Shown here: one piece after another, positions 1 through 64,000 of the stretch
Layout of the letters: every line of letters starts with the position of its first letter
How positions within the stretch are numbered: the first letter of the stretch is position 1
Source: Ginglymostoma cirratum
Taxonomy: Eukaryota
Direction of reading: 5' to 3'
Length of the DNA stretch: 64,000 bases
Assembly (NCBI GenBank): GCA_024137785.1
Contig: JAHRHZ010000283.1
Location: 59,475,309-59,539,308, forward strand
The notes under the pieces: generated by a model
Databases searched by the model: none
The model's input: the letters and a program-made list of their open reading frames with translations, nothing else
What the model was told of the DNA's origin: nothing
Program-made: the position numbers and the translations under genes

Positions 1-104
1 ATTCCTTTCACAACAATGGTTGAACTTTGAAAAATCAATTTATCCATATTCTCTTTTGCCTAATAATGATATGTGGAAACAGAAAGGCATGGAAACAAAA
101 GATT

Positions 105-392
105 GCTGTCATAGAGTCGTACAGCATGTAAATAACCCTTTGGTTCATGTTGTTCATGCTGACTAGGTTTCCTAAACCGAAGTAGTCCCACTTGTTTGCA
201 TTTGGCCCTTATCCTTTAAGCATTTTCTTTCCATGTATCTCTCCAAATGTCTTCTATATGTTATAATTTTACTCACCTCCACTTCGTCTGGCAGACTGTT
301 CCACATACGCACCACCTTCTGTGTGAAAAGGTTGCCCCTCAGGTCCCTTTTAAATCTTTCCCCTCTCACCTTATATCTATGCCCTGTAATTA
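105..392 (-). mobile_element. CR1-type LINE 3' end fragment
   Basis: Minus ORF RGERFKRDLRGNLFTQKVVRMWNSLP is the typical CR1 ORF2 C-terminus and is followed by a CR1-like tail. Confidence 0.8.
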
Positions 393-539
393 ACCCTGGG
401 GCATTTTAGAGAGGCTTTCATTTTTCCTTCAAGAATTGCCACACCGCTGCAGTTGAATGCCCTCTTTCCCTGCCCATTTATTTTATCCCTCTGCTCTCAA
501 TCCATTCCTTCCCAAAATAAGTTAACCTTATCCTGATTC

Positions 540-820
540 TCCTTGCACCAGTCTTCACTTTCAGTGGACCATCCTCCACTTCTAGCCTGATGCCACCAAA
601 TACCTTCCTTTCTCCTACTGTTTCAGTGCAAGGTAACCATAGACCTGGGTGTAATGGAGGTAATTACTCAGTCACCCTTAACACTGTCTTCTCCCACCAC
701 CCCCGTGCACCTTTCCATCCAAGTGCAGGAGACGTAGCATCTGTCCTTTTATCACCCCAGAGAACATTTAAAGGGTCTCGCAGCAATGTGAACACTCTTG
801 TGTGACTACAGATTGGGTGA
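540..820 (+). mobile_element. Highly degraded Penelope-like ORF fragment (Cys-rich linker before GIY-YIG)
   Basis: cacctttccatccaagtgcaggagacgtagcatctgtcctttt resembles the GTFPCxxRRCxxCPF motif of Penelope ORFs; frames are broken. Confidence 0.4.
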
Positions 821-1360
821 AGAAAATCTCTCCCCACACTCGGAGAAGCTAAATGGCCTGTCCCCAGTCTGAAATCACTGGTGCCTCAGCAGGTGTTTCC
901 TGGAGCATTTCTCACAGTCATAAATACCTCTAAATACTTTGTAGAATTGCGGAAGAATAGATGCCAAGTAGGAAGGAGATAATCAAGGCCAAAAACACGT
1001 TTGCCTTTTGAAAGCAGATGAGATGATAAGACGGAGGTGTTGGTTGAGGGGTGGCTGGAGAAATGATCGCTGAAAAATCATTAGGGAGGTTGTAATGATC
1101 AAATCAGAGAGAAAGACGGGTAGCCCTTCACATGTGAAATAGTAACCTCGCTTCTTCTTTCAATTGCTGACTGTGCATTTATAAGTTCCTTGTTTTAACA
1201 TCGAGAACCCTGTGGGATTCAGAGGGACAACTGTTTGCAGTTTCATAGTGGCAGGGCAAATCACGAGTCAACCGTTCCCTTCCAGATGCACTGAGATTTT
1301 CACTTATTGTAATCCATCTTTCCTCCTTTTTTATATTTCAGAAAAAGTAGATTATGGAGA

Positions 1361-1756
1361 ATGATGAACTTTCGCCAGCGAATGGGTTGGATTGGAGTAG
1401 GATTATATCTTCTAGCAAGTGCTGCAGCCATTTATTATGTATTTGAAATAAATGAAACTTACAACCAATTGGCTTTAGAGCATATTCAACGGAACTCTGA
1501 GGACCTTGGCAATGGAGCTTCTTGGACACAGACAGTAACAGCACGCTTGTTTTCACTCCCATTCTGGCTGTGGGGTCTCCTGTTTCTGATTCCATACCTA
1601 CAAATCTTCTTGTTCCTGTACTCGTGTACAAGAGCCAATCCCAAAACAGTTGGCTACTGTATTTTCCCAATCTACTTGGCTGTTGTTTGCAATCGCCACC
1701 AAGCTTTTGTCAAAGCCTCCAATCAAATCAACAGATTGAAAATAATTGACACATGA
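1361..1756 (+). CDS. LYSET: Lysosomal enzyme trafficking factor LYSET/TMEM251, main coding exon (131 aa from Met-Met)
   Basis: MMNFRQRMGWIGVGLYLLASAAA...LFLYSCTRANPKTVGYC...HQAFVKASNQINRLKIIDT matches TMEM251; two hydrophobic helices; polypyrimidine-AG acceptor at 1340-1341; syntenic with GON7/UBR7. Confidence 0.97.
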   Translation: MMNFRQRMGWIGVGLYLLASAAAIYYVFEINETYNQLALEHIQRNSEDLGNGASWTQTVTARLFSLPFWLWGLLFLIPYLQIFLFLYSCTRANPKTVGYCIFPIYLAVVCNRHQAFVKASNQINRLKIIDT

Positions 1757-2267
1757 ATGGACTTTAGGTTATGATAAGTTAACACCAAATCAAGATTCAG
1801 AGCATGAATGTTTAATTTGATGTAATCTGTAATGAAATATCTGGCTGCACCTGAAATTTCGTTACTGTGGTTTTAAAATTATGTTATTTGGGATGGTACA
1901 AATCCTGCAGACAACTGTGTAGGCTGACATTGTTTGGATTTTGTTAATGTTTAAAAGTCAATCACCATGAATCACTCCAGTAACCCCTCACAGTGTGCAC
2001 ATTTCAGAAATTTTCATTATTTTCCAATGGGAATTCTGAGCTCTTTTAAGGCTACTTTGGTGGCAAGGGGTTTCATTCGTTATCCTTCCAGATGCTTTAA
2101 ACTTATATTTTTGTCTTTTGCACTTCAGTTTTTAACTGTGACTGAAAATAAGATACAGTAAATGTTTTTCTATCTCTAGCAAAATGTCTATTTCGGTTAA
2201 TTCAAAAAACAGATTACATTCACACCAATCATTTTTGGAAATGGTGTGTTTTCAAAATGGCCTTGTG

Positions 2268-2273
2268 AATAAA
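2268..2273 (+). terminator. Candidate LYSET polyadenylation signal
   Basis: AATAAA ~510 nt after the stop codon, followed by a U-rich tract at ~2305-2318. Confidence 0.5.
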
Positions 2274-4098
2274 GATTATTTGACCATCTACTAATGTCAT
2301 TTCCTTTTTTTTTTGTTTGCACAAAACTTTAACCTGTGTTCACTTCAGCTCCCTTGCCAGAATGTAGCAAAGGAAGATAATTTACTGTAAATTCATGTAT
2401 TCAGTTAATAAAGGGCTATCCCTATAACTAAAGTCATTTTGGATAAACCGAAAGAGCTGGTAAACCTTTTGTTTTTAAATATTGTAAAATCACCAGGTTC
2501 TGAACGTAATGTGTGACTTAGTTCACCAGCAGTCACAGGCCAATCGTATTTGGGTGATTAATGTATCAATATGAGTCTTGATTATTAGTTATGTAGAGAA
2601 GGGAGATTCAGGATCACTTATTTTCTGTTTAGTTCATTTTTAAATACAAATTTAAACAGCACTGGACTCTGCATTAAGATGGTAAGACAAAGATCTGTAC
2701 TAAACTAGTAGCCATTTATCATGCATTGTAACCTGATTAGAAGTATTTGAAAGACAAATCAGATTTTAAATTATAATCGTAAGTCCTTTACAAAAGCACT
2801 GATGGGGGAAAGTCAGCTTATTGTGATCCAGGCAAAGTATCACTTTGCAGAGCAGCAGATTACAGTGAAAAATTACAGAACGACCCTGCACTCTCTTAAT
2901 GGTTTTCTACAAATTCTAATACAAATTGTTTTTATACTTTTAGTGAAGAGCATTTCAGTGATCATACCACAAGGAGAGATTTTTTAATAAAGTTATTTTA
3001 TACAAATCCTGATTTGCAGCCTATTAACTTATGCCAGGATATTTCAGCTGCTTTTAGGATAAATTAAATTCCTTGCAACATTCATCTCACTTCCTGTTGT
3101 GACTTGATTATTGGAGTTGGAAGGGAAAAAGACGACTGTCACAAACTTAACCTGACACGATTATATAAAATGTATAAAAAGGAGTCTAACTGACTTCCAA
3201 GAAGTGCTGAATAACCAAGGTAGGTCCAGCATGCATCTAATGCATCTACTAGAGGGTACTTTTGTTGCCTCTCTGCACTCCATCTGGATGTTGAAAACTA
3301 CATTTTGGGAAACTACCTGTATTTGTTGCACAATTTGGCCAAATAGGGATTTATTTGAAGTGTCTATATTCCAAAGTAATTGATTCTATATAGACTACTT
3401 TGAAATATTTCTGTAGCAATGTCATCAAGTGCTGCTCAAATGCTAACCTGACTCTGTAGTATGAATAGCTGAGGAATGAAGGATTATTGATGTGAGCTGA
3501 GGCAGTTAATCCTTCATTTTCTCCTACATGGGACATAAATTTGGATCATTCATCTGTCTGAAAGGAAACAGCAGACTGTGCAGGGGATGTTTTGTTTATT
3601 TATGTGTGGCTGATTGCTGCATGTAAAATGAATTTAATGGTATTGCCATAAACTAATATTATAATATGGTGCCAATAAGACAGCTGTGAATGTTTTGCTT
3701 TTTTAAAAATATGTATATTAAAGCCATTTAAGCATTTAAGACCTGTGCTAGTTTTTGGAACCCCAGCTCATCCAGAATACATATGTGTTTTAACTGATAT
3801 ATAGACAATTGTAATAAATATGGTGCTGGTTTTGCTGCTGCTTCTGTTATTACGAAACTTCCTTATAATAAAGTCTTTTAATGAGTGTGAACATTTGGTT
3901 TAAACCAGTTTAAAAATATCCAGTATTATATAGACTCAGAAGTATCTTGCTGTTTTCAATACCCTAGTGAAAATAATTCATCTGTAGGACTGGAAACTTT
4001 GAATGCGCTAACGTTCTAGTCAGATGGGCTTAGATGTAACCAAGTCATCTTGGTGCTCTAAAGTCATTTAATAAGAAACATAGGTCGAGTATTGTTCT

Positions 4099-4315
4099 AA
4101 GGTAACAAGGTGTAAAGCTGGATGAACACAGCAAGCCAAGCAGCATTAGAGGAGCAGGAACGCTGCCGTTTCGGGCCTAGACCCTTTTCTGAAGAAGGGT
4201 CTAGGCCCGAAACGTCAGCCTTCCTGCTCCTCTGATGCTGTTTGGCCTGCTGTGTTCATCCAACTCTACATCTTGTTAGCTCAGATTCTCCAGCATCTGC
4301 AGTTCCTACTATCTC
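4099..4315. mobile_element. Penelope-like pLTR inverted (hairpin) insert with hammerhead core
   Basis: Inverted arms 4103-4186 and 4195-4278; CTGAAGA-A-GGGT CTAG GCCC-GAAACGTC at 4189-4216; flanking duplication TCGAGT(A/T)TTGTTCT at 4085-4098 and 4314-4327. Confidence 0.8.
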
Positions 4316-5677
4316 GAGTTTTGTTCTGCTGGATTTAAAATTTTTAATATTTAGTTTTGGTCCCGTAATTTTTATGTGCATTCTAAATTTAATTTCAGCA
4401 TTTGCTGTCTGCTTCACTGCTACCAGAAATAATCCACAGACCTCTGTTGAACGCAATTCTTCAGCAAACTCCAAAGAAACAAGGTTGTCAGCTATTATCA
4501 TCACCTGATTTATAAGTGAGACTTATAAATGTGGCGGAGTTTGACAATGCTTTCAATAACCTCACATTGTGTTGGAACAGCCATGAACAGCTGACAAGAA
4601 CTAACCATATAGTTATTTCTTAAAAATTAATCATTAATGAGAACAGTGTAAATGCTGTATTACTTGACATCATTTAGGGTTAGGAGCTTTGTTATCGACT
4701 TGTGATTAAGTTGGGCAAAGTCTGTATTTCGCCTTTTAAAATCTCATTACTGCTAAAGCAAATGGCTTGTGCATGCAATGGCAATATTGCAAATGGTCTA
4801 AATCTCCCAGCTTACAATTTGTCCATTGTAGAATTGTTCTGTAGTTTGGTTTCTAAGTGTTTGTTTGGATCTTTGTAAAACTAGATAAACACAATAATCA
4901 AAACTAAGGAGGTACAATTCATCCCCTCAATGATAACTTCTGAAGTTGTCTTAACTTCCAATTTGTATTTTGTATCATTTAATTCAAGTGTCTCAGTGTA
5001 GAAACAACAGGCTACCAACTAAAGTACTTGTAATACAGGAGTTAGAGCATCTATCTCATTGTTACTTCATGTAGAGAACTATGCAGGGAATAAACAGTAC
5101 TGTACTGAATTCTTAACAATTTGTGGGATCAGTTTCCTCTGTTTCAGTACTTTATGTGCACGCAAGCCATGCAAATGAGTACAACTTTTAAAAATTTTAT
5201 AAATGCATGCAAAACTAACTTGCGGCATTTAATTCCCTTGTGTCTTCTCCTCATGTAGAATCGTTTTACTTGAAACTGCTAAAAACCTAGAGATTGTTTG
5301 AACAATCAAGTTAACCCAATACGTTTTTCAATAGCAATAGTCTACCTCTTTTTAATACACTTTCATTTATTGCATTTATAGCAATTGGTGGCCCCGTACT
5401 TGATGTTTAAAAAGTCACAAGATTCTTGATCTTCTGGACACAATTTCCAAATCAAAGAAAGCTAATGTTAAGAAACAAATGTTTTTAACATACAAAGTTC
5501 TGAAAGAAAAAAACATTCCTTTTCTTTCAAGATACAAACAAATCCTTAACTAGACCACTAAACTCCAAACATACGATCCAAAAGTTACTTTATGATTTGG
5601 GTAAGTCTACTGCTGACCACTGGGTAGTACCTTGGGGAAGTGCTAGTGGGAGTGATTGATAGAGTGGCTGTTCCAAG

Positions 5678-6339
5678 AATTGTTGTTTCAATGATTTGTC
5701 CTTTGGCTTTTGAAATACAATAAATATTGTTTTAGTACAGAATTGTTTTAAGTGATTTTTGATGATTCAATACATGATTATGTGGAATTTGCTGATCTCA
5801 GGCGTTTCAATAGTCAGTGCATTGACAATTGGTTCCAATGTGCCATCATGTTTGTACAGTCATAGCAAATTGATCGTATATAGGTGTTGAGCAAGGATTA
5901 CCTCAGTGACTGAACAGCAAAAAAATGGCCATATTGGCTTGGATATGGGACAGCGGAAGATTCAGGTTCATTGTGGGAACAAAGTAAATTTATATTTACA
6001 TGAAAGACTTTGTGGTACAAATAGACATAGCCAGGTGTGAGTACTACTTCATGGCTGAGTACCACATTTTATTTTGTATGAACTCTACAGCCCATGAAGT
6101 TTTTATTTTTCCTCATGTGTTTACTATTTATCTTGTACATTATCTGGAGCAGAAGTATCTTCATGTTTACAGTAACTAGATATCCAGGTCAATAGAAACT
6201 GAATCATGATAAACAATATTTGTGTTTATACATTAAAGATGTATAATTGTTGTTTCAATGATTGTCATTTGGTCCTTTTGCTTTTGAAATACAATAAATA
6301 TTGTTTTAGTACAGAATTGTTTTAAGTGATTTTTGATGA
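5678..6339 (+). repeat. Dispersed direct repeat of ~90 bp containing AATAAA
   Basis: 5706-5765 and 6280-6339 are identical over 60 nt; similarity extends ~30 nt further upstream in both copies. Confidence 0.85.
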
Positions 6340-6775
6340 GTTAAAAAATAGAAAACATCAGTAAGCCCTAGAGAAGTAAACTTACTAACCTGGGCTTAGT
6401 AATGAAAATAAAATTTAGAAATTTCTAACTAGTAATATTACATGTAAACAGACCAATCAGAGCTATCTATCAAAATAGGAGGGTAGAGGAATAGTTTCCT
6501 TAAAATACAGAACTTGTAACAAACGTAGAAAATCTTTTATAAGTGCAGTTATGATCCAAAATTCAAACTAATTTTGCACCTCTGGTTCAAAATTAATTTT
6601 ATAAGAGAGTCACCTTTATTCCAACCATAACAGGCATTGTGGATCCTTCAAAAGGGAATTATTAGCAGTCCATAAATTCATAGTACAACAATTTCATTAG
6701 CTTAAGGAATAGCAGATTTTGCACTGCTTGTTAAGGAAGGTTTGATTTTTTAAAAAAAAAATTTAAAACATTGTT

Positions 6776-6966
6776 CTCTCTTGGCTCCATCGCCATCTAT
6801 CGTTTTTTCCCCACGCCTTCACCCTTGTCTTCAGCATATATACCATCTTTACGTAGCTACAATCAGTTCTGAAGAAGGGTCACTGGACCCAAAACGTCAC
6901 CTCTGCTTTCTCTCCCCGTTTGTTGCCAGACCTGCTGGGTTTCTCCAGTAATTTCAGTTTTTGTTT
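6776..6966 (+). mobile_element. Penelope-like pLTR fragment (family B) with mutated hammerhead
   Basis: CAGTT-CTGAAGA-A-GGGTC ACTG GACCC-AAAA-CGTC at 6864-6898 (G12 changed to A), then the typical gccagacctgctg...ctccag tail. Confidence 0.7.
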
Positions 6967-7009
6967 AAAACATTGGTTCAGCCTTTAGTGGAGTATGGAG
7001 TCCAGAAGA

Positions 7010-7560
7010 AGAGATATAGCATTAGAGAAGACGTAGAAGAGATTCACAATTATTCAAAGTTCAGAAGCTTTGGTTATGGGGATAGATTTGAGAAACAGAC
7101 CATTCCTCTTGAAAAGATATGATAGAAATATTCAAAAATCTTGAGGTCTGGACAGTGTATAATGGGGAAGAAACTGTTTCCATTGATGGAAGGATTCAGA
7201 ACCAGTGGACATAGTTTAAAACGATTGTCAAAACAAGCACTGATGGAAGATTTTGTTTAAAAGATACACTGAACTGTTGAGTTGCATTGCACTGCCTGAC
7301 AGTGGTGGTAGCAAGATAATTTGAGGCCCTTAAAAGAGTTGCATAGTTAACTGGTTAGAACATGCAATGTGAGGTGAAAGTTATGATTTAATGTTTTTCT
7401 GCTGCAAAGATGCCCAATGCCCACACACCAGTTGGCTTGCCCAGACCCTCTGATCAACCGTGCAGTCATGTAGCTTAAAAGGAACATTGGATGGGAGGGG
7501 GTGAGTGGTACGAGGCGAAGACACATGGTGGATTCTATGCTGCAATCATTCTATGCTTCT
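7010..7560 (+). mobile_element. Degraded CR1 LINE 3' fragments
   Basis: Decayed ...RRFT...FKILRGLD...FPL..GSRTRGH similarity and attctatg tail repeats. Confidence 0.55.
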
Positions 7561-8990
7561 AAGATCATTTGACAACAGAGCATCAACTAATGGCAATAAT
7601 GTTGTTAGCTGGTGTTATGATTGTAGTAAGGTATGTGATTCATATATTTGAATGTAATTTATTTTTGAATTTGAACTAGTGGCATGCGGGCTGTGTATGC
7701 CTGAAGGAGTTTAATGATTAACTGGTTCTATAGACAAGGTGACTAACCAAAAAAAAAAACTTGAAGTTAATGGAAATTCTTTTGCATTGTTCACTTGTAA
7801 ACTCTCCCAAAGTAATGCTGGGGTTATTTCTGGAAGCTTAAGGAAAACACCCATAACTTTTTAATTAGCATTTTAGTTTAAGTCAGTTCTGCACATAGTA
7901 ATTGGCCAAAACTGGACATATAAAGTAGTTGCTCATGTGAAAGGGAGAAGATTGTTTAGAATTGTTAAAATAAGTTACCTCATTGTGTGGAATTTAGTTG
8001 AAAAATTCTAGACTCTTAAGTGTTTGGTTAAAACTCTTAAAATTTCTCACCTCCACGTGATCTAAGTTCCGTTATAAGATGAATTAAGGAAGATGCCAAC
8101 AGATTTTCATGACTGGGAATTGAAGCCACAGCTAGGTCAAATTCAGTGTGGGATAGAATGTTCTCACTGGCATTTGAATATTGTAAGGGGATGCTTTTGG
8201 GATTAATGAGATTATATTTGCTCCTGTGTTTCAAAACCTTTAAATGTTATACATAAAAAAGTTTGATTTATTCTAATTCAGATTTTCATGTAAGAAACTT
8301 GTTTTTTTGTTAAAACCAAATCTGCAACACTGCACACGTATACATTGCAGTGAGAGATCACATTAAAAACAAAAAACAGCATGATCTATCAAGCCCAATT
8401 TCAGTTTGGGATCATATTACAGCGTTTTATACAATTACTCAATCTTTTCAGAACTACACCTCTGAAGTTGAGCCAGCAAGAGATGAAAAGTATTGTGCTG
8501 TGGCTGTAAGTCATTTTAATGAAGAAATCTAATTACAAACTCCCACTGCCTTGTCAGAGTCAATCTAACAGCAATCATCTAGGGCTCACTATGGGAACAT
8601 GGGTAAATTGCAGGCTTAATTAGTTGTCTTAAAATCACTGAAAGTTTGTTAAAATAGTCACGATGTTCCTATTCGCATATCTACTTTAGACAAGATCTCC
8701 ACTATGGAGATCTGTCCTTGTCACTCAGACAGTCTGCAAGACTTAATTTTCTCTGAAAAAAAGCAAAAGCAAAACCAAGAACATTACAGAATTATCACTT
8801 TTTATGGTTTACATAAGAAACAAATGTCAGGTTTTTCAAAATTTGTCCACTTTCAAAAATATCTTTAAGCAGTAGAAAAAGTTGAGCAGCCATGAAGTGC
8901 CTTAATTTAAACTGGTGAGTGTTTTTAAAGGAAGTTGTCATTGCAGCATCTCAAACAAACTGGAGCAGTTAGACAGCTTCAGATGGTAAG

Positions 8991-9079
8991 TCAACATTGT
9001 TTCCTAGTCCTTTTTGAAGGAGGTGCATCTCCATCTCCTTTATCAGCTGGTTCGTCTTCACTGTCATCTTCATCTTCAT
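8991..9079 (-). CDS. GON7: GON7 exon 2 (last coding exon)
   Basis: AG acceptor at 9081-9080; phase-1 join gives (D)EDEDDSEDEPADKGDGDAPPSKRTRKQC*, matching the acidic/basic C-terminus of GON7 (human ...DDEDDAEDE...GPSAKRPKTPS). Confidence 0.9.
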
Positions 9080-12000
9080 CTGATTGAAACAATTATAGCA
9101 AAACAGATTTTATAAATTAGCAATGTGACCATCTGGATCCAGGCTCCAATACATTATAAACAAAAGCAAACTATTGAGATTGCTGGTAATACCTGAAGAA
9201 AGAAACAGCATTGGGTAGAAGGCAAGGGGATATTAAATTCCAAAAAGGATGATACTGCAAGCTAAGGGTAGGGGTGGGAGGAAGAGTAATGCCACAAGTA
9301 TAGAAAAGATTCATAAGGAGCTGTAATTACAGGTTTTAAAGTGTGACCTCTAAATCAACTTGGTGAAAGATCAACCATTGAGGTAATTCAGCTTGCTGAG
9401 ATTTCTAGCATATTAAAAATAAACTGCATTGGACACCAAACATTACGAGTGTGACATCATGATCTCTAGACTAAACAATTTAAGTCCTACATGAAGAAAT
9501 GATATTGCCCAAGTCTGGTCATTTGTCAGTCAGCCCCAGAGATTGGCTGCAATCAAAGACATAACTGGACAACTCGGTCCTTCAATAGAAAAAATGTCTG
9601 TCCAATCCATTCGTTCAACAAACCCCAATCTCAGTTGTTGTTGTTGATTAAGCTAAAATTTCAAAACAGGCTTTTGTGAAGTTTAAGATTGTGATTTATT
9701 CCTCAGTCAGTCAATGGCGTTGTCACGTCCAAGCTATGATTTGCTAAAAGCCTCAGTGTTAAGGGGGTGAAAAATTGGCTGGGTTTAACATCAAGGCTCA
9801 TTGTAATGGAGTGCAAGGTGATGATTGGATCAGGCTCAATTATACTACCTACTATCCTGCCAACTGCCCCAGAAAAATTAGTCTACCGACTATTTATGTT
9901 CATGCATGAGGAATCCCCTCTGAGTGAGCAAAGTGACGAATTCTCATTGAACAGGGTACCAAAAAGAACATTAGATGAAACCTATTTGGATTGGCAGAAT
10001 CCTTAATTCCAGGAAGCTCCTGCATGGCAACTAATGGTTTCCAAAATTATTACAGAAACCTGTGATAGGGCAGGGTGAATGTAGGCTCAGGAAGGTTCAG
10101 TTCCGCAAGCAGAATAAGATCCTCCAACATGTGTTATGGGTGTCTCAGCTAAACTAATTTCACCACCAGCTTCTTAGGGTAATTAAGGTATGAAAAATAA
10201 TTGCTGGCCTAGCCTGTGACATCCACAACCTATGAACAAGCCAAAAAAAGGAAGATGCCAAAGCATAGGCAAAGGAGTCAGGCAATTGGAGCAACTGGCT
10301 GAGAAGGAGTAAGGCATAGCAACAGGACAATCAAACCGAATACGCCCTTGCAATAAAGTTTAAAAAGCAAGGCAGGGAGATGGTCTTTCAATACATTGAT
10401 GGAGTTAGATGTAACAGCACGAAAGGAGGCTTGTGTGAAAAGCTTATTTCTGTACTCTAAATGCTTTAGGAAGCACTTTATGTTGCAAATTATCCTGATA
10501 ACACCTTAGTTGACCTGCCTTATTTTTAAATTAAATTGATCCATTGCCATCTCAGTGTACTAAAGATAAACACCTTTTACTCAATTCCTCTTTCCAAAAG
10601 CACACAAGTTTCCTTCATCAAAATCATCTTCACTTCTGGATCATGAGGTACAACATCTACTTAACTGCACTGTTGCCAAACCATGGCTGAAAAATTCTCT
10701 CAAGCCAATACCGTAGCATTATACACTAAAAGACATTGCATAGAGCTCAACTTTAGTCAGACAAGAGATTTATCCCGAACAGACGTGTTGATAGCTAAAA
10801 CCAAGAGCTCCACAATAATGATTCATTTGGCAGTAATAACATCTTCTTTGTCAATCATGTTCATATTACAGACATCAGCATATTTTCCTTAATGTAAATT
10901 CATGTTCTCATCTGTTCAATTATTGCTCCTAGTAATTGTACGATAGTGCAGCTTCTCTGCACAAAACTATTACATTTAAAGCTCAGCATTTTGTTGGGGG
11001 CATGGCGGGGGGGAGCTGGTGGAATAGGGAGGTTACTTTTCTAAAAAAGTGCATAACATTCATTTGAATTGACTGAACAATGACAGCAATGACTCTAACA
11101 AGACTAGGAAAGGAATAATTTCATCCAAACAAAAAAGGTGAAATAATTGCATGCAAACTAGCTAGGAAACTTTGGTACAAAGCAAACTTGAAATTTAAAA
11201 ACCAACCTCGCTGAAAATGCACTTCACCAAGGGTTAGACACTGAAAACAGGCAAAATTAACAAAAACAAAAATACCAGTTCACTTAGTCTCACACGGTCT
11301 AGGCATCACAACATTAACACCTTCTCATCTAGCCGAAGATAGGTAAATCTCATGGGAAAGGCCAATCAGATTTAAAAATCCCAGCCCAATTAGCAGGAAA
11401 CAAATTTGGAAAACAATTTATTCCGTACCTTGACAAGTGCTGACGGGCCACTGTATACTTCCTGAATTTTCTATTAATTTTATTTCAGATTTCCAGCATT
11501 TATAACGGTTCATTATTTTACTGAAATTTACAAACATCTTTTTCACAATTTAAAAAGGTAAAATAATGAAGATTTTGTTTTGCGTGAAATAAGATTTCCC
11601 GGAAGATGCAAAAGGTAATTATGAATTCTGTCATCAGGAGAAAAAACAACAAACATTTAATTGAACAAAATGATTTTCAGCCTTTTTTTTCACGCGTGCA
11701 AAAGGCTGGACTGTGCTCTAGTATCATTTTTAAAACGTATTGCGAGTTGAGTTATTAGTTTGAATGAATCATGCTGCCAGGCAGTACCCGCCAGAACTAA
11801 AAAGCCATTTCTGATATACTGTAAATCCACCGGTCTCTGTTCACTATTTTTAATTAATTTTAAAGTGATGATAAGTAACAACATATACTTCATGCCAAAT
11901 TATTGCTAGCTGGAAGTGTACATGTCAAGAATTCTGCCTTTTCTAGGAAGCCTAACAACATGCACTTAAATACTTTCCCCAGTGACTATGAAAAGAAAGG

Positions 12001-12790
12001 GAGCTTCATGTTAATAATTAAAACAATGTAACATCCATGTTATTATGTAGAATATATTGCTTTGTAGAATACAAAGCACAATTCTGAGTTACTTTTAAAA
12101 AACCTACAAATGATTTTCACAAAAACACATTGTTAAAAATACCAAGAATACATTCCAATCTTTCATTCTAGAGGCAAAGTAACAATAATTACTCATCTTT
12201 AACATTGTTCTTATTAATAGAAATCCTGCAGCAAATCTGAAATGTACAACACGCCCAAGCAAGCAGAAACTAGGAGGTACCCCCGTGGGGAGAAATGCAA
12301 GGAAGAGGCAATGAGATGTTCCAGATTGTTCTCTTAGTGTTTTAAAACAGTACCAACATACCAATGGCAGAATTCTGGCACATGGGTTCAAAACACTTCC
12401 AAAAGAAAAAAACAAAAAGAAAAATACAACTTAAAAATCAAGATCAATATCAAAAATATAACCAAGGATGAATCCACCCTAATTGTACAACAGGCAGCTA
12501 GAATATTTGTAACTGGGAGGGAAAAGATGGCTTCCAAACAATTAGTCTGGTCTTGATCAATCAAGAAAAGGCCTAATGGAAAATTCAGGATCAGTCTTCA
12601 ATGAAAACTTCAAAAGGCTTTAAACAACATTCTTCACATAAATCAGATCATATATTGTTTAAAATCACTACTGCAAATAGGTCAACACTGTTTAGTTGCA
12701 AGCAGCTCATGTTTCATGCCTTGGCACCATGTATCCCAGGATATTTTTGTCTTAAATACAGTTTGGGAAATATATTGAATATGGCTATAT

Positions 12791-13300
12791 AGTTATGATG
12801 AATGCCTGTGGATATTTTAAATTATACAGTAAAATGGCTGTTGTTGGTGCCACATTTTCATAAGGCACACGTTTAGTGACATGACTAATCTTGACACCAT
12901 TCACTCAAACAGTAAACCCAACTTCTCTTGCTGAACTCCAAACGTGTCCATTAGGTTTGGACTCTTGATGAGATTTTCATTTTTGCCTAGTTTCTCTTCC
13001 AACTATAATAACTCTGAACTCTATGTCCTGTCCCGTCTGTGCATGAACATGTACGTGCCAGGGTTTAAAGATACGTAGTAGTTAATAACCCATTTTGCCT
13101 TTTTCTACAGACTAAGTTTATTCATAATAAATACATTTGTGTGTTTATTAATTAAAAATTAGGAGGAAGTCTTTTTCTTGTCCAAGATATTTGTAAATTT
13201 AAAAATCTTGGTGATTCAATTGAACATTTACAATTTCAGGACATCCCATGGAGAAGTGGGACTTGATCACCAGAGTATTCCTCCTGTCAAAGCGATAACA
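12791..13300 (+). mobile_element. Possible solo LTR (old)
   Basis: Ends (A)GTTAT...ATAACA form a short inverted terminal repeat; ~510 bp; internal AATAAA at ~13126. No clear TSD. Confidence 0.35.
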
Positions 13301-13741
13301 TTCACATATTGCCAGCAGCACAAGATGGGGACATCTGCAGTCTCAACTGCCACCGATGATGCAGTCCGCCTATGATGGCCACTTCACTTTATTTAAAATA
13401 AAACCCTCCTCTGTCCTTCTCTTCTCTTCTCTTCTCGATATATTTTAAGTTCATCCTCTTCCCCACAGTTCCTATCCCTCTCCACTTCAATTCTGTTCCG
13501 TAGAAACAGTTTAAAACGAAAAAGAAATTTTGTTTCCTCACCTGTGATTCTAAATTGCTACCTACGATAGCCTATGAAGACAATTTGCTTTGAACTTCTA
13601 TAAAATGGATATAGAGTTGACGGGAGACAGGATGTAAAGGGAAACAGCTGGAGGGATTGAGTTTGAGATCGGTGCCCAAGGCACGAAAGGGAAGGCAGGT
13701 ATGGGCTGGAAGGAAAGGGAAGACGAGGTGCTCCAAGTTGT

Positions 13742-14505
13742 CAGCCATGGCTCAGTGGTAGTGCTTTTTCCCTAGAGTCAGAAGGATGTGACTCCAAATC
13801 CAAAATCTTCAGTACCTGCTGTCTGTTGACAGTTCATAATCACCACTAAGGAGAGATGGGGCAGTGTTAATGTTGCTGGACTAGTTGTCCAAAACTGCAG
13901 GTTAATGTTCTGGGGACACAGGTTTGAATCCTACTATAAGATGGCAAAGTATGAAGTAAATAAAATTCTTGAATTAAACCTAGCCTAATGGCAACAATGT
14001 AACAATTGTCATGAAAGCAGATCTGGTTCACTAATTTCCTTTAGGGAAGGAAATCTTGTCATCCTTCCCTGGTCTGCATACATGACTCCAGATTCAAAGC
14101 AACGTGGTCAACTCTTAACTGTCCTCTGTCCTCCATTCAAGGGCAATTATGGATGGGCAACAAACACTGGCCATGCCAGTAATGCCTAACTCCCACGAAA
14201 CAGCAAAGAAACAGATGCAGTACTAAAGTATGACACTGTCAGGAGGTAACATTTTTCAGTGAGATATTAAACAATGACCACTTTAGAAGACACGAGGAGT
14301 TCCAAGGTCATGGCCAACACTGATCACTCAACAACACCCTAAATGAATTGTTTGTCATTTATCTAATTCACATTTTGGTATTACCTCACTGCACAAAGAT
14401 TGGTTCCACTATTTGCCTACATTACAAGAATCACTATAAAAGTTCTGCTCCGATAGTGAAGAACTTTGGAGCATTCAAAGGTTGGGAAAGATGCTGTACA
14501 CAATC
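13742..14505 (+). mobile_element. Deu-domain SINE (SacSINE1-like), split by a younger SINE
   Basis: tRNA-like head TGGCTCAGTGG at ~13748; Deu core remnants (tggccaacact..., cctacattacaa...actttgg...gaaagatgct) at 14215-14505. Confidence 0.6.
13855..14200 (+). mobile_element. tRNA-derived SINE, family 2
   Basis: B-box GGTTTGAATCC, core atctggttcactaat..ctttagggaaggaaa, tail gggcaa..aaacactggcc; further copies in the window. Confidence 0.75.
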
Positions 14506-14880
14506 ATAAAATGGTCACAGCACTGAAGGAGATCATTTGGTCCCTTCATGTCTACCCCGGCTTTCTGAAGGAGCAGCGTACCAAAAGCCACTACCTCTGC
14601 CTTCTTCCTTGCAGCTCTGCATATTCTGCCTTTTCAAATAAAAGGTGAAATCTTTTTCCCACAGAGAATAGTTAGGGCCTCAAAAGCACTGCCCGAGTGT
14701 GTACTGGAAGCAGGTTCAATGAAGAACTCAAAGGGAATTAGACCATTATCTGGAAAGATAACATGCGCAGGGTTACAAGGAGAGGGCTGGAGAATGGCAC
14801 TTAATTAATTGTATGGAGAGCAGTGCAGACAAGAAGGGCCAAATGGCCTCCTCCTGCAGGTTTAACAATTCCTTCATAAT
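14505..14880. mobile_element. CR1 LINE tail fragments (both orientations)
   Basis: ttcccacagagaatagttagggcc...gggccaaatggcctcctcctg is a CR1 3' end. Confidence 0.55.
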
Positions 14881-15105
14881 TCAATTCATTCTTGAATTCC
14901 CCAATGGAAACATGTACATTCCAGACTTGAACCCAACTGGCTGCATGAAGCTGTTTTCCCCCAGTGTTGTGTTTTTTTGCCAATTAGCCTCGTTCCATTT
15001 TCCCTTAGTTTCAGCCCTTCCATCAACAGTTTTTCCCCATTTCACTGTCATACAAATGCATTTCCTAGTTAGGGAGGGGAGAACATAAGGGTGGTGGGAC
15101 AGGAA

Positions 15106-15432
15106 CGGCAGCATAGTGGCTCAGTGGTTAGCACTGCTGCCTCACAGCGAGAGGGACATGGGTTTGATTCTCAGGCAACTGTGTGTGGAGTTTGTACATT
15201 CTCCCAGTGTCTGCATAGGTTTCCTCTGGGTGCTCCGGTTTCCTCCCACAGTTCAAAGACATACAGGTTAGGTAGATTGGCCATGGTAAATTGCCCATAG
15301 CATCCAGGGATGTGGGGTTGAGCCACTGGAAATGCAGGTTTGGGAGAGGGGTGAGTAGGAGTCTGGGTGGGATGTTCTTTGGAAGGCCAGTGTGGACATA
15401 TTGGGCCAAATGGCCTGTTTCCACACTGTAGG
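15106..15432 (+). mobile_element. HE1-like V-SINE (full length)
   Basis: A-box TGGCTCAGTGG, B-box GGTTTGATTC, V-domain ctgtgtggagtttgtacattctccc...ggtttcctcccacag, CR1-like tail gggccaaatggcctgtttccacactgtaggg. Confidence 0.85.
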
Positions 15433-15924
15433 GAGGAAGGAGTACAATGCAGTGCTGGGAAATGGAGAAGGAAATAGGTTCAAACTGTTGGCTATGAGAG
15501 GACAGGACATGTGCAAGCTTATCCACACTTCCTTTTTTACTCATGTTCCAAACAAGGTTAAGTCAATCGCTCCCTCAAACTACAATGGATGGGGGAAAAA
15601 AGGCCAACACCTATCATGATGTTAGGGTTTCATCCATCATGGAGGGGGTGTTGAGGGAGGTATGGAGAATTAAAAGCACAGCTACGCCAAGAATTAACTC
15701 TTGACTTTCTGTGGGGGACATGAGACTGAAACATTTGGTTTAGGAGCAAGGGAGAACCATCCTGATCCACCTATAATGGCAGTTTTGTCTGTGGTCTCAT
15801 CTACACTTTACTGTCAGCACCCCACAACTCACTGGTGAGTCAAAATCAGGCCAACCTGGCTCAAATTGGAAACCACCTGCACTCTATAGAACCTCAGAAA
15901 AGAATTCTCACACACCCTCACTCA

Positions 15925-16120
15925 GCTCCAAAGATGTCTGCGTTAGGTGGATTGGCCATACTGTCCAAGGATGTGCATTAGCCATGGTGGCTAGGTGGAT
16001 TAGCCATGAGAAATGTAGTGTCACAGGGATAGGGTTGGAAGGTGGGCCTGGGTAGAATGAGCCCACATCGACCCTCTGAAGGGCAATGGCCCGTTTCCAC
16101 GCTGTAGGCATTCCATGACT
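15925..16120 (+). mobile_element. HE1-like SINE 3' half
   Basis: ccaaagatgtctgcgttaggtggattggccat...aatggcccgtttccacgctgtagg. Confidence 0.7.
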
Positions 16121-16445
16121 AACCATCTCTAGTAATTCTTGTCTCCACAACAAGGAGAAAGTATCCCCCTAGTGTCCATCTCGAGATCTTAGATGCGTGA
16201 ACAAGATCACCACCGTGGGATAACAGGTGCAGGCCATTCAACCCATCGAGCCTGGCCCATCATTCAGTACCATCATGGTGTAACGCTGTACACCACAAGG
16301 ACTCAAAATCTCTCAATCTCTACCTTAGCCAGGACTGAACTTCCACAGGTCTCTATGGCAGAGAATTCCGACTCTCAGATCTGCGATGGATTCAGAAGTA
16401 TTCCCCTAAGGAATTTCCACACGTTCCCCCCGCAACCCGACTCAC

Positions 16446-16671
16446 CGGCAGTGCTGGAGGCCGGGCTTTCAGGGCAGCGCTGCCCTTGCCCCTGTTGCTT
16501 CTCCTGCAGGACGAGCTCGGTCAGAGGTGCCTGGAGTTTCTGCTGCAAGAGGCGGACTCCGCTCAGGACACCCGGGATGGTGCAGGAGGTGCGGACAGTG
16601 AAGTGGCGGCGCTCGCCGCTCCGGGAGCTCAGCTCCCCGCACAGCTCGCACTCAGAGGCCGGGGCGGACAT
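16446..16671 (-). CDS. GON7: GON7 (C14orf142, KEOPS subunit) exon 1
   Basis: MSAPASECELCGELSSRSGERRHFTV...GVLSGVRLLQQKLQAPLTELVLQE resembles human MELLGEYVGQEGKPQKLRV...GLLSGVAQMKDMVTELFDPLVQGE; GTGAGT donor at 16445; 226 nt, phase 1; head-to-head with UBR7 as in human. Confidence 0.88.
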
Positions 16672-16980
16672 TCCGACAGCGGGGTTGCTGAGTACCCGGG
16701 CACAGGGCCGCCTCTTACTATCGGCAGCGGAAGAAAATAATCAGTAATAGGTGGTAGCAAAAGAGACAGCGCAGCGCAGGCAGCTTTCCGGTAAATAGAC
16801 GTAACAATAAGAGACCCCCCCCAAAGTCACCAAGTGCAGGATCCGGGAGCGGCCCTCAGTCTCTTATTTACAGCGGGCGGCGTATTTAGTGAAACAGGGT
16901 TAGAGTTAAGGGGGGGGGGGGGAAACGCAGCTTTAAATAGCCCCAACCCGGAAGTCTTTGTACATTTCGAGATGGCGGCA
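16672..16980. promoter_or_regulatory. Bidirectional CpG-island promoter of GON7 and UBR7
   Basis: 300 bp between divergent ATGs; CpG-rich; ETS/GABP sites TTCCGGT 16786-16792 and CCGGAAGT 16948-16955; YY1-like AGATGGCGGC 16970-16979. Confidence 0.8.
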
Positions 16981-17124
16981 AACGAAGGGAATCACAAGCG
17001 GCCGCTAGAAGAGGAAGATCCCATCGTATCTCTAGCCGATGTTCTGGAAGAGGATGAGGAGCTGGAGAACGAAGCCTGCGCCGTTTTAGGCGGCAGCGAC
17101 TCCGATAAATGTTCCTACTCGGAC
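16972..17124 (+). CDS. UBR7: UBR7 exon 1
   Basis: MAANEG...VSLADVLEEDEELENEACAVLGGSDSDKCSYSD; donor GTGAGG; phase 0. Confidence 0.95.
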
Positions 17125-18099
17125 GTGAGGTTTTATTTCTGACGGTGTGCCGGTGATTTTGGGGGGTGTGGGGTGTTGGAATGTGTTCTTTGTCTGTGCG
17201 GAGCTCCTTGGAATCGTGCAATTCCCCCCCGCCCCCTCCCCATCCCAGTCCGACCCCCACGCTCGGGTCGAGGTCTTGAACTGGGGGAATCTTGATTCAC
17301 AGCTGGAAAGGGGCGTGCATGCTATAAAGAAATATTTGTAACTGTATGTCCTTGTGTATATGTGCGCGGTTATCATCTGATTTCACTCCTCTTCTTCCCC
17401 CCCCCCCCAACTCCCAAAAGAAATCATAAACCCACAACAATGCAGGAACCATCCGATTCCAACTGACTCTGCGGATGGAAAATTAGCATCTTTTATGAAA
17501 GAAACACGATTTTTAAAAAATACCCGTGGTTTGAGGGTGCAATGTTGATGGTTGCTGCAGATTGGTGGGTCCCTATAGATTCAGCAACAACAGCCGTGTT
17601 AATTACATCTCCATATCAGCCCTCCCGCCCCCCTTCCATCTGGCGCCTTTTTCATGTCATATGTTTAAGCCTTTGTGATTGGCCAGAGCGCAGAGGATTG
17701 GTTACAATTTGGAATGTTGATACTTGTCTAGGGGCGGGGCCAGGGACTGGTGGAGGATGGGGAAGGGCATTCCTGATCTGTCGTGGTGGCACGGGGTGGG
17801 AGATCGGTGGGCATCAGATCTGTGGGACTCTGGGGCGGGTTTGTGAAGTCTGCATCTCCTGGATTCAGGGAGCTTGTTCTGTGCTCCATTTGCTTTGTAC
17901 GATCCGACACCGCGAATCCGAAGGCCCTGAGCAGCCGCAGGCTGAGAGTTGGGCTGCCACCGTCCCTACAGAACTAGTGGAGACCCGCACGCTGTCCGTA
18001 GATGTTGCAATGACTGAGCTGCTGCTTCATCTGCTAACTGGACAGTGTGTCAACAGCTAACGTTAAAGTGATGGAGAGTGCCTCAGGAATGTAGCGAAG

Positions 18100-18530
18100 C
18101 AAAATCTGAGACTAACCATGTAAGGAAATACCATGGCAAAAGCTGAATAGGTTGGGCAAAGAGGTCATTTTGAAGTGGCACCTTGAAAGGATGGAGAAGA
18201 TGTGGCGATTCAAGGAGAATGTTCCATAGCCTATAACACTGAGGACAATGCTTTCAGCCCCTTTATGGTGGAGTGATGAAAATCAGGGAGGCCAGAGTTA
18301 AACATAGAGATAGCGTGGAGGGTTTTTGGATTATGGAGAGGAATGAGGTCAAGGATAGACTTGAAAATAAGGTTGAATTATATAAAATCAAGTCTTTGCT
18401 TGATTGGAAGTCAGTGTAGTTCATTGAGCACAGGGTTGGTGCAAATTTTTTCAGCGCAACAGATGTTTGTGTGAGCTCTAGTTTGAGTGTGCAATATCGG
18501 GAACCAGTCAGGATGTGTAGGGTCACACTT
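18100..18530 (-). mobile_element. Old L2-like LINE fragment
   Basis: Decayed purine-rich sequence resembling the reverse strand of an L2 3' region; no intact frame. Confidence 0.35.
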
Positions 18531-18634
18531 CTATATTCAAGTTATTTCTGTTTGTTGTGCACAACAATGTTTCTTTCAGCTGAAGGTATGAAAGAAAGAA
18601 ATCAAAGAAATCTATTGTGATTGGCATTTTTCAA

Positions 18635-21406
18635 AGAACAAAGAAAACTTACAGCCCAGGAACAGGCCCTTAGGCCCTCCAAGCCTGTGCCGATCCAAAT
18701 CCACTGTCTAAACCTATCGCCCAATTCCTAAGGATCTGTATCCTTCTGCTCCCCACCTACTCGTGCATCTGTCCAGACGCACCTTAAATGAATCTACCGT
18801 GCCTGCCTCTACTACCTCTGCTGGGAACGCGTTCCAGGCACCTACCACCCTCTGTGTAAAGTACTTTCCCCGTGGATCCCCCTTAAACTTTTCTCCTCTC
18901 ACCTTGAACGCATGACCCCTCGTTATTGAATCCCTCACCCTGGGAAAAAGCTTATCTCTATCAACCCTGTCTATACCCTTCATGATTTTGAAGACCTCAA
19001 TCAGGTTCCCCACTCAATCTCCTTTTTTCTAATGAAAACAATCCTAACCTACTCAACCTCTCTTCATAGCTAGCACCTTCCATACCAGGCAACATCCTCG
19101 TAAACCTTCTCTGTACCCTCTCCAAAGCTTCCACATCCTTTTGGTAATGTGGCGACCAGAACTGCACACAGTATTCTAAATGCAGCCGAACCAAAGTCTT
19201 GTACAATTTTAACATGACCTGCCAGCTCTTATACTCAATACCCTGTCCGATGAAGGCAAGCATACCATATGCCTTCTTGACCACTCTATCCACCTGCGCA
19301 GCCACCTTCAGGGTACAATGGACCTGAACTCCCAGATCTCTCTGCTCATCAACTTTTCCCAAGGCTCTTCCGTTTACAGTATAGTTCGCTGTAGAATTAG
19401 ACCTCCCAAAATGCATCACCTCACACTTGCCCGGATTGAACTCCATCTGCCACTTCTCCGCCCAACTCTCCAGTCTATCGATATTCTCCTGTATTCTTTG
19501 ACAATCCCCTATGCTTTCTGCTACTCCCCCAATCTTCGTGTCATCTGCAAACTTACTGATCAGACCACTTATGCCCTCTTCCAGATCATTTATGTATATC
19601 ACAAACAACAGTGGCCCCAGCACTGATCCCTGTGGAACACCACTGGTCACCTTTCTCCATTTCGAGAAACTCCCTTCAACTACTACTCTCTGTCTCCTGT
19701 TGCTCAACCAGTTCTTTATCCACCTAGCTAGAACACCCTGCACACCATGTGACTTCACTTTCTCCATTAGTTTACGATGGGGAACCTTATCGAACGCCTT
19801 ACTAAAGGCCATGTAGATGACATCTACAGCCCTTCCTTCATCTATCAACTTGGTCACTTCCTCAAAGAACTCTATTAAGTTAGTAAGGCATGATCTCCCC
19901 TGCACAAAACCATGTTGCCTATCACTGATAAGCCCATTCTTTTCCAAATATAAATAGATTCTATCCCTCAGTACCTTCTCCAGCAACTTTCCCACCACTG
20001 ACGTCAGGCTTACTGGTCTGTAGTTACCTGGAATATCCCTACTACCCTTCTTGTACAGGGGGACAACATGAGCAACTCTCCAGTCCTCCGGCACTTCACC
20101 TGTGTTTAAGGATGCTACAAAGATATCTGTCAGGGCCCCAGCTATTTCCTCTCTCGCCTCCCTCAGCATCCTGGGATAGATCCCATCCGGTCCTGGGGAT
20201 TTGTCCACCTTAATATCCTTTAGCCTACCCAACACATCTTCCCTCCTTATGTCAACGTGATCCAGAGTAAACAAACTTCTATCTCTAATCTCAACATTCA
20301 TCATGTCCCTCTCCTCAGTGAACACTGATGTAAAGTAATCATTGAGAATCTCACCCATTTTCTCAGGTTCGACACAAAACCTTCCTTCCTTATCCTTTAG
20401 TGGACCAATCCTTTCTCTAGTTACCCTCCTGCTTCTTATATATGAATAAAAGGCCTTGGGATTCTCCTTAATTCTGTTGGCTAAAGTTATTTCATGACCC
20501 CTTTTAGCCCGCTTGATTCCTCGTTTAAGATTGGTCCTACTCTCCCGATATTCCTCCAAGGACCGTTCTGTTCTTAGCTGCCTGGACCTTATGTACGCTT
20601 CCCTTTTCCTCTTGACTAGTCGCACGATTTCTCCTGTCATCCACGGTTCACGAATCTTTTCTTTCCTTTCCTATCCCTTGTTTTCAAAGGGACATGCCTA
20701 TCCTGCACTATCTTCAACCTATCTTTGAAAGCCTCCCACATATCAAATGTGGACTTCCCTTCAAATAGCTGTCCCCAATCCACATTTCCCAGCTCCTGCC
20801 GAATTTGGATATAATTGGCCTTGGCCCAGTTTAGTATTCCTCCCTTAGGACCACTCTCATCTTTGTCTACGAGTATTCTCAAACTCACAGAATTGTGGTC
20901 ACTGTTCCCAAAGAAATCCCCCACTGCAACTTCTACCACCTGGCCTGGCTCATTCCCCAACACTAGGTCCAATATGGCCCCTTCCCTAGTTGGACTATTG
21001 ACATACTGCTCTAGAAAACTTTCCTGGATGCTCCTTACAAATTCTGCCCCATCCAGACCTCTGACACTAAGCGTATCCCAGTCAATGTTGGGAAAATTAA
21101 AATCTCCCATCACCACCACCCTGTTACCTCTACATCTTTCCATAATCTGTCAACCTATTTGTTCTTCTACCTCACGCTCACTGTTGGGAGGCCTGTAGTA
21201 CAGCGCCAACAATGTAACTGCACCCTTCTTATTTCTCAGCTCTACCCATAATGCCTCACTGTTCAAGCCCTCCATCGTGCCCTCCTTCAGCATAGCCGTG
21301 ATATCATCCCTGACCAGCAATGCAACTCCTCCCCCACTTTTACTTCCCTCCCTGTCCTGTCTGAAGCATCTATATCCTGGGTCATTTAGTTGCCAATCAT
21401 CCCCTT
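18635..21406 (-). mobile_element. Young 5'-truncated CR1 LINE (APE endonuclease + RT ORF2), inactivated
   Basis: Consecutive ORFs give [51 protein letters not shown]; broken by one TGA (~21150) and two frameshifts (~20660, ~19010); possible TTTCAA duplication at 18629-18634 and 21405-21410. Confidence 0.95.
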
Positions 21407-21559
21407 TCAAGGTGGTTAACACTTCCTTTCAAGTTAGGATCTGGCCCTCCAGACTGCTTCATTATTTGTGGGAAGTCTTGCACGAAACCATTTTTGAAAG
21501 CCATTAGACTGTTGAATTCTGGTGTAGACAACCCATTTCATTTTGTACAACTCTTTGTT

Positions 21560-22020
21560 GGCACTGGATAACTGTTAATCCAGAGACCAAGGTCATGTTC
21601 TGGTAACATGAGTTCAAATCCCACCATGGCGGGTGGTGGAATTTGAATTCAATAATAGTCTGGAATTAAGAGTTTGATGACTGTGTAATGGTTGCCAATT
21701 GTCAGGAAAAAAACTCATCTGGTTCACTCATTTTCTTTGGCTGGCCTGTTGGCTTGGTGGTCAGCACTGCTCCCCCACAGCACCAGGGACCCGGCTTCAA
21801 TTCCAGCCTCGGGTGACTGTGTGTGGAGTGTGCGTGTTTTCCCTGTATCTGTGTGGGTTTCCTCCACAGTCCAAAGGTGTGCAGGTTAGGTGAATTGGCG
21901 ATACTAAATTGTCCAGTGTCCAGGGATGTGTAGGTTAGGTGGATTAGCCATGGGATATGCAGAGCTACGGGGATAGGGTAGAGAAATCACATGTTTCTAC
22001 ACTGTAGGGATTCTAGATTA
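21560..22020 (+). mobile_element. Family-2 SINE 5' part followed by an HE1-like V-SINE
   Basis: GAGTTCAAATCCCACCATGG head at ~21610; V-domain and ctgtagggattcta tail at 21752-22020. Confidence 0.75.
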
Positions 22021-22074
22021 GAACTCGGGAAGCTTCTGACTTTTGAGATGTTTTCCATTCAAGTATTCAAAGAT

Positions 22075-22165
22075 GTCATTACACACCTTTGGGGCAGGTG
22101 GGACTTGAAACCTGGCTTCCTGGTTCAGAGGTTGGGACACTAATCCTGCACCACAAGAACCCTTA
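22075..22165 (-). mobile_element. Short tRNA-derived SINE head
   Basis: Reverse complement reads gggttcttgtggtgcagg...ggtttcaagtcccacc (A/B-box-like); relatives at 28215-28424. Confidence 0.5.
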
Positions 22166-22448
22166 GCTCCTGACTTAGATACTTAATTTGTGCTTAGTCA
22201 ACTTAGAAACATCTTGTCCAAAGTCAAAACTGTAATCCCTCCTCACTGCCCTATATTAATCTAGAATGTATTTCATTAGGTGGTAGAACAGTACTGTAAG
22301 CTCATTTTCACTCCCTGCGCAGTCAATTTAATTCTGCTGTTAACCTCTCGTGGATTTGCTCTATATCAGTTGTTGCATTAATGGTCGGAAAATGTTGCAG
22401 CTGCACTTGTAATCTCTTCCATTCTAACTGTTGCTGTTTTCCTGACAG

Positions 22449-22582
22449 GGCTATGTGAAGAGACAGGCATTGTATGCTTGTAATACTTGTACACCAAAGG
22501 GAGGACAGCCTGCTGGCATTTGTCTAGCCTGTAGCTACAAGTGTCATGAAGGCCATGAGTTGTTTGAATTGTACACTAAAAG
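22449..22582 (+). CDS. UBR7: UBR7 exon 2 (UBR-box)
   Basis: GYVKRQALYACNTCTPKGGQPAGICLACSYKCHEGHELFELYTK(R); AG/GT flanks; 134 nt. Confidence 0.95.
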
Positions 22583-23429
22583 GTACAGCGTTGCTCTCCA
22601 TCACACTTCAAGCTGAGAGTTAAGGCACTAAATTGGGCAGTGAAGGGAAATCCAGAACAATTGTATAATGCATCAAGGCAGTGATGTAAGTGAGCACAGC
22701 CTCAGGGTTGTGAGGATATGAAGTAGTGGAAGGCTGGTTAAGGTCAGGATACTGGGCTTTTACTCACAACATTGGATAAGAGTGGTATTTTCAAACTGCA
22801 GTCTGTACCACATGCACCTGCCAAGCTCTGGTAACCTGCCCATGAATTTTTACTGAATGTATTTCCATTTGTGCTTATTTATGGCACTGCAAGTTGGAAA
22901 CTCTGTTCCAGGTGCTATTGCCTAATTGGCAGATAAACCTGCAAACAAGATTTGCTCGTACCTGTGACCAAGGACCCATGAAATAAACAGAAACTTTAAT
23001 TTCAAACTTTATATGTGCCCCTGTGAAGCTCCTTGTGGTGCTTGTGTGCTGTATCCCACTGAGCCGTCTCTAACGGATGGTGTGCTGAAGGGTGAAATCA
23101 AATAGTGGAATGTTTGGGTGTTGAAGGCCCACCGACAATATGAGATGAAATCTGTTGCAGGTACCAATGCAAAAACATTTGCTTGAATAAGAATTCCTGG
23201 TTTTGTTTTACAGCAGTAGGAAATGATGGTATTTTTAATATTCTGTAAGAATTAGTGAAACACTAGCTATAATTAAGTAATACTTAATACCTGTTTGATA
23301 TTAGATTGTCAAAGAATGTAATGTTTAAAAGAAAAGATTTTAAACAGAGTCATTGTTGTTATTTTTTAAAAAAATCCTGGTGTTGCAGGGTAATTTCCCA
23401 TCACTAAAATGTACTAACTTGTATTCTAG

Positions 23430-23490
23430 AAACTTTCGTTGTGATTGTGGGAACAGCAAATTTAACAATCTGCAGTGCAAGTTTTTCTCG
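23430..23490 (+). CDS. UBR7: UBR7 exon 3
   Basis: NFRCDCGNSKFNNLQCKFFS; 61 nt; GTAAGT donor. Confidence 0.95.
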
Positions 23491-23582
23491 GTAAGTTTTT
23501 CTCGCAGTGGTTATTAACCAGTTTTAATTGGAGTCCATTTTCCATGTGCACTTAATGACAATACTTTAGGTGCTGTTTTCAC

Positions 23583-23792
23583 AGAATCACAGAAACCCTA
23601 CAGAGTGGAATCAGGCCATTCAGCCCAACGTGTCCACACTGCCCCTCCGAAGAACATTTCACCCAGACCCATTATCCTATCCCTGCACTTCCCATGTCTA
23701 ACCCACGTAACCTAAACATCCCTGGACACTATGGGGAATTTAGCATGGCCAGTCCACCTAACCTGCACATCTTTGGACTGTGGGAGGAAACC
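23583..23792 (-). mobile_element. HE1-like SINE 3' part
   Basis: Reverse complement of the V-SINE end and CR1-like tail. Confidence 0.75.
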
Positions 23793-23999
23793 ATCTTGAA
23801 GCTTGTCTGTAGGCAGTAAGAAACATGAGTGAATCTAGTGTTTTAATGTACATGTTGAGATCTTGTAGTTAGCTTTTAATGTGAGCTGCATGCTCCACCC
23901 ACCAATGCACCAAGCTGTACTCATGTGTACTTTTCCATGCCAGTTGTAAGTACTAGTTTTTGGCTGCATCTACCCACTCCCGTAACAATTGCTTTTGGG

Positions 24000-24132
24000 C
24001 CAAGCAGAAATGCTGGAGATATGAACCAAAAAACAGAAAATTTTCAAAACACTTAGCAGGTCAAGCAACATCTATGGAAAGTGAAGCAAAGTTAATGCTC
24101 CAGGTCTGTGTGTACTTTCATCAAAACCAGTT
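24000..24132 (-). mobile_element. Degraded Penelope-like pLTR end
   Basis: aaatgctggaga...agcaggtcaagcaacatctatgga...gttaatg...ctttcatcaaaac; hammerhead core decayed. Confidence 0.5.
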
Positions 24133-25416
24133 TCTCATGTTATAATTGTCCTTTAGTGATTGACTACATCAGCAAAAGAGGATCCAGTTCTGAAAATCCT
24201 ATGATCTCTGCACCTTCGTAAAGGATCCAGTTCCTGAAAGTTAACATTACAATTGCATGCATTAAATCACTAGCTTAGAATAAGAACAATTGATCAACAA
24301 GCATTAGGTGGAGGCCAAATTCCAAATGTAATTGGAAGCTAAAGATTGAAGATATTATCTAACATTAATAAAGATCATTTTGGAAATTGGTTTAACTTTA
24401 TAATTAACACTGATAACAGAATGGTCCTGCAATTGCACATGGTAATGATTGTGGAATCAAATCTAAATGGAAGCATAAAGAGACCACCATAATTCAATAA
24501 TGCTGGGGGTGGGGGTGGGGGGTGTGTGCGGTTGTGGTGGAGGAGGAGCCTACTGGTCATGCTCAGCCTTGAAATAACCCTCTACTATAAAGACAAACAT
24601 ACAAAATTGAAAGGCAAGAAAGATTTGTAGTACATCAAGATTGTCTTGAGTCTTTACAGTGGCTGGAGTAACAGGACGAGATGCTGCTTATCCATCTCCT
24701 CCTTCCACTGCTCTGTGTTGTCTTAAGAGAAGCAAATCCAAGAAGAAAAACCTAGAGTTGTGGGGGATGACAGGAGGTCGAAAGGAAAATTCCCCTTCAA
24801 TTCCTTGGATGGGGACAGCAGCTCTGCTGCTACTCTGTTGCAAAGTGAAGGAATTGAGTAAGATGTTCCTTTCTGCATTGGAGGTGCTAGACCTGTGAGC
24901 TGATCAATGTGTTTTGGGAGAGGGCAATAATGGAAAAGGTAAAGAAACAAGGTAGGAGTAATGGAGAGCTAGGAGAATGACAAATTAGGTGAATCTGAAT
25001 GATAATGTGAGCCCAAGGAGAGGGTCTGACACAGAAGCATCATTCAATGTTGTGGCTTTTGGCATGTTAATTTCATTTTGGGCTTTTTCTTTCCTCAATC
25101 TAGAATATTGCATTTTGTAAATACATTGCACACAGGGTATACAATATGCTGCTGTAGAGGGTGAATCGATGATTCATCAATGTTTTTTTTTCTATTGTGC
25201 TTTTTCCAGTTGCATTTTCTCGAAGCTATTTCATTGCTGGACTGTTTCATATTCTTGCTTTTATTTATTATCACAGTGAGCCTGATAACCATCAGAAAAT
25301 GTCATGTGAGATACAAAATGTGTTTGACTTTTATCTTAATGGAGTGGTAGTTGGGTTCAGTGCCTGTCATTATGTCAGCAGCTGATTTTCTCTTTTTTTT
25401 TTGTTGTTGTTAACAG

Positions 25417-25512
25417 GAAAAAGACAAAGCAAATTATGGCAATAAATATAATGATAATTTCTTTGGACTGTACTGTATCTGTAAGAGGCCTTACCCAGAT
25501 CCTGAGGATGAG
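25417..25512 (+). CDS. UBR7: UBR7 exon 4
   Basis: EKDKANYGNKYNDNFFGLYCICKRPYPDPEDE; 96 nt. Confidence 0.95.
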
Positions 25513-25609
25513 GTAAGATATTCAGATTCTGGTCTGGGTAGTGCTGCATAGTTTTGGTAATAAAGCCAGCTGAGTGTCTTATGGTGCCTGTGTATCCTTA
25601 TTTCTCTAG

Positions 25610-25663
25610 ACACCTGATGAAATGATTCAATGTGTTGTGTGTGAAGACTGGTTTCATGGAAGG
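25610..25663 (+). CDS. UBR7: UBR7 exon 5 (PHD finger)
   Basis: TPDEMIQCVVCEDWFHGR; 54 nt, after a 97-nt intron. Confidence 0.95.
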
Positions 25664-26189
25664 GTAAGGCAACTTCATATAAATACATGCAGTGGAAATC
25701 CATTATAATTATTATGACTCATTGTACCTCAAATTAGTCTCTCTATGAATGTTTGTTTGTGGTTCCCAAAGGAGGTGAATCTTCCTTTTTACTGGTTTAA
25801 AAATTTGAGAAGGCAGGTTTTTTTTAAAATTAACATGGTCTTGCAGTAATGGGCTTTTGCTTTTTGGACCTCAATATTAATGTTATAATGGATTTACACT
25901 TTTTTAATTTTAAAATTCCTAATTACTTATTGTTTTGGAACCACTGAGGTTTGTAGAACATGGCTGATCATTTTTCAGTCCAAAAGCAATTCCACTGACC
26001 TTTTCCCTGTCACCTTTTATCACTCGCTTCTAATATTTTTTCACATTTCCTTTTAAAGAGATGCAATAGAGTCTGTACTTTAACCATGGCTTGTGGCAAA
26101 CATTTCATATTCCACCAGCGGTTCACTACGGGGAAGAGGGGTGGGGGTGTGGCTGATGATACTAAAAATAGATGGGAGGGCACGTTATG

Positions 26190-27020
26190 TGGACACAAGA
26201 AATCTGCAAGGGGGTATTGATAGGCAAAAACTAGGCAGATGGAGTTTAATATAGGAAAGTGCGTGAGCGTGTGTGTGTGTGAAGAATTGAAATGCAGGAT
26301 GTTAAACAGCGAGCGACTCCAATGAAGTACAGTGCAGAAGGATCTGGATGCTCTTATGCATGAAACACAAAAGGTTAGCATGTAGGTGCAACAAGTAGTT
26401 AGAAGGCAAATGGATTTTTTTGCCTTTCTGGTTTGGAAAGTTGGAGCTTAAAAATAATTGAAGTTTTTTGTTCCAACTGTGCAGTACACTGGTGAGGCTG
26501 CATCTGGAATATTGTGTATAGTTTTGATTTTCTGTATTTCAGAAAGGATATACTGGCATAGGAATCAGTCCATAGAGATTCACTAAGCTGGTTCCTGGGC
26601 TGAGGGGATTGACTCCAGGATGGCTAAACACAGCTCTTTATGCCTTAGAGCTCAGAAGAATGAGGTGTGATCTCATTGAAACATAACAAGATTTCTTGGG
26701 GTAAGATGTTGCAAAGATGTTTCTGTTAGTGGGGAAGCCTTGGACAAAAGACATAGGTACAGAATATGGTGCCTCTCATTTGAAACTGAGATGTGAAGGA
26801 ATTTCTTGAGGTTAGTGGAAGGCTTGAATTTTCTATCCCACGGCATTGTGGAGGCTAGATCATCAAAAGTATTTAAAGAGGAGGGTGATAGATCGGTAGT
26901 CGAGGGCCATGTGGAAACAGGACTGAAGGCCTGAGGCAGTTCATTCATGATTTGATTAAATGGAGCATGAGCTTGATAGGACGAATGGCCAACCGCTCCA
27001 ATTTCTTCTGTTCCTTCTAC
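26190..27020 (+). mobile_element. Degraded CR1 LINE 3' portion
   Basis: WQMEFNIGKC, LVRLHLEYCV.F and RRMRCDLIETYK remnants. Confidence 0.8.
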
Positions 27021-28857
27021 TGAAATGTTTACGTTGTCACTTAGTGCTCTCTCAGTCTAACCACTCCATATCTCTTTATTTCTATTTACCTTTACATCTC
27101 TATACTGGACTGTTACTCCACCCTTTTTCCCTTGATGTTTTAAAACTATTATTTATACCAATTTCTTCATACTGACCACCACCACCACCCTCTTCTGTTT
27201 TTGAAGACCTTCTAACTGCCCTTTTTATCCTTTACCCTCTGGGATATTACAGTTCAGATGGAGGTTATCCTAGTGGCACAGTTCTTGCGTAAACCGCTGT
27301 CCTATGAAATTGAACCCGTCTTTCCTGTAGCACTCCCTCAGTCACATGTTCCTTTTCTTCATGTTCGCATACAATTGGAGTAATAATACAGATGTAGATT
27401 GATTACAGTTCTGTCTTTTTTTTAAATTTAGTTCATGGGTGCCTGGTGCTCTCCTACTGGATCTTTTTTGGTCTTTTCACATGGTGTTGGTCCCAATATG
27501 GACTGCAGCTATATTTCCCCATCTTCAAGTTAAATTTTTTCCTTCTCACTTTCAGATAGCTTCTTACTCCAAAGTGCCATGGTCTATCTGAATTGTCTGG
27601 CTTTATCCTTCTCGTCCACAGAGTACTGGTGGGTGGGGTCACTTATTGCGATCCTTGTTCTCCAGCTCACCTTGGGTTCCCCTTGCTTTGTACCTGATGG
27701 GTCACACTATCCTTGTCTCACGGAGAAGTACAGAATGACACACGTTCAAGCCCTGGAGCAAACTATCCAGATGCTGCTCTGCTGCCTTTCAATGACAATA
27801 TAGCACACTCCTAGTTCAGTGGCTATAAATAATAGAGATTCAAGACCAATCTGTAGGTGCATTCATTCAGGATAGTGTCACCGACCGCAAACTTGAAGGT
27901 TCTGCAGTTAGACACTCTGCCATGTCTTAGTCTGGATTACTTATATGTATTTCTTAGTTTCAGATTTCTGTTTTCCTTTTCTTACCCTTGCTGGCCTGGA
28001 GCAGTAAAACACTGAACAATAATGTACTGCTGGAAACTTAAATGAGCCACCAAAAGAACTGGAGGCAAAAAGCAGCATTCTCACTCTCTCAAAATCCTGT
28101 CTTTTTCATTCTAGGTTTACAAATTTACTCCATTTGCCACTATTGTCTGTGCCCCAGCACTGTGTGTGCTTGAGTTATTTTGCTACACCCTTTCAGACAT
28201 GTCCTGATCAGACAGCACTTGGACTCTGACCTTCTGCCCCAGAGGGAGGGACGACACCACTGTACCACAAGACCCAAAACAAGTTGCAAATACTCTGTTT
28301 TGTGATTATTTTCTAATCAACCTGTTCAGATATGTTGTTCTTACGCAGTTGGTGCAGGTAGGACTTAAAACCGGGCCTCTGACTCAGAGGTAGAGAGACT
28401 ACGACTTTGCTGCAAGACCTGAGGCAAGTTGCAAATAGTCTGTTCCCTACTGAGAGTAACTGGCTTCTATTTAGAGGATTCTTAAAAGTTAATTGGCAAC
28501 AACAGGCAGTTTTCATTTGTTTGCTTAGTTCATTTTTAATTTTTCAAATTCTACATTAAAGTTAAAATGTTCACCCACTGCTTGTCAAAGTTCCCATTTT
28601 CACCAAATTCCCAATTTTCACATTCTGTTTATAAATGCACTGCACTTCCATCCACAGTTTGCAGCTGATAAAATGCTTTTTGAACTTTAATAATTTGTAA
28701 AAAGTGCAACAACTAATTTGCACGTAAGCACCCACAGACGGCGATGTGATAATGACAACAAAATCTGTTTGTTGTTTTTTTTTTTATTGCGTGATAAATG
28801 TGCGCAGAGGTTTAATTCAAAAGGTTTAAATTCGAAGTAAGGATTCAGATTTAATTC

Positions 28858-29093
28858 AAAATAAAAACCGAAAGAACTGCGGAAGCTGTAAATCGGGAAC
28901 GAAGACAAGTTGCTGGAAAAGCTCGTCAGGTCTGGCAGCATCTGTGAGGGAAAAAAAATCAGTTAACATTTCGGGTCCGGTGACCCTTCCTCAGAACTGT
29001 CAGAAATCAGTTAACTCTGATTTTTTTTTTTCTTAGATGCCACCAGACCTGCTGAGCTTTTCCAGCAACCTCTATCTTTGTTCCTGATTTAAA
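28858..29093. mobile_element. Penelope-like inverted pLTR (family B) with hammerhead on the minus strand
   Basis: Inverted arms ~28885-28967 and ~29009-29091; possible ATTTAATTC duplication at 28849-28857 and 29094-29102. Confidence 0.75.
28960..28999 (-). ncRNA. Minimal type-I hammerhead ribozyme motif
   Basis: CAGUU-CUGAGGA-A-GGGUC ACCG GACCC-GAAA-UGUU-AACUG: 5-bp helix I, 5-bp helix II, intact core, helix III vestigial. Confidence 0.7.
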
Positions 29094-29658
29094 ATTTAAT
29101 TCTCTGTCCTCATAGAGTGGGGCTGTGAGATATTCTGAAAGATACAGGTCCTTGGCTTAACATCTTAACCAAAAGATGGTTCTTCAGTACTGCATCAGGG
29201 TGGTATTTTAGGTTTTTGGTTTGTGTCTCTCGGGCAGAACTTGAACCCTTGACTTTCCAACTCAGAAAGAGTGATACCATTGGCTGACTATAAGCTGCCT
29301 TGTTGAAGACGGTACATGTTGGACATGCAGTCTAACAATACAGTGGCAGTCGGAGAGTAAACATTTGGGTATCAGTGGCAGACATGCAGAAGCTAACTGC
29401 AAGATAATGTCAGGAAGGGGCAGTAAATGAGGGACAGGCCCTTTTTTGACTTAAGATATAATGAAGTGGTGGGAAGGAATGTTATTGCTAAAAGTAGCCT
29501 GGCTGTGTTGGAGTATGTAAGGATGGAATTAAAGAAGGAGAATGGAGAATGGTGGTCCAGTTACTCGAAATGCTGAGAAGAAAATGCCTGTTCTGTAGCA
29601 ATATTGACATATTGCAGTTAAGCTGCTAAATGTGGCATAGTCAAGATAAATGTCATAG

Positions 29659-30063
29659 AGCTGGTTTGTTGACTTGCTCGCCGAGCTGGCTTGTTCTCGT
29701 TCTGACACTACGTCACCGTGCTAGGTAACATCATCAGTGAGGCCTCTGATGGAGCGATGTTGTTCTACTCCGCTCAGAATTTATACTGTCCGGTCCATTA
29801 TGGTGAGTACTGTCATTTCCAGTTTTTGTTCCGTATGGGTTTGTATACATACAGAACAAAAACTGGAAATGACAGTACTCACCATAATGGACCGGACAAT
29901 ATTAATTCTGAGTGGAGTAGAACAACATCGCTCCATCAGAGGCCTCACTGATGATGTTACCTCGCATGGTGACGAAGTGTCGGAACGAAAACAAGCCAGC
30001 TCGGTGAGCAAGTCAACAACTTTTGCTCACAACCCAAGTTACAGACCTTTGCTAAGACTTTAA
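29659..30063. mobile_element. Penelope-like inverted pLTR (family C): 172-bp-arm palindrome
   Basis: Arms 29666-29837 and 29848-30019, 10-nt loop; each arm has CTGATGA-T-GTTACC..GGTGAC-G(A/T)AG-TGTC; 13-bp TSD ATAAATGTCATAG at 29646-29658 and 30064-30076. Confidence 0.85.
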
Positions 30064-30859
30064 ATAAATGTCATAGGGCTATTTGTTCCTCACACACTCA
30101 TCAATATTATCAGTAGGGTGGGATAAGCATCATGTGCAGCGTTAACATCAGTACAAAGAGATCTGTCTGTTTCTGTGCTGTAAATTCTGTGTAACTATGT
30201 TTTATGTAAGGTGACACTCTTTACAGACATTTTATTGTGCCGAACTGTGCACTTGTGCCTGGCTTAATTGCATTAAAATCTGTTGAACTAATTGAATTGC
30301 TTAAATCTGTGGGTTCAGTCCGTCCTTTTGGAATATGACTTGTTTTATTTGTTCTGTAAGAGTTAACATAAAAATTTATCTTTTTAGAAAGCTTAATAGT
30401 GCTTTAAAACCGCTTGATTAGCAAGGTGATTGGCGATTGGCTCAATAATAGCCATTTAGTTCTGTATGAATGTGAATGGGTATGAGTTTAAAAGTTTATG
30501 GGTGGAAAACTATTCTTCATTGAAAAATCATTAAATCTTTAGTAAAACTCAATTTTTATTCAAGCAAAACTAACCACGTAAGCAAATGGATTAATTTATT
30601 CAAACTCCAATACACTAATTTCTAGTCAATGTTAGCCATCAATGCAAAATTTGTTACAATTTTGCATCTGGAAATAGTGGTCAGAATAAAGTGGGCACCT
30701 TAAATGAATAATGAGGACATTGTCAATAAAAAATTTAGGAATTGGCGGGCATTTTGATAATTATGTTGCATCAGTTTTATACTAAAGAGGTCACAGTACT
30801 AGAACGTTGGATGAAGGACAACAATTTAGCAAAATTAACAACAATAACCAAAACTGGGG

Positions 30860-32165
30860 CATGAAAGAGCGCAAATTCCCAAGATCCGATGCTTTCGCTA
30901 CCACGATTTCAAAGGAAATGGATGAGAGCATTCCAGTTACAGCATCTGCAGTTTTCAAAAGTTTTATTTGATTGTGGAATTGTTTCTCTACATTTAGAAA
31001 ATTTGTGTTACTTCAGTATTTCGGAAATTGCAGACTGAAACCAGACATTTATAGACTGGCTTAACATCTGTTGAAAGTTACTGAACAGTAATTTAAAAAT
31101 AGATTGGCCGAACCCTGAAAACTTGCAGCTAATCAGAGGGGGAAAACCAGCGTGAATTTGTATGTCATGCTTGACGAACTTGATTGAAGTTCCGAAGCTG
31201 TGACTAAACTAGTGTACTAGGATGTTGTCATTATGTCTGTTTATTTAAAATGGACTTTTTGAAGGCATTTCATGAAACCCTTTACTTTAGCTGCTGGCTA
31301 AAGTTGAAGGCAAATTATTGATTTGGTTAGAACATTGGATAAGTGTCAGGGAATTGAGTCCTGCATAATAGATATTTGAACTTGCAAAGAGCACTGAATA
31401 GATTGTAAATGTGCAAAGCTGTGAGAAATACATTTCAATGTAGGCAAATGTAAGGTCAGCCACCTTGCACCCAAAAAGGACAGAATGAGGTTTCTTTTTA
31501 AATGATGGAAAGCTAGAAACAAAGGAATTGTAAAGAGATCCGTGTGTCCAGGCACTGAGTTATTAAAATGTCATGAACAGTTACAGAACAATTAGGAAGG
31601 GTATTGGAAGCCGTCATTAGAATACAAGGACGAGAGAGAGAGAGAAAACACTGTCTGCAGTTCTAGATATCAGACCTTGGGATGGAATATATTGATCTTG
31701 GGGAGTGCGTGCAGCATTGATTTACGAGAATACTATGTAGGACAAGGCATAAATTCTCAATGAGATTACAGAAACTAGGGTTGCATAATCTGAATTTGGA
31801 GGATGAGTCATGGTTTGATTCAAGTTTTCAGTCAATTAAAGGAAAATAGAAGGAGTTGACAAAGAACTATCAATTGGTGCTAGCTGGGAGATACTGACTA
31901 GGAAACATAGTCGTAAAAAAGTTTCCGTTTTTTTAGGAGTGAAGTTGGGAAAGACTTTGCCACACTGCAGATGAGGCTTAGAAGTCTTTTCTGTAAACAG
32001 TAATTGATGCAGGATTAATTGTTAGTTTTAAATCTGACGTTTTTGTTGAGCAAAGATGTTGAGCAATATGTGGGTAAAGGTAGATATACAGAATTAGGTG
32101 TAGATGAGTTATGATCACTCTTTAAAAATTGGACGAAGCTCAATGGCATGCTCCTGTTTCTATTG
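30860..32165 (+). mobile_element. Old, heavily degraded CR1 LINE
   Basis: Scattered KxPxxD, YRL..LTSV, CLTNLIE and FNVGKCKV.H remnants. Confidence 0.6.
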
Positions 32166-33176
32166 TAAATGGTACTGGTGGTCAAGGGAGAATGGGAGAC
32201 CGGTAATCTTTTGAAGCTCATCCTTTGTCCTGAATTGCCACATAAATGAGTCTAAGTAGTTTTGTTTAAATTGTCTAGTCCTTTTTTGCTTTTTACAGCT
32301 GCCACGTTCTTAATTTTAAACTATTTTATGCTGATCTGTTCCAATCACCCTAGAATCATTTACAGGTTGAAGCAGCTTGATAGTTTTAGGAGCAGTTTTT
32401 CAGAACTGAGATCACTGCACACAAGATGGTTAGAATATTCTGAAGGCCTTATTGCCCTCTGTGTCTGAATTTCTTATCTGGACCAAAAAACAAACTGTTA
32501 CAACTGCCTTCTTTCCCATTTGATGAAAGTGTAGTGAAGCAGATGATATGTGCTGCTTAGCTGACATTCTCATTATTCATTTGGGACCCACTCTACACAA
32601 GGACAGCACTTTCTGTGCTGTAGAATCTTTCAATGCACAAACCAGTTAACCTATCATACTTATGGCCACCCTTAGTGGAAAAATATTTAATTGGCCTTGG
32701 CCAACGCCCTGCATTTTTTTTTTTTCTTTCATAACTGTACATCCAATTCTCTTGTTTTGAAATGTCAAAAACTCTCTCCTTGAAGGTTACTATTGAATCT
32801 GCTTCCAACAACTTTTAAGCTGTGGGCAGTTTAACATTGATTATATTCTGTAAATAGTTAGGTGTATGAATCCTGCAATGGTTTTAATTTTAAGCTGCTG
32901 CTCACTTTTGAGTTTTGTTTACCATCCGTACTCTTGACTGGCGTTGGCACAAGTCTGGCACTTGCATCAGGATCTCATGTTAAGACAGACTGACTGAAAT
33001 GGCTTTAGGACATTAGTAACGGGTACCAAAGCATATTCCTATCCTCTTCTCTCGACTGTTTGTTAAAGTGTCTGCTATTTAACTGGTAACAATGCATAGT
33101 TCACTTTCTATTACTGCCATGATCACAGTTTTAAATGATTAAATGCTAATCAACTTGTGACTGATGTGATTTTTAG

Positions 33177-33282
33177 CATCTTGGTGCCACTCTGCCAGAT
33201 AATGAGGAGTATCAGGAAATGGTCTGTCGGAGCTGTATGAAGAGATGTTCGTTTCTTTGGGCCTATGCAACACATGTGGCAG
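33177..33282 (+). CDS. UBR7: UBR7 exon 6
   Basis: HLGATLPDNEEYQEMVCRSCMKRCSFLWAYATHVA; 106 nt, phase 1. Confidence 0.95.
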
Positions 33283-33784
33283 GTAGGAAGTATCTTGGTT
33301 CACCTTCAGTTGAGGGTATTATCTGTATTGAACAATGCTAAGTTTTAGTAAAATTACTAGTTATAAGCAGCTGGTTGAATGTAGCCGTCAACCCCTTCGC
33401 TGTTCAGCAATGTTAAGCCTGCTTAACCACTACATCAGACCCAGCTCTGCTGTGTAATGTTAACTGCTTTTAAAATGAACAAATACAGAGGAGCCACACT
33501 TTCACCTTGTATGCTTTTGGTCTGTTTTCACTGACCTTGGTAAAGCATGTTGGTTAGGGTTCAGTGTAACTCGGGTACTAAAATAAACACACACAAGTCT
33601 AGAGAACTCAGCAGAACTATGGCGAGAGAAACAGTTTAAAAGTTTCACAAGGACCTTTCTTCAAAACCAAGCTCATTAGAACAGATGAGCCCATGACCGT
33701 CTAAGCTGCCTAACCTTCAAGGACAGGTAGATGAGCTAATGTCCAAATGTCTGACTCTAACCTGCCTGTCAGTCTGTCTGACTT

Positions 33785-33873
33785 AACAAGGCGTGGGGCT
33801 GGATGAACACAGCAGGCCAAGCAGCATCATAGGAGCAGGAAAACTTGACGTTTCGGGCCTACACCCTTCTTCA
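33785..33873 (-). mobile_element. 89-bp Penelope family-A insert starting at the hammerhead core
   Basis: Reverse complement TGAAGA-A-GGGT GTAG GCCC-GAAACGTC-AAG...; TSD AGTC(T/C)GTCTGACTT at 33771-33784 and 33874-33887. Confidence 0.8.
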
Positions 33874-34758
33874 AGTCCGTCTGACTTGCTGTCTGAATTT
33901 TTTATCTTCTGTGGGGGTAGTGGCTAACCAGGCAAAATCTGTCACTTGTATAAATCTGACTGCAAGCCATCGTAGCAGCAAATGTTTCCCACCTTCAAGA
34001 TTAACAAAGAAAACCTTTCCTTACCAACCTTACACCTACATTTGATGAGGGGAAAGCCACCATCATTGTGTAAGCGAATGTTGTTTTAGATTGGCTTTGG
34101 TCCATTTGAAAGCCAAACTGTGATTGCATGTAGCCTACTGGAGATTATCCCCCTCTTAAGAAGATTGCTTAGCTTTGACTGATTTTGATTTTAAAGTCGT
34201 TTTTTTGTTTTGTGTGTTTTTAATCCTGTATTAAAACAGCTCCAGATGTTTTCGTTGAATGACAAAATGCCAAACTCTGCTCTAAACAAGAGTTGTAATG
34301 GACTTGAAATGTGGACTCTTGCTTTTCAACAAGAAACGCTCTTGTTTGTCCTCTCCCCAGGTGCTGCTAGATCTGTTGAGTTCTCCAGCACATTTTGCTC
34401 CTTTTTGAAGTATCAAACCACAATTTTGTAGTGTTCATGATTACACCTTGCATTTATTGAAGACTGGCATTACTTGGATGGGTCATTGCTTTTTAGTGCA
34501 TCGTCAATAGATAATATTGGTGGGTGGAACTGAACATTGGATGGGGGGGGAGGGAAAGAGTAAATGTTTTGTTATCTTTTATGGCTATTTTAGCTCGATT
34601 GATAAGGAAGAATATGAATGGGAGGTAGCCTATCCAGAGGTGTTAAAGTACCCTGCTGACATTCATCATGGTGGGGGTGGGAGTAGGGGAATGGGTGGGA
34701 GTAGGGGAAGAGTCTGATATCTGGTTATTAAAGCTTGGTTTTTGTATGCTTCTCCCAG

Positions 34759-34952
34759 TGACCAAAGCATCAGACGTTGGTAACAGTGGATCACTGACCA
34801 AAGTGGAAGATGGCACTGTTGATGTGTGCTCGATACAGGAAAATGGCGATGTACATAATCAGAATGCAATGACTTTTGAAACAAAACCTGACGAAACTGC
34901 AGCCAAACACAACGAGCCCTCCACAAGCTATAAAGTAGAAGAGAAGCCTGAG
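34759..34952 (+). CDS. UBR7: UBR7 exon 7 (variable linker)
   Basis: (V)TKASDVG...QENGDVH...KVEEKPE; VTK start and ENG motif as in human; 194 nt restores phase 0. Confidence 0.85.
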
Positions 34953-35416
34953 GTGACATTTATTTTAGTGAAAATCTACTCTGTTTACTGTGGGTGAACC
35001 AAGTTGACTTTCCATCTTCCTCTAATTGAAGATTGAATCAGTGTCTGTGTGCATGGTTTACAAAAATTCACAACTTGTGCTTCATGTTATTGGAATGCTT
35101 TCTCCCGTGAAATAAGCCAGGGTTGAGTGCTTTATTTTCAAGTGAATTTTGACGAGAGACATTCACAGCGCAGGAGACCCTTCAGTCCATTGAGTATGTG
35201 TTGGCTGTCAGAATGACCTAGCCATTAGTCTCCTCTTCTAATTCTTTCTAAAAACCCATACAAATCATATTGGTTAGGCTGCATTTAGAATATTGCATCC
35301 AATTTTCAGCAATTTGCATTTACTGTAATCTAGGGATAAACTGCTTTTGTTCTAAAGGGAGATTAGAAAACTTTCATTGGAACAAAGCAAGTTTTTAAAA
35401 AAAAGTATAAAAGTAT

Positions 35417-35510
35417 TTCTGAAGAAGGGTCTAGGCCCGAAACGTCAGCTTTCCCGCTCCTCTGATGCTGCTTGGCCTGCTGTGTTCATCCAGCTCTACA
35501 CCTTGTTATC
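35417..35510 (+). mobile_element. ~93-bp Penelope family-A insert with intact hammerhead core
   Basis: TTT-CTGAAGA-A-GGGT CTAG GCCC-GAAACGTC-AGC at 35416-35449. Confidence 0.8.
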
Positions 35511-35792
35511 TTTAAAAAAAAAGAGTAGAAATGACTTGGAAAGTTGAGAAATTTTGATAAGGCAAATAGAGGGAAACTACATGTGGATGTATATATACAC
35601 TCAATAATTGGCACCAACATTTTCAATAGTGAGGTGTGAAGTGGCATGCTTTGTTAGAAAGAACAAGAAGGCCACTGACTGCTTTGTTAATGAGTCTAAA
35701 TGCCACAGGAGTAAAAGAATCCAGGGGTAATACAGAAATGACAAAGTACTGGCATAGTTTAACTGCCTATCTCTTTGGCCTTGAAACTGCTC

Positions 35793-36212
35793 AACTCGTC
35801 CCCGCCTCCCTAACCTGTTCTTCCTCTCACCTATCCCCTCCTCCCACCTCAAGCCGCATCCCCATCTCCTATCTACTAACCTCATCCCGCCCCCTTGACC
35901 TGTCAGTCCTCCCTGGACTGACCTATCTCCTCCCTACCCCCCACCTACACCCACCTTTACTGGCTCCAACCCCGCCTCTTCGACTTGTCTGCCTCCTCTC
36001 CACCTATCCTCTCCTCTATCCATCTTCTATCCACCTCCCCTTCTCTCCCTATTTATTTCAGAACCCTCTTCCCCTCCCCCATTTCTGATGAAGGGTCTAG
36101 GCCTGAAACGTTAAGCCTTCCTGCTCCTATGATGCTGCTTGACCTGCTGTGTTCATCCAGCCCCACAGCTTGTCATCTCGGATTCTCCAGCATCTGCAGT
36201 ACCTATTATCTC
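35793..36212 (+). mobile_element. Longer Penelope family-A pLTR (pyrimidine-rich body + hammerhead + tail)
   Basis: C/T-rich tract, then ATTT-CTGATGA-A-GGGT CTAG GCCT-GAAACGTT-AAG at 36081-36115 and tail ...cagcatctgcagtacctattatctc. Confidence 0.8.
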
Positions 36213-36729
36213 TGATACTATATTACAAAAGGATTCCAATTACAAAATAGATTGACGATTTCTGGAAAGATAGAATTGGAAAGCAGAAAAGACATTGATA
36301 AACTTGTAGTCTAAACTAATAATTATACATTTTGGAGTTCTGCAAATCTGTGAATTGTTCTGATCTTTCTCTGATTTAAACAAAACTTGTATTCCATGGC
36401 CTGTATATATATTAAATTACAAGAATAATTTTAGTTCCAAGATTATCTGTGAAGATGGAACCAGTTGCGATTTGCTTATCTCTTTTGGAGAAGTACAAGG
36501 GTTGTTCTTTTTTAAATGATGATGCTCGATGGGGTAGACATAAAGAATTTCCACTTGTAGAAGATTTAATAATGGGACCAAAATGGCTAATAAATCCAAA
36601 ATGGAAGTCTGTACGGCAAGGAACAGTTGAGGTGAAAAGCATTGATACGTTCATGAGGAAGCCAGACACACCTTGAGCAGAAAGCATTGTTGATGGGCTT
36701 GGAAGGAGACTTGTCGTTTTCTTTTTTTA

Positions 36730-37212
36730 AATTCATTCTCGGGGTATGGGCATCAGTGGGCAGGCTAGCATTTATTACCCTTCCCTAATTACCCCCAGGG
36801 CAGTTAAGAGAGAACCACATTGCTGATGCAGGTTTGGAGTCACATGTACTCCAGACCAGATGAGGATGACCGATTTTCTTCCCTGGAGGACATTAGTGAA
36901 CCAGACGAGTTGTTTTCTGACAATCAACAATGGTTTCATGGTCATCATGAATCAGTAAAATCTGAAATTAAAGTGCCATGGCAGGATTTGAACCCATGTT
37001 CCTTGAATATTATCTGTGTCTCTGGATTAATAGTCCAGCAACAATATTACTAGGTGATTGATAGTGAATAGTTTAGCTGCTTCCTTATTTTTAAAAATGC
37101 CAGATTTTATTGAATTTATTGAATTCATCAAATGAAAGCGGGATTTGAACCCATGTTCGGTAAGGTGGGATATTGGATTACTAGCCTGGTGATATTACCA
37201 CAAGGCCACTCT
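36730..37212 (-). mobile_element. Family-2 SINE plus a second partial head
   Basis: Reverse complement of the 13855-14200 family; B-box ggatttgaaccc occurs twice. Confidence 0.7.
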
Positions 37213-38057
37213 AAGGTCTTCCCTCCATGTGGATCATAAATGCTGGTATTAACCAGTATGGCTGAATGGCCTGTGTGCTTTGACTTGATGTACTCTGATT
37301 TTTGCTTTTGATCTGCTTCATTGCCTGTCGTAATAAAAGCTCTTGAGTATTGTCAAAGTGTAGTACTGGTGTAAAGCCAAGAAGACCAGGCGCTGCCACA
37401 TGAGTCTTCCATTAAACATTTTGGAGCATTATAAAGCAAGTGAAGGATTCTGCCCTGAGCTATGCTGTAAAGCAAACACAGCACTGCACTTCTAGCAGTG
37501 TTGTTCTTTTGTGTTTTAACTCTTTAGTCCAATTATCAAAACTCCAGCTGTCATTCAAATGCTTCTTTTCAGTTACAATTACCCTCCGGCTTTTGTAATT
37601 CACTCACTTTGGCTGACCTGTGATTAAATCACTGTGACTGTGTAATCTTTGAAGGACTGTATGGAGTTTACAAGTCATCTGATCTGGTTATGGACATCCC
37701 AATAATTCAAAAGTTCATGTGAAGTTACTTGGGTTTCAATTCCATGGTTTAGCTAATCAGTCTGAACCCCTTAGCAGGCAGTCAGTTACTCTGACCCCCC
37801 ATGACCCATCTTTAAAAAGTTACTAGAATGCTGTAGTTTTGAGTGTGCTCCTTCGATTAAGATGTTTGACATCTGAAGTTGTTTTAATATAAACATAACT
37901 TACCATGTCAGAGACTAGTAATTTTTAAGTAGAAATTCAAATTCAGTTTTTAACCGAAAAGGCCATGCAATGAGTTTGGTGAGACCAAGCAGAGACTCAA
38001 GACTGTTTTGTGTAGCATCTGCGTTCTGTACATGACAAACAACACCTTCTGGTCACG

Positions 38058-38913
38058 GAGATAATAGGTACTGCAGATGCTGGAGAATCTGAGGTAACAA
38101 GGTGTGGAGCTGGATGAACACAGCAGGCCAAGCAGCATCATAGGAGCAGGAAAGCTTGACGTTTNNNNNNNNNNNNNNNNNNNNNNNNNNNNNNNNNNNN
38201 NNNNNNNNNNNNNNNNNNNNNNNNNNNNNNNNNNNNNNNNNNNNNNNNNNNNNNNNNNNNNNNNNNNNNNNNNNNNNNNNNNNNNNNNNNNNNNNNNNNN
38301 NNNNNNNNNNNNNNNNNNNNNNNNNNNNNNNNNNNNNNNNNNNNNNNNNNNNNNNNNNNNNNNNNNNNNNNNNNNNNNNNNNNNNNNNNNNNNNNNNNNN
38401 NNNNNNNNNNNNNNNNNNNNNNNNNNNNNNNNNNNNNNNNNNNNNNNNNNNNNNNNNNNNNNNNNNNNNNNNNNNNNNNNNNNNNNNNNNNNNNNNNNNN
38501 NNNNNNNNNNNNNNNNNNNNNNNNNNNNNNNNNNNNNNNNNNNNNNNNNNNNNNNNNNNNNNNNCCTAAACATGAATTTCACCAGTTTTAAAATCTCCCC
38601 GCCCCCAGCCTCATCCCATGACCAACTCTCCCCCCTCATCTCTGCCTCCTTGACCTGACACAACCTGACCATGTTCTCTCCCACCTATCCGCTCCTCCCA
38701 CCTCATTGACCAATCCCCACCACTCCCTACCTGCACTCACCTATCACCTTCCCACCAACCTTCGCCAGCCCCACCCCTCTTCTCTTTGTTTGTTTGTTTG
38801 TTTCTGAGCTCCTTCCCCCCCCCCTCCCCATTTCTAAAGGGTCCTGGCCTGCTGTGTTCCTCCAGCTCCACACTTTTATCTCTCACTCCAGCATCAGCAG
38901 TTCTTGCTATTTC
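38058..38913. mobile_element. Penelope-like element with inverted 5' pLTR, spanning the assembly gap
   Basis: 38058-38164 is an inverted family-A tail; after the gap, ...LNMNFTSFKISPPP resembles the Penelope ORF end, followed by a pLTR with a partly deleted ribozyme. Confidence 0.7.
38165..38564. other. Assembly gap (400 N)
   Basis: Run of N. Confidence 1.
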
Positions 38914-39875
38914 TTGCAATGAGTTTGTTTTAAGGAAAAAAAATGTCTACTGACATAATTTAAATAAGAAACAAATGCATCCCTTGTAAGTACTTGTGCT
39001 TCGAACCAACACTCCAAACAGAACACTCCCTGTTCTACTTTCAATTTCAACCACAAATCCTTTGTTTTACCTGCTACAGCTTCCTGAGGGGTATTCCAAT
39101 CTGGAACCAAACCAAGGTGTGACACAGTTCCCAGGAATTCACTCTAACTCTCAATCTGATAATTGCTTCCAAAATGTTTTCTCCTTGAGAAAATCACTGC
39201 CAATTTCATCCATTAGCTTCGCTAGGCAGATCTTAATTTTCTTGAATCAGCACATGCTTATAGTCCTTGCACAGAGTCAGAACTCTGTGCCTGATTTCTG
39301 TTTGTCTAGAACACCTGGCAAATTCGGCTTGTCTTCTCTAAACAGCCACACTGCCTCACAGCCTGTTATAATATCTCTGCTGATTTCATCATCAAGAACC
39401 TCCTCCTCCATGTGCCCAATGGGACGCAGCCTTTTTCTAAATAAAATGCAAATCACTTGTCTTTAAGTTGCTCCTTTTTGGATCCAAAAGTGTATGGCCT
39501 TCCTTAATTTGTAAACTATCTGTAAACCTTTCTTTTGGAACTCCTAAAATTGCATGAATAATTTAACCCCAATTTTGCACCTTCTCTTCAAACCCTCTCC
39601 TCAGTTGCCTAGAAACCTGCCTCCTTGAGATACTGAGAGGTGCCATTATACTCCTAGGTGTAAATATTTCAGCAACACGACTTCTGACTTTATTCTGCAA
39701 CTCCAGGCCTATTTATTAAGCTATCCCGACCACACACACTCCCATCTGTCTCAAAAATAACACAAAAGCTTCCAGACTCCAGAGCTAGGATATTAGAAAG
39801 CAGAAGTTACAATCCTAAAACATATCCTGGCAAACAGATACACTAGTAAAAAGGTTGTTCCATTTTGTATCCCAG

Positions 39876-40043
39876 GGAGCCAGTGGTGGTGATGCTGGTT
39901 GCAGCGTGAAGGAGGAGGATGTTCCAGAAAATACAGGTTGCAAACTGCAGCAGGTGAAGAAAAAAGGTGAATTGCAGCGAGACTGTGCCACCTACTGGCC
40001 TCATAACTGGCGTAACAAGCTGTGTACCTGCCAGTCCTGCATG
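39876..40043 (+). CDS. UBR7: UBR7 exon 8
   Basis: GASGG...GCKLQQVKKK...ATYWPHNWRNKLCTCQSCM; 168 nt. Confidence 0.93.
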
Positions 40044-40699
40044 GTATGTTTGTCTTCTCCCGTGACTTTTCTTTATCCACCCCCCCCCCCCCACTTTTTT
40101 TTTAAAAATAGTTTTGATTTGAATTATGCTTGTTTAGTTTGTCTTGGAATTTTTTCCTTTAGTATACAAACAGTTTTGGTTAAACCAGTACCACAAATCT
40201 ATCTTGTAACATATTTGAAACCAGTAACGTCGGAGATAGACTAGAGACGTTCTGCATTCTTAATCGCATGAAATTGCGGCTAATCAGTGTTCAGTCTGCA
40301 CTGTTCTTCCACTGGAATCTCTCTCATACAGGTGCTGTTTCTTCCAACAGCTTCAGTTTATTGTTGTTTCCAGCACTTGCAGTTTTGTGGTTTCTATTTT
40401 GAAACCAAGAACGGACCATCAGTCACAATCTAACTTGGAAAGAGAGCCATTCTGCAAACACAGTGTAGCTGCTTGTATATCTAAAGTTGTTAGAATGTCC
40501 ACAATGAGAGGTCGTAGGATATCTCTACAAAACAAGGTCTACTTAAGTACATTTTGATGTTTGTTTCCAAGGCATCATTACAGGGGTTCCCCCAATTTGT
40601 GAATGCCTGACTTAATGAGTTTAGTAACAGTCTCACGGTGAAGCAATCTGGGATCAGGGTCCTCCCACTCTTTGCAGAGTGTTGGGAGGAAACAGTGAC

Positions 40700-43600
40700 A
40701 TCACAGGAAGACTGGCGTGTTCGGAGTAGAGTAAAACTGGATTAGAGGCTCCAAGGGAGAGAGCTGATTGGTAAGTAGTAGGTAAGATCAGGTAAACATT
40801 TACAACTATTATGGCTTGTGGTTTGCGAGGTCCTTTTTTGTGGTTTATAGTTTCTCAGTTGTAATTTTCAGTAACCAGGAACAGGAGAGAAGGGCCCTAG
40901 AGAAATCGATATTGTTTGATATACAACCACTTCCGAAAGGTTTAATCTAATGGAGTAAGTGATGGCAGGAGAACTCAAAGCTGAGTTTGCTTCTCTGTGG
41001 GAAGCCGGGCATATTTTCAGTGCCTGGACCTGGAATTGTACAGGAAGTGTCTCCAGCCGCAGCTCCTGGAAGGCCCTGGGTTTCGGAACTGATGTGGCAC
41101 CTGGGGACACTGTGGAGCGTCCACAAAGCTGAGCGAATTGTGGATAGAATGGAGAGGGAGGTGGTCACACTGCAGGCTAAGACTCCACAAGCAGAGAAAG
41201 AATGAATGAGCCCCCCAGGGAGAGAAAGAGGACTAGGCAGGTAGTGTGGGAACACCCTGTGGCCGTTCCCTGAAAAAAGGGATAGACCGCTTTGGATACT
41301 GTTGAGGGGAATGACCTCCCTGGGGTGGGGGGGGGAAGGAGAGCATCAGTCAATTTCGTGGTACTATGGTTGGCTTAGCTGCACAAGGGAAGAGCAAAAA
41401 TGTGGCAATCCAATCGACATAAAGGATTCCATGATAAGAGAAATAAATAGGCATTTCTGTGGCCCAAAAGAGTCACGAGGAAGGCATGTTGCCTCGATAG
41501 TGCTAGGGTCAAGGATTCTCTGAATGGCTACAGGACATCCTGGAGGGGCAGGTTGAACAGCCAGTGGTTGTGGTACGTATTCATAACAATGACATTTGTT
41601 TTTACAAATAAAAAGGGATGTGATCCTAAAAGGAGAACACTGGGAGTTAGGAAGCAAGCTGAAAAGTAGGACCTCCCAGATAGAGATCTCGGGATTACTA
41701 CCAGTGCCACATGCTTAGAGTAGAAATAGCAGGATATATCTGATGAACGCATGGCAAAAAAGATGGTGTGACCCAGAGGGCTTCCATTTCCTGGAGCATT
41801 GGGAGCAGTTCTAGGGGAGGTGGGACCAGAACAAACTGGATGAGCCAGCCCTGATGCCTGGGGGAATATTTGCAAGAGTCTTTAAACTAAAGTGGCAGGA
41901 AGATGGTAACCTATGCGAGGAATTAGGGGAAGGGGAATTAAAGACAAAAACAAAAGACAGGAAGGATGTAAGAGAAGTGAGAGGCAGAGAAATCATACGT
42001 CAGAATCAAACAAGTTTCTGTTTTTAAAAAAAAAAGTGGGAATGGGACAAGGAACATGTTGGGTGGTGGAGAGGGAGGAAAGTAAGCCTTAAGGCTTTGT
42101 ACACAAATGCACAGAGCATTTGAAACGAAGTGGATGATTATACCCATTTACATCTATTTGCATGATTAATGTATTTGGAATCATGGAGACATTACTGGGG
42201 TGGGATAGGAATGGAACGTACATGGATATTCAATGTTTAGGAAGGACAGACAAAAAAGGAAAGTTGGTGGAGTTACATTACTAGTTAAAGAGGATATCAA
42301 CACAATATTGAGGAAAGATATTATATCAGACAATGTGTGGGTAGAAATACTAAGAGCAAAAAACATTAGTGGAGTGTTATATAGACCATTAGTAACTGTA
42401 TTGCTGATGTTGGGACTGGCATTAACAGGAAATCAGACATGTACGTGGTAAAAGAGCTTCTGTAATTATGGGTGACTTTAACCTGCATATAGATTGGTAT
42501 TGTGACTAATTTGATTCACCCGTAGAGAATGTTCCTGGAGTGTATACAAGATGATTTTCTGGACCAATATGTTGAGGAACCAACTAGAGACCTGGCAATG
42601 TTAGACTGGGTATTATGCAATAAGAAAGGAGTTCTTGTAGTTGTGAGAAACCCCTTTGGCGATGAGTGACCATAATACTATAGAATTCTTCAAGATTGAA
42701 CTGATTCTGAGACTAGGTTCCTGAATCCTAAGGGAAACTACAGTGATATGAGGTGTGAGTTGGCTATGATGGATTGGGCAATATTACTGAAAAGAATGAC
42801 AGTGGATAGCCAATGGAAAACATTCAAAGATTGGAATGGCTGAATGACAAGAATTGTCAGGTGCAAGATTGCTAATAGAACAATGCCCAACTATAGCTTA
42901 TGAGGGAAATTAGCAAAGAAACAAACAATAGACCTGAGGATTGGGAACAGTCGAGAACTCAGCAAAGGAGGACCAAGGGATTGATTTAAGAAGCGGGGAA
43001 AATAGTGTCAGCTTGTGCGGAACATTAGAACTGACTAAAAATTTCTATCAGTATGTAAAAAGAAAAAGATTGGTGAAAACCAATGTAAGTCCCTTACAGT
43101 CAGAAGAGAAACTTTTAATGGGGAACAAAGAAATGGCTGATGAATTTAATTCATGTTTTACTTCTGTCATCTCAAAGGACAGCATGAATAATGTACCAGA
43201 AATAATAGGGAGCACAGGGTTTAGTGAGAGCGAGGAACTGAAGCATATCTGCATTAGTGGAGAAATAGTGTTGGAAAAGTTGATGGGATTGAAGGTGGAT
43301 AAATCCTCGGTCTAATAATCTGCATCCGAGAACATTTAAGGAAGTGGGCCTAGAAATAATTGGTGATGATCTTCCAAGAATCTTTAGTTTCTAGAGCAAT
43401 TCCTACAGATTTGGAGGGAAGCTAATATAACCCAACTATTTATAAAAGGAAGTAGAGACAAAACAGGGGATTATAGACCAGTGAGTCTGCCGGCAGTAGT
43501 GGTGAAGATGCCAGAGTCCATTATCCAGAATTTTATAGCAGAGTGCTTAGAAACAATGGTGGAATCGGACACAGTCAGCATGGATTTATAAAAGCAAAAT

Positions 43601-44910
43601 CATGCTCGATAAATCTGCTGGAATTCTTCAAGGATGTAATGAGTAGGGTTGATAGGGGGAGCCAGTGGATGGAGTTTATTTGGACTTTGAGAAGGCTTTT
43701 GACAAAGCCCCACATAAGAGATTAATGTGTAAAATTTAAAGCGCGTGGTTTTGGGGGTACTTCGATGTATTTCGATGGAAAGAAAGCTGGTTAGCAGAGA
43801 TGAAGGGTTTAGGCCCGAAACGTCAAGTTTTCCTGCTCCTATGATGCTGCTTGACCTGCTGTGTTCATCCAGCCCCATGCTTGTTATCTCTTAAGCTGGT
43901 TAGCAGACAGGAAATGAGAATAGGAATAAATGGGTCTTTTTCTGATTGGTGGGCAGGTGCTGCAGGGATCGACACTGGGACCCCATCAATTCACAATAAT
44001 ATGTTAATGGTTTAGACGAGAGAACTAAAAGCTGGGTGTAAGGGTGAGCTGTGAGGGGGATGTAGAGATGTTGCAGTGTGATTTGGACAGGCTGAGTGAG
44101 TGGGGAAAATGCAGTATAATGTGGATAAATGAGAGGCTAACCACTTTGGCAGCAAGAACAGGAAAGCAAACTATTAGTTGAATGGCTGTAAATTGAGAAA
44201 GGGGAATGTTCAACAAAACCTGGGTGTCCTCATGCACTAGTCACTGAAAGTAAACACACAGGTGGCAAACTGTACATTGACCTTCATAATGAGAGGTATT
44301 GAGTAAAGGAACTAAGATGTCTTTCTGAAATCATACAGAGCATTGTTGACGCTACACCTGGATTACTGTGTGCTGTTTTTGTCTCCTTCTCTACAGGAGA
44401 TGCTCTTACTATTAGAGGGAGTGCAGTGAAGTTCACGATATTGATTTGTGGAATAGCAGCACTATTGATGAGGAGAGTTTGAGTTTGGTTGTATTCACAC
44501 TGAGTTTGGTTGTAGGCTTGTATTCACTGCAGTTTGGAAGAATGAGGGGGGAATCTTATAGATTTCTCTAAAATTTTAACAGAACTAGACTAAAGGATGT
44601 TCCTGATGGCAGGGGGAGTCCAGAACCAGGGGTCATAGTTTAAGTATAAGGGTAAATCTTTAGGACTGAGATGTGGAGAAATTTCTTCATCGAGAGTACT
44701 GAACCTGTGGAATTCACTACCACAAAGTGGTTGAGGCCTAAACATTGTTTTCAAGGAGGTGGATATGGCTGTTGTGGCTAAAGGCATGGAGGGATACGGG
44801 GGAGGGTGGGATTAGGGTATTGAGCTCAATGATCAGACACCACGTTGAATGGTGGAACAGGCTCGAGGAGTTGAAAGGCCTGTTGTTCTTATCCTCTGTT
44901 TCTACAAATG
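40700..44910 (+). mobile_element. Near full-length decayed CR1 LINE (ORF1 esterase remnant + ORF2)
   Basis: EQPVVVV remnant, YTNAQSI, MGDFN, SDHN, NKEMADE, YRPVSL, QHGFIKAKSC, and a 3' tail; many stops and frameshifts. Confidence 0.85.
43799..43892 (+). mobile_element. 94-bp Penelope family-A insert nested in CR1
   Basis: GATGA-A-GGGT TTAG GCCC-GAAACGTC-AAGT...; perfect 15-bp TSD AAGCTGGTTAGCAGA at 43784-43798 and 43893-43907. Confidence 0.85.
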
Positions 44911-45707
44911 TGATCTGATACAGGGATGTAATTTTAAAGACCTGACACATGAACGTTTCCTGTATTTATGAACAGCTTTTTTTTTATATTGTCCTGCATT
45001 GTGACCTGACTTGCTTACAAATTGACTTGCGAATGGAACCTGTATGCAACCCAGGGACTGTCTGTACATATACTTAACTCTTTTTTTTGTCTGGGAATGT
45101 TGGTATAAAGCTGATTTTTGGGAAGGGAGGGGAAATTGTGGTGTTAACCCCGCCCCCCACCGTTTTTGTTTCGAAAGCAGTATAACTATAATGTTTGTGC
45201 TTGGATTCCTGACCACTGTCACATTCTTGTAGCGTACACACAATACCAGCGTACAATGGTAGGAATGCTTAAAAGTACAAGAAATAGTTCCGAAAGAACA
45301 TGGTTCGTCTTCATCTGAAAAGACTGGTGACAGCCTGTGCTTCTTTGACACAGGAGTGAAAAGATCTGATTAACAAAAGAAATTTTAATGCATCCACACC
45401 ATTTTATTTTAATTGGCAAAATAAAGACTAAATACTGATTGACATTTCACACATGTCTGTGAATTAAATACCGATGTGGATTGACAGTCTAACAGTTTTA
45501 GTTCAAAGAAATTCTTCCTATTTCCACAATTTGTCTCTTTTTTTCCTGTCTCTTTTCTTTCAATCACTTTGACTTAAACACAATTGACATTTCACAGTCT
45601 TTGTTTTTAAATGAGGTGTTCGTTGGTAGGGTGTTGATGTAAATAAAATTTCTCATTGCGACTTGGTCAGTTTGTATTCACAAGTAAGAGTTAGTCTTTC
45701 TTTTCAG

Positions 45708-45876
45708 AACCTGTATAATGAACTGGAAATCTCCTTTCTGTTGGACGAATTTGATACTGTGCTGGCCTATGAAAATAAAGGCAAAACAGTTGAAGAGACT
45801 GAACGAGAAAAATGTGATCCATTGATGACTGCTCTGAGCAACATGAATAGAATCCAACAAGTTGAACTCATTTATG
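45708..45876 (+). CDS. UBR7: UBR7 exon 9
   Basis: NLYNELEISFLLDEFDTVLAYENKGK...DPLMTALSNMNRIQQVELIY; 169 nt. Confidence 0.95.
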
Positions 45877-46593
45877 GTAAACTGTTCCCTTTTTTCCCCC
45901 ACCTGGTGATAATTGAATAGACTTTTTTTTTCTAAAGCAATTTAGTTTGAACCCTTAGCTGCTAGGTCACTTGTTTTTTTTGTGGACCTCAAAGTGACTG
46001 AAATCAAGCCTTGTGAATTTAGATTATAGGATGGATCTCCAGAGTAATATGCCAAATCTTTCTTCAGTTGTTGATTTTTGTGAAATTTCAACAGTTTTTG
46101 AGTACATAAACTTGTACAAAGTGATGGAATGAAATCTGATTCTGCTCACGAAATTTTTCATTTGTTCTAGAATATATGTTCAGGATTTGGGATCTGGACT
46201 GTAGTGTTGGGATGGGTGAATTTTCGATATTACTAGTGTATTTTAATTCTTACTAGATCCTTAAAGCTTCCCCGTTTATACCTTCTGGCAGGTTTACTAA
46301 AACTCTCCCATAAGGAAAAGCTTTTGCTCGTGAGGTTTTTCTTTGAAAGTGAAAATATCTGAAAAATTGTCACTAAATAATTGATAAAATACTGTTAATG
46401 TAAATCTGTAGCTTCTATTTGTCTGGTTTCTATAGTTGAAGTGTTAGTGCACATGAAGTATTGCTTGTCTCCAGCAAATTTATTTTCTGTACTGGATAAG
46501 AAATGACAGACCACAGAATTAAGTCATTATGTTTGCTTTGAGAGTACGGAGTACTTTAATGAGCTGTTTGTGGTTTCTTTTCTCTTTGACTAG

Positions 46594-46655
46594 AATACAA
46601 TGATTTAAAGACTGAACTGAAAGATTATCTGAAAAGGTTTGCAGATGAGGGAAAG
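46594..46655 (+). CDS. UBR7: UBR7 exon 10
   Basis: (E)YNDLKTELKDYLKRFADEGK; 62 nt. Confidence 0.95.
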
Positions 46656-47324
46656 GTAAGGATTGTTCAATGTTTTATTGTCTGAAATTTGTTTTACAGC
46701 TATCAGAACTTCAAGGTTAAAATGAACCGCATACCTCATGTGGAATTGTGCCAAGTTCTGTGCTGTTTACTGATGTTAATGGGGTTGCAACAGGAACACA
46801 ATTTGGCTACGTTACAGTGGTGGAGGTGGGGACTGGGCAGTTGGAAGGGAGAATTGGCCTACTATCCTACTGTGTGTCCGGCCTTGAACACTGATCTGAG
46901 GAAATTTTTGTTAGAAGATGAGTATTGAATAAGCTTGCACCTTGGGGGCTGTTACTTTTTTTTTGAAACCTTCCCTCAGTAAGATGTACAGAAGGAAAGA
47001 ACAAAAACACTGAGGTTAGATAAGGTAAAGTACTTTAGATTCCTGCTAAATTCCAGATCTTGTGTAAAACCATGCAAGTGATCCAATCTAATTCAAGAGT
47101 TTGGGTATTTCTTTACTGATCCATCCTCTGACAGTTCTGCGTTATTCCACCTTGGCTTCTCTGGAGCCGTGGTCACAAGGCCAGACTCCTTACACCTTTT
47201 TCTCCTTTAAGCTCAGGAGGAAGAGTTTTTTTTTTGGCTTGGTTTCAAGTGGAACTAAAACATCTTCAATAGTGACTTTAGCCAACTTGGCATTTTTGCC
47301 CTACTATCCGGAAAGATTTTTTTT

Positions 47325-47635
47325 AAATCATTCGTGGGACAAGGGTGTCACTGGCTAGGCCAGCATTTATTGCCCGGGGGCAGTCAAGAGTCAACCACAT
47401 TCTGTGGATCTGGAAGCTCACGTAGGCCAGACCAGGTAAGGGTGGCAGTTTCTGTCCCTAAAGGACATCAGTGATCCAAGTGGGTTTTTTTTGACAATGG
47501 AGTTGCGGTCATCATCAGACACTTAATTCCACATTTGTATTGAATTCAACTTCCACCGTCTGCCATGGCGAGATTCAAACCTGGGTCTCTGGATTAATAA
47601 TAGAGCCATAATACCACTATGCTGTTGCCTCCCCT
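47325..47635 (-). mobile_element. Family-2 SINE
   Basis: Reverse complement of the 13855-14200 family, nearly complete. Confidence 0.75.
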
Positions 47636-47771
47636 TTTGACCACACTACCTTTTTCACCATATCTTCTGCATCCATGGAATCACCTTCCATTTATCTGCT
47701 GTGACATTTTGGCTCTAATTTCCTCTGTCAACTACCTTTTGTATTGTCAAAATGCTCTGTGCTGGCATGGA

Positions 47772-50765
47772 CCATAAGACATGGGAGCAGAAATTAGGCC
47801 CCTCAGCCCATTTGAGTTTGCTCCAACATTCAATCATGGCTGATAAGTTTCTCAACCCCTTTCTCCCAATAACCCTTGATCCCCTTGACAATCAGGAACC
47901 TATCTATCTCTGTCTTAGATATACTCAATGACCTGGTCTCCACAGCCTTCTGTGGCAGCGAATTCCATAGATTCACTATTCTCTGGCTGAAGACGTTTCT
48001 CCTTATCTCTATTCTAAAAGGTCTTCCCTTCCCTTTACTCTAAGGCTGTGCCCTTGGTTCCTAGTCTCTCCTAGCAATGGAAACATCTTCCCAACATCCA
48101 CTCTGTCCAGGCCATTCAGTATTCTGTAAATTTCAATGAGATGCCCCCCCTCATCCTCCTAAACTCCATCGAGTATAGACCCAGAGTCCTCAAACGCTCC
48201 TCATATGTTACACTTTTCATTCCTGGGACCATTCTCGTGAACTTCCTATGAACCTGCTCCAGGGCCAGTCCGTCCTTCCTGAGATTTCAGGCCCAAAACT
48301 GCGCACAATACTCCAAATATGACCCGACCAGAGCCTTATAGAGCCTCAGAAGTACATTCCTGCTTTTATATTCAAGTCCTCTCAAAATACGTGCCAAAGT
48401 TGCATTTACCTTCCTAGCTACTGACTCAACCTGCAAGTTTACCTTGAGAGAATCCTGGACTAGAACTCCCAAATCTCTTTGCACTTCAGACTTCTGAATT
48501 TTCTCCCCGTTTAGACAATAGTCCATATCTCTATTCTTCTTTCCAACGTGCATGACCTCACACTTTTTCCCATGTTGTACTCCATCTACCACTTCTTTGC
48601 CCACTCTCCTGACTTGTCCAAATCCTTCTGCAGCCTCCCCACCTCATCAACACTACCTCTTTTTGTGTCATCTGCAAACTTAGCCAGAATGCCCACCGTT
48701 CCTTCATCTAGATCGTTAATGTATAAAGTGAAAAGTTGTGGTCCCAGCACTGACCCTTGTGGAACACCACTTGTCACTGGCTGCCATCCTGAGAGAGACC
48801 CTTTTATCCCCACTCTCTGCTTTCAGCCAGACAGCCAATCTTCTATCCATGCTAGCATCTTGCCTCTAACAACATGGGACCTTATCTTACTCAGCAGCCT
48901 CCTATATGACACCCTGTCAAACACCTTCTTGAAGTCCAGGTAGATAACATCCATTGGCTCTGCTTGGTCTAACCTGCTCATTTCCTCCAAAGTATTCTAG
49001 TAGACTTGTCAGGCATGACCTCCCCTTGATGAAGCCGTGCTGACTTTCCCCATTTAGCCATGCACTTCCAAGTATTCAGAAATCTCATTCTTCACAATGG
49101 ACTCTCAAATCTTACTCACAAGCGAGGTTAGGCTAATAGGTCTGTCATTTTCCGTCTTTTGCCTTACTCCCTTTTTAAACGGGGGTGACGCATTAGCGAT
49201 TTTCCAGTCCTTTGGGACCCTCCCTAACTCTAGCGATTTCCTGAAAGATCATCACTAACACCTCTGCCATCTGTTCAACTATCTCCTTAAGAACTGTGGG
49301 CTGTAGTCCATCTGATCCTGATGGTTTATCTACACCTTCAGGCCATTCAGTTTTTCTAGCACCTTCTCCTTGGTGATCCTCAGCTCTGCCCCTTGACTCT
49401 TGAATTTCTGGGATATTACTCGTGTCTTCTACTGTGAAGACTGATGCGAAGTAATTATTCAGTTCCTCAGCCATTTCCTTGTTCCCCACTACCAACTCTC
49501 TATAGTGTCATCTCTCTAGTGCTAGCCAGGGTAGAAATGAAAGAATAGGCAGGATGAACACGTGGCTTGAGGGATGGTGTAGGAGAGAGGGGTTCAGATT
49601 TGTGGGACACTGAGACCGGTTCTGGGGAAGGTGGGACTATTACAAATTGGATGGTCTACACCTGAACCAGACTGGAACTAGTGTCCTAGGGGGAGTTTTT
49701 GCTAGGGCTGTTGGGGAGGGTTTAAACTAATGTGGCAGGGGTCTGGGAACCAGAGGAGAAGACTAGTAGACAGTGAGGTGGAAACTAGAGACTGTAAGGA
49801 TCATGAAGTTAGCATTACCAAGGGGAAGAGTAGGCAGAGAGCAGATGAACGCAAAGGAACTGGTGTTCTGAAGTGCATATACTTTAATGCAAGGAGTATA
49901 GTGGGTAAGGCAGACGAGCTTAGGTCTTGGATTAGTGCCTGGGAGTATGATGTTATTGCGATCACAGAGACTTGGTTGAAGGAAGGGGATGATTGGCAAC
50001 TAAATGTCCCAGGATATAGATGCTTCAGACAGGACAGGGAGGGAAGTAAAAGTGGGGGAGGAGTTGTATTGCTGGTCAGGGATGATATCACTGCTGTGCT
50101 GAAGGAGGGCACTATGGAGGGCTTGAGCAGTGAGGCATTATGGGTGAGCTGAGAAATAAGAAGGGTGCAGTTACATTGTTGGCGCTGTACTACAGGCCTC
50201 CCAACAGTGAGCGTGAAGTAGAAGAACAAATAGGTCGACAGATTATGGAAAGATGTAGAGGTAACAGGGTGGTGGTGATGGGAGATTTTAATTTTCCCAA
50301 CATTGACTGGGATACGCTTAGTGTCAGAGGTCTGGATGGGGCAGAATTTGAAAGGAGCATCCAGGAAAGTTTTCTAGAGCAGTATGTCAATAGTCCAACT
50401 AGGGAAGGGGCCATATTGGACCTAGTGTTGGGGAATGAGCCAGCCCAGGTGGTAGAAGTTGCAGTGGGGGATTTCTTTGGGAACAGTGACCACAATTCTG
50501 TGAGTTTGAGAATACTCGTAGACAAAGATGAGAGTGGTCCTAAGGGAGGAATACTAAACTCATTGCACAACATTAAATCCAGTATTGCCTGTTCCCTAGT
50601 GGGCTCCACCACAAGTTGCTCCAAAAAACCATCTTGTACACATTCCACAAATTCCTTTTCTTGCAATCCACAACCAACCTGATTTTTCCCAGTCCACCTG
50701 CATATTGAAATCCCCCATGATCACTGTAACTTTTGCCTTTCTGCACACCTTTTCTATCTCCTGGT
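47772..50765 (-). mobile_element. CR1 LINE with internal deletion, interrupted by an opposite-strand CR1 segment
   Basis: RT region ([16 protein letters not shown]) at 47772-49513; endonuclease part (MGDFN...LDLMLCNE) at ~50559-50765. Confidence 0.88.
49514..50560 (+). mobile_element. Internal segment of the young CR1 family (ORF1 end + endonuclease start)
   Basis: ...DGLHLN...GEGLN* then CIYFNARSIVGK...IAITETWL...; 49983-50560 is near-identical to the reverse complement of 20828-21406. Confidence 0.9.
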
Positions 50766-52949
50766 TCTGTTGCTAAAACATTGGTCCTAGCTCAGTTCAG
50801 GACTTGGTGAAAAGACTAAAATTAGAGTAATCCTTTTTTGTTTTTAAAAAAAAGCTTCATTCTTATGCCAAACTTCTTTTTATTATTCTTTTCAAGTCTG
50901 TAACACATATAAATATGTCTGTACTTAGGTGCCCTGTACCTAAGATGGCACCAGAGCAGCAACATTACAAACCTTTCACTTGACCTATTTGAGTGCATGT
51001 GAGAATGAAGTCAATTCAATTCAGAATATTTAATCTGATATTCCATCTTGGATGAGCTGCAATTTTTTCTATTGAAATGTCGAGAAGACTCAAAACCGTC
51101 AGTTTCTGCCTTTTTTTTTACTGATTTAATTTGTAATCTGTAAGATTCTTGAACAGAATCTCATTATCTTCAAAGGTCCTTATCTTGTTTCCTAGGTATC
51201 AACAGTACAAAGACTGCAGTAAACCAATTGTTTAGTCAGACCCTGTGTACAAGCCCTTGTTACCAGGTGGTCACTTGGTAAACAAATTCCACATCTCTTT
51301 TGCCCCTGTAAAATTTGTAAATGAAAGTATAACTGAAGCTTTTGACTTTCATTTTCGTCAGTTTGCAAGAAAACTGAACTTATCCCAAGACAACATGCTC
51401 CACGCTCTACCATTGTAATAGTCTTAATACTTAGAAAATATATTCCGCATCACATATACAGCCTGAAGGGAAAGATTTTGAATTCTCCAGAGGTTTTGCT
51501 GTGATAACCACATCAGGCTTCCTGGCTGTGGTAGTGAGGTACTTGAGGACTGTGGCTTATTCCTCCCTGAATTCTGGACATGCAAGGTGATGCCTTAAAT
51601 AAGGTCATCCAATTGGGTGGTCATTTCACCCTGGCTACATGTGATCAGATCCTGCTTTCAGAAGTGGAGTATCACTAGGTTCATGCCTGTAATGGATGGG
51701 GATTTCCGTAGCTTTTGGTAAGGCAGGAAGAAAACTATTCACACACGAGAGGCTATTGTCTGTTTCAGTTGCCATACAGTGTCTGATGTTTAGCAACTAC
51801 TTCAATGACATGCAGTGATACATTTGGGGGACGTGAGTGTGCTTTTTATTTTGGAAGGTTATTCCACTCTAGGCCTTGGCCTCTACCATCCCTCTTCAGT
51901 GCAGTTCCCCAGCGCGCCCTCCAATCCTGGTAGCCCAAGGATAGGCTGGAGGACTCTATACAGTATGAGGCCAATAATGCTGGCTTCAATCAGAATTCTT
52001 TCCCTAATGTCCACTACTCAGTGGACATTATTCCACCCCACAACTGGTTGCATTTTAATGAGTATAAATGCAAGACGTACAAGAAACACATAAAATGTCA
52101 CAATTCCTTGCACGCCTGGGCCACGGTGAGGGTGAAGCAATTCCATACTGCTCACAGTTCCCATATTATTTTGGCTTTGGGAAATGATTCAACTTCAACT
52201 CCAAAGATACCATCGTTCACATGTTGACTTAGCTATTCCAATGTTCTTTCTATCAGTCAGTTTCTCTTCCAGTCTCAAATTCATCACAACCAAAAGCTTG
52301 GTTCCTTGTAACTTTATCCTAAACTGATTTCTGGTGGCTTGACTGATGTTCTGTGACTTCTAAATTTCATGTCTGGTTCTTCAAATACCTCAAATTTCAA
52401 ATCTCTTAAGAGTTATGAAGTTGTTATCTTTAATTTCCATTTATTTTCTTGTGCAGCCCCCCCCCCCCCAAAACGGGACTTCAGTTATCAAGACTGATCC
52501 TAAAGATCCACCTGACCAAGCTTTTAGTTAATACACATGTACCTTAGCAAGTATGGATGCACTCATTTTGTCAAACACCTTGGAATGTTTTTCCTACATT
52601 AGGTACTGTATAGTGCAATGTTGTGTTGATGTACTTTGTCCATTCTGCAAGAGCAGAAATTGACCATTTAGTCCATCAAGTCTGCTACAGCATTCAGTAC
52701 CTGCTAAACTTGTAAGATGGAATTTTATGACTTGTGCACAATACTCCTAAACTCCTCTGTGCCAAAGCTTTTTGCAGTCTTTCTCCTTTTTAAACTATAT
52801 TCACCTCTATTCTTCTTACTGAAATGCATAACCTCATTTTCTGCCAGATTTTTGCTCACTATTTAAGTCTTTCTGCATTTATCCCCTTTTGAGTCCTATA
52901 AAATTTTTGTATGTTTCAAGGAGATCACTTCAGATCCCTAATTCTAGAT

Positions 52950-53311
52950 CAGTGGCTTTCAACCAGTATGCTGTGGCAGGATTGTGAGGAGCATGCATCA
53001 GATTTTTGGGGAAGCAGCACTACTCTACCCAAAGTATCTTCTAAATTCCTCTGGAGCCTTAGCTCCTACTAACAGACAGTATCTACTGCCACCAAGTGAT
53101 CCAATCAACAGACCAAGCTTTCAGAACTGTACAGGTGCAGGAAATTTTGAAGTCAGCTGTGCTCACAGTTAAAGGGTTTATGATTTCTATGTAGTTGTAT
53201 GCACTATTACAAACCTCTAAGGCTATAACTGACATTTATCAGCTGGAAAGTGCATATGCAATGGCTTTGTCTCAGAGCGTACCTCAATACTGAAATGGTT
53301 GGGAACCACTC
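52950..53311. mobile_element. hAT/Charlie-like MITE
   Basis: Imperfect TIRs CAGTGGCTTTCAACC and GGTTGGGAACCACTC; left flank TTCTAGAT fits the Charlie target preference; right TSD decayed. Confidence 0.55.
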
Positions 53312-53903
53312 TCCTTAAAGGACAATTCCTACGTCCCCAGAATCTGTCTGGTGAACATTTGCAAATGTATCCTCCTTAGGTACAGAAACCAGATAACAAT
53401 ATTTCGAGTGCAGTCTGAACAAGATTTTATTCAAATCCTCTTGCTTGCTGGAATTGCATATTTGCTTTGTGACTTTGGTGTCCTTCCTTTGAAGAGTGAC
53501 CACTTTTCACACTTTTACTGAAACTAACCAAGGTGGAGGTGGTGCCTTGTTTTCCATTTGGTGGAAACCTCAGTTGAGCTTCAGCAATTTTCTGTTTTTA
53601 GTTCTAAACCTCTCTCCTGCTATCCATATTTTTTAAATTCACCCTTTCATTGATGATTTGTAACTTCAAGATTTCCCAAAATGCCATAATTGGCTGGAGC
53701 AGTCCGAGGCTAGGAGATAGAGAAAGTCTGGGTTGCTACACAACACCAGGAACTGGAAATGCATCTAAACATGATCGGTCTGTCAGAATAGAGAAACCAT
53801 TTAGTTGTGAAAGTAAAAATATTAATGCTGTCCTAACTTCAAAAGCTGAAATCTGTTTCAAGGAAAGTTAATCATTCACTGATCCTATTTCTACGTCCAA
53901 CAG

Positions 53904-53996
53904 GTGGTCACAAGTGAAGATATACAGCATTTCTTTGAAGAACTTCAGTCAAAGAAGCGACGGCGGGTGGATGGAATGCAGTACTTTTGCAGTTAA
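53904..53996 (+). CDS. UBR7: UBR7 exon 11 (terminal)
   Basis: VVTSEDIQHFFEELQSKKRRRVDGMQYFCS*; total CDS 1290 nt = 429 aa. Confidence 0.95.
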   Translation: MVTSEDIQHFFEELQSKKRRRVDGMQYFCS

Positions 53997-54270
53997 AGCA
54001 GAAATCATCAATTGCTCAGACTTAATTTTTTTTCAACAACAGCAATTAAAATTAGTTGACCCTGTTTTTCTTTTGCTCATGTTTCATGAGGTTCACTTGA
54101 GGCAGAGAAACTTATTCAATATGCAGCAGCATTAGTAGAGAATTTAATACTAGTGCACATTTTGTAGTGAGGAATATCCAGCTATGCATAACTGGATTTT
54201 CTAATTGAAATTAATGGCTCCTACAACATATGCATTGTGATTTTAAACTTTTTAAAACAGCAATGCCCAT

Positions 54271-55066
54271 AATAAACATTGGACAGTTTAGGACATGACT
54301 GGGCCCATTCCTTGGGCTATCTGTACTCCCTCCCAATTAGCTAGGTAACTTTTGTCAACTTTGACAGCTGCAGCATAAACAGATGTTGAATATAAAATGA
54401 TATGCAAGCCTCAACTTACCTAATTTTGTCCAATGCCTCCAGTGTTGCTGGGAGGAGGGATGATTCAGCAGGCTAAAAAACTTAAATGTGCATAATTTAG
54501 AAATTGAAAAAACTGTCAATATTGATAGGACCTTTTGAGTACAGTGGTGGTGTAAGCAAATCCAGCAACCAAAAGATTGTCATGAAGCAGACACTTTAAA
54601 TCCTTCTGGTTTAGAAGGTATCAAGTGCTTTAATGTCAAGGATCCCTTGGTCCAGATAATGTTTCAATGTGGCTTTTAAAATAAACCAATATTCCATTCT
54701 ATATGTGCTTTATCAAGTTATAAAGGAGTATGTCTAGGTATACTAATGCCTGTGGACAAAACCAACATTGATGTCAGGTGGAAATCTGGATCTTCATTTA
54801 GTCATCACCTTAACAATTTTGTACTTAAGCTAAAACAATGTTCTATAAAGTGCTTAGTTTGAATGCATTTTGTTTCCACAATCTGTGCAGATTATAATTG
54901 AAACATGGACTTGGTTTTTTGCATTGTCTAATGGCTTTGCTTCAATAAACACTTTAAACATTTTAATGCAGCTTCTCCAACTCTGAATCTGTAAAGCTGA
55001 GTGAAAGGTCTTAGCAAATATTTAATTACAAAATAAATCTGCTATGAGAAGAGAAACACCAATAAA
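54271..55066 (+). terminator. Cluster of candidate UBR7 poly(A) signals
   Basis: AATAAA at 54271, 54680, 54944, 55032 and 55061. Confidence 0.45.
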
Positions 55067-55650
55067 ACTCGGTTACTTTCTACCTAACTGATTACTATAA
55101 AGCCCAAATCCATCCTCCTAATATTTTGGATTTTTTTAGTCATTCCTCAATGCTACATTTAGAGAAGGCCTTTTAACTTTTTTCAGGACTGTTATCATTT
55201 GGGGATAAACATCTTTGTTTGAATAAGGTATGAGGAAAACACTTCGTGGTCATGGGGAGAAGAGTTTTAGAAGAAATTCTACCTTGCAAACAGAAATATG
55301 AAAAGTAAATAAGTGAGGCCAGAGCTAGTGCAGAAGGGTTAGACGGGGGAAAGATATTGAACACTAGCTTTATGAAAGCTAATGTGATCATTTGAGCTGG
55401 ATTTGATATACAATTCCATTACGGGCATTAGTTTTTGAGGTGAAAATTTAGTGACAATGTGCTTTATATTGCTACATAGAACTTGATTCCTTAGTTACTG
55501 TGTAACTTCTGGTTCACTTATCTTTTTGCAGGTCTTGCAGCACTCTCCTGGTAAAGCACTTTGCAGCATAGTGATTAATTTACAACTGGATATTCACATC
55601 ATATTAACTAGTTTTACAATTCAAAAATGAATGAGACATTCTATAGACCA

Positions 55651-55656
55651 TTTATT
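55651..55656 (-). terminator. Candidate BTBD7 poly(A) signal
   Basis: TTTATT on the + strand, ~2.8 kb beyond the BTBD7 stop, after a long AU-rich, repeat-poor tract. Confidence 0.4.
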
Positions 55657-56544
55657 TGAAACACCACTTATGGCAATGTAGAATTTGTTACATGCTTTTC
55701 TCTCCCCCCGAATAGTAGAAAAATAGATCAGATTCTGTACAACTACCATGATACTTGATAGGGAGATGCATCTTATTAAGCAATAATAATCTTACTAAGA
55801 TGCTAAAATAAAAATAGTCTCTTTAAAAACATTATATACACTGAAGCATAGTAGAATCTACAAAGATGGTTATGTAGTTTGTAGAAAACACTTGCATAGG
55901 ACATTTGATCAACATTACTGATACTTGAGCCTTTAGTATAGAAGGCACTTCACTGTATCCCAGTAACAGCTTCGATCAGAAGAATCCAAAACAAATCATG
56001 AAAGGATTAACACTAAATGCAAGTTTTAGAAATCTTTTGCTATCAAACACCAAAACTTCATCTTTAAAGAGATTCCAAGATTTTGTATAAGTCTAACGTT
56101 CAACCAAAGTTAAATTGGTAAGTCACAGCAATTTAACAGCATGCATTTGGTGGGTGGTAGGGAAAGCAAAGAAGATACACAGCTCATCAGAACAATATAA
56201 AAAAGTAGCAGCAGTTCAGGCAGCTTTGAGATACCGTGCTGTATACTGGGACAGTTAGATTATTCTACATTTAAGGATGAGACAGATTCCAGGCATATAA
56301 CATTTTTACAATTTTGAAGAAACATTTGAAAAATTGCTGAGCAGAAGCAACAATTTCTTTTAAAAACAGCTTAATTTTGCTCAAATTTTCAAGCATTTGC
56401 TGAATCCAGTAAAATCTTATTTAAAACTAAAGGTACATCTGGAAACAATACACCTGCCTAGTGTGATTTGAGATAGACAAGATTGTTTTTCCTCCTCCCT
56501 TTCCCTGAAAGCAATATCTCCATGCACCTTGGGTAACAAAAATA

Positions 56545-56860
56545 AAATTCTGTTGTGCCTTTCATAACCTTAGGACATCCCTAAGCTAATGAAGTACTTT
56601 TGAAGTGTAGTCATTGCTGTAATGTCAGAATTGCAGCGCTCAATTTGTATTCAGCTAGGGTCCACAAAGGAACAATGCAATATTATCTAAAGAATCTATT
56701 CTGTGATGTTGGTTAGAGAATAAATATTGGTCAGGATGCTGGGGAGAATTTCCCTGCTGCTCTTCAAAATAGTGCCTTAGGATCTTTTATCTCCACCTGA
56801 GAAAGCAAGCAAGCAAGGCCTCTGTTTAATAAATATTTCAGCCAGACCCCCCTCTGGAAA
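56545..56860 (-). mobile_element. Deu-domain SINE (SacSINE1/AmnSINE-related)
   Basis: aatgaagtacttttgaagtgtagtcattgctgtaatg...gatgttggttagagaataaatattggtcaggatgctggggagaa is the reverse Deu core. Confidence 0.75.
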
Positions 56861-58491
56861 GCAAATCTCCTAATAACTAATAACAACCTAATAACTCAGC
56901 AGGGAGTTCTACAACAGCTGAAATTCACTTAAGAGTTGGTCATCAGGAACAAACCTTCATGATTATATTGCAGCTCTCAAGTTTTAAATCTTAACAGATC
57001 ATTTTGATTGCAGTACCACAAGAGACAGATGATTAGATTGCATAGTAGCAGTGAAGAGATCAGTTCTTCTATTACCCATGCTTTGCACTGGAAACTGGCA
57101 GGCAGACAGTCAGTCAGTTAATCATTCACACTATCCTGTCTCTTCCCATTTTACTTCTAATTCTGATCATGCAAACAAAAAAAACACTGAACAGGAAAAA
57201 CAAAAATAAAAGTAAAACATCTGTGCACAACTGTCAAGCCAGTTTTATACTACAAATAATATTTTAATACCACAACCAGATTACAACTAAAACACTAGTT
57301 GTACGGAGCTTGTTGCAGCTTATTAGCTACTTAAAGTTTCTGTCTGCAATTTTTCTTTGAATCCATATATTTGCTACAACTAAAAAGAATAATATCAACA
57401 CCCTACATACTTTCACCTTCTATCGAGGGTTAGTATAACGCTATTTCCCCTTCAAACAGATGATATAAGTCTTTGAAAACTGAGAAAAGCATTGGATTTA
57501 ACACAACTGGGAATTGAGCCTGAAGCTCATCACATGCTGGACAACAGAAAAGTCCCTCAACAAGGGAGTGATACAGCCCAAATATGTACAATATGCAAAG
57601 TTTACCTGGTTGCAGCAAGGGGAAATATAATAAATTTAAAATCTAACAGACCTCAGATTCTAACTATTCACTTCAATAGTTGATTGATTCCAATACTTCA
57701 AAGTACACAATTTCAGAGACCAACATATCATTCAAAAATTTGAGAAGCAGCTGCCTAATCAAATGAGGAGAAAGGCCAAAGAGGTTTCACATAACCTGCC
57801 ACAGATCAACACAAGGCGAAAGATATGGCAGCAGTTTTGGATGGAACTCTAGCTACTTTATCTGTGTTGCTAGGATTTCTGCCTTTGGGATTCAGCTTCT
57901 CTCCATATATTAAAACACTAATCTTATAAACCGATTGTCACAGCAATCTGATTGTCTCAAGATTAAGACTACAGATTCAGATTGACTAGGATCTGTGCTC
58001 TCTGTCTCAATACAGGCAGTGGGCCAGTGGAATACAGATAATCTTCCCTTGTAAATGTATTCCAATGCCTAGAATATACTTCAAAAGAATACCATCCATT
58101 CTAAATAAGACTATAAACTTTCTCAAAAATGAGAAAATACATCAACTGGTATCAGAATACTTTTCAGACATACAGCTCACCGTTAAATATCACACAGCCT
58201 TAATTCAATACACAAAATACATCCACATTTTTAAACAAACCTGTAAAAAGGAGGTAACAGATCAAGCATTTTTTTCTCAAAATGGTAAACTCGATTAAGC
58301 AGACTATTTAAACTTTAGAAAGAATGAAAATACTGGTGCAAGACATGTTCTTCAAGATATCACAAAAGTCATAGAAAACCATCTAGAAACAGTTCAGATC
58401 AAGGTAGAAATGTTATATATACAAAACATTACGAAAGCAAAGTTAATAATGCAGTCATCTGAAGAAAACGTAGACTAGATCACTGTCATCG

Positions 58492-59289
58492 CTAAAGAGC
58501 AGATTTTTTGTATGGAAGATCAGGTCTGCTTGGTGATCTCCTTTCTCGGCTTAACGTATCTTCCCTATTCTGAATGTTTCTGTGTGGCTGGACACTGACT
58601 CCTGGCTCCAGCATGCCATCATCAGATGACCTTCTGTTGTAGCTGGCCTCATGGTTGTCAGAACTACAAGGCACACGCAAAGCTCGACTTGCCGTTAGGC
58701 CATAGGTTAGATCTGTCTCCATTAAACCCCTACTTCTAGTATGCAGAGACCCTCCACTAGACTCCTGTAAAAGTGCCAAGTCCAACCTGTGTGGAGGCTG
58801 CTCCAAGAAATCAAAGTACGGTGGGCCACTGGGTCGGGGCTGATGAACTTCCGGAGGCAGAAAGTATTCTCTCCGTGGTTCTTCTGGTTTACTCGAGGTT
58901 TCACTGCAAAGTGAGGTCATTTTGAAACTTGCTGCTGCTGGCCTATTGTGACTGTATAAGTCTGGACCCAAAAATGCTCCTTGTGCAGAAGCTGACGTAT
59001 GTCTGCTGGTTCCTGGAGCGTATGATCGGTAAGCTGTGCTGGAAGAGAAGTCATACAGATCTGGATACTCCACTTTCAGGTCAGGTTTCCTCCTCGTACT
59101 ACTGTGTGTATGCCTATTGTGTATATATGGAGCAGGACGTGGAAATGATGCAGAATCTGAAGCCATTTGGTTTATTTCAGCATTCAGACTCAGTTCTGGA
59201 AATCTTCTATCCTTCAGTGATAGATTACTCAAGGACGTCACACCCATCGCAATGTCTGGCATTAGTTCATTTAAGGTACCTTCAGTATT
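58492..59289 (-). CDS. BTBD7: BTBD7 terminal coding exon
   Basis: NTEGTLNELMPDIAMGV...EYPDLYDFS...GPDLYSHN...ETDLTYGLT...RRSPSRPDLPYKKSAL*; AG at 59291-59290. Confidence 0.93.
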   Translation of the reverse strand, partial: NTEGTLNELMPDIAMGVTSLSNLSLKDRRFPELSLNAEINQMASDSASFPRPAPYIHNRHTHSSTRRKPDLKVEYPDLYDFSSSTAYRSYAPGTSRHTSASAQGAFLGPDLYSHNRPAAASFKMTSLCSETSSKPEEPRREYFLPPEVHQPRPSGPPYFDFLEQPPHRLDLALLQESSGGSLHTRSRGLMETDLTYGLTASRALRVPCSSDNHEASYNRRSSDDGMLEPGVSVQPHRNIQNREDTLSRERRSPSRPDLPYKKSAL

Positions 59290-60442
59290 CTAGGAGAATT
59301 TTTTTAAAAAAGACATTTATAAAATGAAACAAATGTAGCATTTCTAACTCCATAGCTTTATAAACGAGACCACAAATATACTGAACATAATTTGTCAGAT
59401 ATTTACCAGCATGCAAAATCTTTTGAATAAATTAGATTAAATATGAAATCTTATTAAATTTTGTATTAAAAGCATCTCAGTTGGAACTTAAAAACACAAA
59501 AGCAATGGACAACTAAACATTCTCAGGTAATCATTAGCAGGGAATCCTCTTGACAACATCTTTGTGCTTTTCCTACTCTTACAATCAAACTGATCCCTGG
59601 ACTGAGATCACATCAACATTCTCCATCAATAGGAGAAACAGTTCTCTCAAGGTGAATAGTCATTCAAATTAAACAATTAGATTTTTTGAAAAAAATCATT
59701 TTGAAAGGAGATCAGTTACAGCCGGTTCTGCAGGGTTCAGATGTTTCATTATTAAAATAAAATAGGGATCTTGCCTACAGCATTTGCTAACGTCCAATAC
59801 ATTTTCTCAAAGGTACCAGAACAATTTTCTTTGCTCACAAGTAAGAGCACAAGAGAAAAAAATTTAAAACAGGTGATCAAACAGGACGAGGCACCTGGTA
59901 TGCAGCTTCATTTCATGGAAGCTTGAACAATCTTCCAACAGGTTGAACAATCAATGCAGAAGTCTGCAAACTTGCTCTGCAGAACTACTGAAATTATAGA
60001 AATCAGTAGCATTGGTACAAAAGTGCACTCACATTGGGACCCAGAATACGCAAAAATCAGTCCCAGGTTTACTAGTTATTTGAAACACAAATTTCATGAA
60101 AAATTAACAGTTTTGTAGCATGCACTGTGAAATGTACGCTTATTGTACGGTAATACAAAATAGGAAACAAACTAATGTGGTTTTGACTAGTTAGAAATAA
60201 ATGCTCAATTTATTGAACAGCAGCAGCTGACTGAGGCTATCTGCTACTGAAGTCTAAAGGGGAAAAGAAAGGCACTATTTGGTCTCATTGACTGCTTGTC
60301 AATAACTCAGATTAAAATTAACTCAGTAGAAATATACTAATACCCCATTTTAGGTTCTAAAATCTAGGCCAAAAATTGTAAAGAAAGATACAAACTCTCT
60401 CACATCTTATTACTAATCTAATATTGGAAAGGCAGAACTTAC

Positions 60443-60829
60443 CGTCAGCTCTGGTGCTATCCGAACCAATCCAGAAGAGTTGGTGCAATCAGGAGGCATT
60501 ACTTTACCACCAGATGGATAAACAGGCCTGGGAGCTATCACAGGATACAGCATAGAACGGTTACAAGGGTATGACAAGGAGCGGGATGACAATTGGCCCG
60601 GCAGCCTTTGTCTCCAATCTACCTTGTGTTTCTCATGAGCTGGGGGAGCAGGAGGCTGATATGGTGGTGGTGGTGGTGGTGGTAAAGTTGGATGGAATGC
60701 AGCACAAGGTTCAATATCACTATATTCTGCAGATGGTGAGCTATTTATTCTACAGTGGTTGTGCTGCCGAAGACCCAGCAGTGGACTCTCATCACCAAAT
60801 CGTTCATGAGGAAAGAACTTATGAGGATT
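60443..60829 (-). CDS. BTBD7: BTBD7 penultimate exon
   Basis: NPHKFFPHERFGDESPLL...AFHPTLPPPPPPPYQPPA...SRSLSYPCN...PPDCT; 387 nt, phase 0/0. Confidence 0.93.
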
Positions 60830-61191
60830 CTGAGGAGAGTAAACATAATTCATTATCAGAGCTATCCTTCCATACCTATATTTACAGAATACTGTATAAA
60901 CATCTACTCGTTTTAAAAAACTCTGTGGAGTATTAACAGTAAGAAAAATTCTAATCTGCAGATTAATAATTTGAATTGCAGCCTAAACAATTCAAAAGTG
61001 ATTTAGTAAATCTTGCCTAGCTAGTTATATTGCAACAAATTGCTTTGGTCAGAAACCAACTATGCAAGACATTGCTTAATAGTTTTCTGAAAGCACAGTT
61101 GTACCTTCTTGAACATAAATTGACTCTTAAATCAGTTTTAGTCTGCACTGATCAATTACATTATTTATAGGGTCAGTAACATTTCACATAC

Positions 61192-61370
61192 CTGAAGCAG
61201 CTCAACAGCAGCATCCGGGAGGTTAAATTCCCTCAACACCCGAATCTGAATTTCGTAGCTAACAGTTGCTCCTTCTCCACAATTCAATGCATATGCACGC
61301 TGGACCTGATCAGTGTGTCTAAGTTCCTGCAGACGCCTGATCATATCTTTCACCATATTCAATGGAGGGA
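61192..61370 (-). CDS. BTBD7: BTBD7 internal exon
   Basis: (V)PPLNMVKDMIRRLQELRHTDQVQRAYALNCGEGATVSYEIQIRVLREFNLPDAAVELLQ; 179 nt. Confidence 0.95.
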
Positions 61371-62023
61371 CTGTAAAGTAATGTTTATTTATTTAATTAA
61401 ATACAAAATTTCTTGCAAAGTATTTTAGACATTTTATAGGGGAATAGAAACATGGGTGGCGAATCTTTAAAAAATGTCAAGATGTACTTTGTCACCAGGT
61501 TCTAGAGCAGTGCCTCACTCAAGCGGTCACCATTTACGTGTCAGCCTCTTGTAGGGAAGATATTGAGGCTATATGACTCTTACAGACTTAGGTCTGCCAT
61601 ACATACCTTCATTAATTAAACGGTATCAGCTTCTCTCTTACTTTGAGTAAGAACTCTCATTTCTTTAAATTCACTCATATACAATAGGATTTTCATGAAG
61701 CCCTGTGATCAAACTGGATCTGTGCACTGAATTAGTATACAGAGACAAAAAAAAAACAAAACCCAAGAAAAAAAAAGCCAGTTTACTGGAGTCACTTCTC
61801 CAAAAAAGCTAAAATTCAAACTTAGAAATCTGCATTATTTAAGCAAGATAATAAGATCGTCTTCCAGGGCTACAAACCAACACAAGTACAACAGGTATAA
61901 CCCAACGGGCCAACGCAAATTAAAGATTTTACTTTCAGTGCATCCTGAATTATGCTAGAGGCATGTTAATTGTCTGAAAATGCTCTATTACACAAAAAAA
62001 ACGTTGTTAAAACTGGACGCAAA

Positions 62024-62055
62024 GTTAAAGCTTTTCATTTTCTGCTCATCAGGAC
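62024..62055 (-). ncRNA. Degenerate hammerhead motif (family D)
   Basis: GUC-CUGAUGA-GCAGAAAAU-GAAA-AGCUUU-AAC; helix III contains the AAGCUU palindrome; helices I and II partly decayed. Confidence 0.45.
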
Positions 62056-62364
62056 TAGGAGCAAGAAACAAACTTAAGGGGCACCAATTTTTTTCAACAT
62101 GAAAACAGGGTGCTAAATGTTTGGGCCATTAATGGCATGGAGATGAAATTAGATAATATATTTCGTCTTATGCAGAAGCCAACTGACTTAGTATATCAGA
62201 TTTCTCAAATGCTGTGCAAGTAGATAGGTCATTTCAATGGGGTGGGGATTCATTCGTGAGGGGAGGGTGGTGGTAACAGAAAGAGAGGAAACCAATTGCT
62301 GCCTTGAAAGTCAACATTAAGTCAAAACATGCTGCAATTAAACCACAAAACATGCACCACTCAC

Positions 62365-62554
62365 CAGGTATTTCATTGGCAATAATCGTAGGAGGATTGG
62401 ATGATGGTGTACCTATTGGCTGGTGGCTGATTAAATGACAACATTGTGGTGCTGCACTGTTCACCATGTACAGTGTGTCTGGTACATTTGACATGCGAAC
62501 CATGCGCAGTCGCACAAGATCAGTTTGTTCAACCATCATTTCATCCAAAACAGC
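62365..62554 (-). CDS. BTBD7: BTBD7 internal exon (earlier exons lie beyond the window)
   Basis: AVLDEMMVEQTDLVRLRMVRMSNVPDTLYMVN...ANEIP; 190 nt, phase 1. Confidence 0.95.
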
Positions 62555-63103
62555 CTGAGAACAAAAGTTCATGCAACAATCAATCACACATGGACAGGGA
62601 TTGTCTCTTTCTTTTCTTCTTGCAACAAAGTTGTTGAACTTCTAAAGTGGAAGTGGTGGTTTTGACATCTTTCCATTATATGTTATAGTTTGGAAATTTA
62701 ACAGAAGGATGGACAATTAAAAAGCGTCACTTGTTTTCAGAGAAGTTTATAATTCTTAGTTTTGCTGGAAAATGGGGCTAATCTTAATACTTCATAATGA
62801 AGTTCATCAACTTAACACTAAAGGCTGTTCAGATGAAGAGTAACATTTTACTAGCTGTGGAACTCCAAGCCCCTCATGCCAAAAGCCACTTCTCATTTTA
62901 GGGGAACATACAGTTTTTACCAACAGTGCCCGAAAAGCAAACAGCTGGCTATTAATATTTCCTATCCTAACTGAAGTAACGCTTAAGCCATCAGTTTTGC
63001 GTATTGTTAGAACAAATTGATAGCATGTGAAAAATCAGCAATGCAAATCTTTTCATGTTACCACTACAAGTCACAAATTTACAGCCAAACATCATCATAA
63101 GAT

Positions 63104-63420
63104 TGGAGAAGCAAATTACTGCTGATGCTGGAATCTGTATAGAAAACATCATGCTGGAGATCTAGACTCAAACATTAGCTTGCTGCGTCTCCACAGATGC
63201 TGTCTGACCCAATGTGATCTCCAGCATTTGTTGGAAAACCCCATCTGGTTCACTAATGTCCTTGAGGGAAGGAAACTGCCATCCTTACCTGGTCTGGCCT
63301 ACGTGTGACTCCAGACCCACAGCAATGTGGTTGACTCTGAACTGCCCTCTGGGCAATTAGAGATGGGCAATAAATGCTGCCTAGCCAGTGACACCCTCAT
63401 CCCGTGAATGAATTTTTAAA
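63104..63420 (+). mobile_element. Penelope-like tail remnants (inverted) followed by a family-2 SINE 3' half
   Basis: atgctggagatc...gatctccagcat inverted pair; SINE aaaaccccatctggttcactaatg...catcccgtgaatgaat. Confidence 0.65.
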
Positions 63421-63599
63421 AAAATCATAAAATCGTAAGAAACAGGAGCGAGAGGTCATTCAGACCACTAAATAGGTCTCTGCCATTTAGAAGATTTAGT
63501 TGAATTGACAGTAGCCTTAGTTCCACCTTGCCAGCTGCTCTCCCATATCCATAGATCACTTTGTAAATCAAAAATCTGACAAACTCAGCCCTGAATATA

Positions 63600-63699
63600 G
63601 TTCTGGGGAAGGGTCACCAGACCCAAAACATTAACTCTGCTTTTGCCTTCACAAAGGCTGCCGGACCTGCTGACCTTTTCCAGCAAATTTGTTTTTGTT
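63600..63699 (+). mobile_element. 100-bp Penelope family-B insert nested in a CR1 tail
   Basis: GTT-CTGGGGA-A-GGGTC ACCA GACCC-AAAACATT-AACT (mutated core); TSD CCTGAATATA at 63590-63599 and 63700-63709. Confidence 0.75.
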
Positions 63700-64000
63700 C
63701 CTGAATATATTCAACCCAGCTTCCACAACTCTCATGGTAAAGAATTCTAAAGGGATTGCCTCAGTTTATTAGGATTTAAAATTATTCAAATTACTTTCTT
63801 CCAAAGTTCATTGTATTACTCAGTAAACATCAAGGTTAAATTAATACATGTTGACTATGCATTAGTGTCAATATTTAAAGAAAGCTAGTATCGATCAACG
63901 AATTTCACTTGCCAAAACTTTCACTTCATCACACATGATACTAGGCATACACAAACTGTGGTGGGTAAGTTGTTGGAGGCGGTTCCGAAAGATAGGATTT

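Follow-up and report, generated by a model that had tools for sequence, protein, structure and literature searches.

What are the hammerhead-like motifs scattered through the carpet-shark UBR7 locus, how did they arrive there and do they still cut RNA? The first-pass annotation of this 64-kb stretch of Ginglymostoma cirratum DNA (the window) had counted about ten hammerhead cores from roughly four Penelope-like families. Hammerhead-like sequence was indeed found, above chance, at all 11 listed places, but the full core and helix II are kept at only four of them (4189+, 28994−, 35419+ and 36085+). Four sites combine a full core with a helix II of at least 4 bp and a palindromic helix III, where windows in 30 shuffles averaged 0.03, and in the same comparison seven sites had at most one mismatch where 0.6 were expected. 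A minimal type I descriptor scan, which the annotation had proposed for the genome, was applied to the window using the minimal hammerhead (min-HHR) descriptor in Fig. S7 of Cervera & de la Peña (helix I of at least 3 bp, helix II of 3–7 bp, loop of 3–10 nt). It matched 2 of the 11 sites, 36085 and 28994, versus 0.007 in 300 Markov nulls; 4189 and 35419 fall outside it because their helix I is only 2 bp long. Rfam covariance models run over the window gave no hammerhead match at E ≤ 1. Six Rfam matches, all to miRNA-hairpin models on inverted arms and below gathering scores, were rejected as hairpin artefacts.

Six of the 11 sites carry mutated or truncated motifs. The core is changed by G12A at 6869, by A13U and A15.1G at 29737, and by A6G, G12A and G16.2A at 63603; 29948 has A15.1G and an absent or broken helix I; 33874 has lost C3 and starts at U4, and 43799 has lost C3 and U4 and starts at G5. 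Minus-strand sites had originally been listed by their low coordinate, and their C3 positions are 28994, 29737, 33874 and 62052; the list had also missed a family A insertion at 38058–38914 and older B-like relics. As 29737 and 29948 are the two arms of a single insertion, the 11 sites represent 10 events. An extra nucleotide between A9 and position 10.1, as the annotation had noted for most cores, is present in all copies of the three families described below (A, B and C) and absent at 62052. The G10.1–C11.1 pair is likewise found in all these copies except 36085, which has G–U, and is absent at 62052. The reported palindromic helix III held in part: ACGU is exact at 6 of the 10 A, B and C sites, and AAGCUU occurs at 62052. 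Across copies, core mismatches (4 of 96, 4.2%) were fewer, though not significantly so, than those in tail and flank (69 of 745, 9.3%; Fisher p = 0.12), a gap that leaves room for weak constraint or for ascertainment. The hammerhead-like motifs in the window are real but mostly decayed.

Ten insertions carry the listed sites, and the sites from 28994 through 43799 sit in introns of the host gene UBR7 (16972..53993, + strand; 11 coding-exon matches). In family A, the insertion at 4099..4313 (+) joins an inverted arm (∼4099–4186), without the core 5' box and with U16.1G, to a direct arm with an intact min-HHR (4187–4218, C3 at 4189, predicted cut after 4216); a ∼33-nt tail is present on the direct arm only, and a 14-bp target-site duplication (TSD) with one mismatch flanks the whole (4085–4098 and 4314–4327). 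A short insertion at 35405..35510 (+), sense within UBR7 intron 34953–39869, has an intact core (35417–35448, C3 at 35419) and an 11-bp A-rich TSD. In the same intron and on the same strand, the insertion at 35789..36213 (+) comprises ∼300 nt of Penelope-like element (PLE) 3' region, an intact core (36082–36115, C3 at 36085, helix I of 3 bp, U11.1 and U17) and a tail. The truncated motifs belong to short insertions at 33785..33873 (−; 14-bp TSD, one mismatch) and 43799..43892 (+; perfect 15-bp TSD). At 38058..38914, an inverted arm (38058–38164, −) and a 400-N gap are followed on the plus strand by the last codons of a GIY-YIG open reading frame (ORF; 38566–38655), the 3' region and a tail, with the hammerhead deleted. 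Family B comprises insertions at 6774..6963 (+; motif at 6864–6903; 12-bp TSD at 6762–6773 and 6964–6975), 63600..63699 (+; short; 10-bp TSD) and 28858..29093 (−). This last lies in a UBR7 intron with its hammerhead antisense to the gene and holds the best-formed min-HHR (28960–28999, C3 at 28994, helices I and II of 5 bp each, with U15.2 replacing C and U at H17), a ∼40-nt tail, an inverted arm at 29011–29091 and a 9-bp TSD. The single family C insertion (29663..30063) consists of ∼180-bp inverted arms with a broken hammerhead in each (29737− and 29948+), a 44-nt tail confined to the right arm and a 17-bp TSD with one mismatch.

TSDs of 9–17 bp were thus present at 8 of the 11 insertions searched, where scores of at least 10 arose in 2–5% of 60 random placements per setting and in 20% with the widest search; the search found none at three places, namely 36085, 62052 and the 38-kb copy. 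Inverted arms with one-ended tails of 33–44 nt recur in families A, B and C (4099–4313, 28858–29093 and 29663–30063), and inverted 5'-truncated arms with an optional 30–40-nt tail at one end are the known anatomy of PLEs (PMC8557442, PMC3846280, PMC11167929). Together, the TSDs, inverted 5' arms and one-ended tails indicate that the insertions are truncated Penelope-like 3' ends. A search for tandem arrays found none over any site, all copies being dispersed or inverted.

The copies fall into three families in two lineages, A and B being sisters and C separate. Tails of A and B are homologous (score 51 versus 21.6 ± 4.4, maximum 35, in 300 shuffles); family C showed no detectable similarity to A or B in tail or flanks and no ORF link. 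The fourth family of the first-pass annotation comes down to one candidate site, 62052 (62023..62056, −), which has CUGAUGA and GAAA boxes, the palindrome and three of four helix I pairs. It showed neither a helix II nor a TSD, was the only copy found in the window and gave no link to a reverse transcriptase (RT) or GIY-YIG ORF. The compensatory helix II that had been reported proved to be mostly a cross-comparison of unrelated families: between A and B, helix II differs by a single one-sided change plus an added pair, while helix I has just one pair that is changed on both sides. Cross-family 'compensatory' changes involving C were rejected as covariation evidence, as its flanks are not detectably homologous to those of A and B. 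At 35435, a one-sided U–G to U–A change was seen in 4199 of 10203 reads. With few independent sequences to compare, the changes seen amount to little true covariation.

When 2,845 six-frame fragments of the window were searched for PLE coding pieces, using the L001 protein (tblastn) and a PLE profile, no significant match was returned; the protein link of family A was instead drawn through shark proteins. The stretch at 38566–38655 shares 70% identity with whale-shark P0170 (E 2.4e-4), which in turn matches the GIY-YIG end of the PLE profile (E 2.4e-7). Zebra-shark P0174 spans RT and GIY-YIG and continues into a read-through C-terminus that matches 35789–36107 and the hammerhead motif (E 1e-14). 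In P0172, Pfam recognized GIY-YIG and, with a score below cut-off, RT; P0172 and P0175 both show a CxxxxCxxC linker between RT and endonuclease, as given for the Neptune and Nematis clades (PMC8557442). The top hit of the protein search, P0169, is an alpaca repeat protein and was discarded as an artefact that arose from summing 17 repeats. L001, the sole locus from one metagenome scan, has the same motif 3' of a GIY-YIG ORF; it is an unrelated, non-shark-like PLE and served as a reference only. On sequence grounds, family A is tied to shark RT–CxxxxCxxC–GIY-YIG proteins. The annotation's reading of the motifs as minimal type I hammerheads of PLEs is borne out by the protein link for A, homology for B and insertion anatomy for C.

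Related copies elsewhere in the genome were visible in poly(A) reads, 0.63% of the records read mapping to one 7.7-kb stretch. Reads from many other loci restore the canonical base at the listed positions where copies of families C and B in the window have lost it (A13 in 80 of 89, A15.1 in 79 of 89), family C reads carry A13, A15.1 and U1.1, and U1.1 was seen in 113 of 128 and 175 of 196 reads and C15.2 in 3318 of 4702. CpG decay is evident at C11.1 (836 of 4944) and G16.2 (1886 of 12990). Very many genomic copies thus exist, as had been proposed, but a 'ribozyme population' implies activity, and most of the listed copies are broken. No pile-up of read beginnings or ends at a cut site was listed in the poly(A) run, in which host-locus depth is only ∼0.5–2; rare cleavage would escape this test because the library is single, unstranded and fragmented, 24% of it was read and the pile-up threshold was a fifth of local depth. 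Contig breaks at repeats in X1 and X11 were not taken as cleavage. Run X16 gave 645 reads, all partial with primer-like loose ends, and was uninformative.

Folding in genomic context gave a helix I probability of at most 0.01 for all four intact cores (0.01 for 28994), and the 4099..4313 insertion folds into a single long hairpin with a helix II probability of 0. The four ACGU pairs form in every modelled dimer. Nearest-neighbour folding ignores core and protein stabilization, and even the L001 reference motif lies 11 kcal/mol above its best fold; read in this light, the models suggest that the window copies are likely inactive in place. Counts of motif-like strings overstate the number of working ribozymes, as most copies are broken or buried.

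Overall, we consider it very probable that the sites are 3' ends (pseudo-LTRs, pLTRs) of PLEs, likely inserted singly by target-primed reverse transcription and shortened at the 5' end, and that their minimal type I hammerheads, which are predicted to be inactive in place, are probably undergoing neutral decay. PLE 3' ends would be copied one by one in this process and cut short 5'. In the parent element, as inferred from the literature, helix III would be only a 4-nt palindrome, so that the motif would cut weakly and only when two copies on the same tandem transcript dimerize, probably aided by the element's protein; cutting would not be required for insertion. Inactivity in place would reflect single copies without a partner, a family A helix I of 2–3 bp and arms that bury the motif in long hairpins, and the two CpGs within the motif (C11.1–G12 and C15.2–G16.2) may have been hit by deamination.

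How the 5' ends were set is where the strongest alternative departs from this account. Six of 10 direct arms begin at about −5 to +2 relative to C3, the 5' edge of the ribozyme; the count omits four older relics whose edges could not be placed. If truncation were exponential, with a mean of 60–150 nt, the chance of such clustering would be 0.002 to 3e-5. Random truncation does not explain this cluster. The short copies might instead be a discrete non-autonomous unit of ∼90–140 nt, SINE-like or a retrozyme monomer, that starts at the hammerhead 5' edge and is mobilized by PLE proteins, a reading that agrees on origin and that we regard as possible but doubtful. PLE-derived non-autonomous retrozymes, including monomers, are reported in vertebrates, one of them a chondrichthyan (bioRxiv 10.64898/2026.07.22.740005), and read depth in single copies is ∼3,000 at ∼45 nt upstream of C3 versus 6,900–13,000 in the motif and 17,000–20,000 in the tail, although this drop is confounded by edge effects and the upstream part is present in one copy only. 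Start points, however, vary by several bases, 4 of 10 copies extend 95–300 nt further upstream, and there is neither a tandem array nor a common 5' leader. A bolder and less likely proposal is that the shark Penelope hammerhead acts as a boundary rather than a cut: most copies would be a discrete 90–140-nt product from the 5' edge of an uncleaved ribozyme, and amplification would have raised the number of intact cores in a genome to the order of 100,000 or more, which would be the densest vertebrate hammerhead population yet counted. The 5' end would then come from run-off to a transcript start at that point, or from RT released past the folded motif. If true, a genome-wide 5' junction map would be a direct record of in vivo PLE template cleavage.

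It is very improbable that 35419 and 36085, 666 nt apart in one UBR7 intron, form a double hammerhead, co-opted or accidental, that cuts the host pre-mRNA. Both are sense with intact cores and complementary ACGU palindromes, cross-pair helices I of 3 and 2 bp are feasible, and conserved intronic hammerheads are on record in amniotes (PMC6155905); yet within the intron the required ensemble costs 38 kcal/mol relative to the free one (helix III pair probability 1e-4), and even for the isolated pair the cost is 29 kcal/mol, read ends do not pile up, and the pair is two among very many similar copies. A chance origin of the matches, as fortuitous resemblances to a short consensus within ordinary repeats, is hardly credible: a null window does contain the two boxes on their own 6.2 times, 3 of the 8 box-only hits seen in the actual window proved unrelated and Rfam returned no hammerhead, but full-descriptor counts far above the nulls and the motif's PLE position in the shark-protein read-through and in L001 refute a chance origin for families A–C, while 62052 may still be one.

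The preferred reading, PLE 3' ends inserted singly, places the shark copies in a class described in 2014, the minimal hammerheads in pLTRs of metazoan PLEs (Cervera & de la Peña, PMC4209133). They share its CUGANGA-H, G10.1–C11.1, extra base after A9, GAAA-CGU-H, lack of a real helix III and short helix I, as well as mostly solo copies, some close opposite-strand pairs and several families per genome. Family A helices II (4 bp) and I (2–3 bp) lie at the short end, and the family C layout is close to the Clonorchis motifs of Fig. S3. Table S1 and the Fig. S3 text of that study include no cartilaginous fish, and our literature search, which covered few subscription journals, found no published description of shark PLE hammerheads; the present copies extend the class to a carpet shark. 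Like PAc/Poseidon elements of Anolis (Frangieh et al. 2024, PMC11167929), the shark copies have a pLTR hammerhead, two 3' end classes differing by a 30–40-nt tail, AT-rich targets and no RNA-seq ends at the cut site; unlike them, they are non-coding remnants, and the family A protein has the CxxxxCxxC linker. Conserved amniote intronic hammerheads (RECK, CTCL, DTNB) also place a type I motif within host-gene introns, but those (PMC6155905) are few, canonical and conserved across species, whereas the shark ones are high-copy and mutated and bear insertion scars. Non-LTR retrozymes (Cervera & de la Peña 2020, PMC7229834; bioRxiv 10.64898/2026.07.22.740005) are similarly short, retroposed and non-coding, carry type I hammerheads, are related to PLE pLTRs and reach very high copy number, the 28-Gb genome of the axolotl holding 126,247 canonical motifs; they form tandem ∼150–450-bp units giving circular RNAs, whereas the shark copies have minimal cores and lie dispersed, as single pieces or inverted ones.

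Two descriptor hits in 63.6 kb correspond to ∼31 per Mb (95% range 4–114), a density that may exceed the published counts per genome of ∼4,000 in coelacanth and ∼9,000 in Xenopus (PMC4209133); intact cores stand at ∼60 per Mb, a high density with wide error. If this held genome-wide, the shark would carry roughly 50,000–480,000 intact cores per 3 Gb, against the axolotl's 126,247. The finding would gain weight if this density holds and the 5' junctions continue to cluster upstream of the cut site, and many thousands of dated insertions would reveal whether cleaved RNA ever serves as template.

To identify hammerhead motifs in the window, we scanned for the CUGANGA and GAAA boxes and UH, combined with a helix II ≥4 bp long and a helix III that is palindromic. 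This revealed four perfect sites (4189+, 35419+, 36085+ and 28994-, named by the position of core residue C3 and strand) compared with 0.03 in 30 block shuffles, and allowing at most one mismatch per site gave seven sites in the window versus 0.6 in shuffles. The published descriptor for minimal hammerheads of Penelope-like elements (PLEs; PMC4209133, Fig. S7), which demands a 3-bp helix I, matched two sites (36085 and 28994; null expectation 0.007), and an Rfam search of the window returned no hammerhead match at E≤1. Hammerhead-like sequence is present at all 11 places given in the first-pass annotation, and four are perfect. Broken copies are found at 6869 (G12A), 29948 (A15.1G), 29737 (A13U, A15.1G), 33874 (C3 missing), 43799 (C3 and U4 missing) and 63603 (A6G, G12A, G16.2A). 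At 62052-, both boxes, an AAGCUU palindrome and three of four helix I pairs are present, a combination expected 0.01–0.03 times per null window by a post hoc criterion (two boxes alone, 6.2 times). Within the window, this putative hammerhead showed no helix II, target-site duplication (TSD) or further copy.

Self-comparison grouped the copies into family A (4189, 33874, 35419, 36085, 43799 and a previously missed copy at 38058–38914) and family B (6869, 28994, 63603); a single insertion, whose two arms hold 29737 and 29948, constitutes family C. The tails of A and B are homologous (score 51; shuffles 21.6 ± 4.4, maximum 35 among 300), whereas the C tail resembles neither A nor B (scores 12 and 24, against ∼15.6 ± 3). 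The window therefore holds multiple families, as proposed, but three in two lineages rather than about four. Profile searches added older B-like relics at 24044–24127, 34297–34396 and 63162–63227, and a further one is visible near 33590–33670. As to the proposed compensatory helices, a comparison of A with B showed a two-sided change at one helix I pair and, in helix II, one U-G/U-A change and one extra pair. The larger differences are those against C, and these are weak evidence of covariation because C is not alignable outside the core. Deviations from expectation within the window affected 4/96 core versus 69/745 tail positions (p=0.12). Helix II and loop of family A (35427–35438) form a 12-mer that is close to a palindrome, and in 41% of reads the palindrome is complete; pairing between two copies is therefore predicted to run via helix II, not helix III.

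Thirty codons at 38566–38655 shared 70% identity with whale-shark protein P0170, one of two matches at E≤0.001; the other was set aside as an artefact. P0170 in turn aligns to a PLE profile at its GIY-YIG end (E 2.4e-7), and the longer whale-shark relative P0172 has a Pfam GIY-YIG match above and a reverse transcriptase (RT) match below cut-off. A longer zebra-shark relative, P0174, spans RT and GIY-YIG, continues into sequence that matches 35789–36107 of the window (E 1e-14) and ends C-terminally in the translated family A motif. Judged from this read-through, family A is the 3′ terminus of an element encoding RT and GIY-YIG, whose linker is of the Neptune/Nematis type. P0172–P0178 are shark gene predictions that include PLE pieces and are annotated as uncharacterized proteins. 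The same motif also lies 3′ of a GIY-YIG ORF in L001, an unrelated metagenome contig, whose PLE 3′ end with hammerhead (112–145 and 306–1148, minus strand) comprises thumb, Cys linker and GIY-YIG. The L001 helix II is near-identical to that of family B, and its helix I lacks core-adjacent pairing.

Direct repeats of 9–17 bp flank 8 of the 11 insertions searched; the exceptions are 36085, 62052 and the 38-kb copy, where no TSD was found. When 60 placements were drawn at random for each setting, 2–5% gave scores of at least 10, and 20% did so under the widest search. In three insertions two copies face each other head to head, with an extension of 33–44 nt confined to one arm, the arrangement described for PLEs in PMC8557442 and PMC3846280 and attributed in PMC11167929 to two RT start sites. 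Of 10 direct arms, counted with four old relics left out, six have starts that lie ∼8 nt or less from C3, and no arm starts at the cut site; if truncation were exponential, such clustering would have a chance of 0.002 to 3e-5. The pattern suggests that templates were uncleaved and that the 5′ edge of the motif is a favoured place to stop or start; ascertainment or microhomology to T-rich targets are rival causes of the cluster. In the 28994 insertion (29000–29030), the inverted arm stops at a 6-nt palindrome that has the predicted cut site at its centre, and a short sense piece follows, starting at that site. One reading of this single case, to which the palindrome lends a 3-nt ambiguity, is cDNA run off a cleaved RNA end. 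The 43799 piece (43784–43907) appears by eye to be nested in a decayed LINE copy, which gives their relative age.

We compared region 28700–36400 at 85% likeness with 12,895,792 poly(A) records (24% of RNA run X15). In total, 81,473 records (0.63%) matched, 92% of them continuing into unlike sequence, and depth per direction reached ∼10,000 for family A, 4,000 for B and 130 for C, compared with ∼0.5–2 in host-exon bins; reads on these families originate at many other loci. Among the 40 differences listed, with 281 others besides, most reads carried the canonical base at positions broken in the window copies (A13, 80/89; A15.1, 79/89; U1.1, 113/128 and 175/196; C15.2, 3318/4702; C17 at 36112, 6516/6851), and a minority showed CpG decay (U11.1, 836/4944; A16.2, 1886/12990). 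No pile-up of molecule ends was listed in X15, in agreement with the anole result, although this unstranded, fragmented run with a threshold of one-fifth of depth makes a weak test.

The window is 64 kb of vertebrate DNA at 40% GC with a single gap of 400 N (38165–38564). It carries the TMEM251 ORF (1313–1756; Pfam E 4e-67) and, on the plus strand up to 53993, UBR7, with 11 exon matches of the epaulette-shark protein; the exon at 16972–17124 shares 98% identity with UBR7 of the zebra shark and 96% with that of the epaulette shark, which makes a carpet shark the most probable host. A putative GON7, with a weak DUF4611 match, lies at 16375–16740 and the 3′ end of a putative BTBD7 near 58492–60982, so that the order over 1313–61000 (TMEM251/LYSET, GON7-like, UBR7, BTBD7-like) presumably equals that of human 14q32. 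LINE fragments with Pfam matches to RT and APE-endonuclease, presumably CR1-type, lie at 18997–21406 and 48189–50682; the RT frame 18997–20670 is open over 557 codons, and 20828–21406 and 49983–50560 are 98% identical and inverted, each within UBR7 introns. Dispersed repeats (14021–14180, 21571–21738, 36722–37034, 47315–47575 and 63228–63426; 15117–15433, 21750–21979 and 23596–23792) are probably SINEs of two or three families in all, and 5678–5765 and 6245–6339 form a local direct duplication of 90 bp (90% identical).

Four intact cores in 63.6 kb correspond to 63 per Mb (95% range 17–161), and two descriptor matches to 31 per Mb (4–114); from one selected window, such densities cannot carry far genome-wide. 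Published counts are ∼4,000 minimal motifs in coelacanth and 9,000 in Xenopus (PMC4209133); for the axolotl, with a genome of 28.21 Gb (bioRxiv 10.64898/2026.07.22.740005), the count is 126,247 canonical motifs (PMC7229834). A 2014 paper (PMC4209133) already described the class with its extra residue and palindrome, its occurrence as solo or opposite-strand copies and the presence of many families in one genome; its Table S1 and Fig. S3 text name no cartilaginous fish. According to a 2026 preprint, one chondrichthyan has retrozymes, and Neptune and Poseidon PLEs occur across five classes of vertebrates (bioRxiv 10.64898/2026.07.22.740005). Our partial literature search found no published account of shark PLE hammerheads.

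In published work, minimal motifs did not cleave as monomers and cleaved weakly as dimers (PMC4209133), and the anole motif cleaved only with the element's protein; insertion in vitro did not require cleavage (PMC11167929). Folding in 150–250 nt of context gave a helix I probability of at most 0.01 for all four intact cores. The window's copies are single. The sole same-strand pair, 35419 and 36085, shares a UBR7 intron; its double hammerhead would cost 38 kcal/mol in the intron and 29 as isolated strands, whereas a homodimer of 28994 would cost 10 and the L001 reference 11 (energies that exclude tertiary and protein effects). The inverted insertions fold as long hairpins: those at 4099–4313, 28858–29093 and 29663–30063 are near-perfect, with arms of ∼80–180 bp and −104 to −317 kcal/mol, and two of them sit within a UBR7 intron. 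They are possible dsRNA or A-to-I editing substrates; in X15 reads, which come from other loci, A>G or T>C places were not in excess over C>T or G>A. Overall, the copies are very probably inert remnants of PLE ends, and by analogy the shark parent elements would work in the same way as the published motifs.

Follow-up and report, generated by a model that had tools for sequence, protein, structure and literature searches.

Introduction

Penelope-like elements (PLEs) of the EN+ Penelope/Poseidon type (PMC3846280; PMC8557442 / bioRxiv 2021.04.23.441226) are the closest described relatives of the short shark insertions considered here. The two have in common a parent with RT and GIY-YIG, copies arranged head to head, a tail at one end and TSDs of 10-15 bp, and in the passages of this literature drawn on here a TATA box and an Inr-like sequence are noted once, in a rotifer pLTR. 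The same passages describe variable 5' truncation and contain no class of stubs with a fixed wall tied to a start site, in contrast to the shark copies. The D. virilis element has a TATA-less promoter, transcription mapped from 371, and an intron (416-491) whose 3' end abuts helix I of the ribozyme, which places the start ~120 nt upstream of helix I.

For the anole Poseidon element PAc, in vitro work in 2024 described internal initiation by RT, two 3'-end sites that bound the tail, and uncleaved RNA as the template (PMC11167929). The shark elements resemble PAc in the two 3'-end sites, the presumed uncleaved template, an ORF region that opens with a ribozyme and, judged by eye, the spacing of TATA and initiator motifs. 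The available passages of that text treat where RT starts rather than where RT ends in vivo. Genomic coverage in its Fig. S2 might already show 5' ends.

Minimal type I hammerhead ribozymes of metazoan PLEs are widespread as single motifs and have been ascribed to truncated PLEs (PMC4209133). The shark motifs share with them the CUGANGA core, an extra nucleotide before helix II, palindromic positions flanking the cut and a short helix I; that account does not deal with the start points of truncated copies, and cleavage of the shark motifs is predicted only. Non-LTR retrozymes (PMC7229834; bioRxiv 10.64898/2026.07.22.740005) are likewise short, non-coding, related to pLTRs, dependent on PLEs and equipped with a type I hammerhead. 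Retrozymes, however, occur in tandem and give rise to circular monomers by cleavage, whereas the shark stubs are scattered, either singly or head to head, have TSDs and do not start at the cut site.

Results

Short family A and B insertions end at the ribozyme core

We analyzed 64,000 nt of Ginglymostoma cirratum DNA (GCA_024137785.1, contig JAHRHZ010000283.1, 59,475,309-59,539,308, forward strand), referred to as the window; positions are window coordinates, and 5' ends are given relative to C3, that residue of the CUGANGA core. All family A and B Penelope insertions in the window were counted, for a total of nine events. A family C hairpin, whose fold lies ~110 nt upstream and which lacks a 7/7 initiator at the corresponding distance, and two weak matches of 25-33 nt stand outside this count.

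The original prediction named four short inserts, and all four are present. The family A heads at 33785-33873 (minus strand), 35415-35511 (plus) and 43799-43892 (plus) are tail-less, and begin at core U4, 4 nt before C3 (ATTT-CUGAAGA, at the A that is the candidate +1 described below) and at G5, respectively. The family B head at 63600-63699 (plus), whose core is mutated to CUGGGGA, begins at +1/+2, 3 nt before C3 or 4 nt if the last A of its TSD is counted as common. The statement that these inserts begin within ~3 nt of CUGANGA was correct to within 1 nt, although only the insert at 35415 has an intact CUGANGA, and the start that had been given for it, 35417, fell 2 nt short. Three of the inserts have TSDs in the 10-15 bp range claimed for them (14 bp with 1 mismatch at 33785, 15 bp exact at 43799 and 10 bp exact at 63600); that of 35415 is ambiguous, in an A-run. 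The first 5 letters of the 63600-63699 TSD are also similar to family B's own 3' continuation. Overall, TSDs are present in 5/9 events, ambiguous in 1 and were not found in 3, against a background for the TSD finder of at least 12 bp in 3/495 random 95-bp intervals.

Three insertions are head-to-head units of adjacent inverted 5'-truncated copies. The family A hairpin at 4099-4315, with a tail-less inverted arm (4099-~4186) and a tailed direct arm (~4186-4315), folds back at the boundary, as had been noted, and counts as one event because its own 14-bp TSD (1 mismatch) flanks it. A family B hairpin that the earlier account omits (28893-29090) gives further support: its inverted arm begins at -1/+1 (28998), 4-5 nt before C3, and its direct arm begins near a GTTAAC palindrome at the predicted cut site; a TSD search there found none. 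The third unit, a gapped family A insertion (38058-38914), consists of a tailed inverted arm (38058-38164), 400 N, the last codons of the ORF (38566-38655), UTR, and a head from which the ribozyme core is deleted. This insertion and two further long copies (35795-36213 and 6776-6965) are counter-examples absent from the earlier account.

In six of the nine events, from both families, the 5' end falls in a 13-nt interval from 5 nt before to 7 nt after C3, an interval picked after the data were seen. Random (geometric) truncation would give such clustering with P<=3e-5 at every rate tried, and P<=3e-4 allowing 10 possible intervals. The claim of a non-random 5' boundary common to two families is thus borne out. 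The boundary is also not the product of ribozyme cleavage, as had been argued; the predicted cut follows C3 by 28 nt in family A and by 30 nt in family B, a little further than the ~25 nt proposed.

The boundary coincides with a candidate promoter start

The long family A copy at 35795-36213 (plus strand) contains a C-rich 3' UTR, the head and a 34-nt tail, and matches a shark RT-GIY-YIG read-through protein. A TATA-like box, TATTTATT, at 36050-36057 is the sole such cluster in its 290-nt UTR and lies at -31 from A36081, the candidate +1 in an initiator match CCATTTC (YYANWYY, 7/7; 36079-36085). The longer family B copy at 6776-6965 (plus strand; 12-14 bp TSD) has ~90 nt upstream of the core, with a TATA-like box, CATATATA, at 6835-6842, at -30 from A6865 in the initiator match TCAGTTC (7/7; 6863-6869). 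The UTRs of the two families are unalike, and in both the candidate +1 is 4 nt before C3, which is precisely the start of the fullest stubs. The six clustered ends lie at 0 to +12 from this position, none further upstream. In another subfamily TATTTATTTC is retained near -32, although the letters that follow it differ (a loose end of 9 reads in X24).

The motifs were noticed after the ends, and their thresholds were fixed afterwards. Shuffled UTRs carried both TATA-like and initiator motifs in 0.03% and 0.3% of 20,000 trials, and 3/682 CTGA sites in the window have both, two of the three being the copies at 36085 and 6776-6965. The initiator shares letters with the 5' strand of helix I, so base pairing constrains its A as well. 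In the published 126-nt UTR of anole PAc (PMC11167929), a by-eye count puts a TATA-like run from nt 76 and the A of a 7/7 YYANWYY match at nt 107, again with a spacing of -31; this candidate +1 is 20 nt before the ATG and 14 nt before C3, in contrast to 4 nt in the shark families. From the motifs and the ends together, we infer a Pol II start at A36081 and A6865. None of the three window junctions that reach +1 has an extra G of the kind derived from a cap.

Ribozyme, tail and parent element

The family pattern (CUGANGA and GAAA boxes, helix II, palindromic helix III positions and a short helix I with 2-5 of 6 positions paired, depending on the copy) fits a minimal type I hammerhead. The motif at 36085-36112 on the plus strand (CUGAUGA, helix II, GAAAC-GUU), modeled after PMC4209133, has a predicted cut after 36112. 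An Rfam search of the window gave no hammerhead match, and CUGANGA is not enriched there (42 vs 38.9 expected). No pile of read starts reached threshold along this stretch in polyA fragments, where none would be expected.

The 34-nt tail (36180-36213, plus strand) lies between two 3'-end sites, with sharp loose ends at 36179 and 36213/36214; this fits two RT start sites and a tail of 30-40 bp. The ORF end at 38566-38655 matches P0003 (70%, E 2.4e-4), which in turn finds the shark proteins P0004 and P0006. P0004 has a GIY-YIG above the cut-off and an RVT_1 match (E 9e-5) below it; P0006 reads through the UTR and ribozyme and matches 35789-36107 (E 1e-14), and in both a Cys-rich motif precedes the nuclease, in the RT-EN linker whose Zn finger bears, together with RT phylogeny, on placement in the Poseidon or the Neptune clade. 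The window contains no full Penelope ORF. Indirectly, through these proteins, the parent appears to be a PLE with RT plus a GIY-YIG endonuclease at the C-terminus (EN+).

Reads placed on the long copy

In one public RNA run (X23), 58,001 polyA reads, which are expression-weighted, were placed on the 35795-36213 copy at >=80% identity. Depth rises from 4,790 in 36064-81 to 12,169 in 36082-99, a 2.54-fold step with a slope of 0.052 per nt, about 11-fold the mean over 35812-36064 (0.0045 per nt) and compared with ~0 over 36136-71. Eight of the 12 fold-back joints listed (1,088/1,281 reads) have one side at 36078-36086, and four of these eight are also seen in DNA-type contigs of X4; among the 12 rows listed in table 5c, four land on 36082. 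The ends are spread rather than sharp: the biggest fold-back joint falls at 36086 (+6), and none of the six largest loose-end piles in X23 (each at least 2,671 reads) is at 36078-36099. Summed contig depth, which does not measure copy number, has a small step in X1 (1.00M to 1.14M) and no step in X4 (4.61M to 4.69M), which carries another species label. Long copies with UTRs less than 80% alike would also clip near the depth step.

A second, 1.94-fold step at 36114-36118, beside the predicted cut, has loose ends that spell out the ribozyme (agreement 0.75 and 0.62), so it seems to be an artefact of clipping caused by a 1-nt indel. For about half of the reads it masks where they truly begin. 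One locus may dominate the 8,218-read pile at 36213, given its agreement of 0.61. The only possible traces of a partial tandem (pLTR-ORF-pLTR) are back-joints from the tail end into head or UTR, which occur in both reads and contigs; a full copy is absent from the window.

Discussion

We favor, with some reserve, the view that the stubs are cDNAs that begin at an internal RT start and run off the element's own transcript at its 5' end, predicted to be 4 nt before CUGANGA. Minus-strand strong-stop DNA of LTR elements and retroviruses arises in this way: RT is primed shortly inside the RNA and runs off its capped 5' end, leaving a short cDNA of fixed length. The analogy is not one of membership, since strong-stop DNA is tRNA-primed and transient, whereas the shark stubs would be primed by the nicked target and fixed in the genome. 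Pol II transcription would begin at A36081 or A6865, and cDNA primed at +99 or +133 would be copied to the RNA cap. Usually 0-11 nt would be lost at joining, giving stubs of ~90-100 or ~130 bp. Hairpins would form when both target strands prime or when the run-off end snaps back, so that two ends join head to head, and long copies would arise if RT jumped templates or if, on a tandem RNA made by read-through, it started at the downstream initiation site. This scheme takes target nicking, internal initiation at both tail ends and uncleaved RNA from the anole element (PMC11167929). The common boundary would then be shared because the RNA starts there, and that it matches the ribozyme edge would merely follow from how the element is laid out, since the ribozyme comes first in the RNA. 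The TATA-less promoter and more distant start of D. virilis, the spread of the ends, the absence of an extra G and the family C hairpin weigh against this view.

It is also conceivable, but on balance doubtful, that RT copying a longer RNA falls off just past the ribozyme, either because the new cDNA folds up the helix II complement behind a weak U-rich hybrid, much as at a terminator, or because a dimeric ribozyme or a bound protein blocks it. The ends, at +1 to +12, are about one hybrid length past helix II, a U-run follows in family A, and the fold-back joints and the position relative to CUGA are alike in two families. An RT stop at helix II, one of the two explanations originally offered, stays in contention as a rival. 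However, helix II has only 4-5 bp, the stubs fold no better than shuffled sequences (z -1.47 to +0.99), and the boundary coincides with the TATA and initiator motifs, whose spacing in three families such a stop leaves unexplained. Template helices usually stop RT on entry, which here would be near GAAAC, and not on exit, where these ends lie. Palindromes at inverted junctions of rotifer PLEs have been interpreted as self-priming, which would suit such a stop; the passages on the anole enzyme, in contrast, report none on templates to -126 (PMC11167929).

Other processing of RNA or DNA could set the boundary, either splicing to an acceptor in or close to helix I or trimming of the new DNA where the GIY-YIG endonuclease meets its first ATT beyond the C-rich UTR, but we find this improbable. 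The D. virilis intron ends at helix I, and acceptor-like letters are present in both shark families (TTTCAG at 36057-62, ~20 nt upstream, in family A; ATCAG at 6862-66 in family B, where the initiator is also legible as a CAG acceptor adjoining helix I). A spliced template would add an upstream exon, yet the TSD adjoins the core in 3/3 TSD-bearing stubs, and none of the 15 joints listed (184 more exist) is a GT..AG skip. The anole enzyme favors ATT (PMC11167929), which stands at +1 in family A; family B lacks a same-strand ATT there.

Highly unlikely, in our view, is the other explanation originally offered, a discrete ~95-nt ribozyme-headed mini-retroelement whose own short or circular RNA is copied by Penelope RT in the manner of retrozymes. 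The constant size class and TSDs would suit it, as would the abundance of reads, with about 70-87% of head depth lacking the upstream UTR of the reference copy, and a single listed back-joint, from 36213 to 36092, in 51 reads. Non-autonomous PLE derivatives are known, and the window lacks a long copy of subfamily A2 (35415 and both arms of 4099-4315). The variants of the short copies nevertheless do not set them apart: in a tree of 7 copies and 89 columns, the short 33873 and 43799 group with the long 36085 and the tailed 38164 (weak support, no starred branch), and a short-only clade is disfavored (p-AU 0.034). Three of the four named inserts lack an intact core, the window self-comparison contains no head-to-tail arrays of stubs, and in the one polyA run the ~95-nt form is outnumbered by the tailed ~130-nt one. 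The listed back-joint, from polyA data that would not exclude circles, is not at the cut, where a ribozyme-cleaved circle would join, rather than at +12 or the tail end. The stubs also lack the ~55 nt downstream of its start site that the anole enzyme requires (PMC11167929).

Ordinary random 5' truncation, with clustering due to small numbers, detection bias or clipping where UTR subfamilies diverge, is most improbable: there are only nine events from one window, and the contig runs have little or no step, but the clustering survives correction for the choice of interval, TSDs set the ends independently of alignment, and the local excess in raw reads and the fold-back joints fall at the same place. 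The original observation is thus confirmed, and the interpretation given to it is partly supported.

If RT does run off at the RNA's 5' end, stub starts should track the initiator (4 nt before C3 in the shark, 14 nt in the anole) and not the ribozyme. The stubs have neither the TATA box nor what lies downstream of the start site and so would be dead on arrival; on this reading they should not be annotated as SINEs, MITEs or retrozymes. The regeneration of pLTRs and tandems and the role of the hammerhead are stated as open in the PLE literature, and the in vitro work on PAc covers internal initiation, not the fate of the cDNA at the RNA 5' end 100-130 nt later. We tentatively speculate that PLEs may have a strong-stop step, at which target-primed RT, having started ~100-130 nt inside a capped mRNA headed by the hammerhead, mostly aborts at the cap, with pLTRs, full copies and head-to-head repeats following from the fate of the run-off end, which may jump, snap back or join a second such end. 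This would provide a mechanism for the formation of pLTRs and tandems and would make the ribozyme the extreme 5' part of the RNA, possibly as a decapping switch. With most events aborting at the RNA 5' end, the commonest Penelope relics would record the promoter start site, and each genome would hold many natural records of the run-off step.

The 5' ends of the short heads

All four short inserts of the original prediction are present in the window, at 33785-33873 (minus strand), 35415-35511 and 43799-43892 in family A and at 63600-63699 in family B, both families being Penelope-like elements with a hammerhead motif. Their 5' ends were thought to fall within about 3 nt of CUGANGA; this is right to within 1 nt, the ends being 3-4 nt before C3, the first C of that core, at 63600, at U4 for 33873, at G5 for 43799 and 4 nt before C3 at 35415. 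The 10-15 bp TSDs proposed for three inserts are there (14 bp with 1 mismatch, 15 bp and 10 bp), and the hairpin at 4099-4315 does fold at the shared boundary and has its own 14-bp TSD. At 35415 the TSD is an ambiguous A-run only. TSDs were used as end markers independent of alignment, and the finder returned 12 bp or more in 3 of 495 random intervals. Of the four, a single insert still has its CUGANGA intact.

Self-comparison of the window adds two long copies (35795-36213 and 6776-6965), a gapped unit (38058-38914) and a second hairpin (28893-29090). We looked for a TSD around the family A long copy (35795-36213) and did not find one. The count of nine events covers families A and B, leaving out the hairpin of family C and two short, weak hits; in six of the nine an end falls within one 13-nt interval at the 5' edge of the ribozyme (P<=3e-5 under geometric truncation; <=3e-4 allowing 10 such intervals). 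The 5'-end pattern is real and non-random, as had been claimed, and at these values chance or artefact is a very improbable source of it.

A third hammerhead-bearing family, C (29662-30022), forms a head-to-head palindrome with arms of ~175 bp that are 94% alike. It folds ~110 nt upstream of CUGAUGA, and each arm has a TATA-like box 48 nt ahead of C3; the full 7/7 initiator pattern was not found in this family.

The parent element

In the gapped unit 38058-38914, the 30 codons leading up to the UTR (the sequence between ORF end and head) match an 81-aa protein at 70%. This protein in turn hits whale shark and zebra shark proteins bearing GIY-YIG and RT matches, the RT match being below the Pfam cut-off, and the zebra shark protein runs through the UTR into the ribozyme, matching 35789-36107 (E 1e-14). 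By these protein matches, the heads are assigned at the sequence level to an RT-GIY-YIG Penelope-like element of cartilaginous fish. Another match, P0002, was rejected as the parent protein because it is an unrelated repeat protein. The shark motif has the layout of the minimal hammerheads described in PMC4209133. Rfam did not detect the hammerhead motif and, at E<=1, gave only miRNA-model matches, to two palindromes. In one long copy (38830-38860) the ribozyme core is missing entirely, together with ~50 bases after it, and the TATA-like box has become a TTTG microsatellite.

An ATG at +51/52 (family A) or about +57 (family B) is conserved in 9 of 11 copies. It leads a frame common to both families (MLLGLLCSS / MLPDLLSFSS, about +51 to +58, e.g., 36132-36213) that is open through the tail, an optional 34 nt (36180-36213), in most copies. 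This ATG is a candidate ORF start, which would place the ribozyme in a ~50-nt 5' UTR, and only a candidate because other frames are about as open. The AUG within CUGAUGA was rejected as a start codon, as it is absent from CUGAAGA copies.

Candidate promoter motifs near the ribozyme edge

Two long copies have their upstream sequence preserved, and they share one motif arrangement despite unlike UTRs. Both match the initiator consensus (YYANWYY) at 7/7 positions, with its A 4 nt before C3 (A36081 and A6865), and both have a TATA-like box: TATTTATT at -31 in family A, with no other such cluster in the 290 nt, and CATATATA at -30 in family B. With thresholds for the TATA and initiator consensus motifs that were fixed after the sequence was seen, both motifs occurred in 0.03% and 0.3% of 20,000 trials with shuffled UTRs, and at 3 of 682 CTGA sites in the window, two of which are the long copies. 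The fullest stubs start at the initiator A, the candidate +1. Against a promoter reading, the initiator overlaps helix I and family C lacks the full initiator pattern.

In the anole element, Poseidon PAc, the UTR as printed in PMC11167929 and counted by eye has a TATA-like run from nt 76, a 7/7 initiator A at nt 107, C3 at nt 121 and ATG at nt 127. The -31 spacing is shared with shark family A, whereas +1 lies 14 nt before C3 in the anole and 4 nt before it in the shark. TATA and Inr-like motifs are also described for one rotifer pLTR in the Penelope literature (PMC3846280; PMC8557442; bioRxiv 2021.04.23.441226). In contrast, Penelope of D. virilis has a mapped, TATA-less start ~120 nt upstream and an intron ending at helix I, according to sources that include PMC4209133.

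Reads beyond the window

Reads and contigs of 4 of the 24 listed sequencing runs (X1, X4, X23, X24) were aligned to the family A long copy at 80% identity. X23 is a single, expression-weighted RNA run, of which about a quarter was sampled, giving 58,001 aligned polyA reads. Upstream of the boundary its depth falls off gently (0.0045 per nt over 35812-36064); it then steps from 4,790 (36064-81) to 12,169 (36082-99), or 0.052 per nt, and stays level across 36136-71. Eight of the 12 listed fold-back joints, carrying 1,088 of 1,281 reads, have one side at 36078-36086; a further 184 joints of all kinds exist beyond those listed. None of the six largest loose-end piles in X23 is at any single position in 36078-99. 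A second step, at 36114-18, has loose ends made up of ribozyme sequence; it resembles a clipping effect of a 1-nt indel and hides about half of the 5' ends. Contig depth gives no copy number, and contigs show no step (X4) or a small step (X1) at the boundary; junction-spanning contigs are almost absent (0-1% run on). X24 supplied 55 reads only.

Loose 3' ends pile up at 36179 and at 36213/14, 34 nt apart. In X23 the tail is covered at 72% of the depth of the head, which means that the ~95-nt class is neither the only nor the main one in that run. A back-joint from the tail end to +12 (36213 to 36092) occurs in 51 polyA reads with 30 start places, and similar joints occur in contigs; it likely reflects head-to-tail tandems of stubs in DNA, the other reading being a circle.

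A stretch of ~30 nt upstream of the long copy (35758-35792) is joined to the element at two other truncation points, at 35966 in 41 reads and at 36080 in 5 reads and 1 contig. This stretch is not a TSD and has no second copy in the window; it could be a partner in recurring template jumps or else a repeated target.

Searching viral, metagenome and prokaryote collections with a sequence pattern returned 0, 0, 12, 6 and 1 loci. All 19 match over the pattern alone and are thus chance matches.

Origin of the boundary

PMC11167929 reports that the anole protein nicks AT-rich DNA on both strands, that its RT starts at two internal sites bounding the tail and needs RNA downstream of them, and that the template is uncleaved RNA. 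Shark 3' ends are at +99 and +133 and 5' ends at 0 to +12; TSDs are present, and head-to-head units have the tail on one arm. We favor, with modest confidence, the idea that the inserts are run-off products that mark the transcription start. Element RNA would start at +1 and the RT would run off its 5' end; this end could then be joined with a few bases lost, snap back, or meet another cDNA whose priming was on the opposite strand. A long copy would require either a tandem read-through RNA, used from its downstream start site, or a template jump, and the stubs would be inert. Against a start at +1, a cap-derived extra G was seen at none of the three window junctions that reach it.

A structure-linked RT stop at the ribozyme could also fix the boundary, a possibility that we consider unlikely, as the stubs fold no better than shuffles. 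A splice site or endonuclease trimming is improbable as the source, even though the D. virilis intron ends at helix I and the shark boundary letters can be read as splice acceptors.

The proposal of a discrete mini-retroelement lineage fared poorly. In a tree of 7 copies and 89 columns, none of whose branches has strong support, the short copies 33873 and 43799 group with the tailed copy 38164 and the long one, and 35415 groups with both arms of hairpin 4099-4315; forcing the three short inserts together cost 7.65 log units (p-AU 0.034). No head-to-tail arrays of the stub appeared in the window self-comparison, in which respect the stubs differ from retrozymes as defined in PMC7229834 and bioRxiv 10.64898/2026.07.22.740005. 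A second subfamily (35415 and the hairpin arms) with no long copy in the window would fit an independent element. Nonetheless, because of the tree placement, the absent arrays and the folding result, we regard a separate mini-element or retrozyme as unlikely, and an independent mini-element as slightly less probable than splicing or trimming.

The original prediction put the scissile bond ~25 nt past the boundary; the boundary is indeed upstream of the cut, but cleavage is predicted 28-30 nt past C3. The ends lie 26-34 nt upstream of the cut, and so, as had been argued, the stubs are not cleavage products. The sole exception is the direct arm of the family B hairpin at 29010: its junction (28985-29020) switches strand at a GTTAAC palindrome holding the predicted cut site, and this is the only window end that could come from cleaved RNA. 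Lariat branch points sit ~20-40 nt upstream of AG, and a stop at one was rejected by position.

Window context and novelty

Other window content includes large LINE-type RT fragments, which we take to be CR1-like, at 18997-21406 and 48189-50720; a frame scan gave a 557-aa open frame at 18997-20670 (minus strand), and a 579-bp stretch is 98% identical between 20828-21406 and 49983-50560. Long plus-strand open frames at 1313-1756, 58492-59289 and 60413-60982 look like host coding exons.

We found neither a fixed 5' wall of stubs nor a promoter, start-site or run-off account of one in the accessible text of the Penelope literature (e.g., PMC11167929, PMC4209133, PMC2377424, PMC3846280, PMC8557442, PMC7229834 and bioRxiv 10.64898/2026.07.22.740005). 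There may be prior notice of the wall outside this scope, in Fig. S2 of the anole paper, subscription papers and reviews, or Repbase notes. The inserts are fragments of a known class of element, with a known tail, inversion and ribozyme; apparently new are the fixed 5' wall and its proposed link to a candidate promoter.
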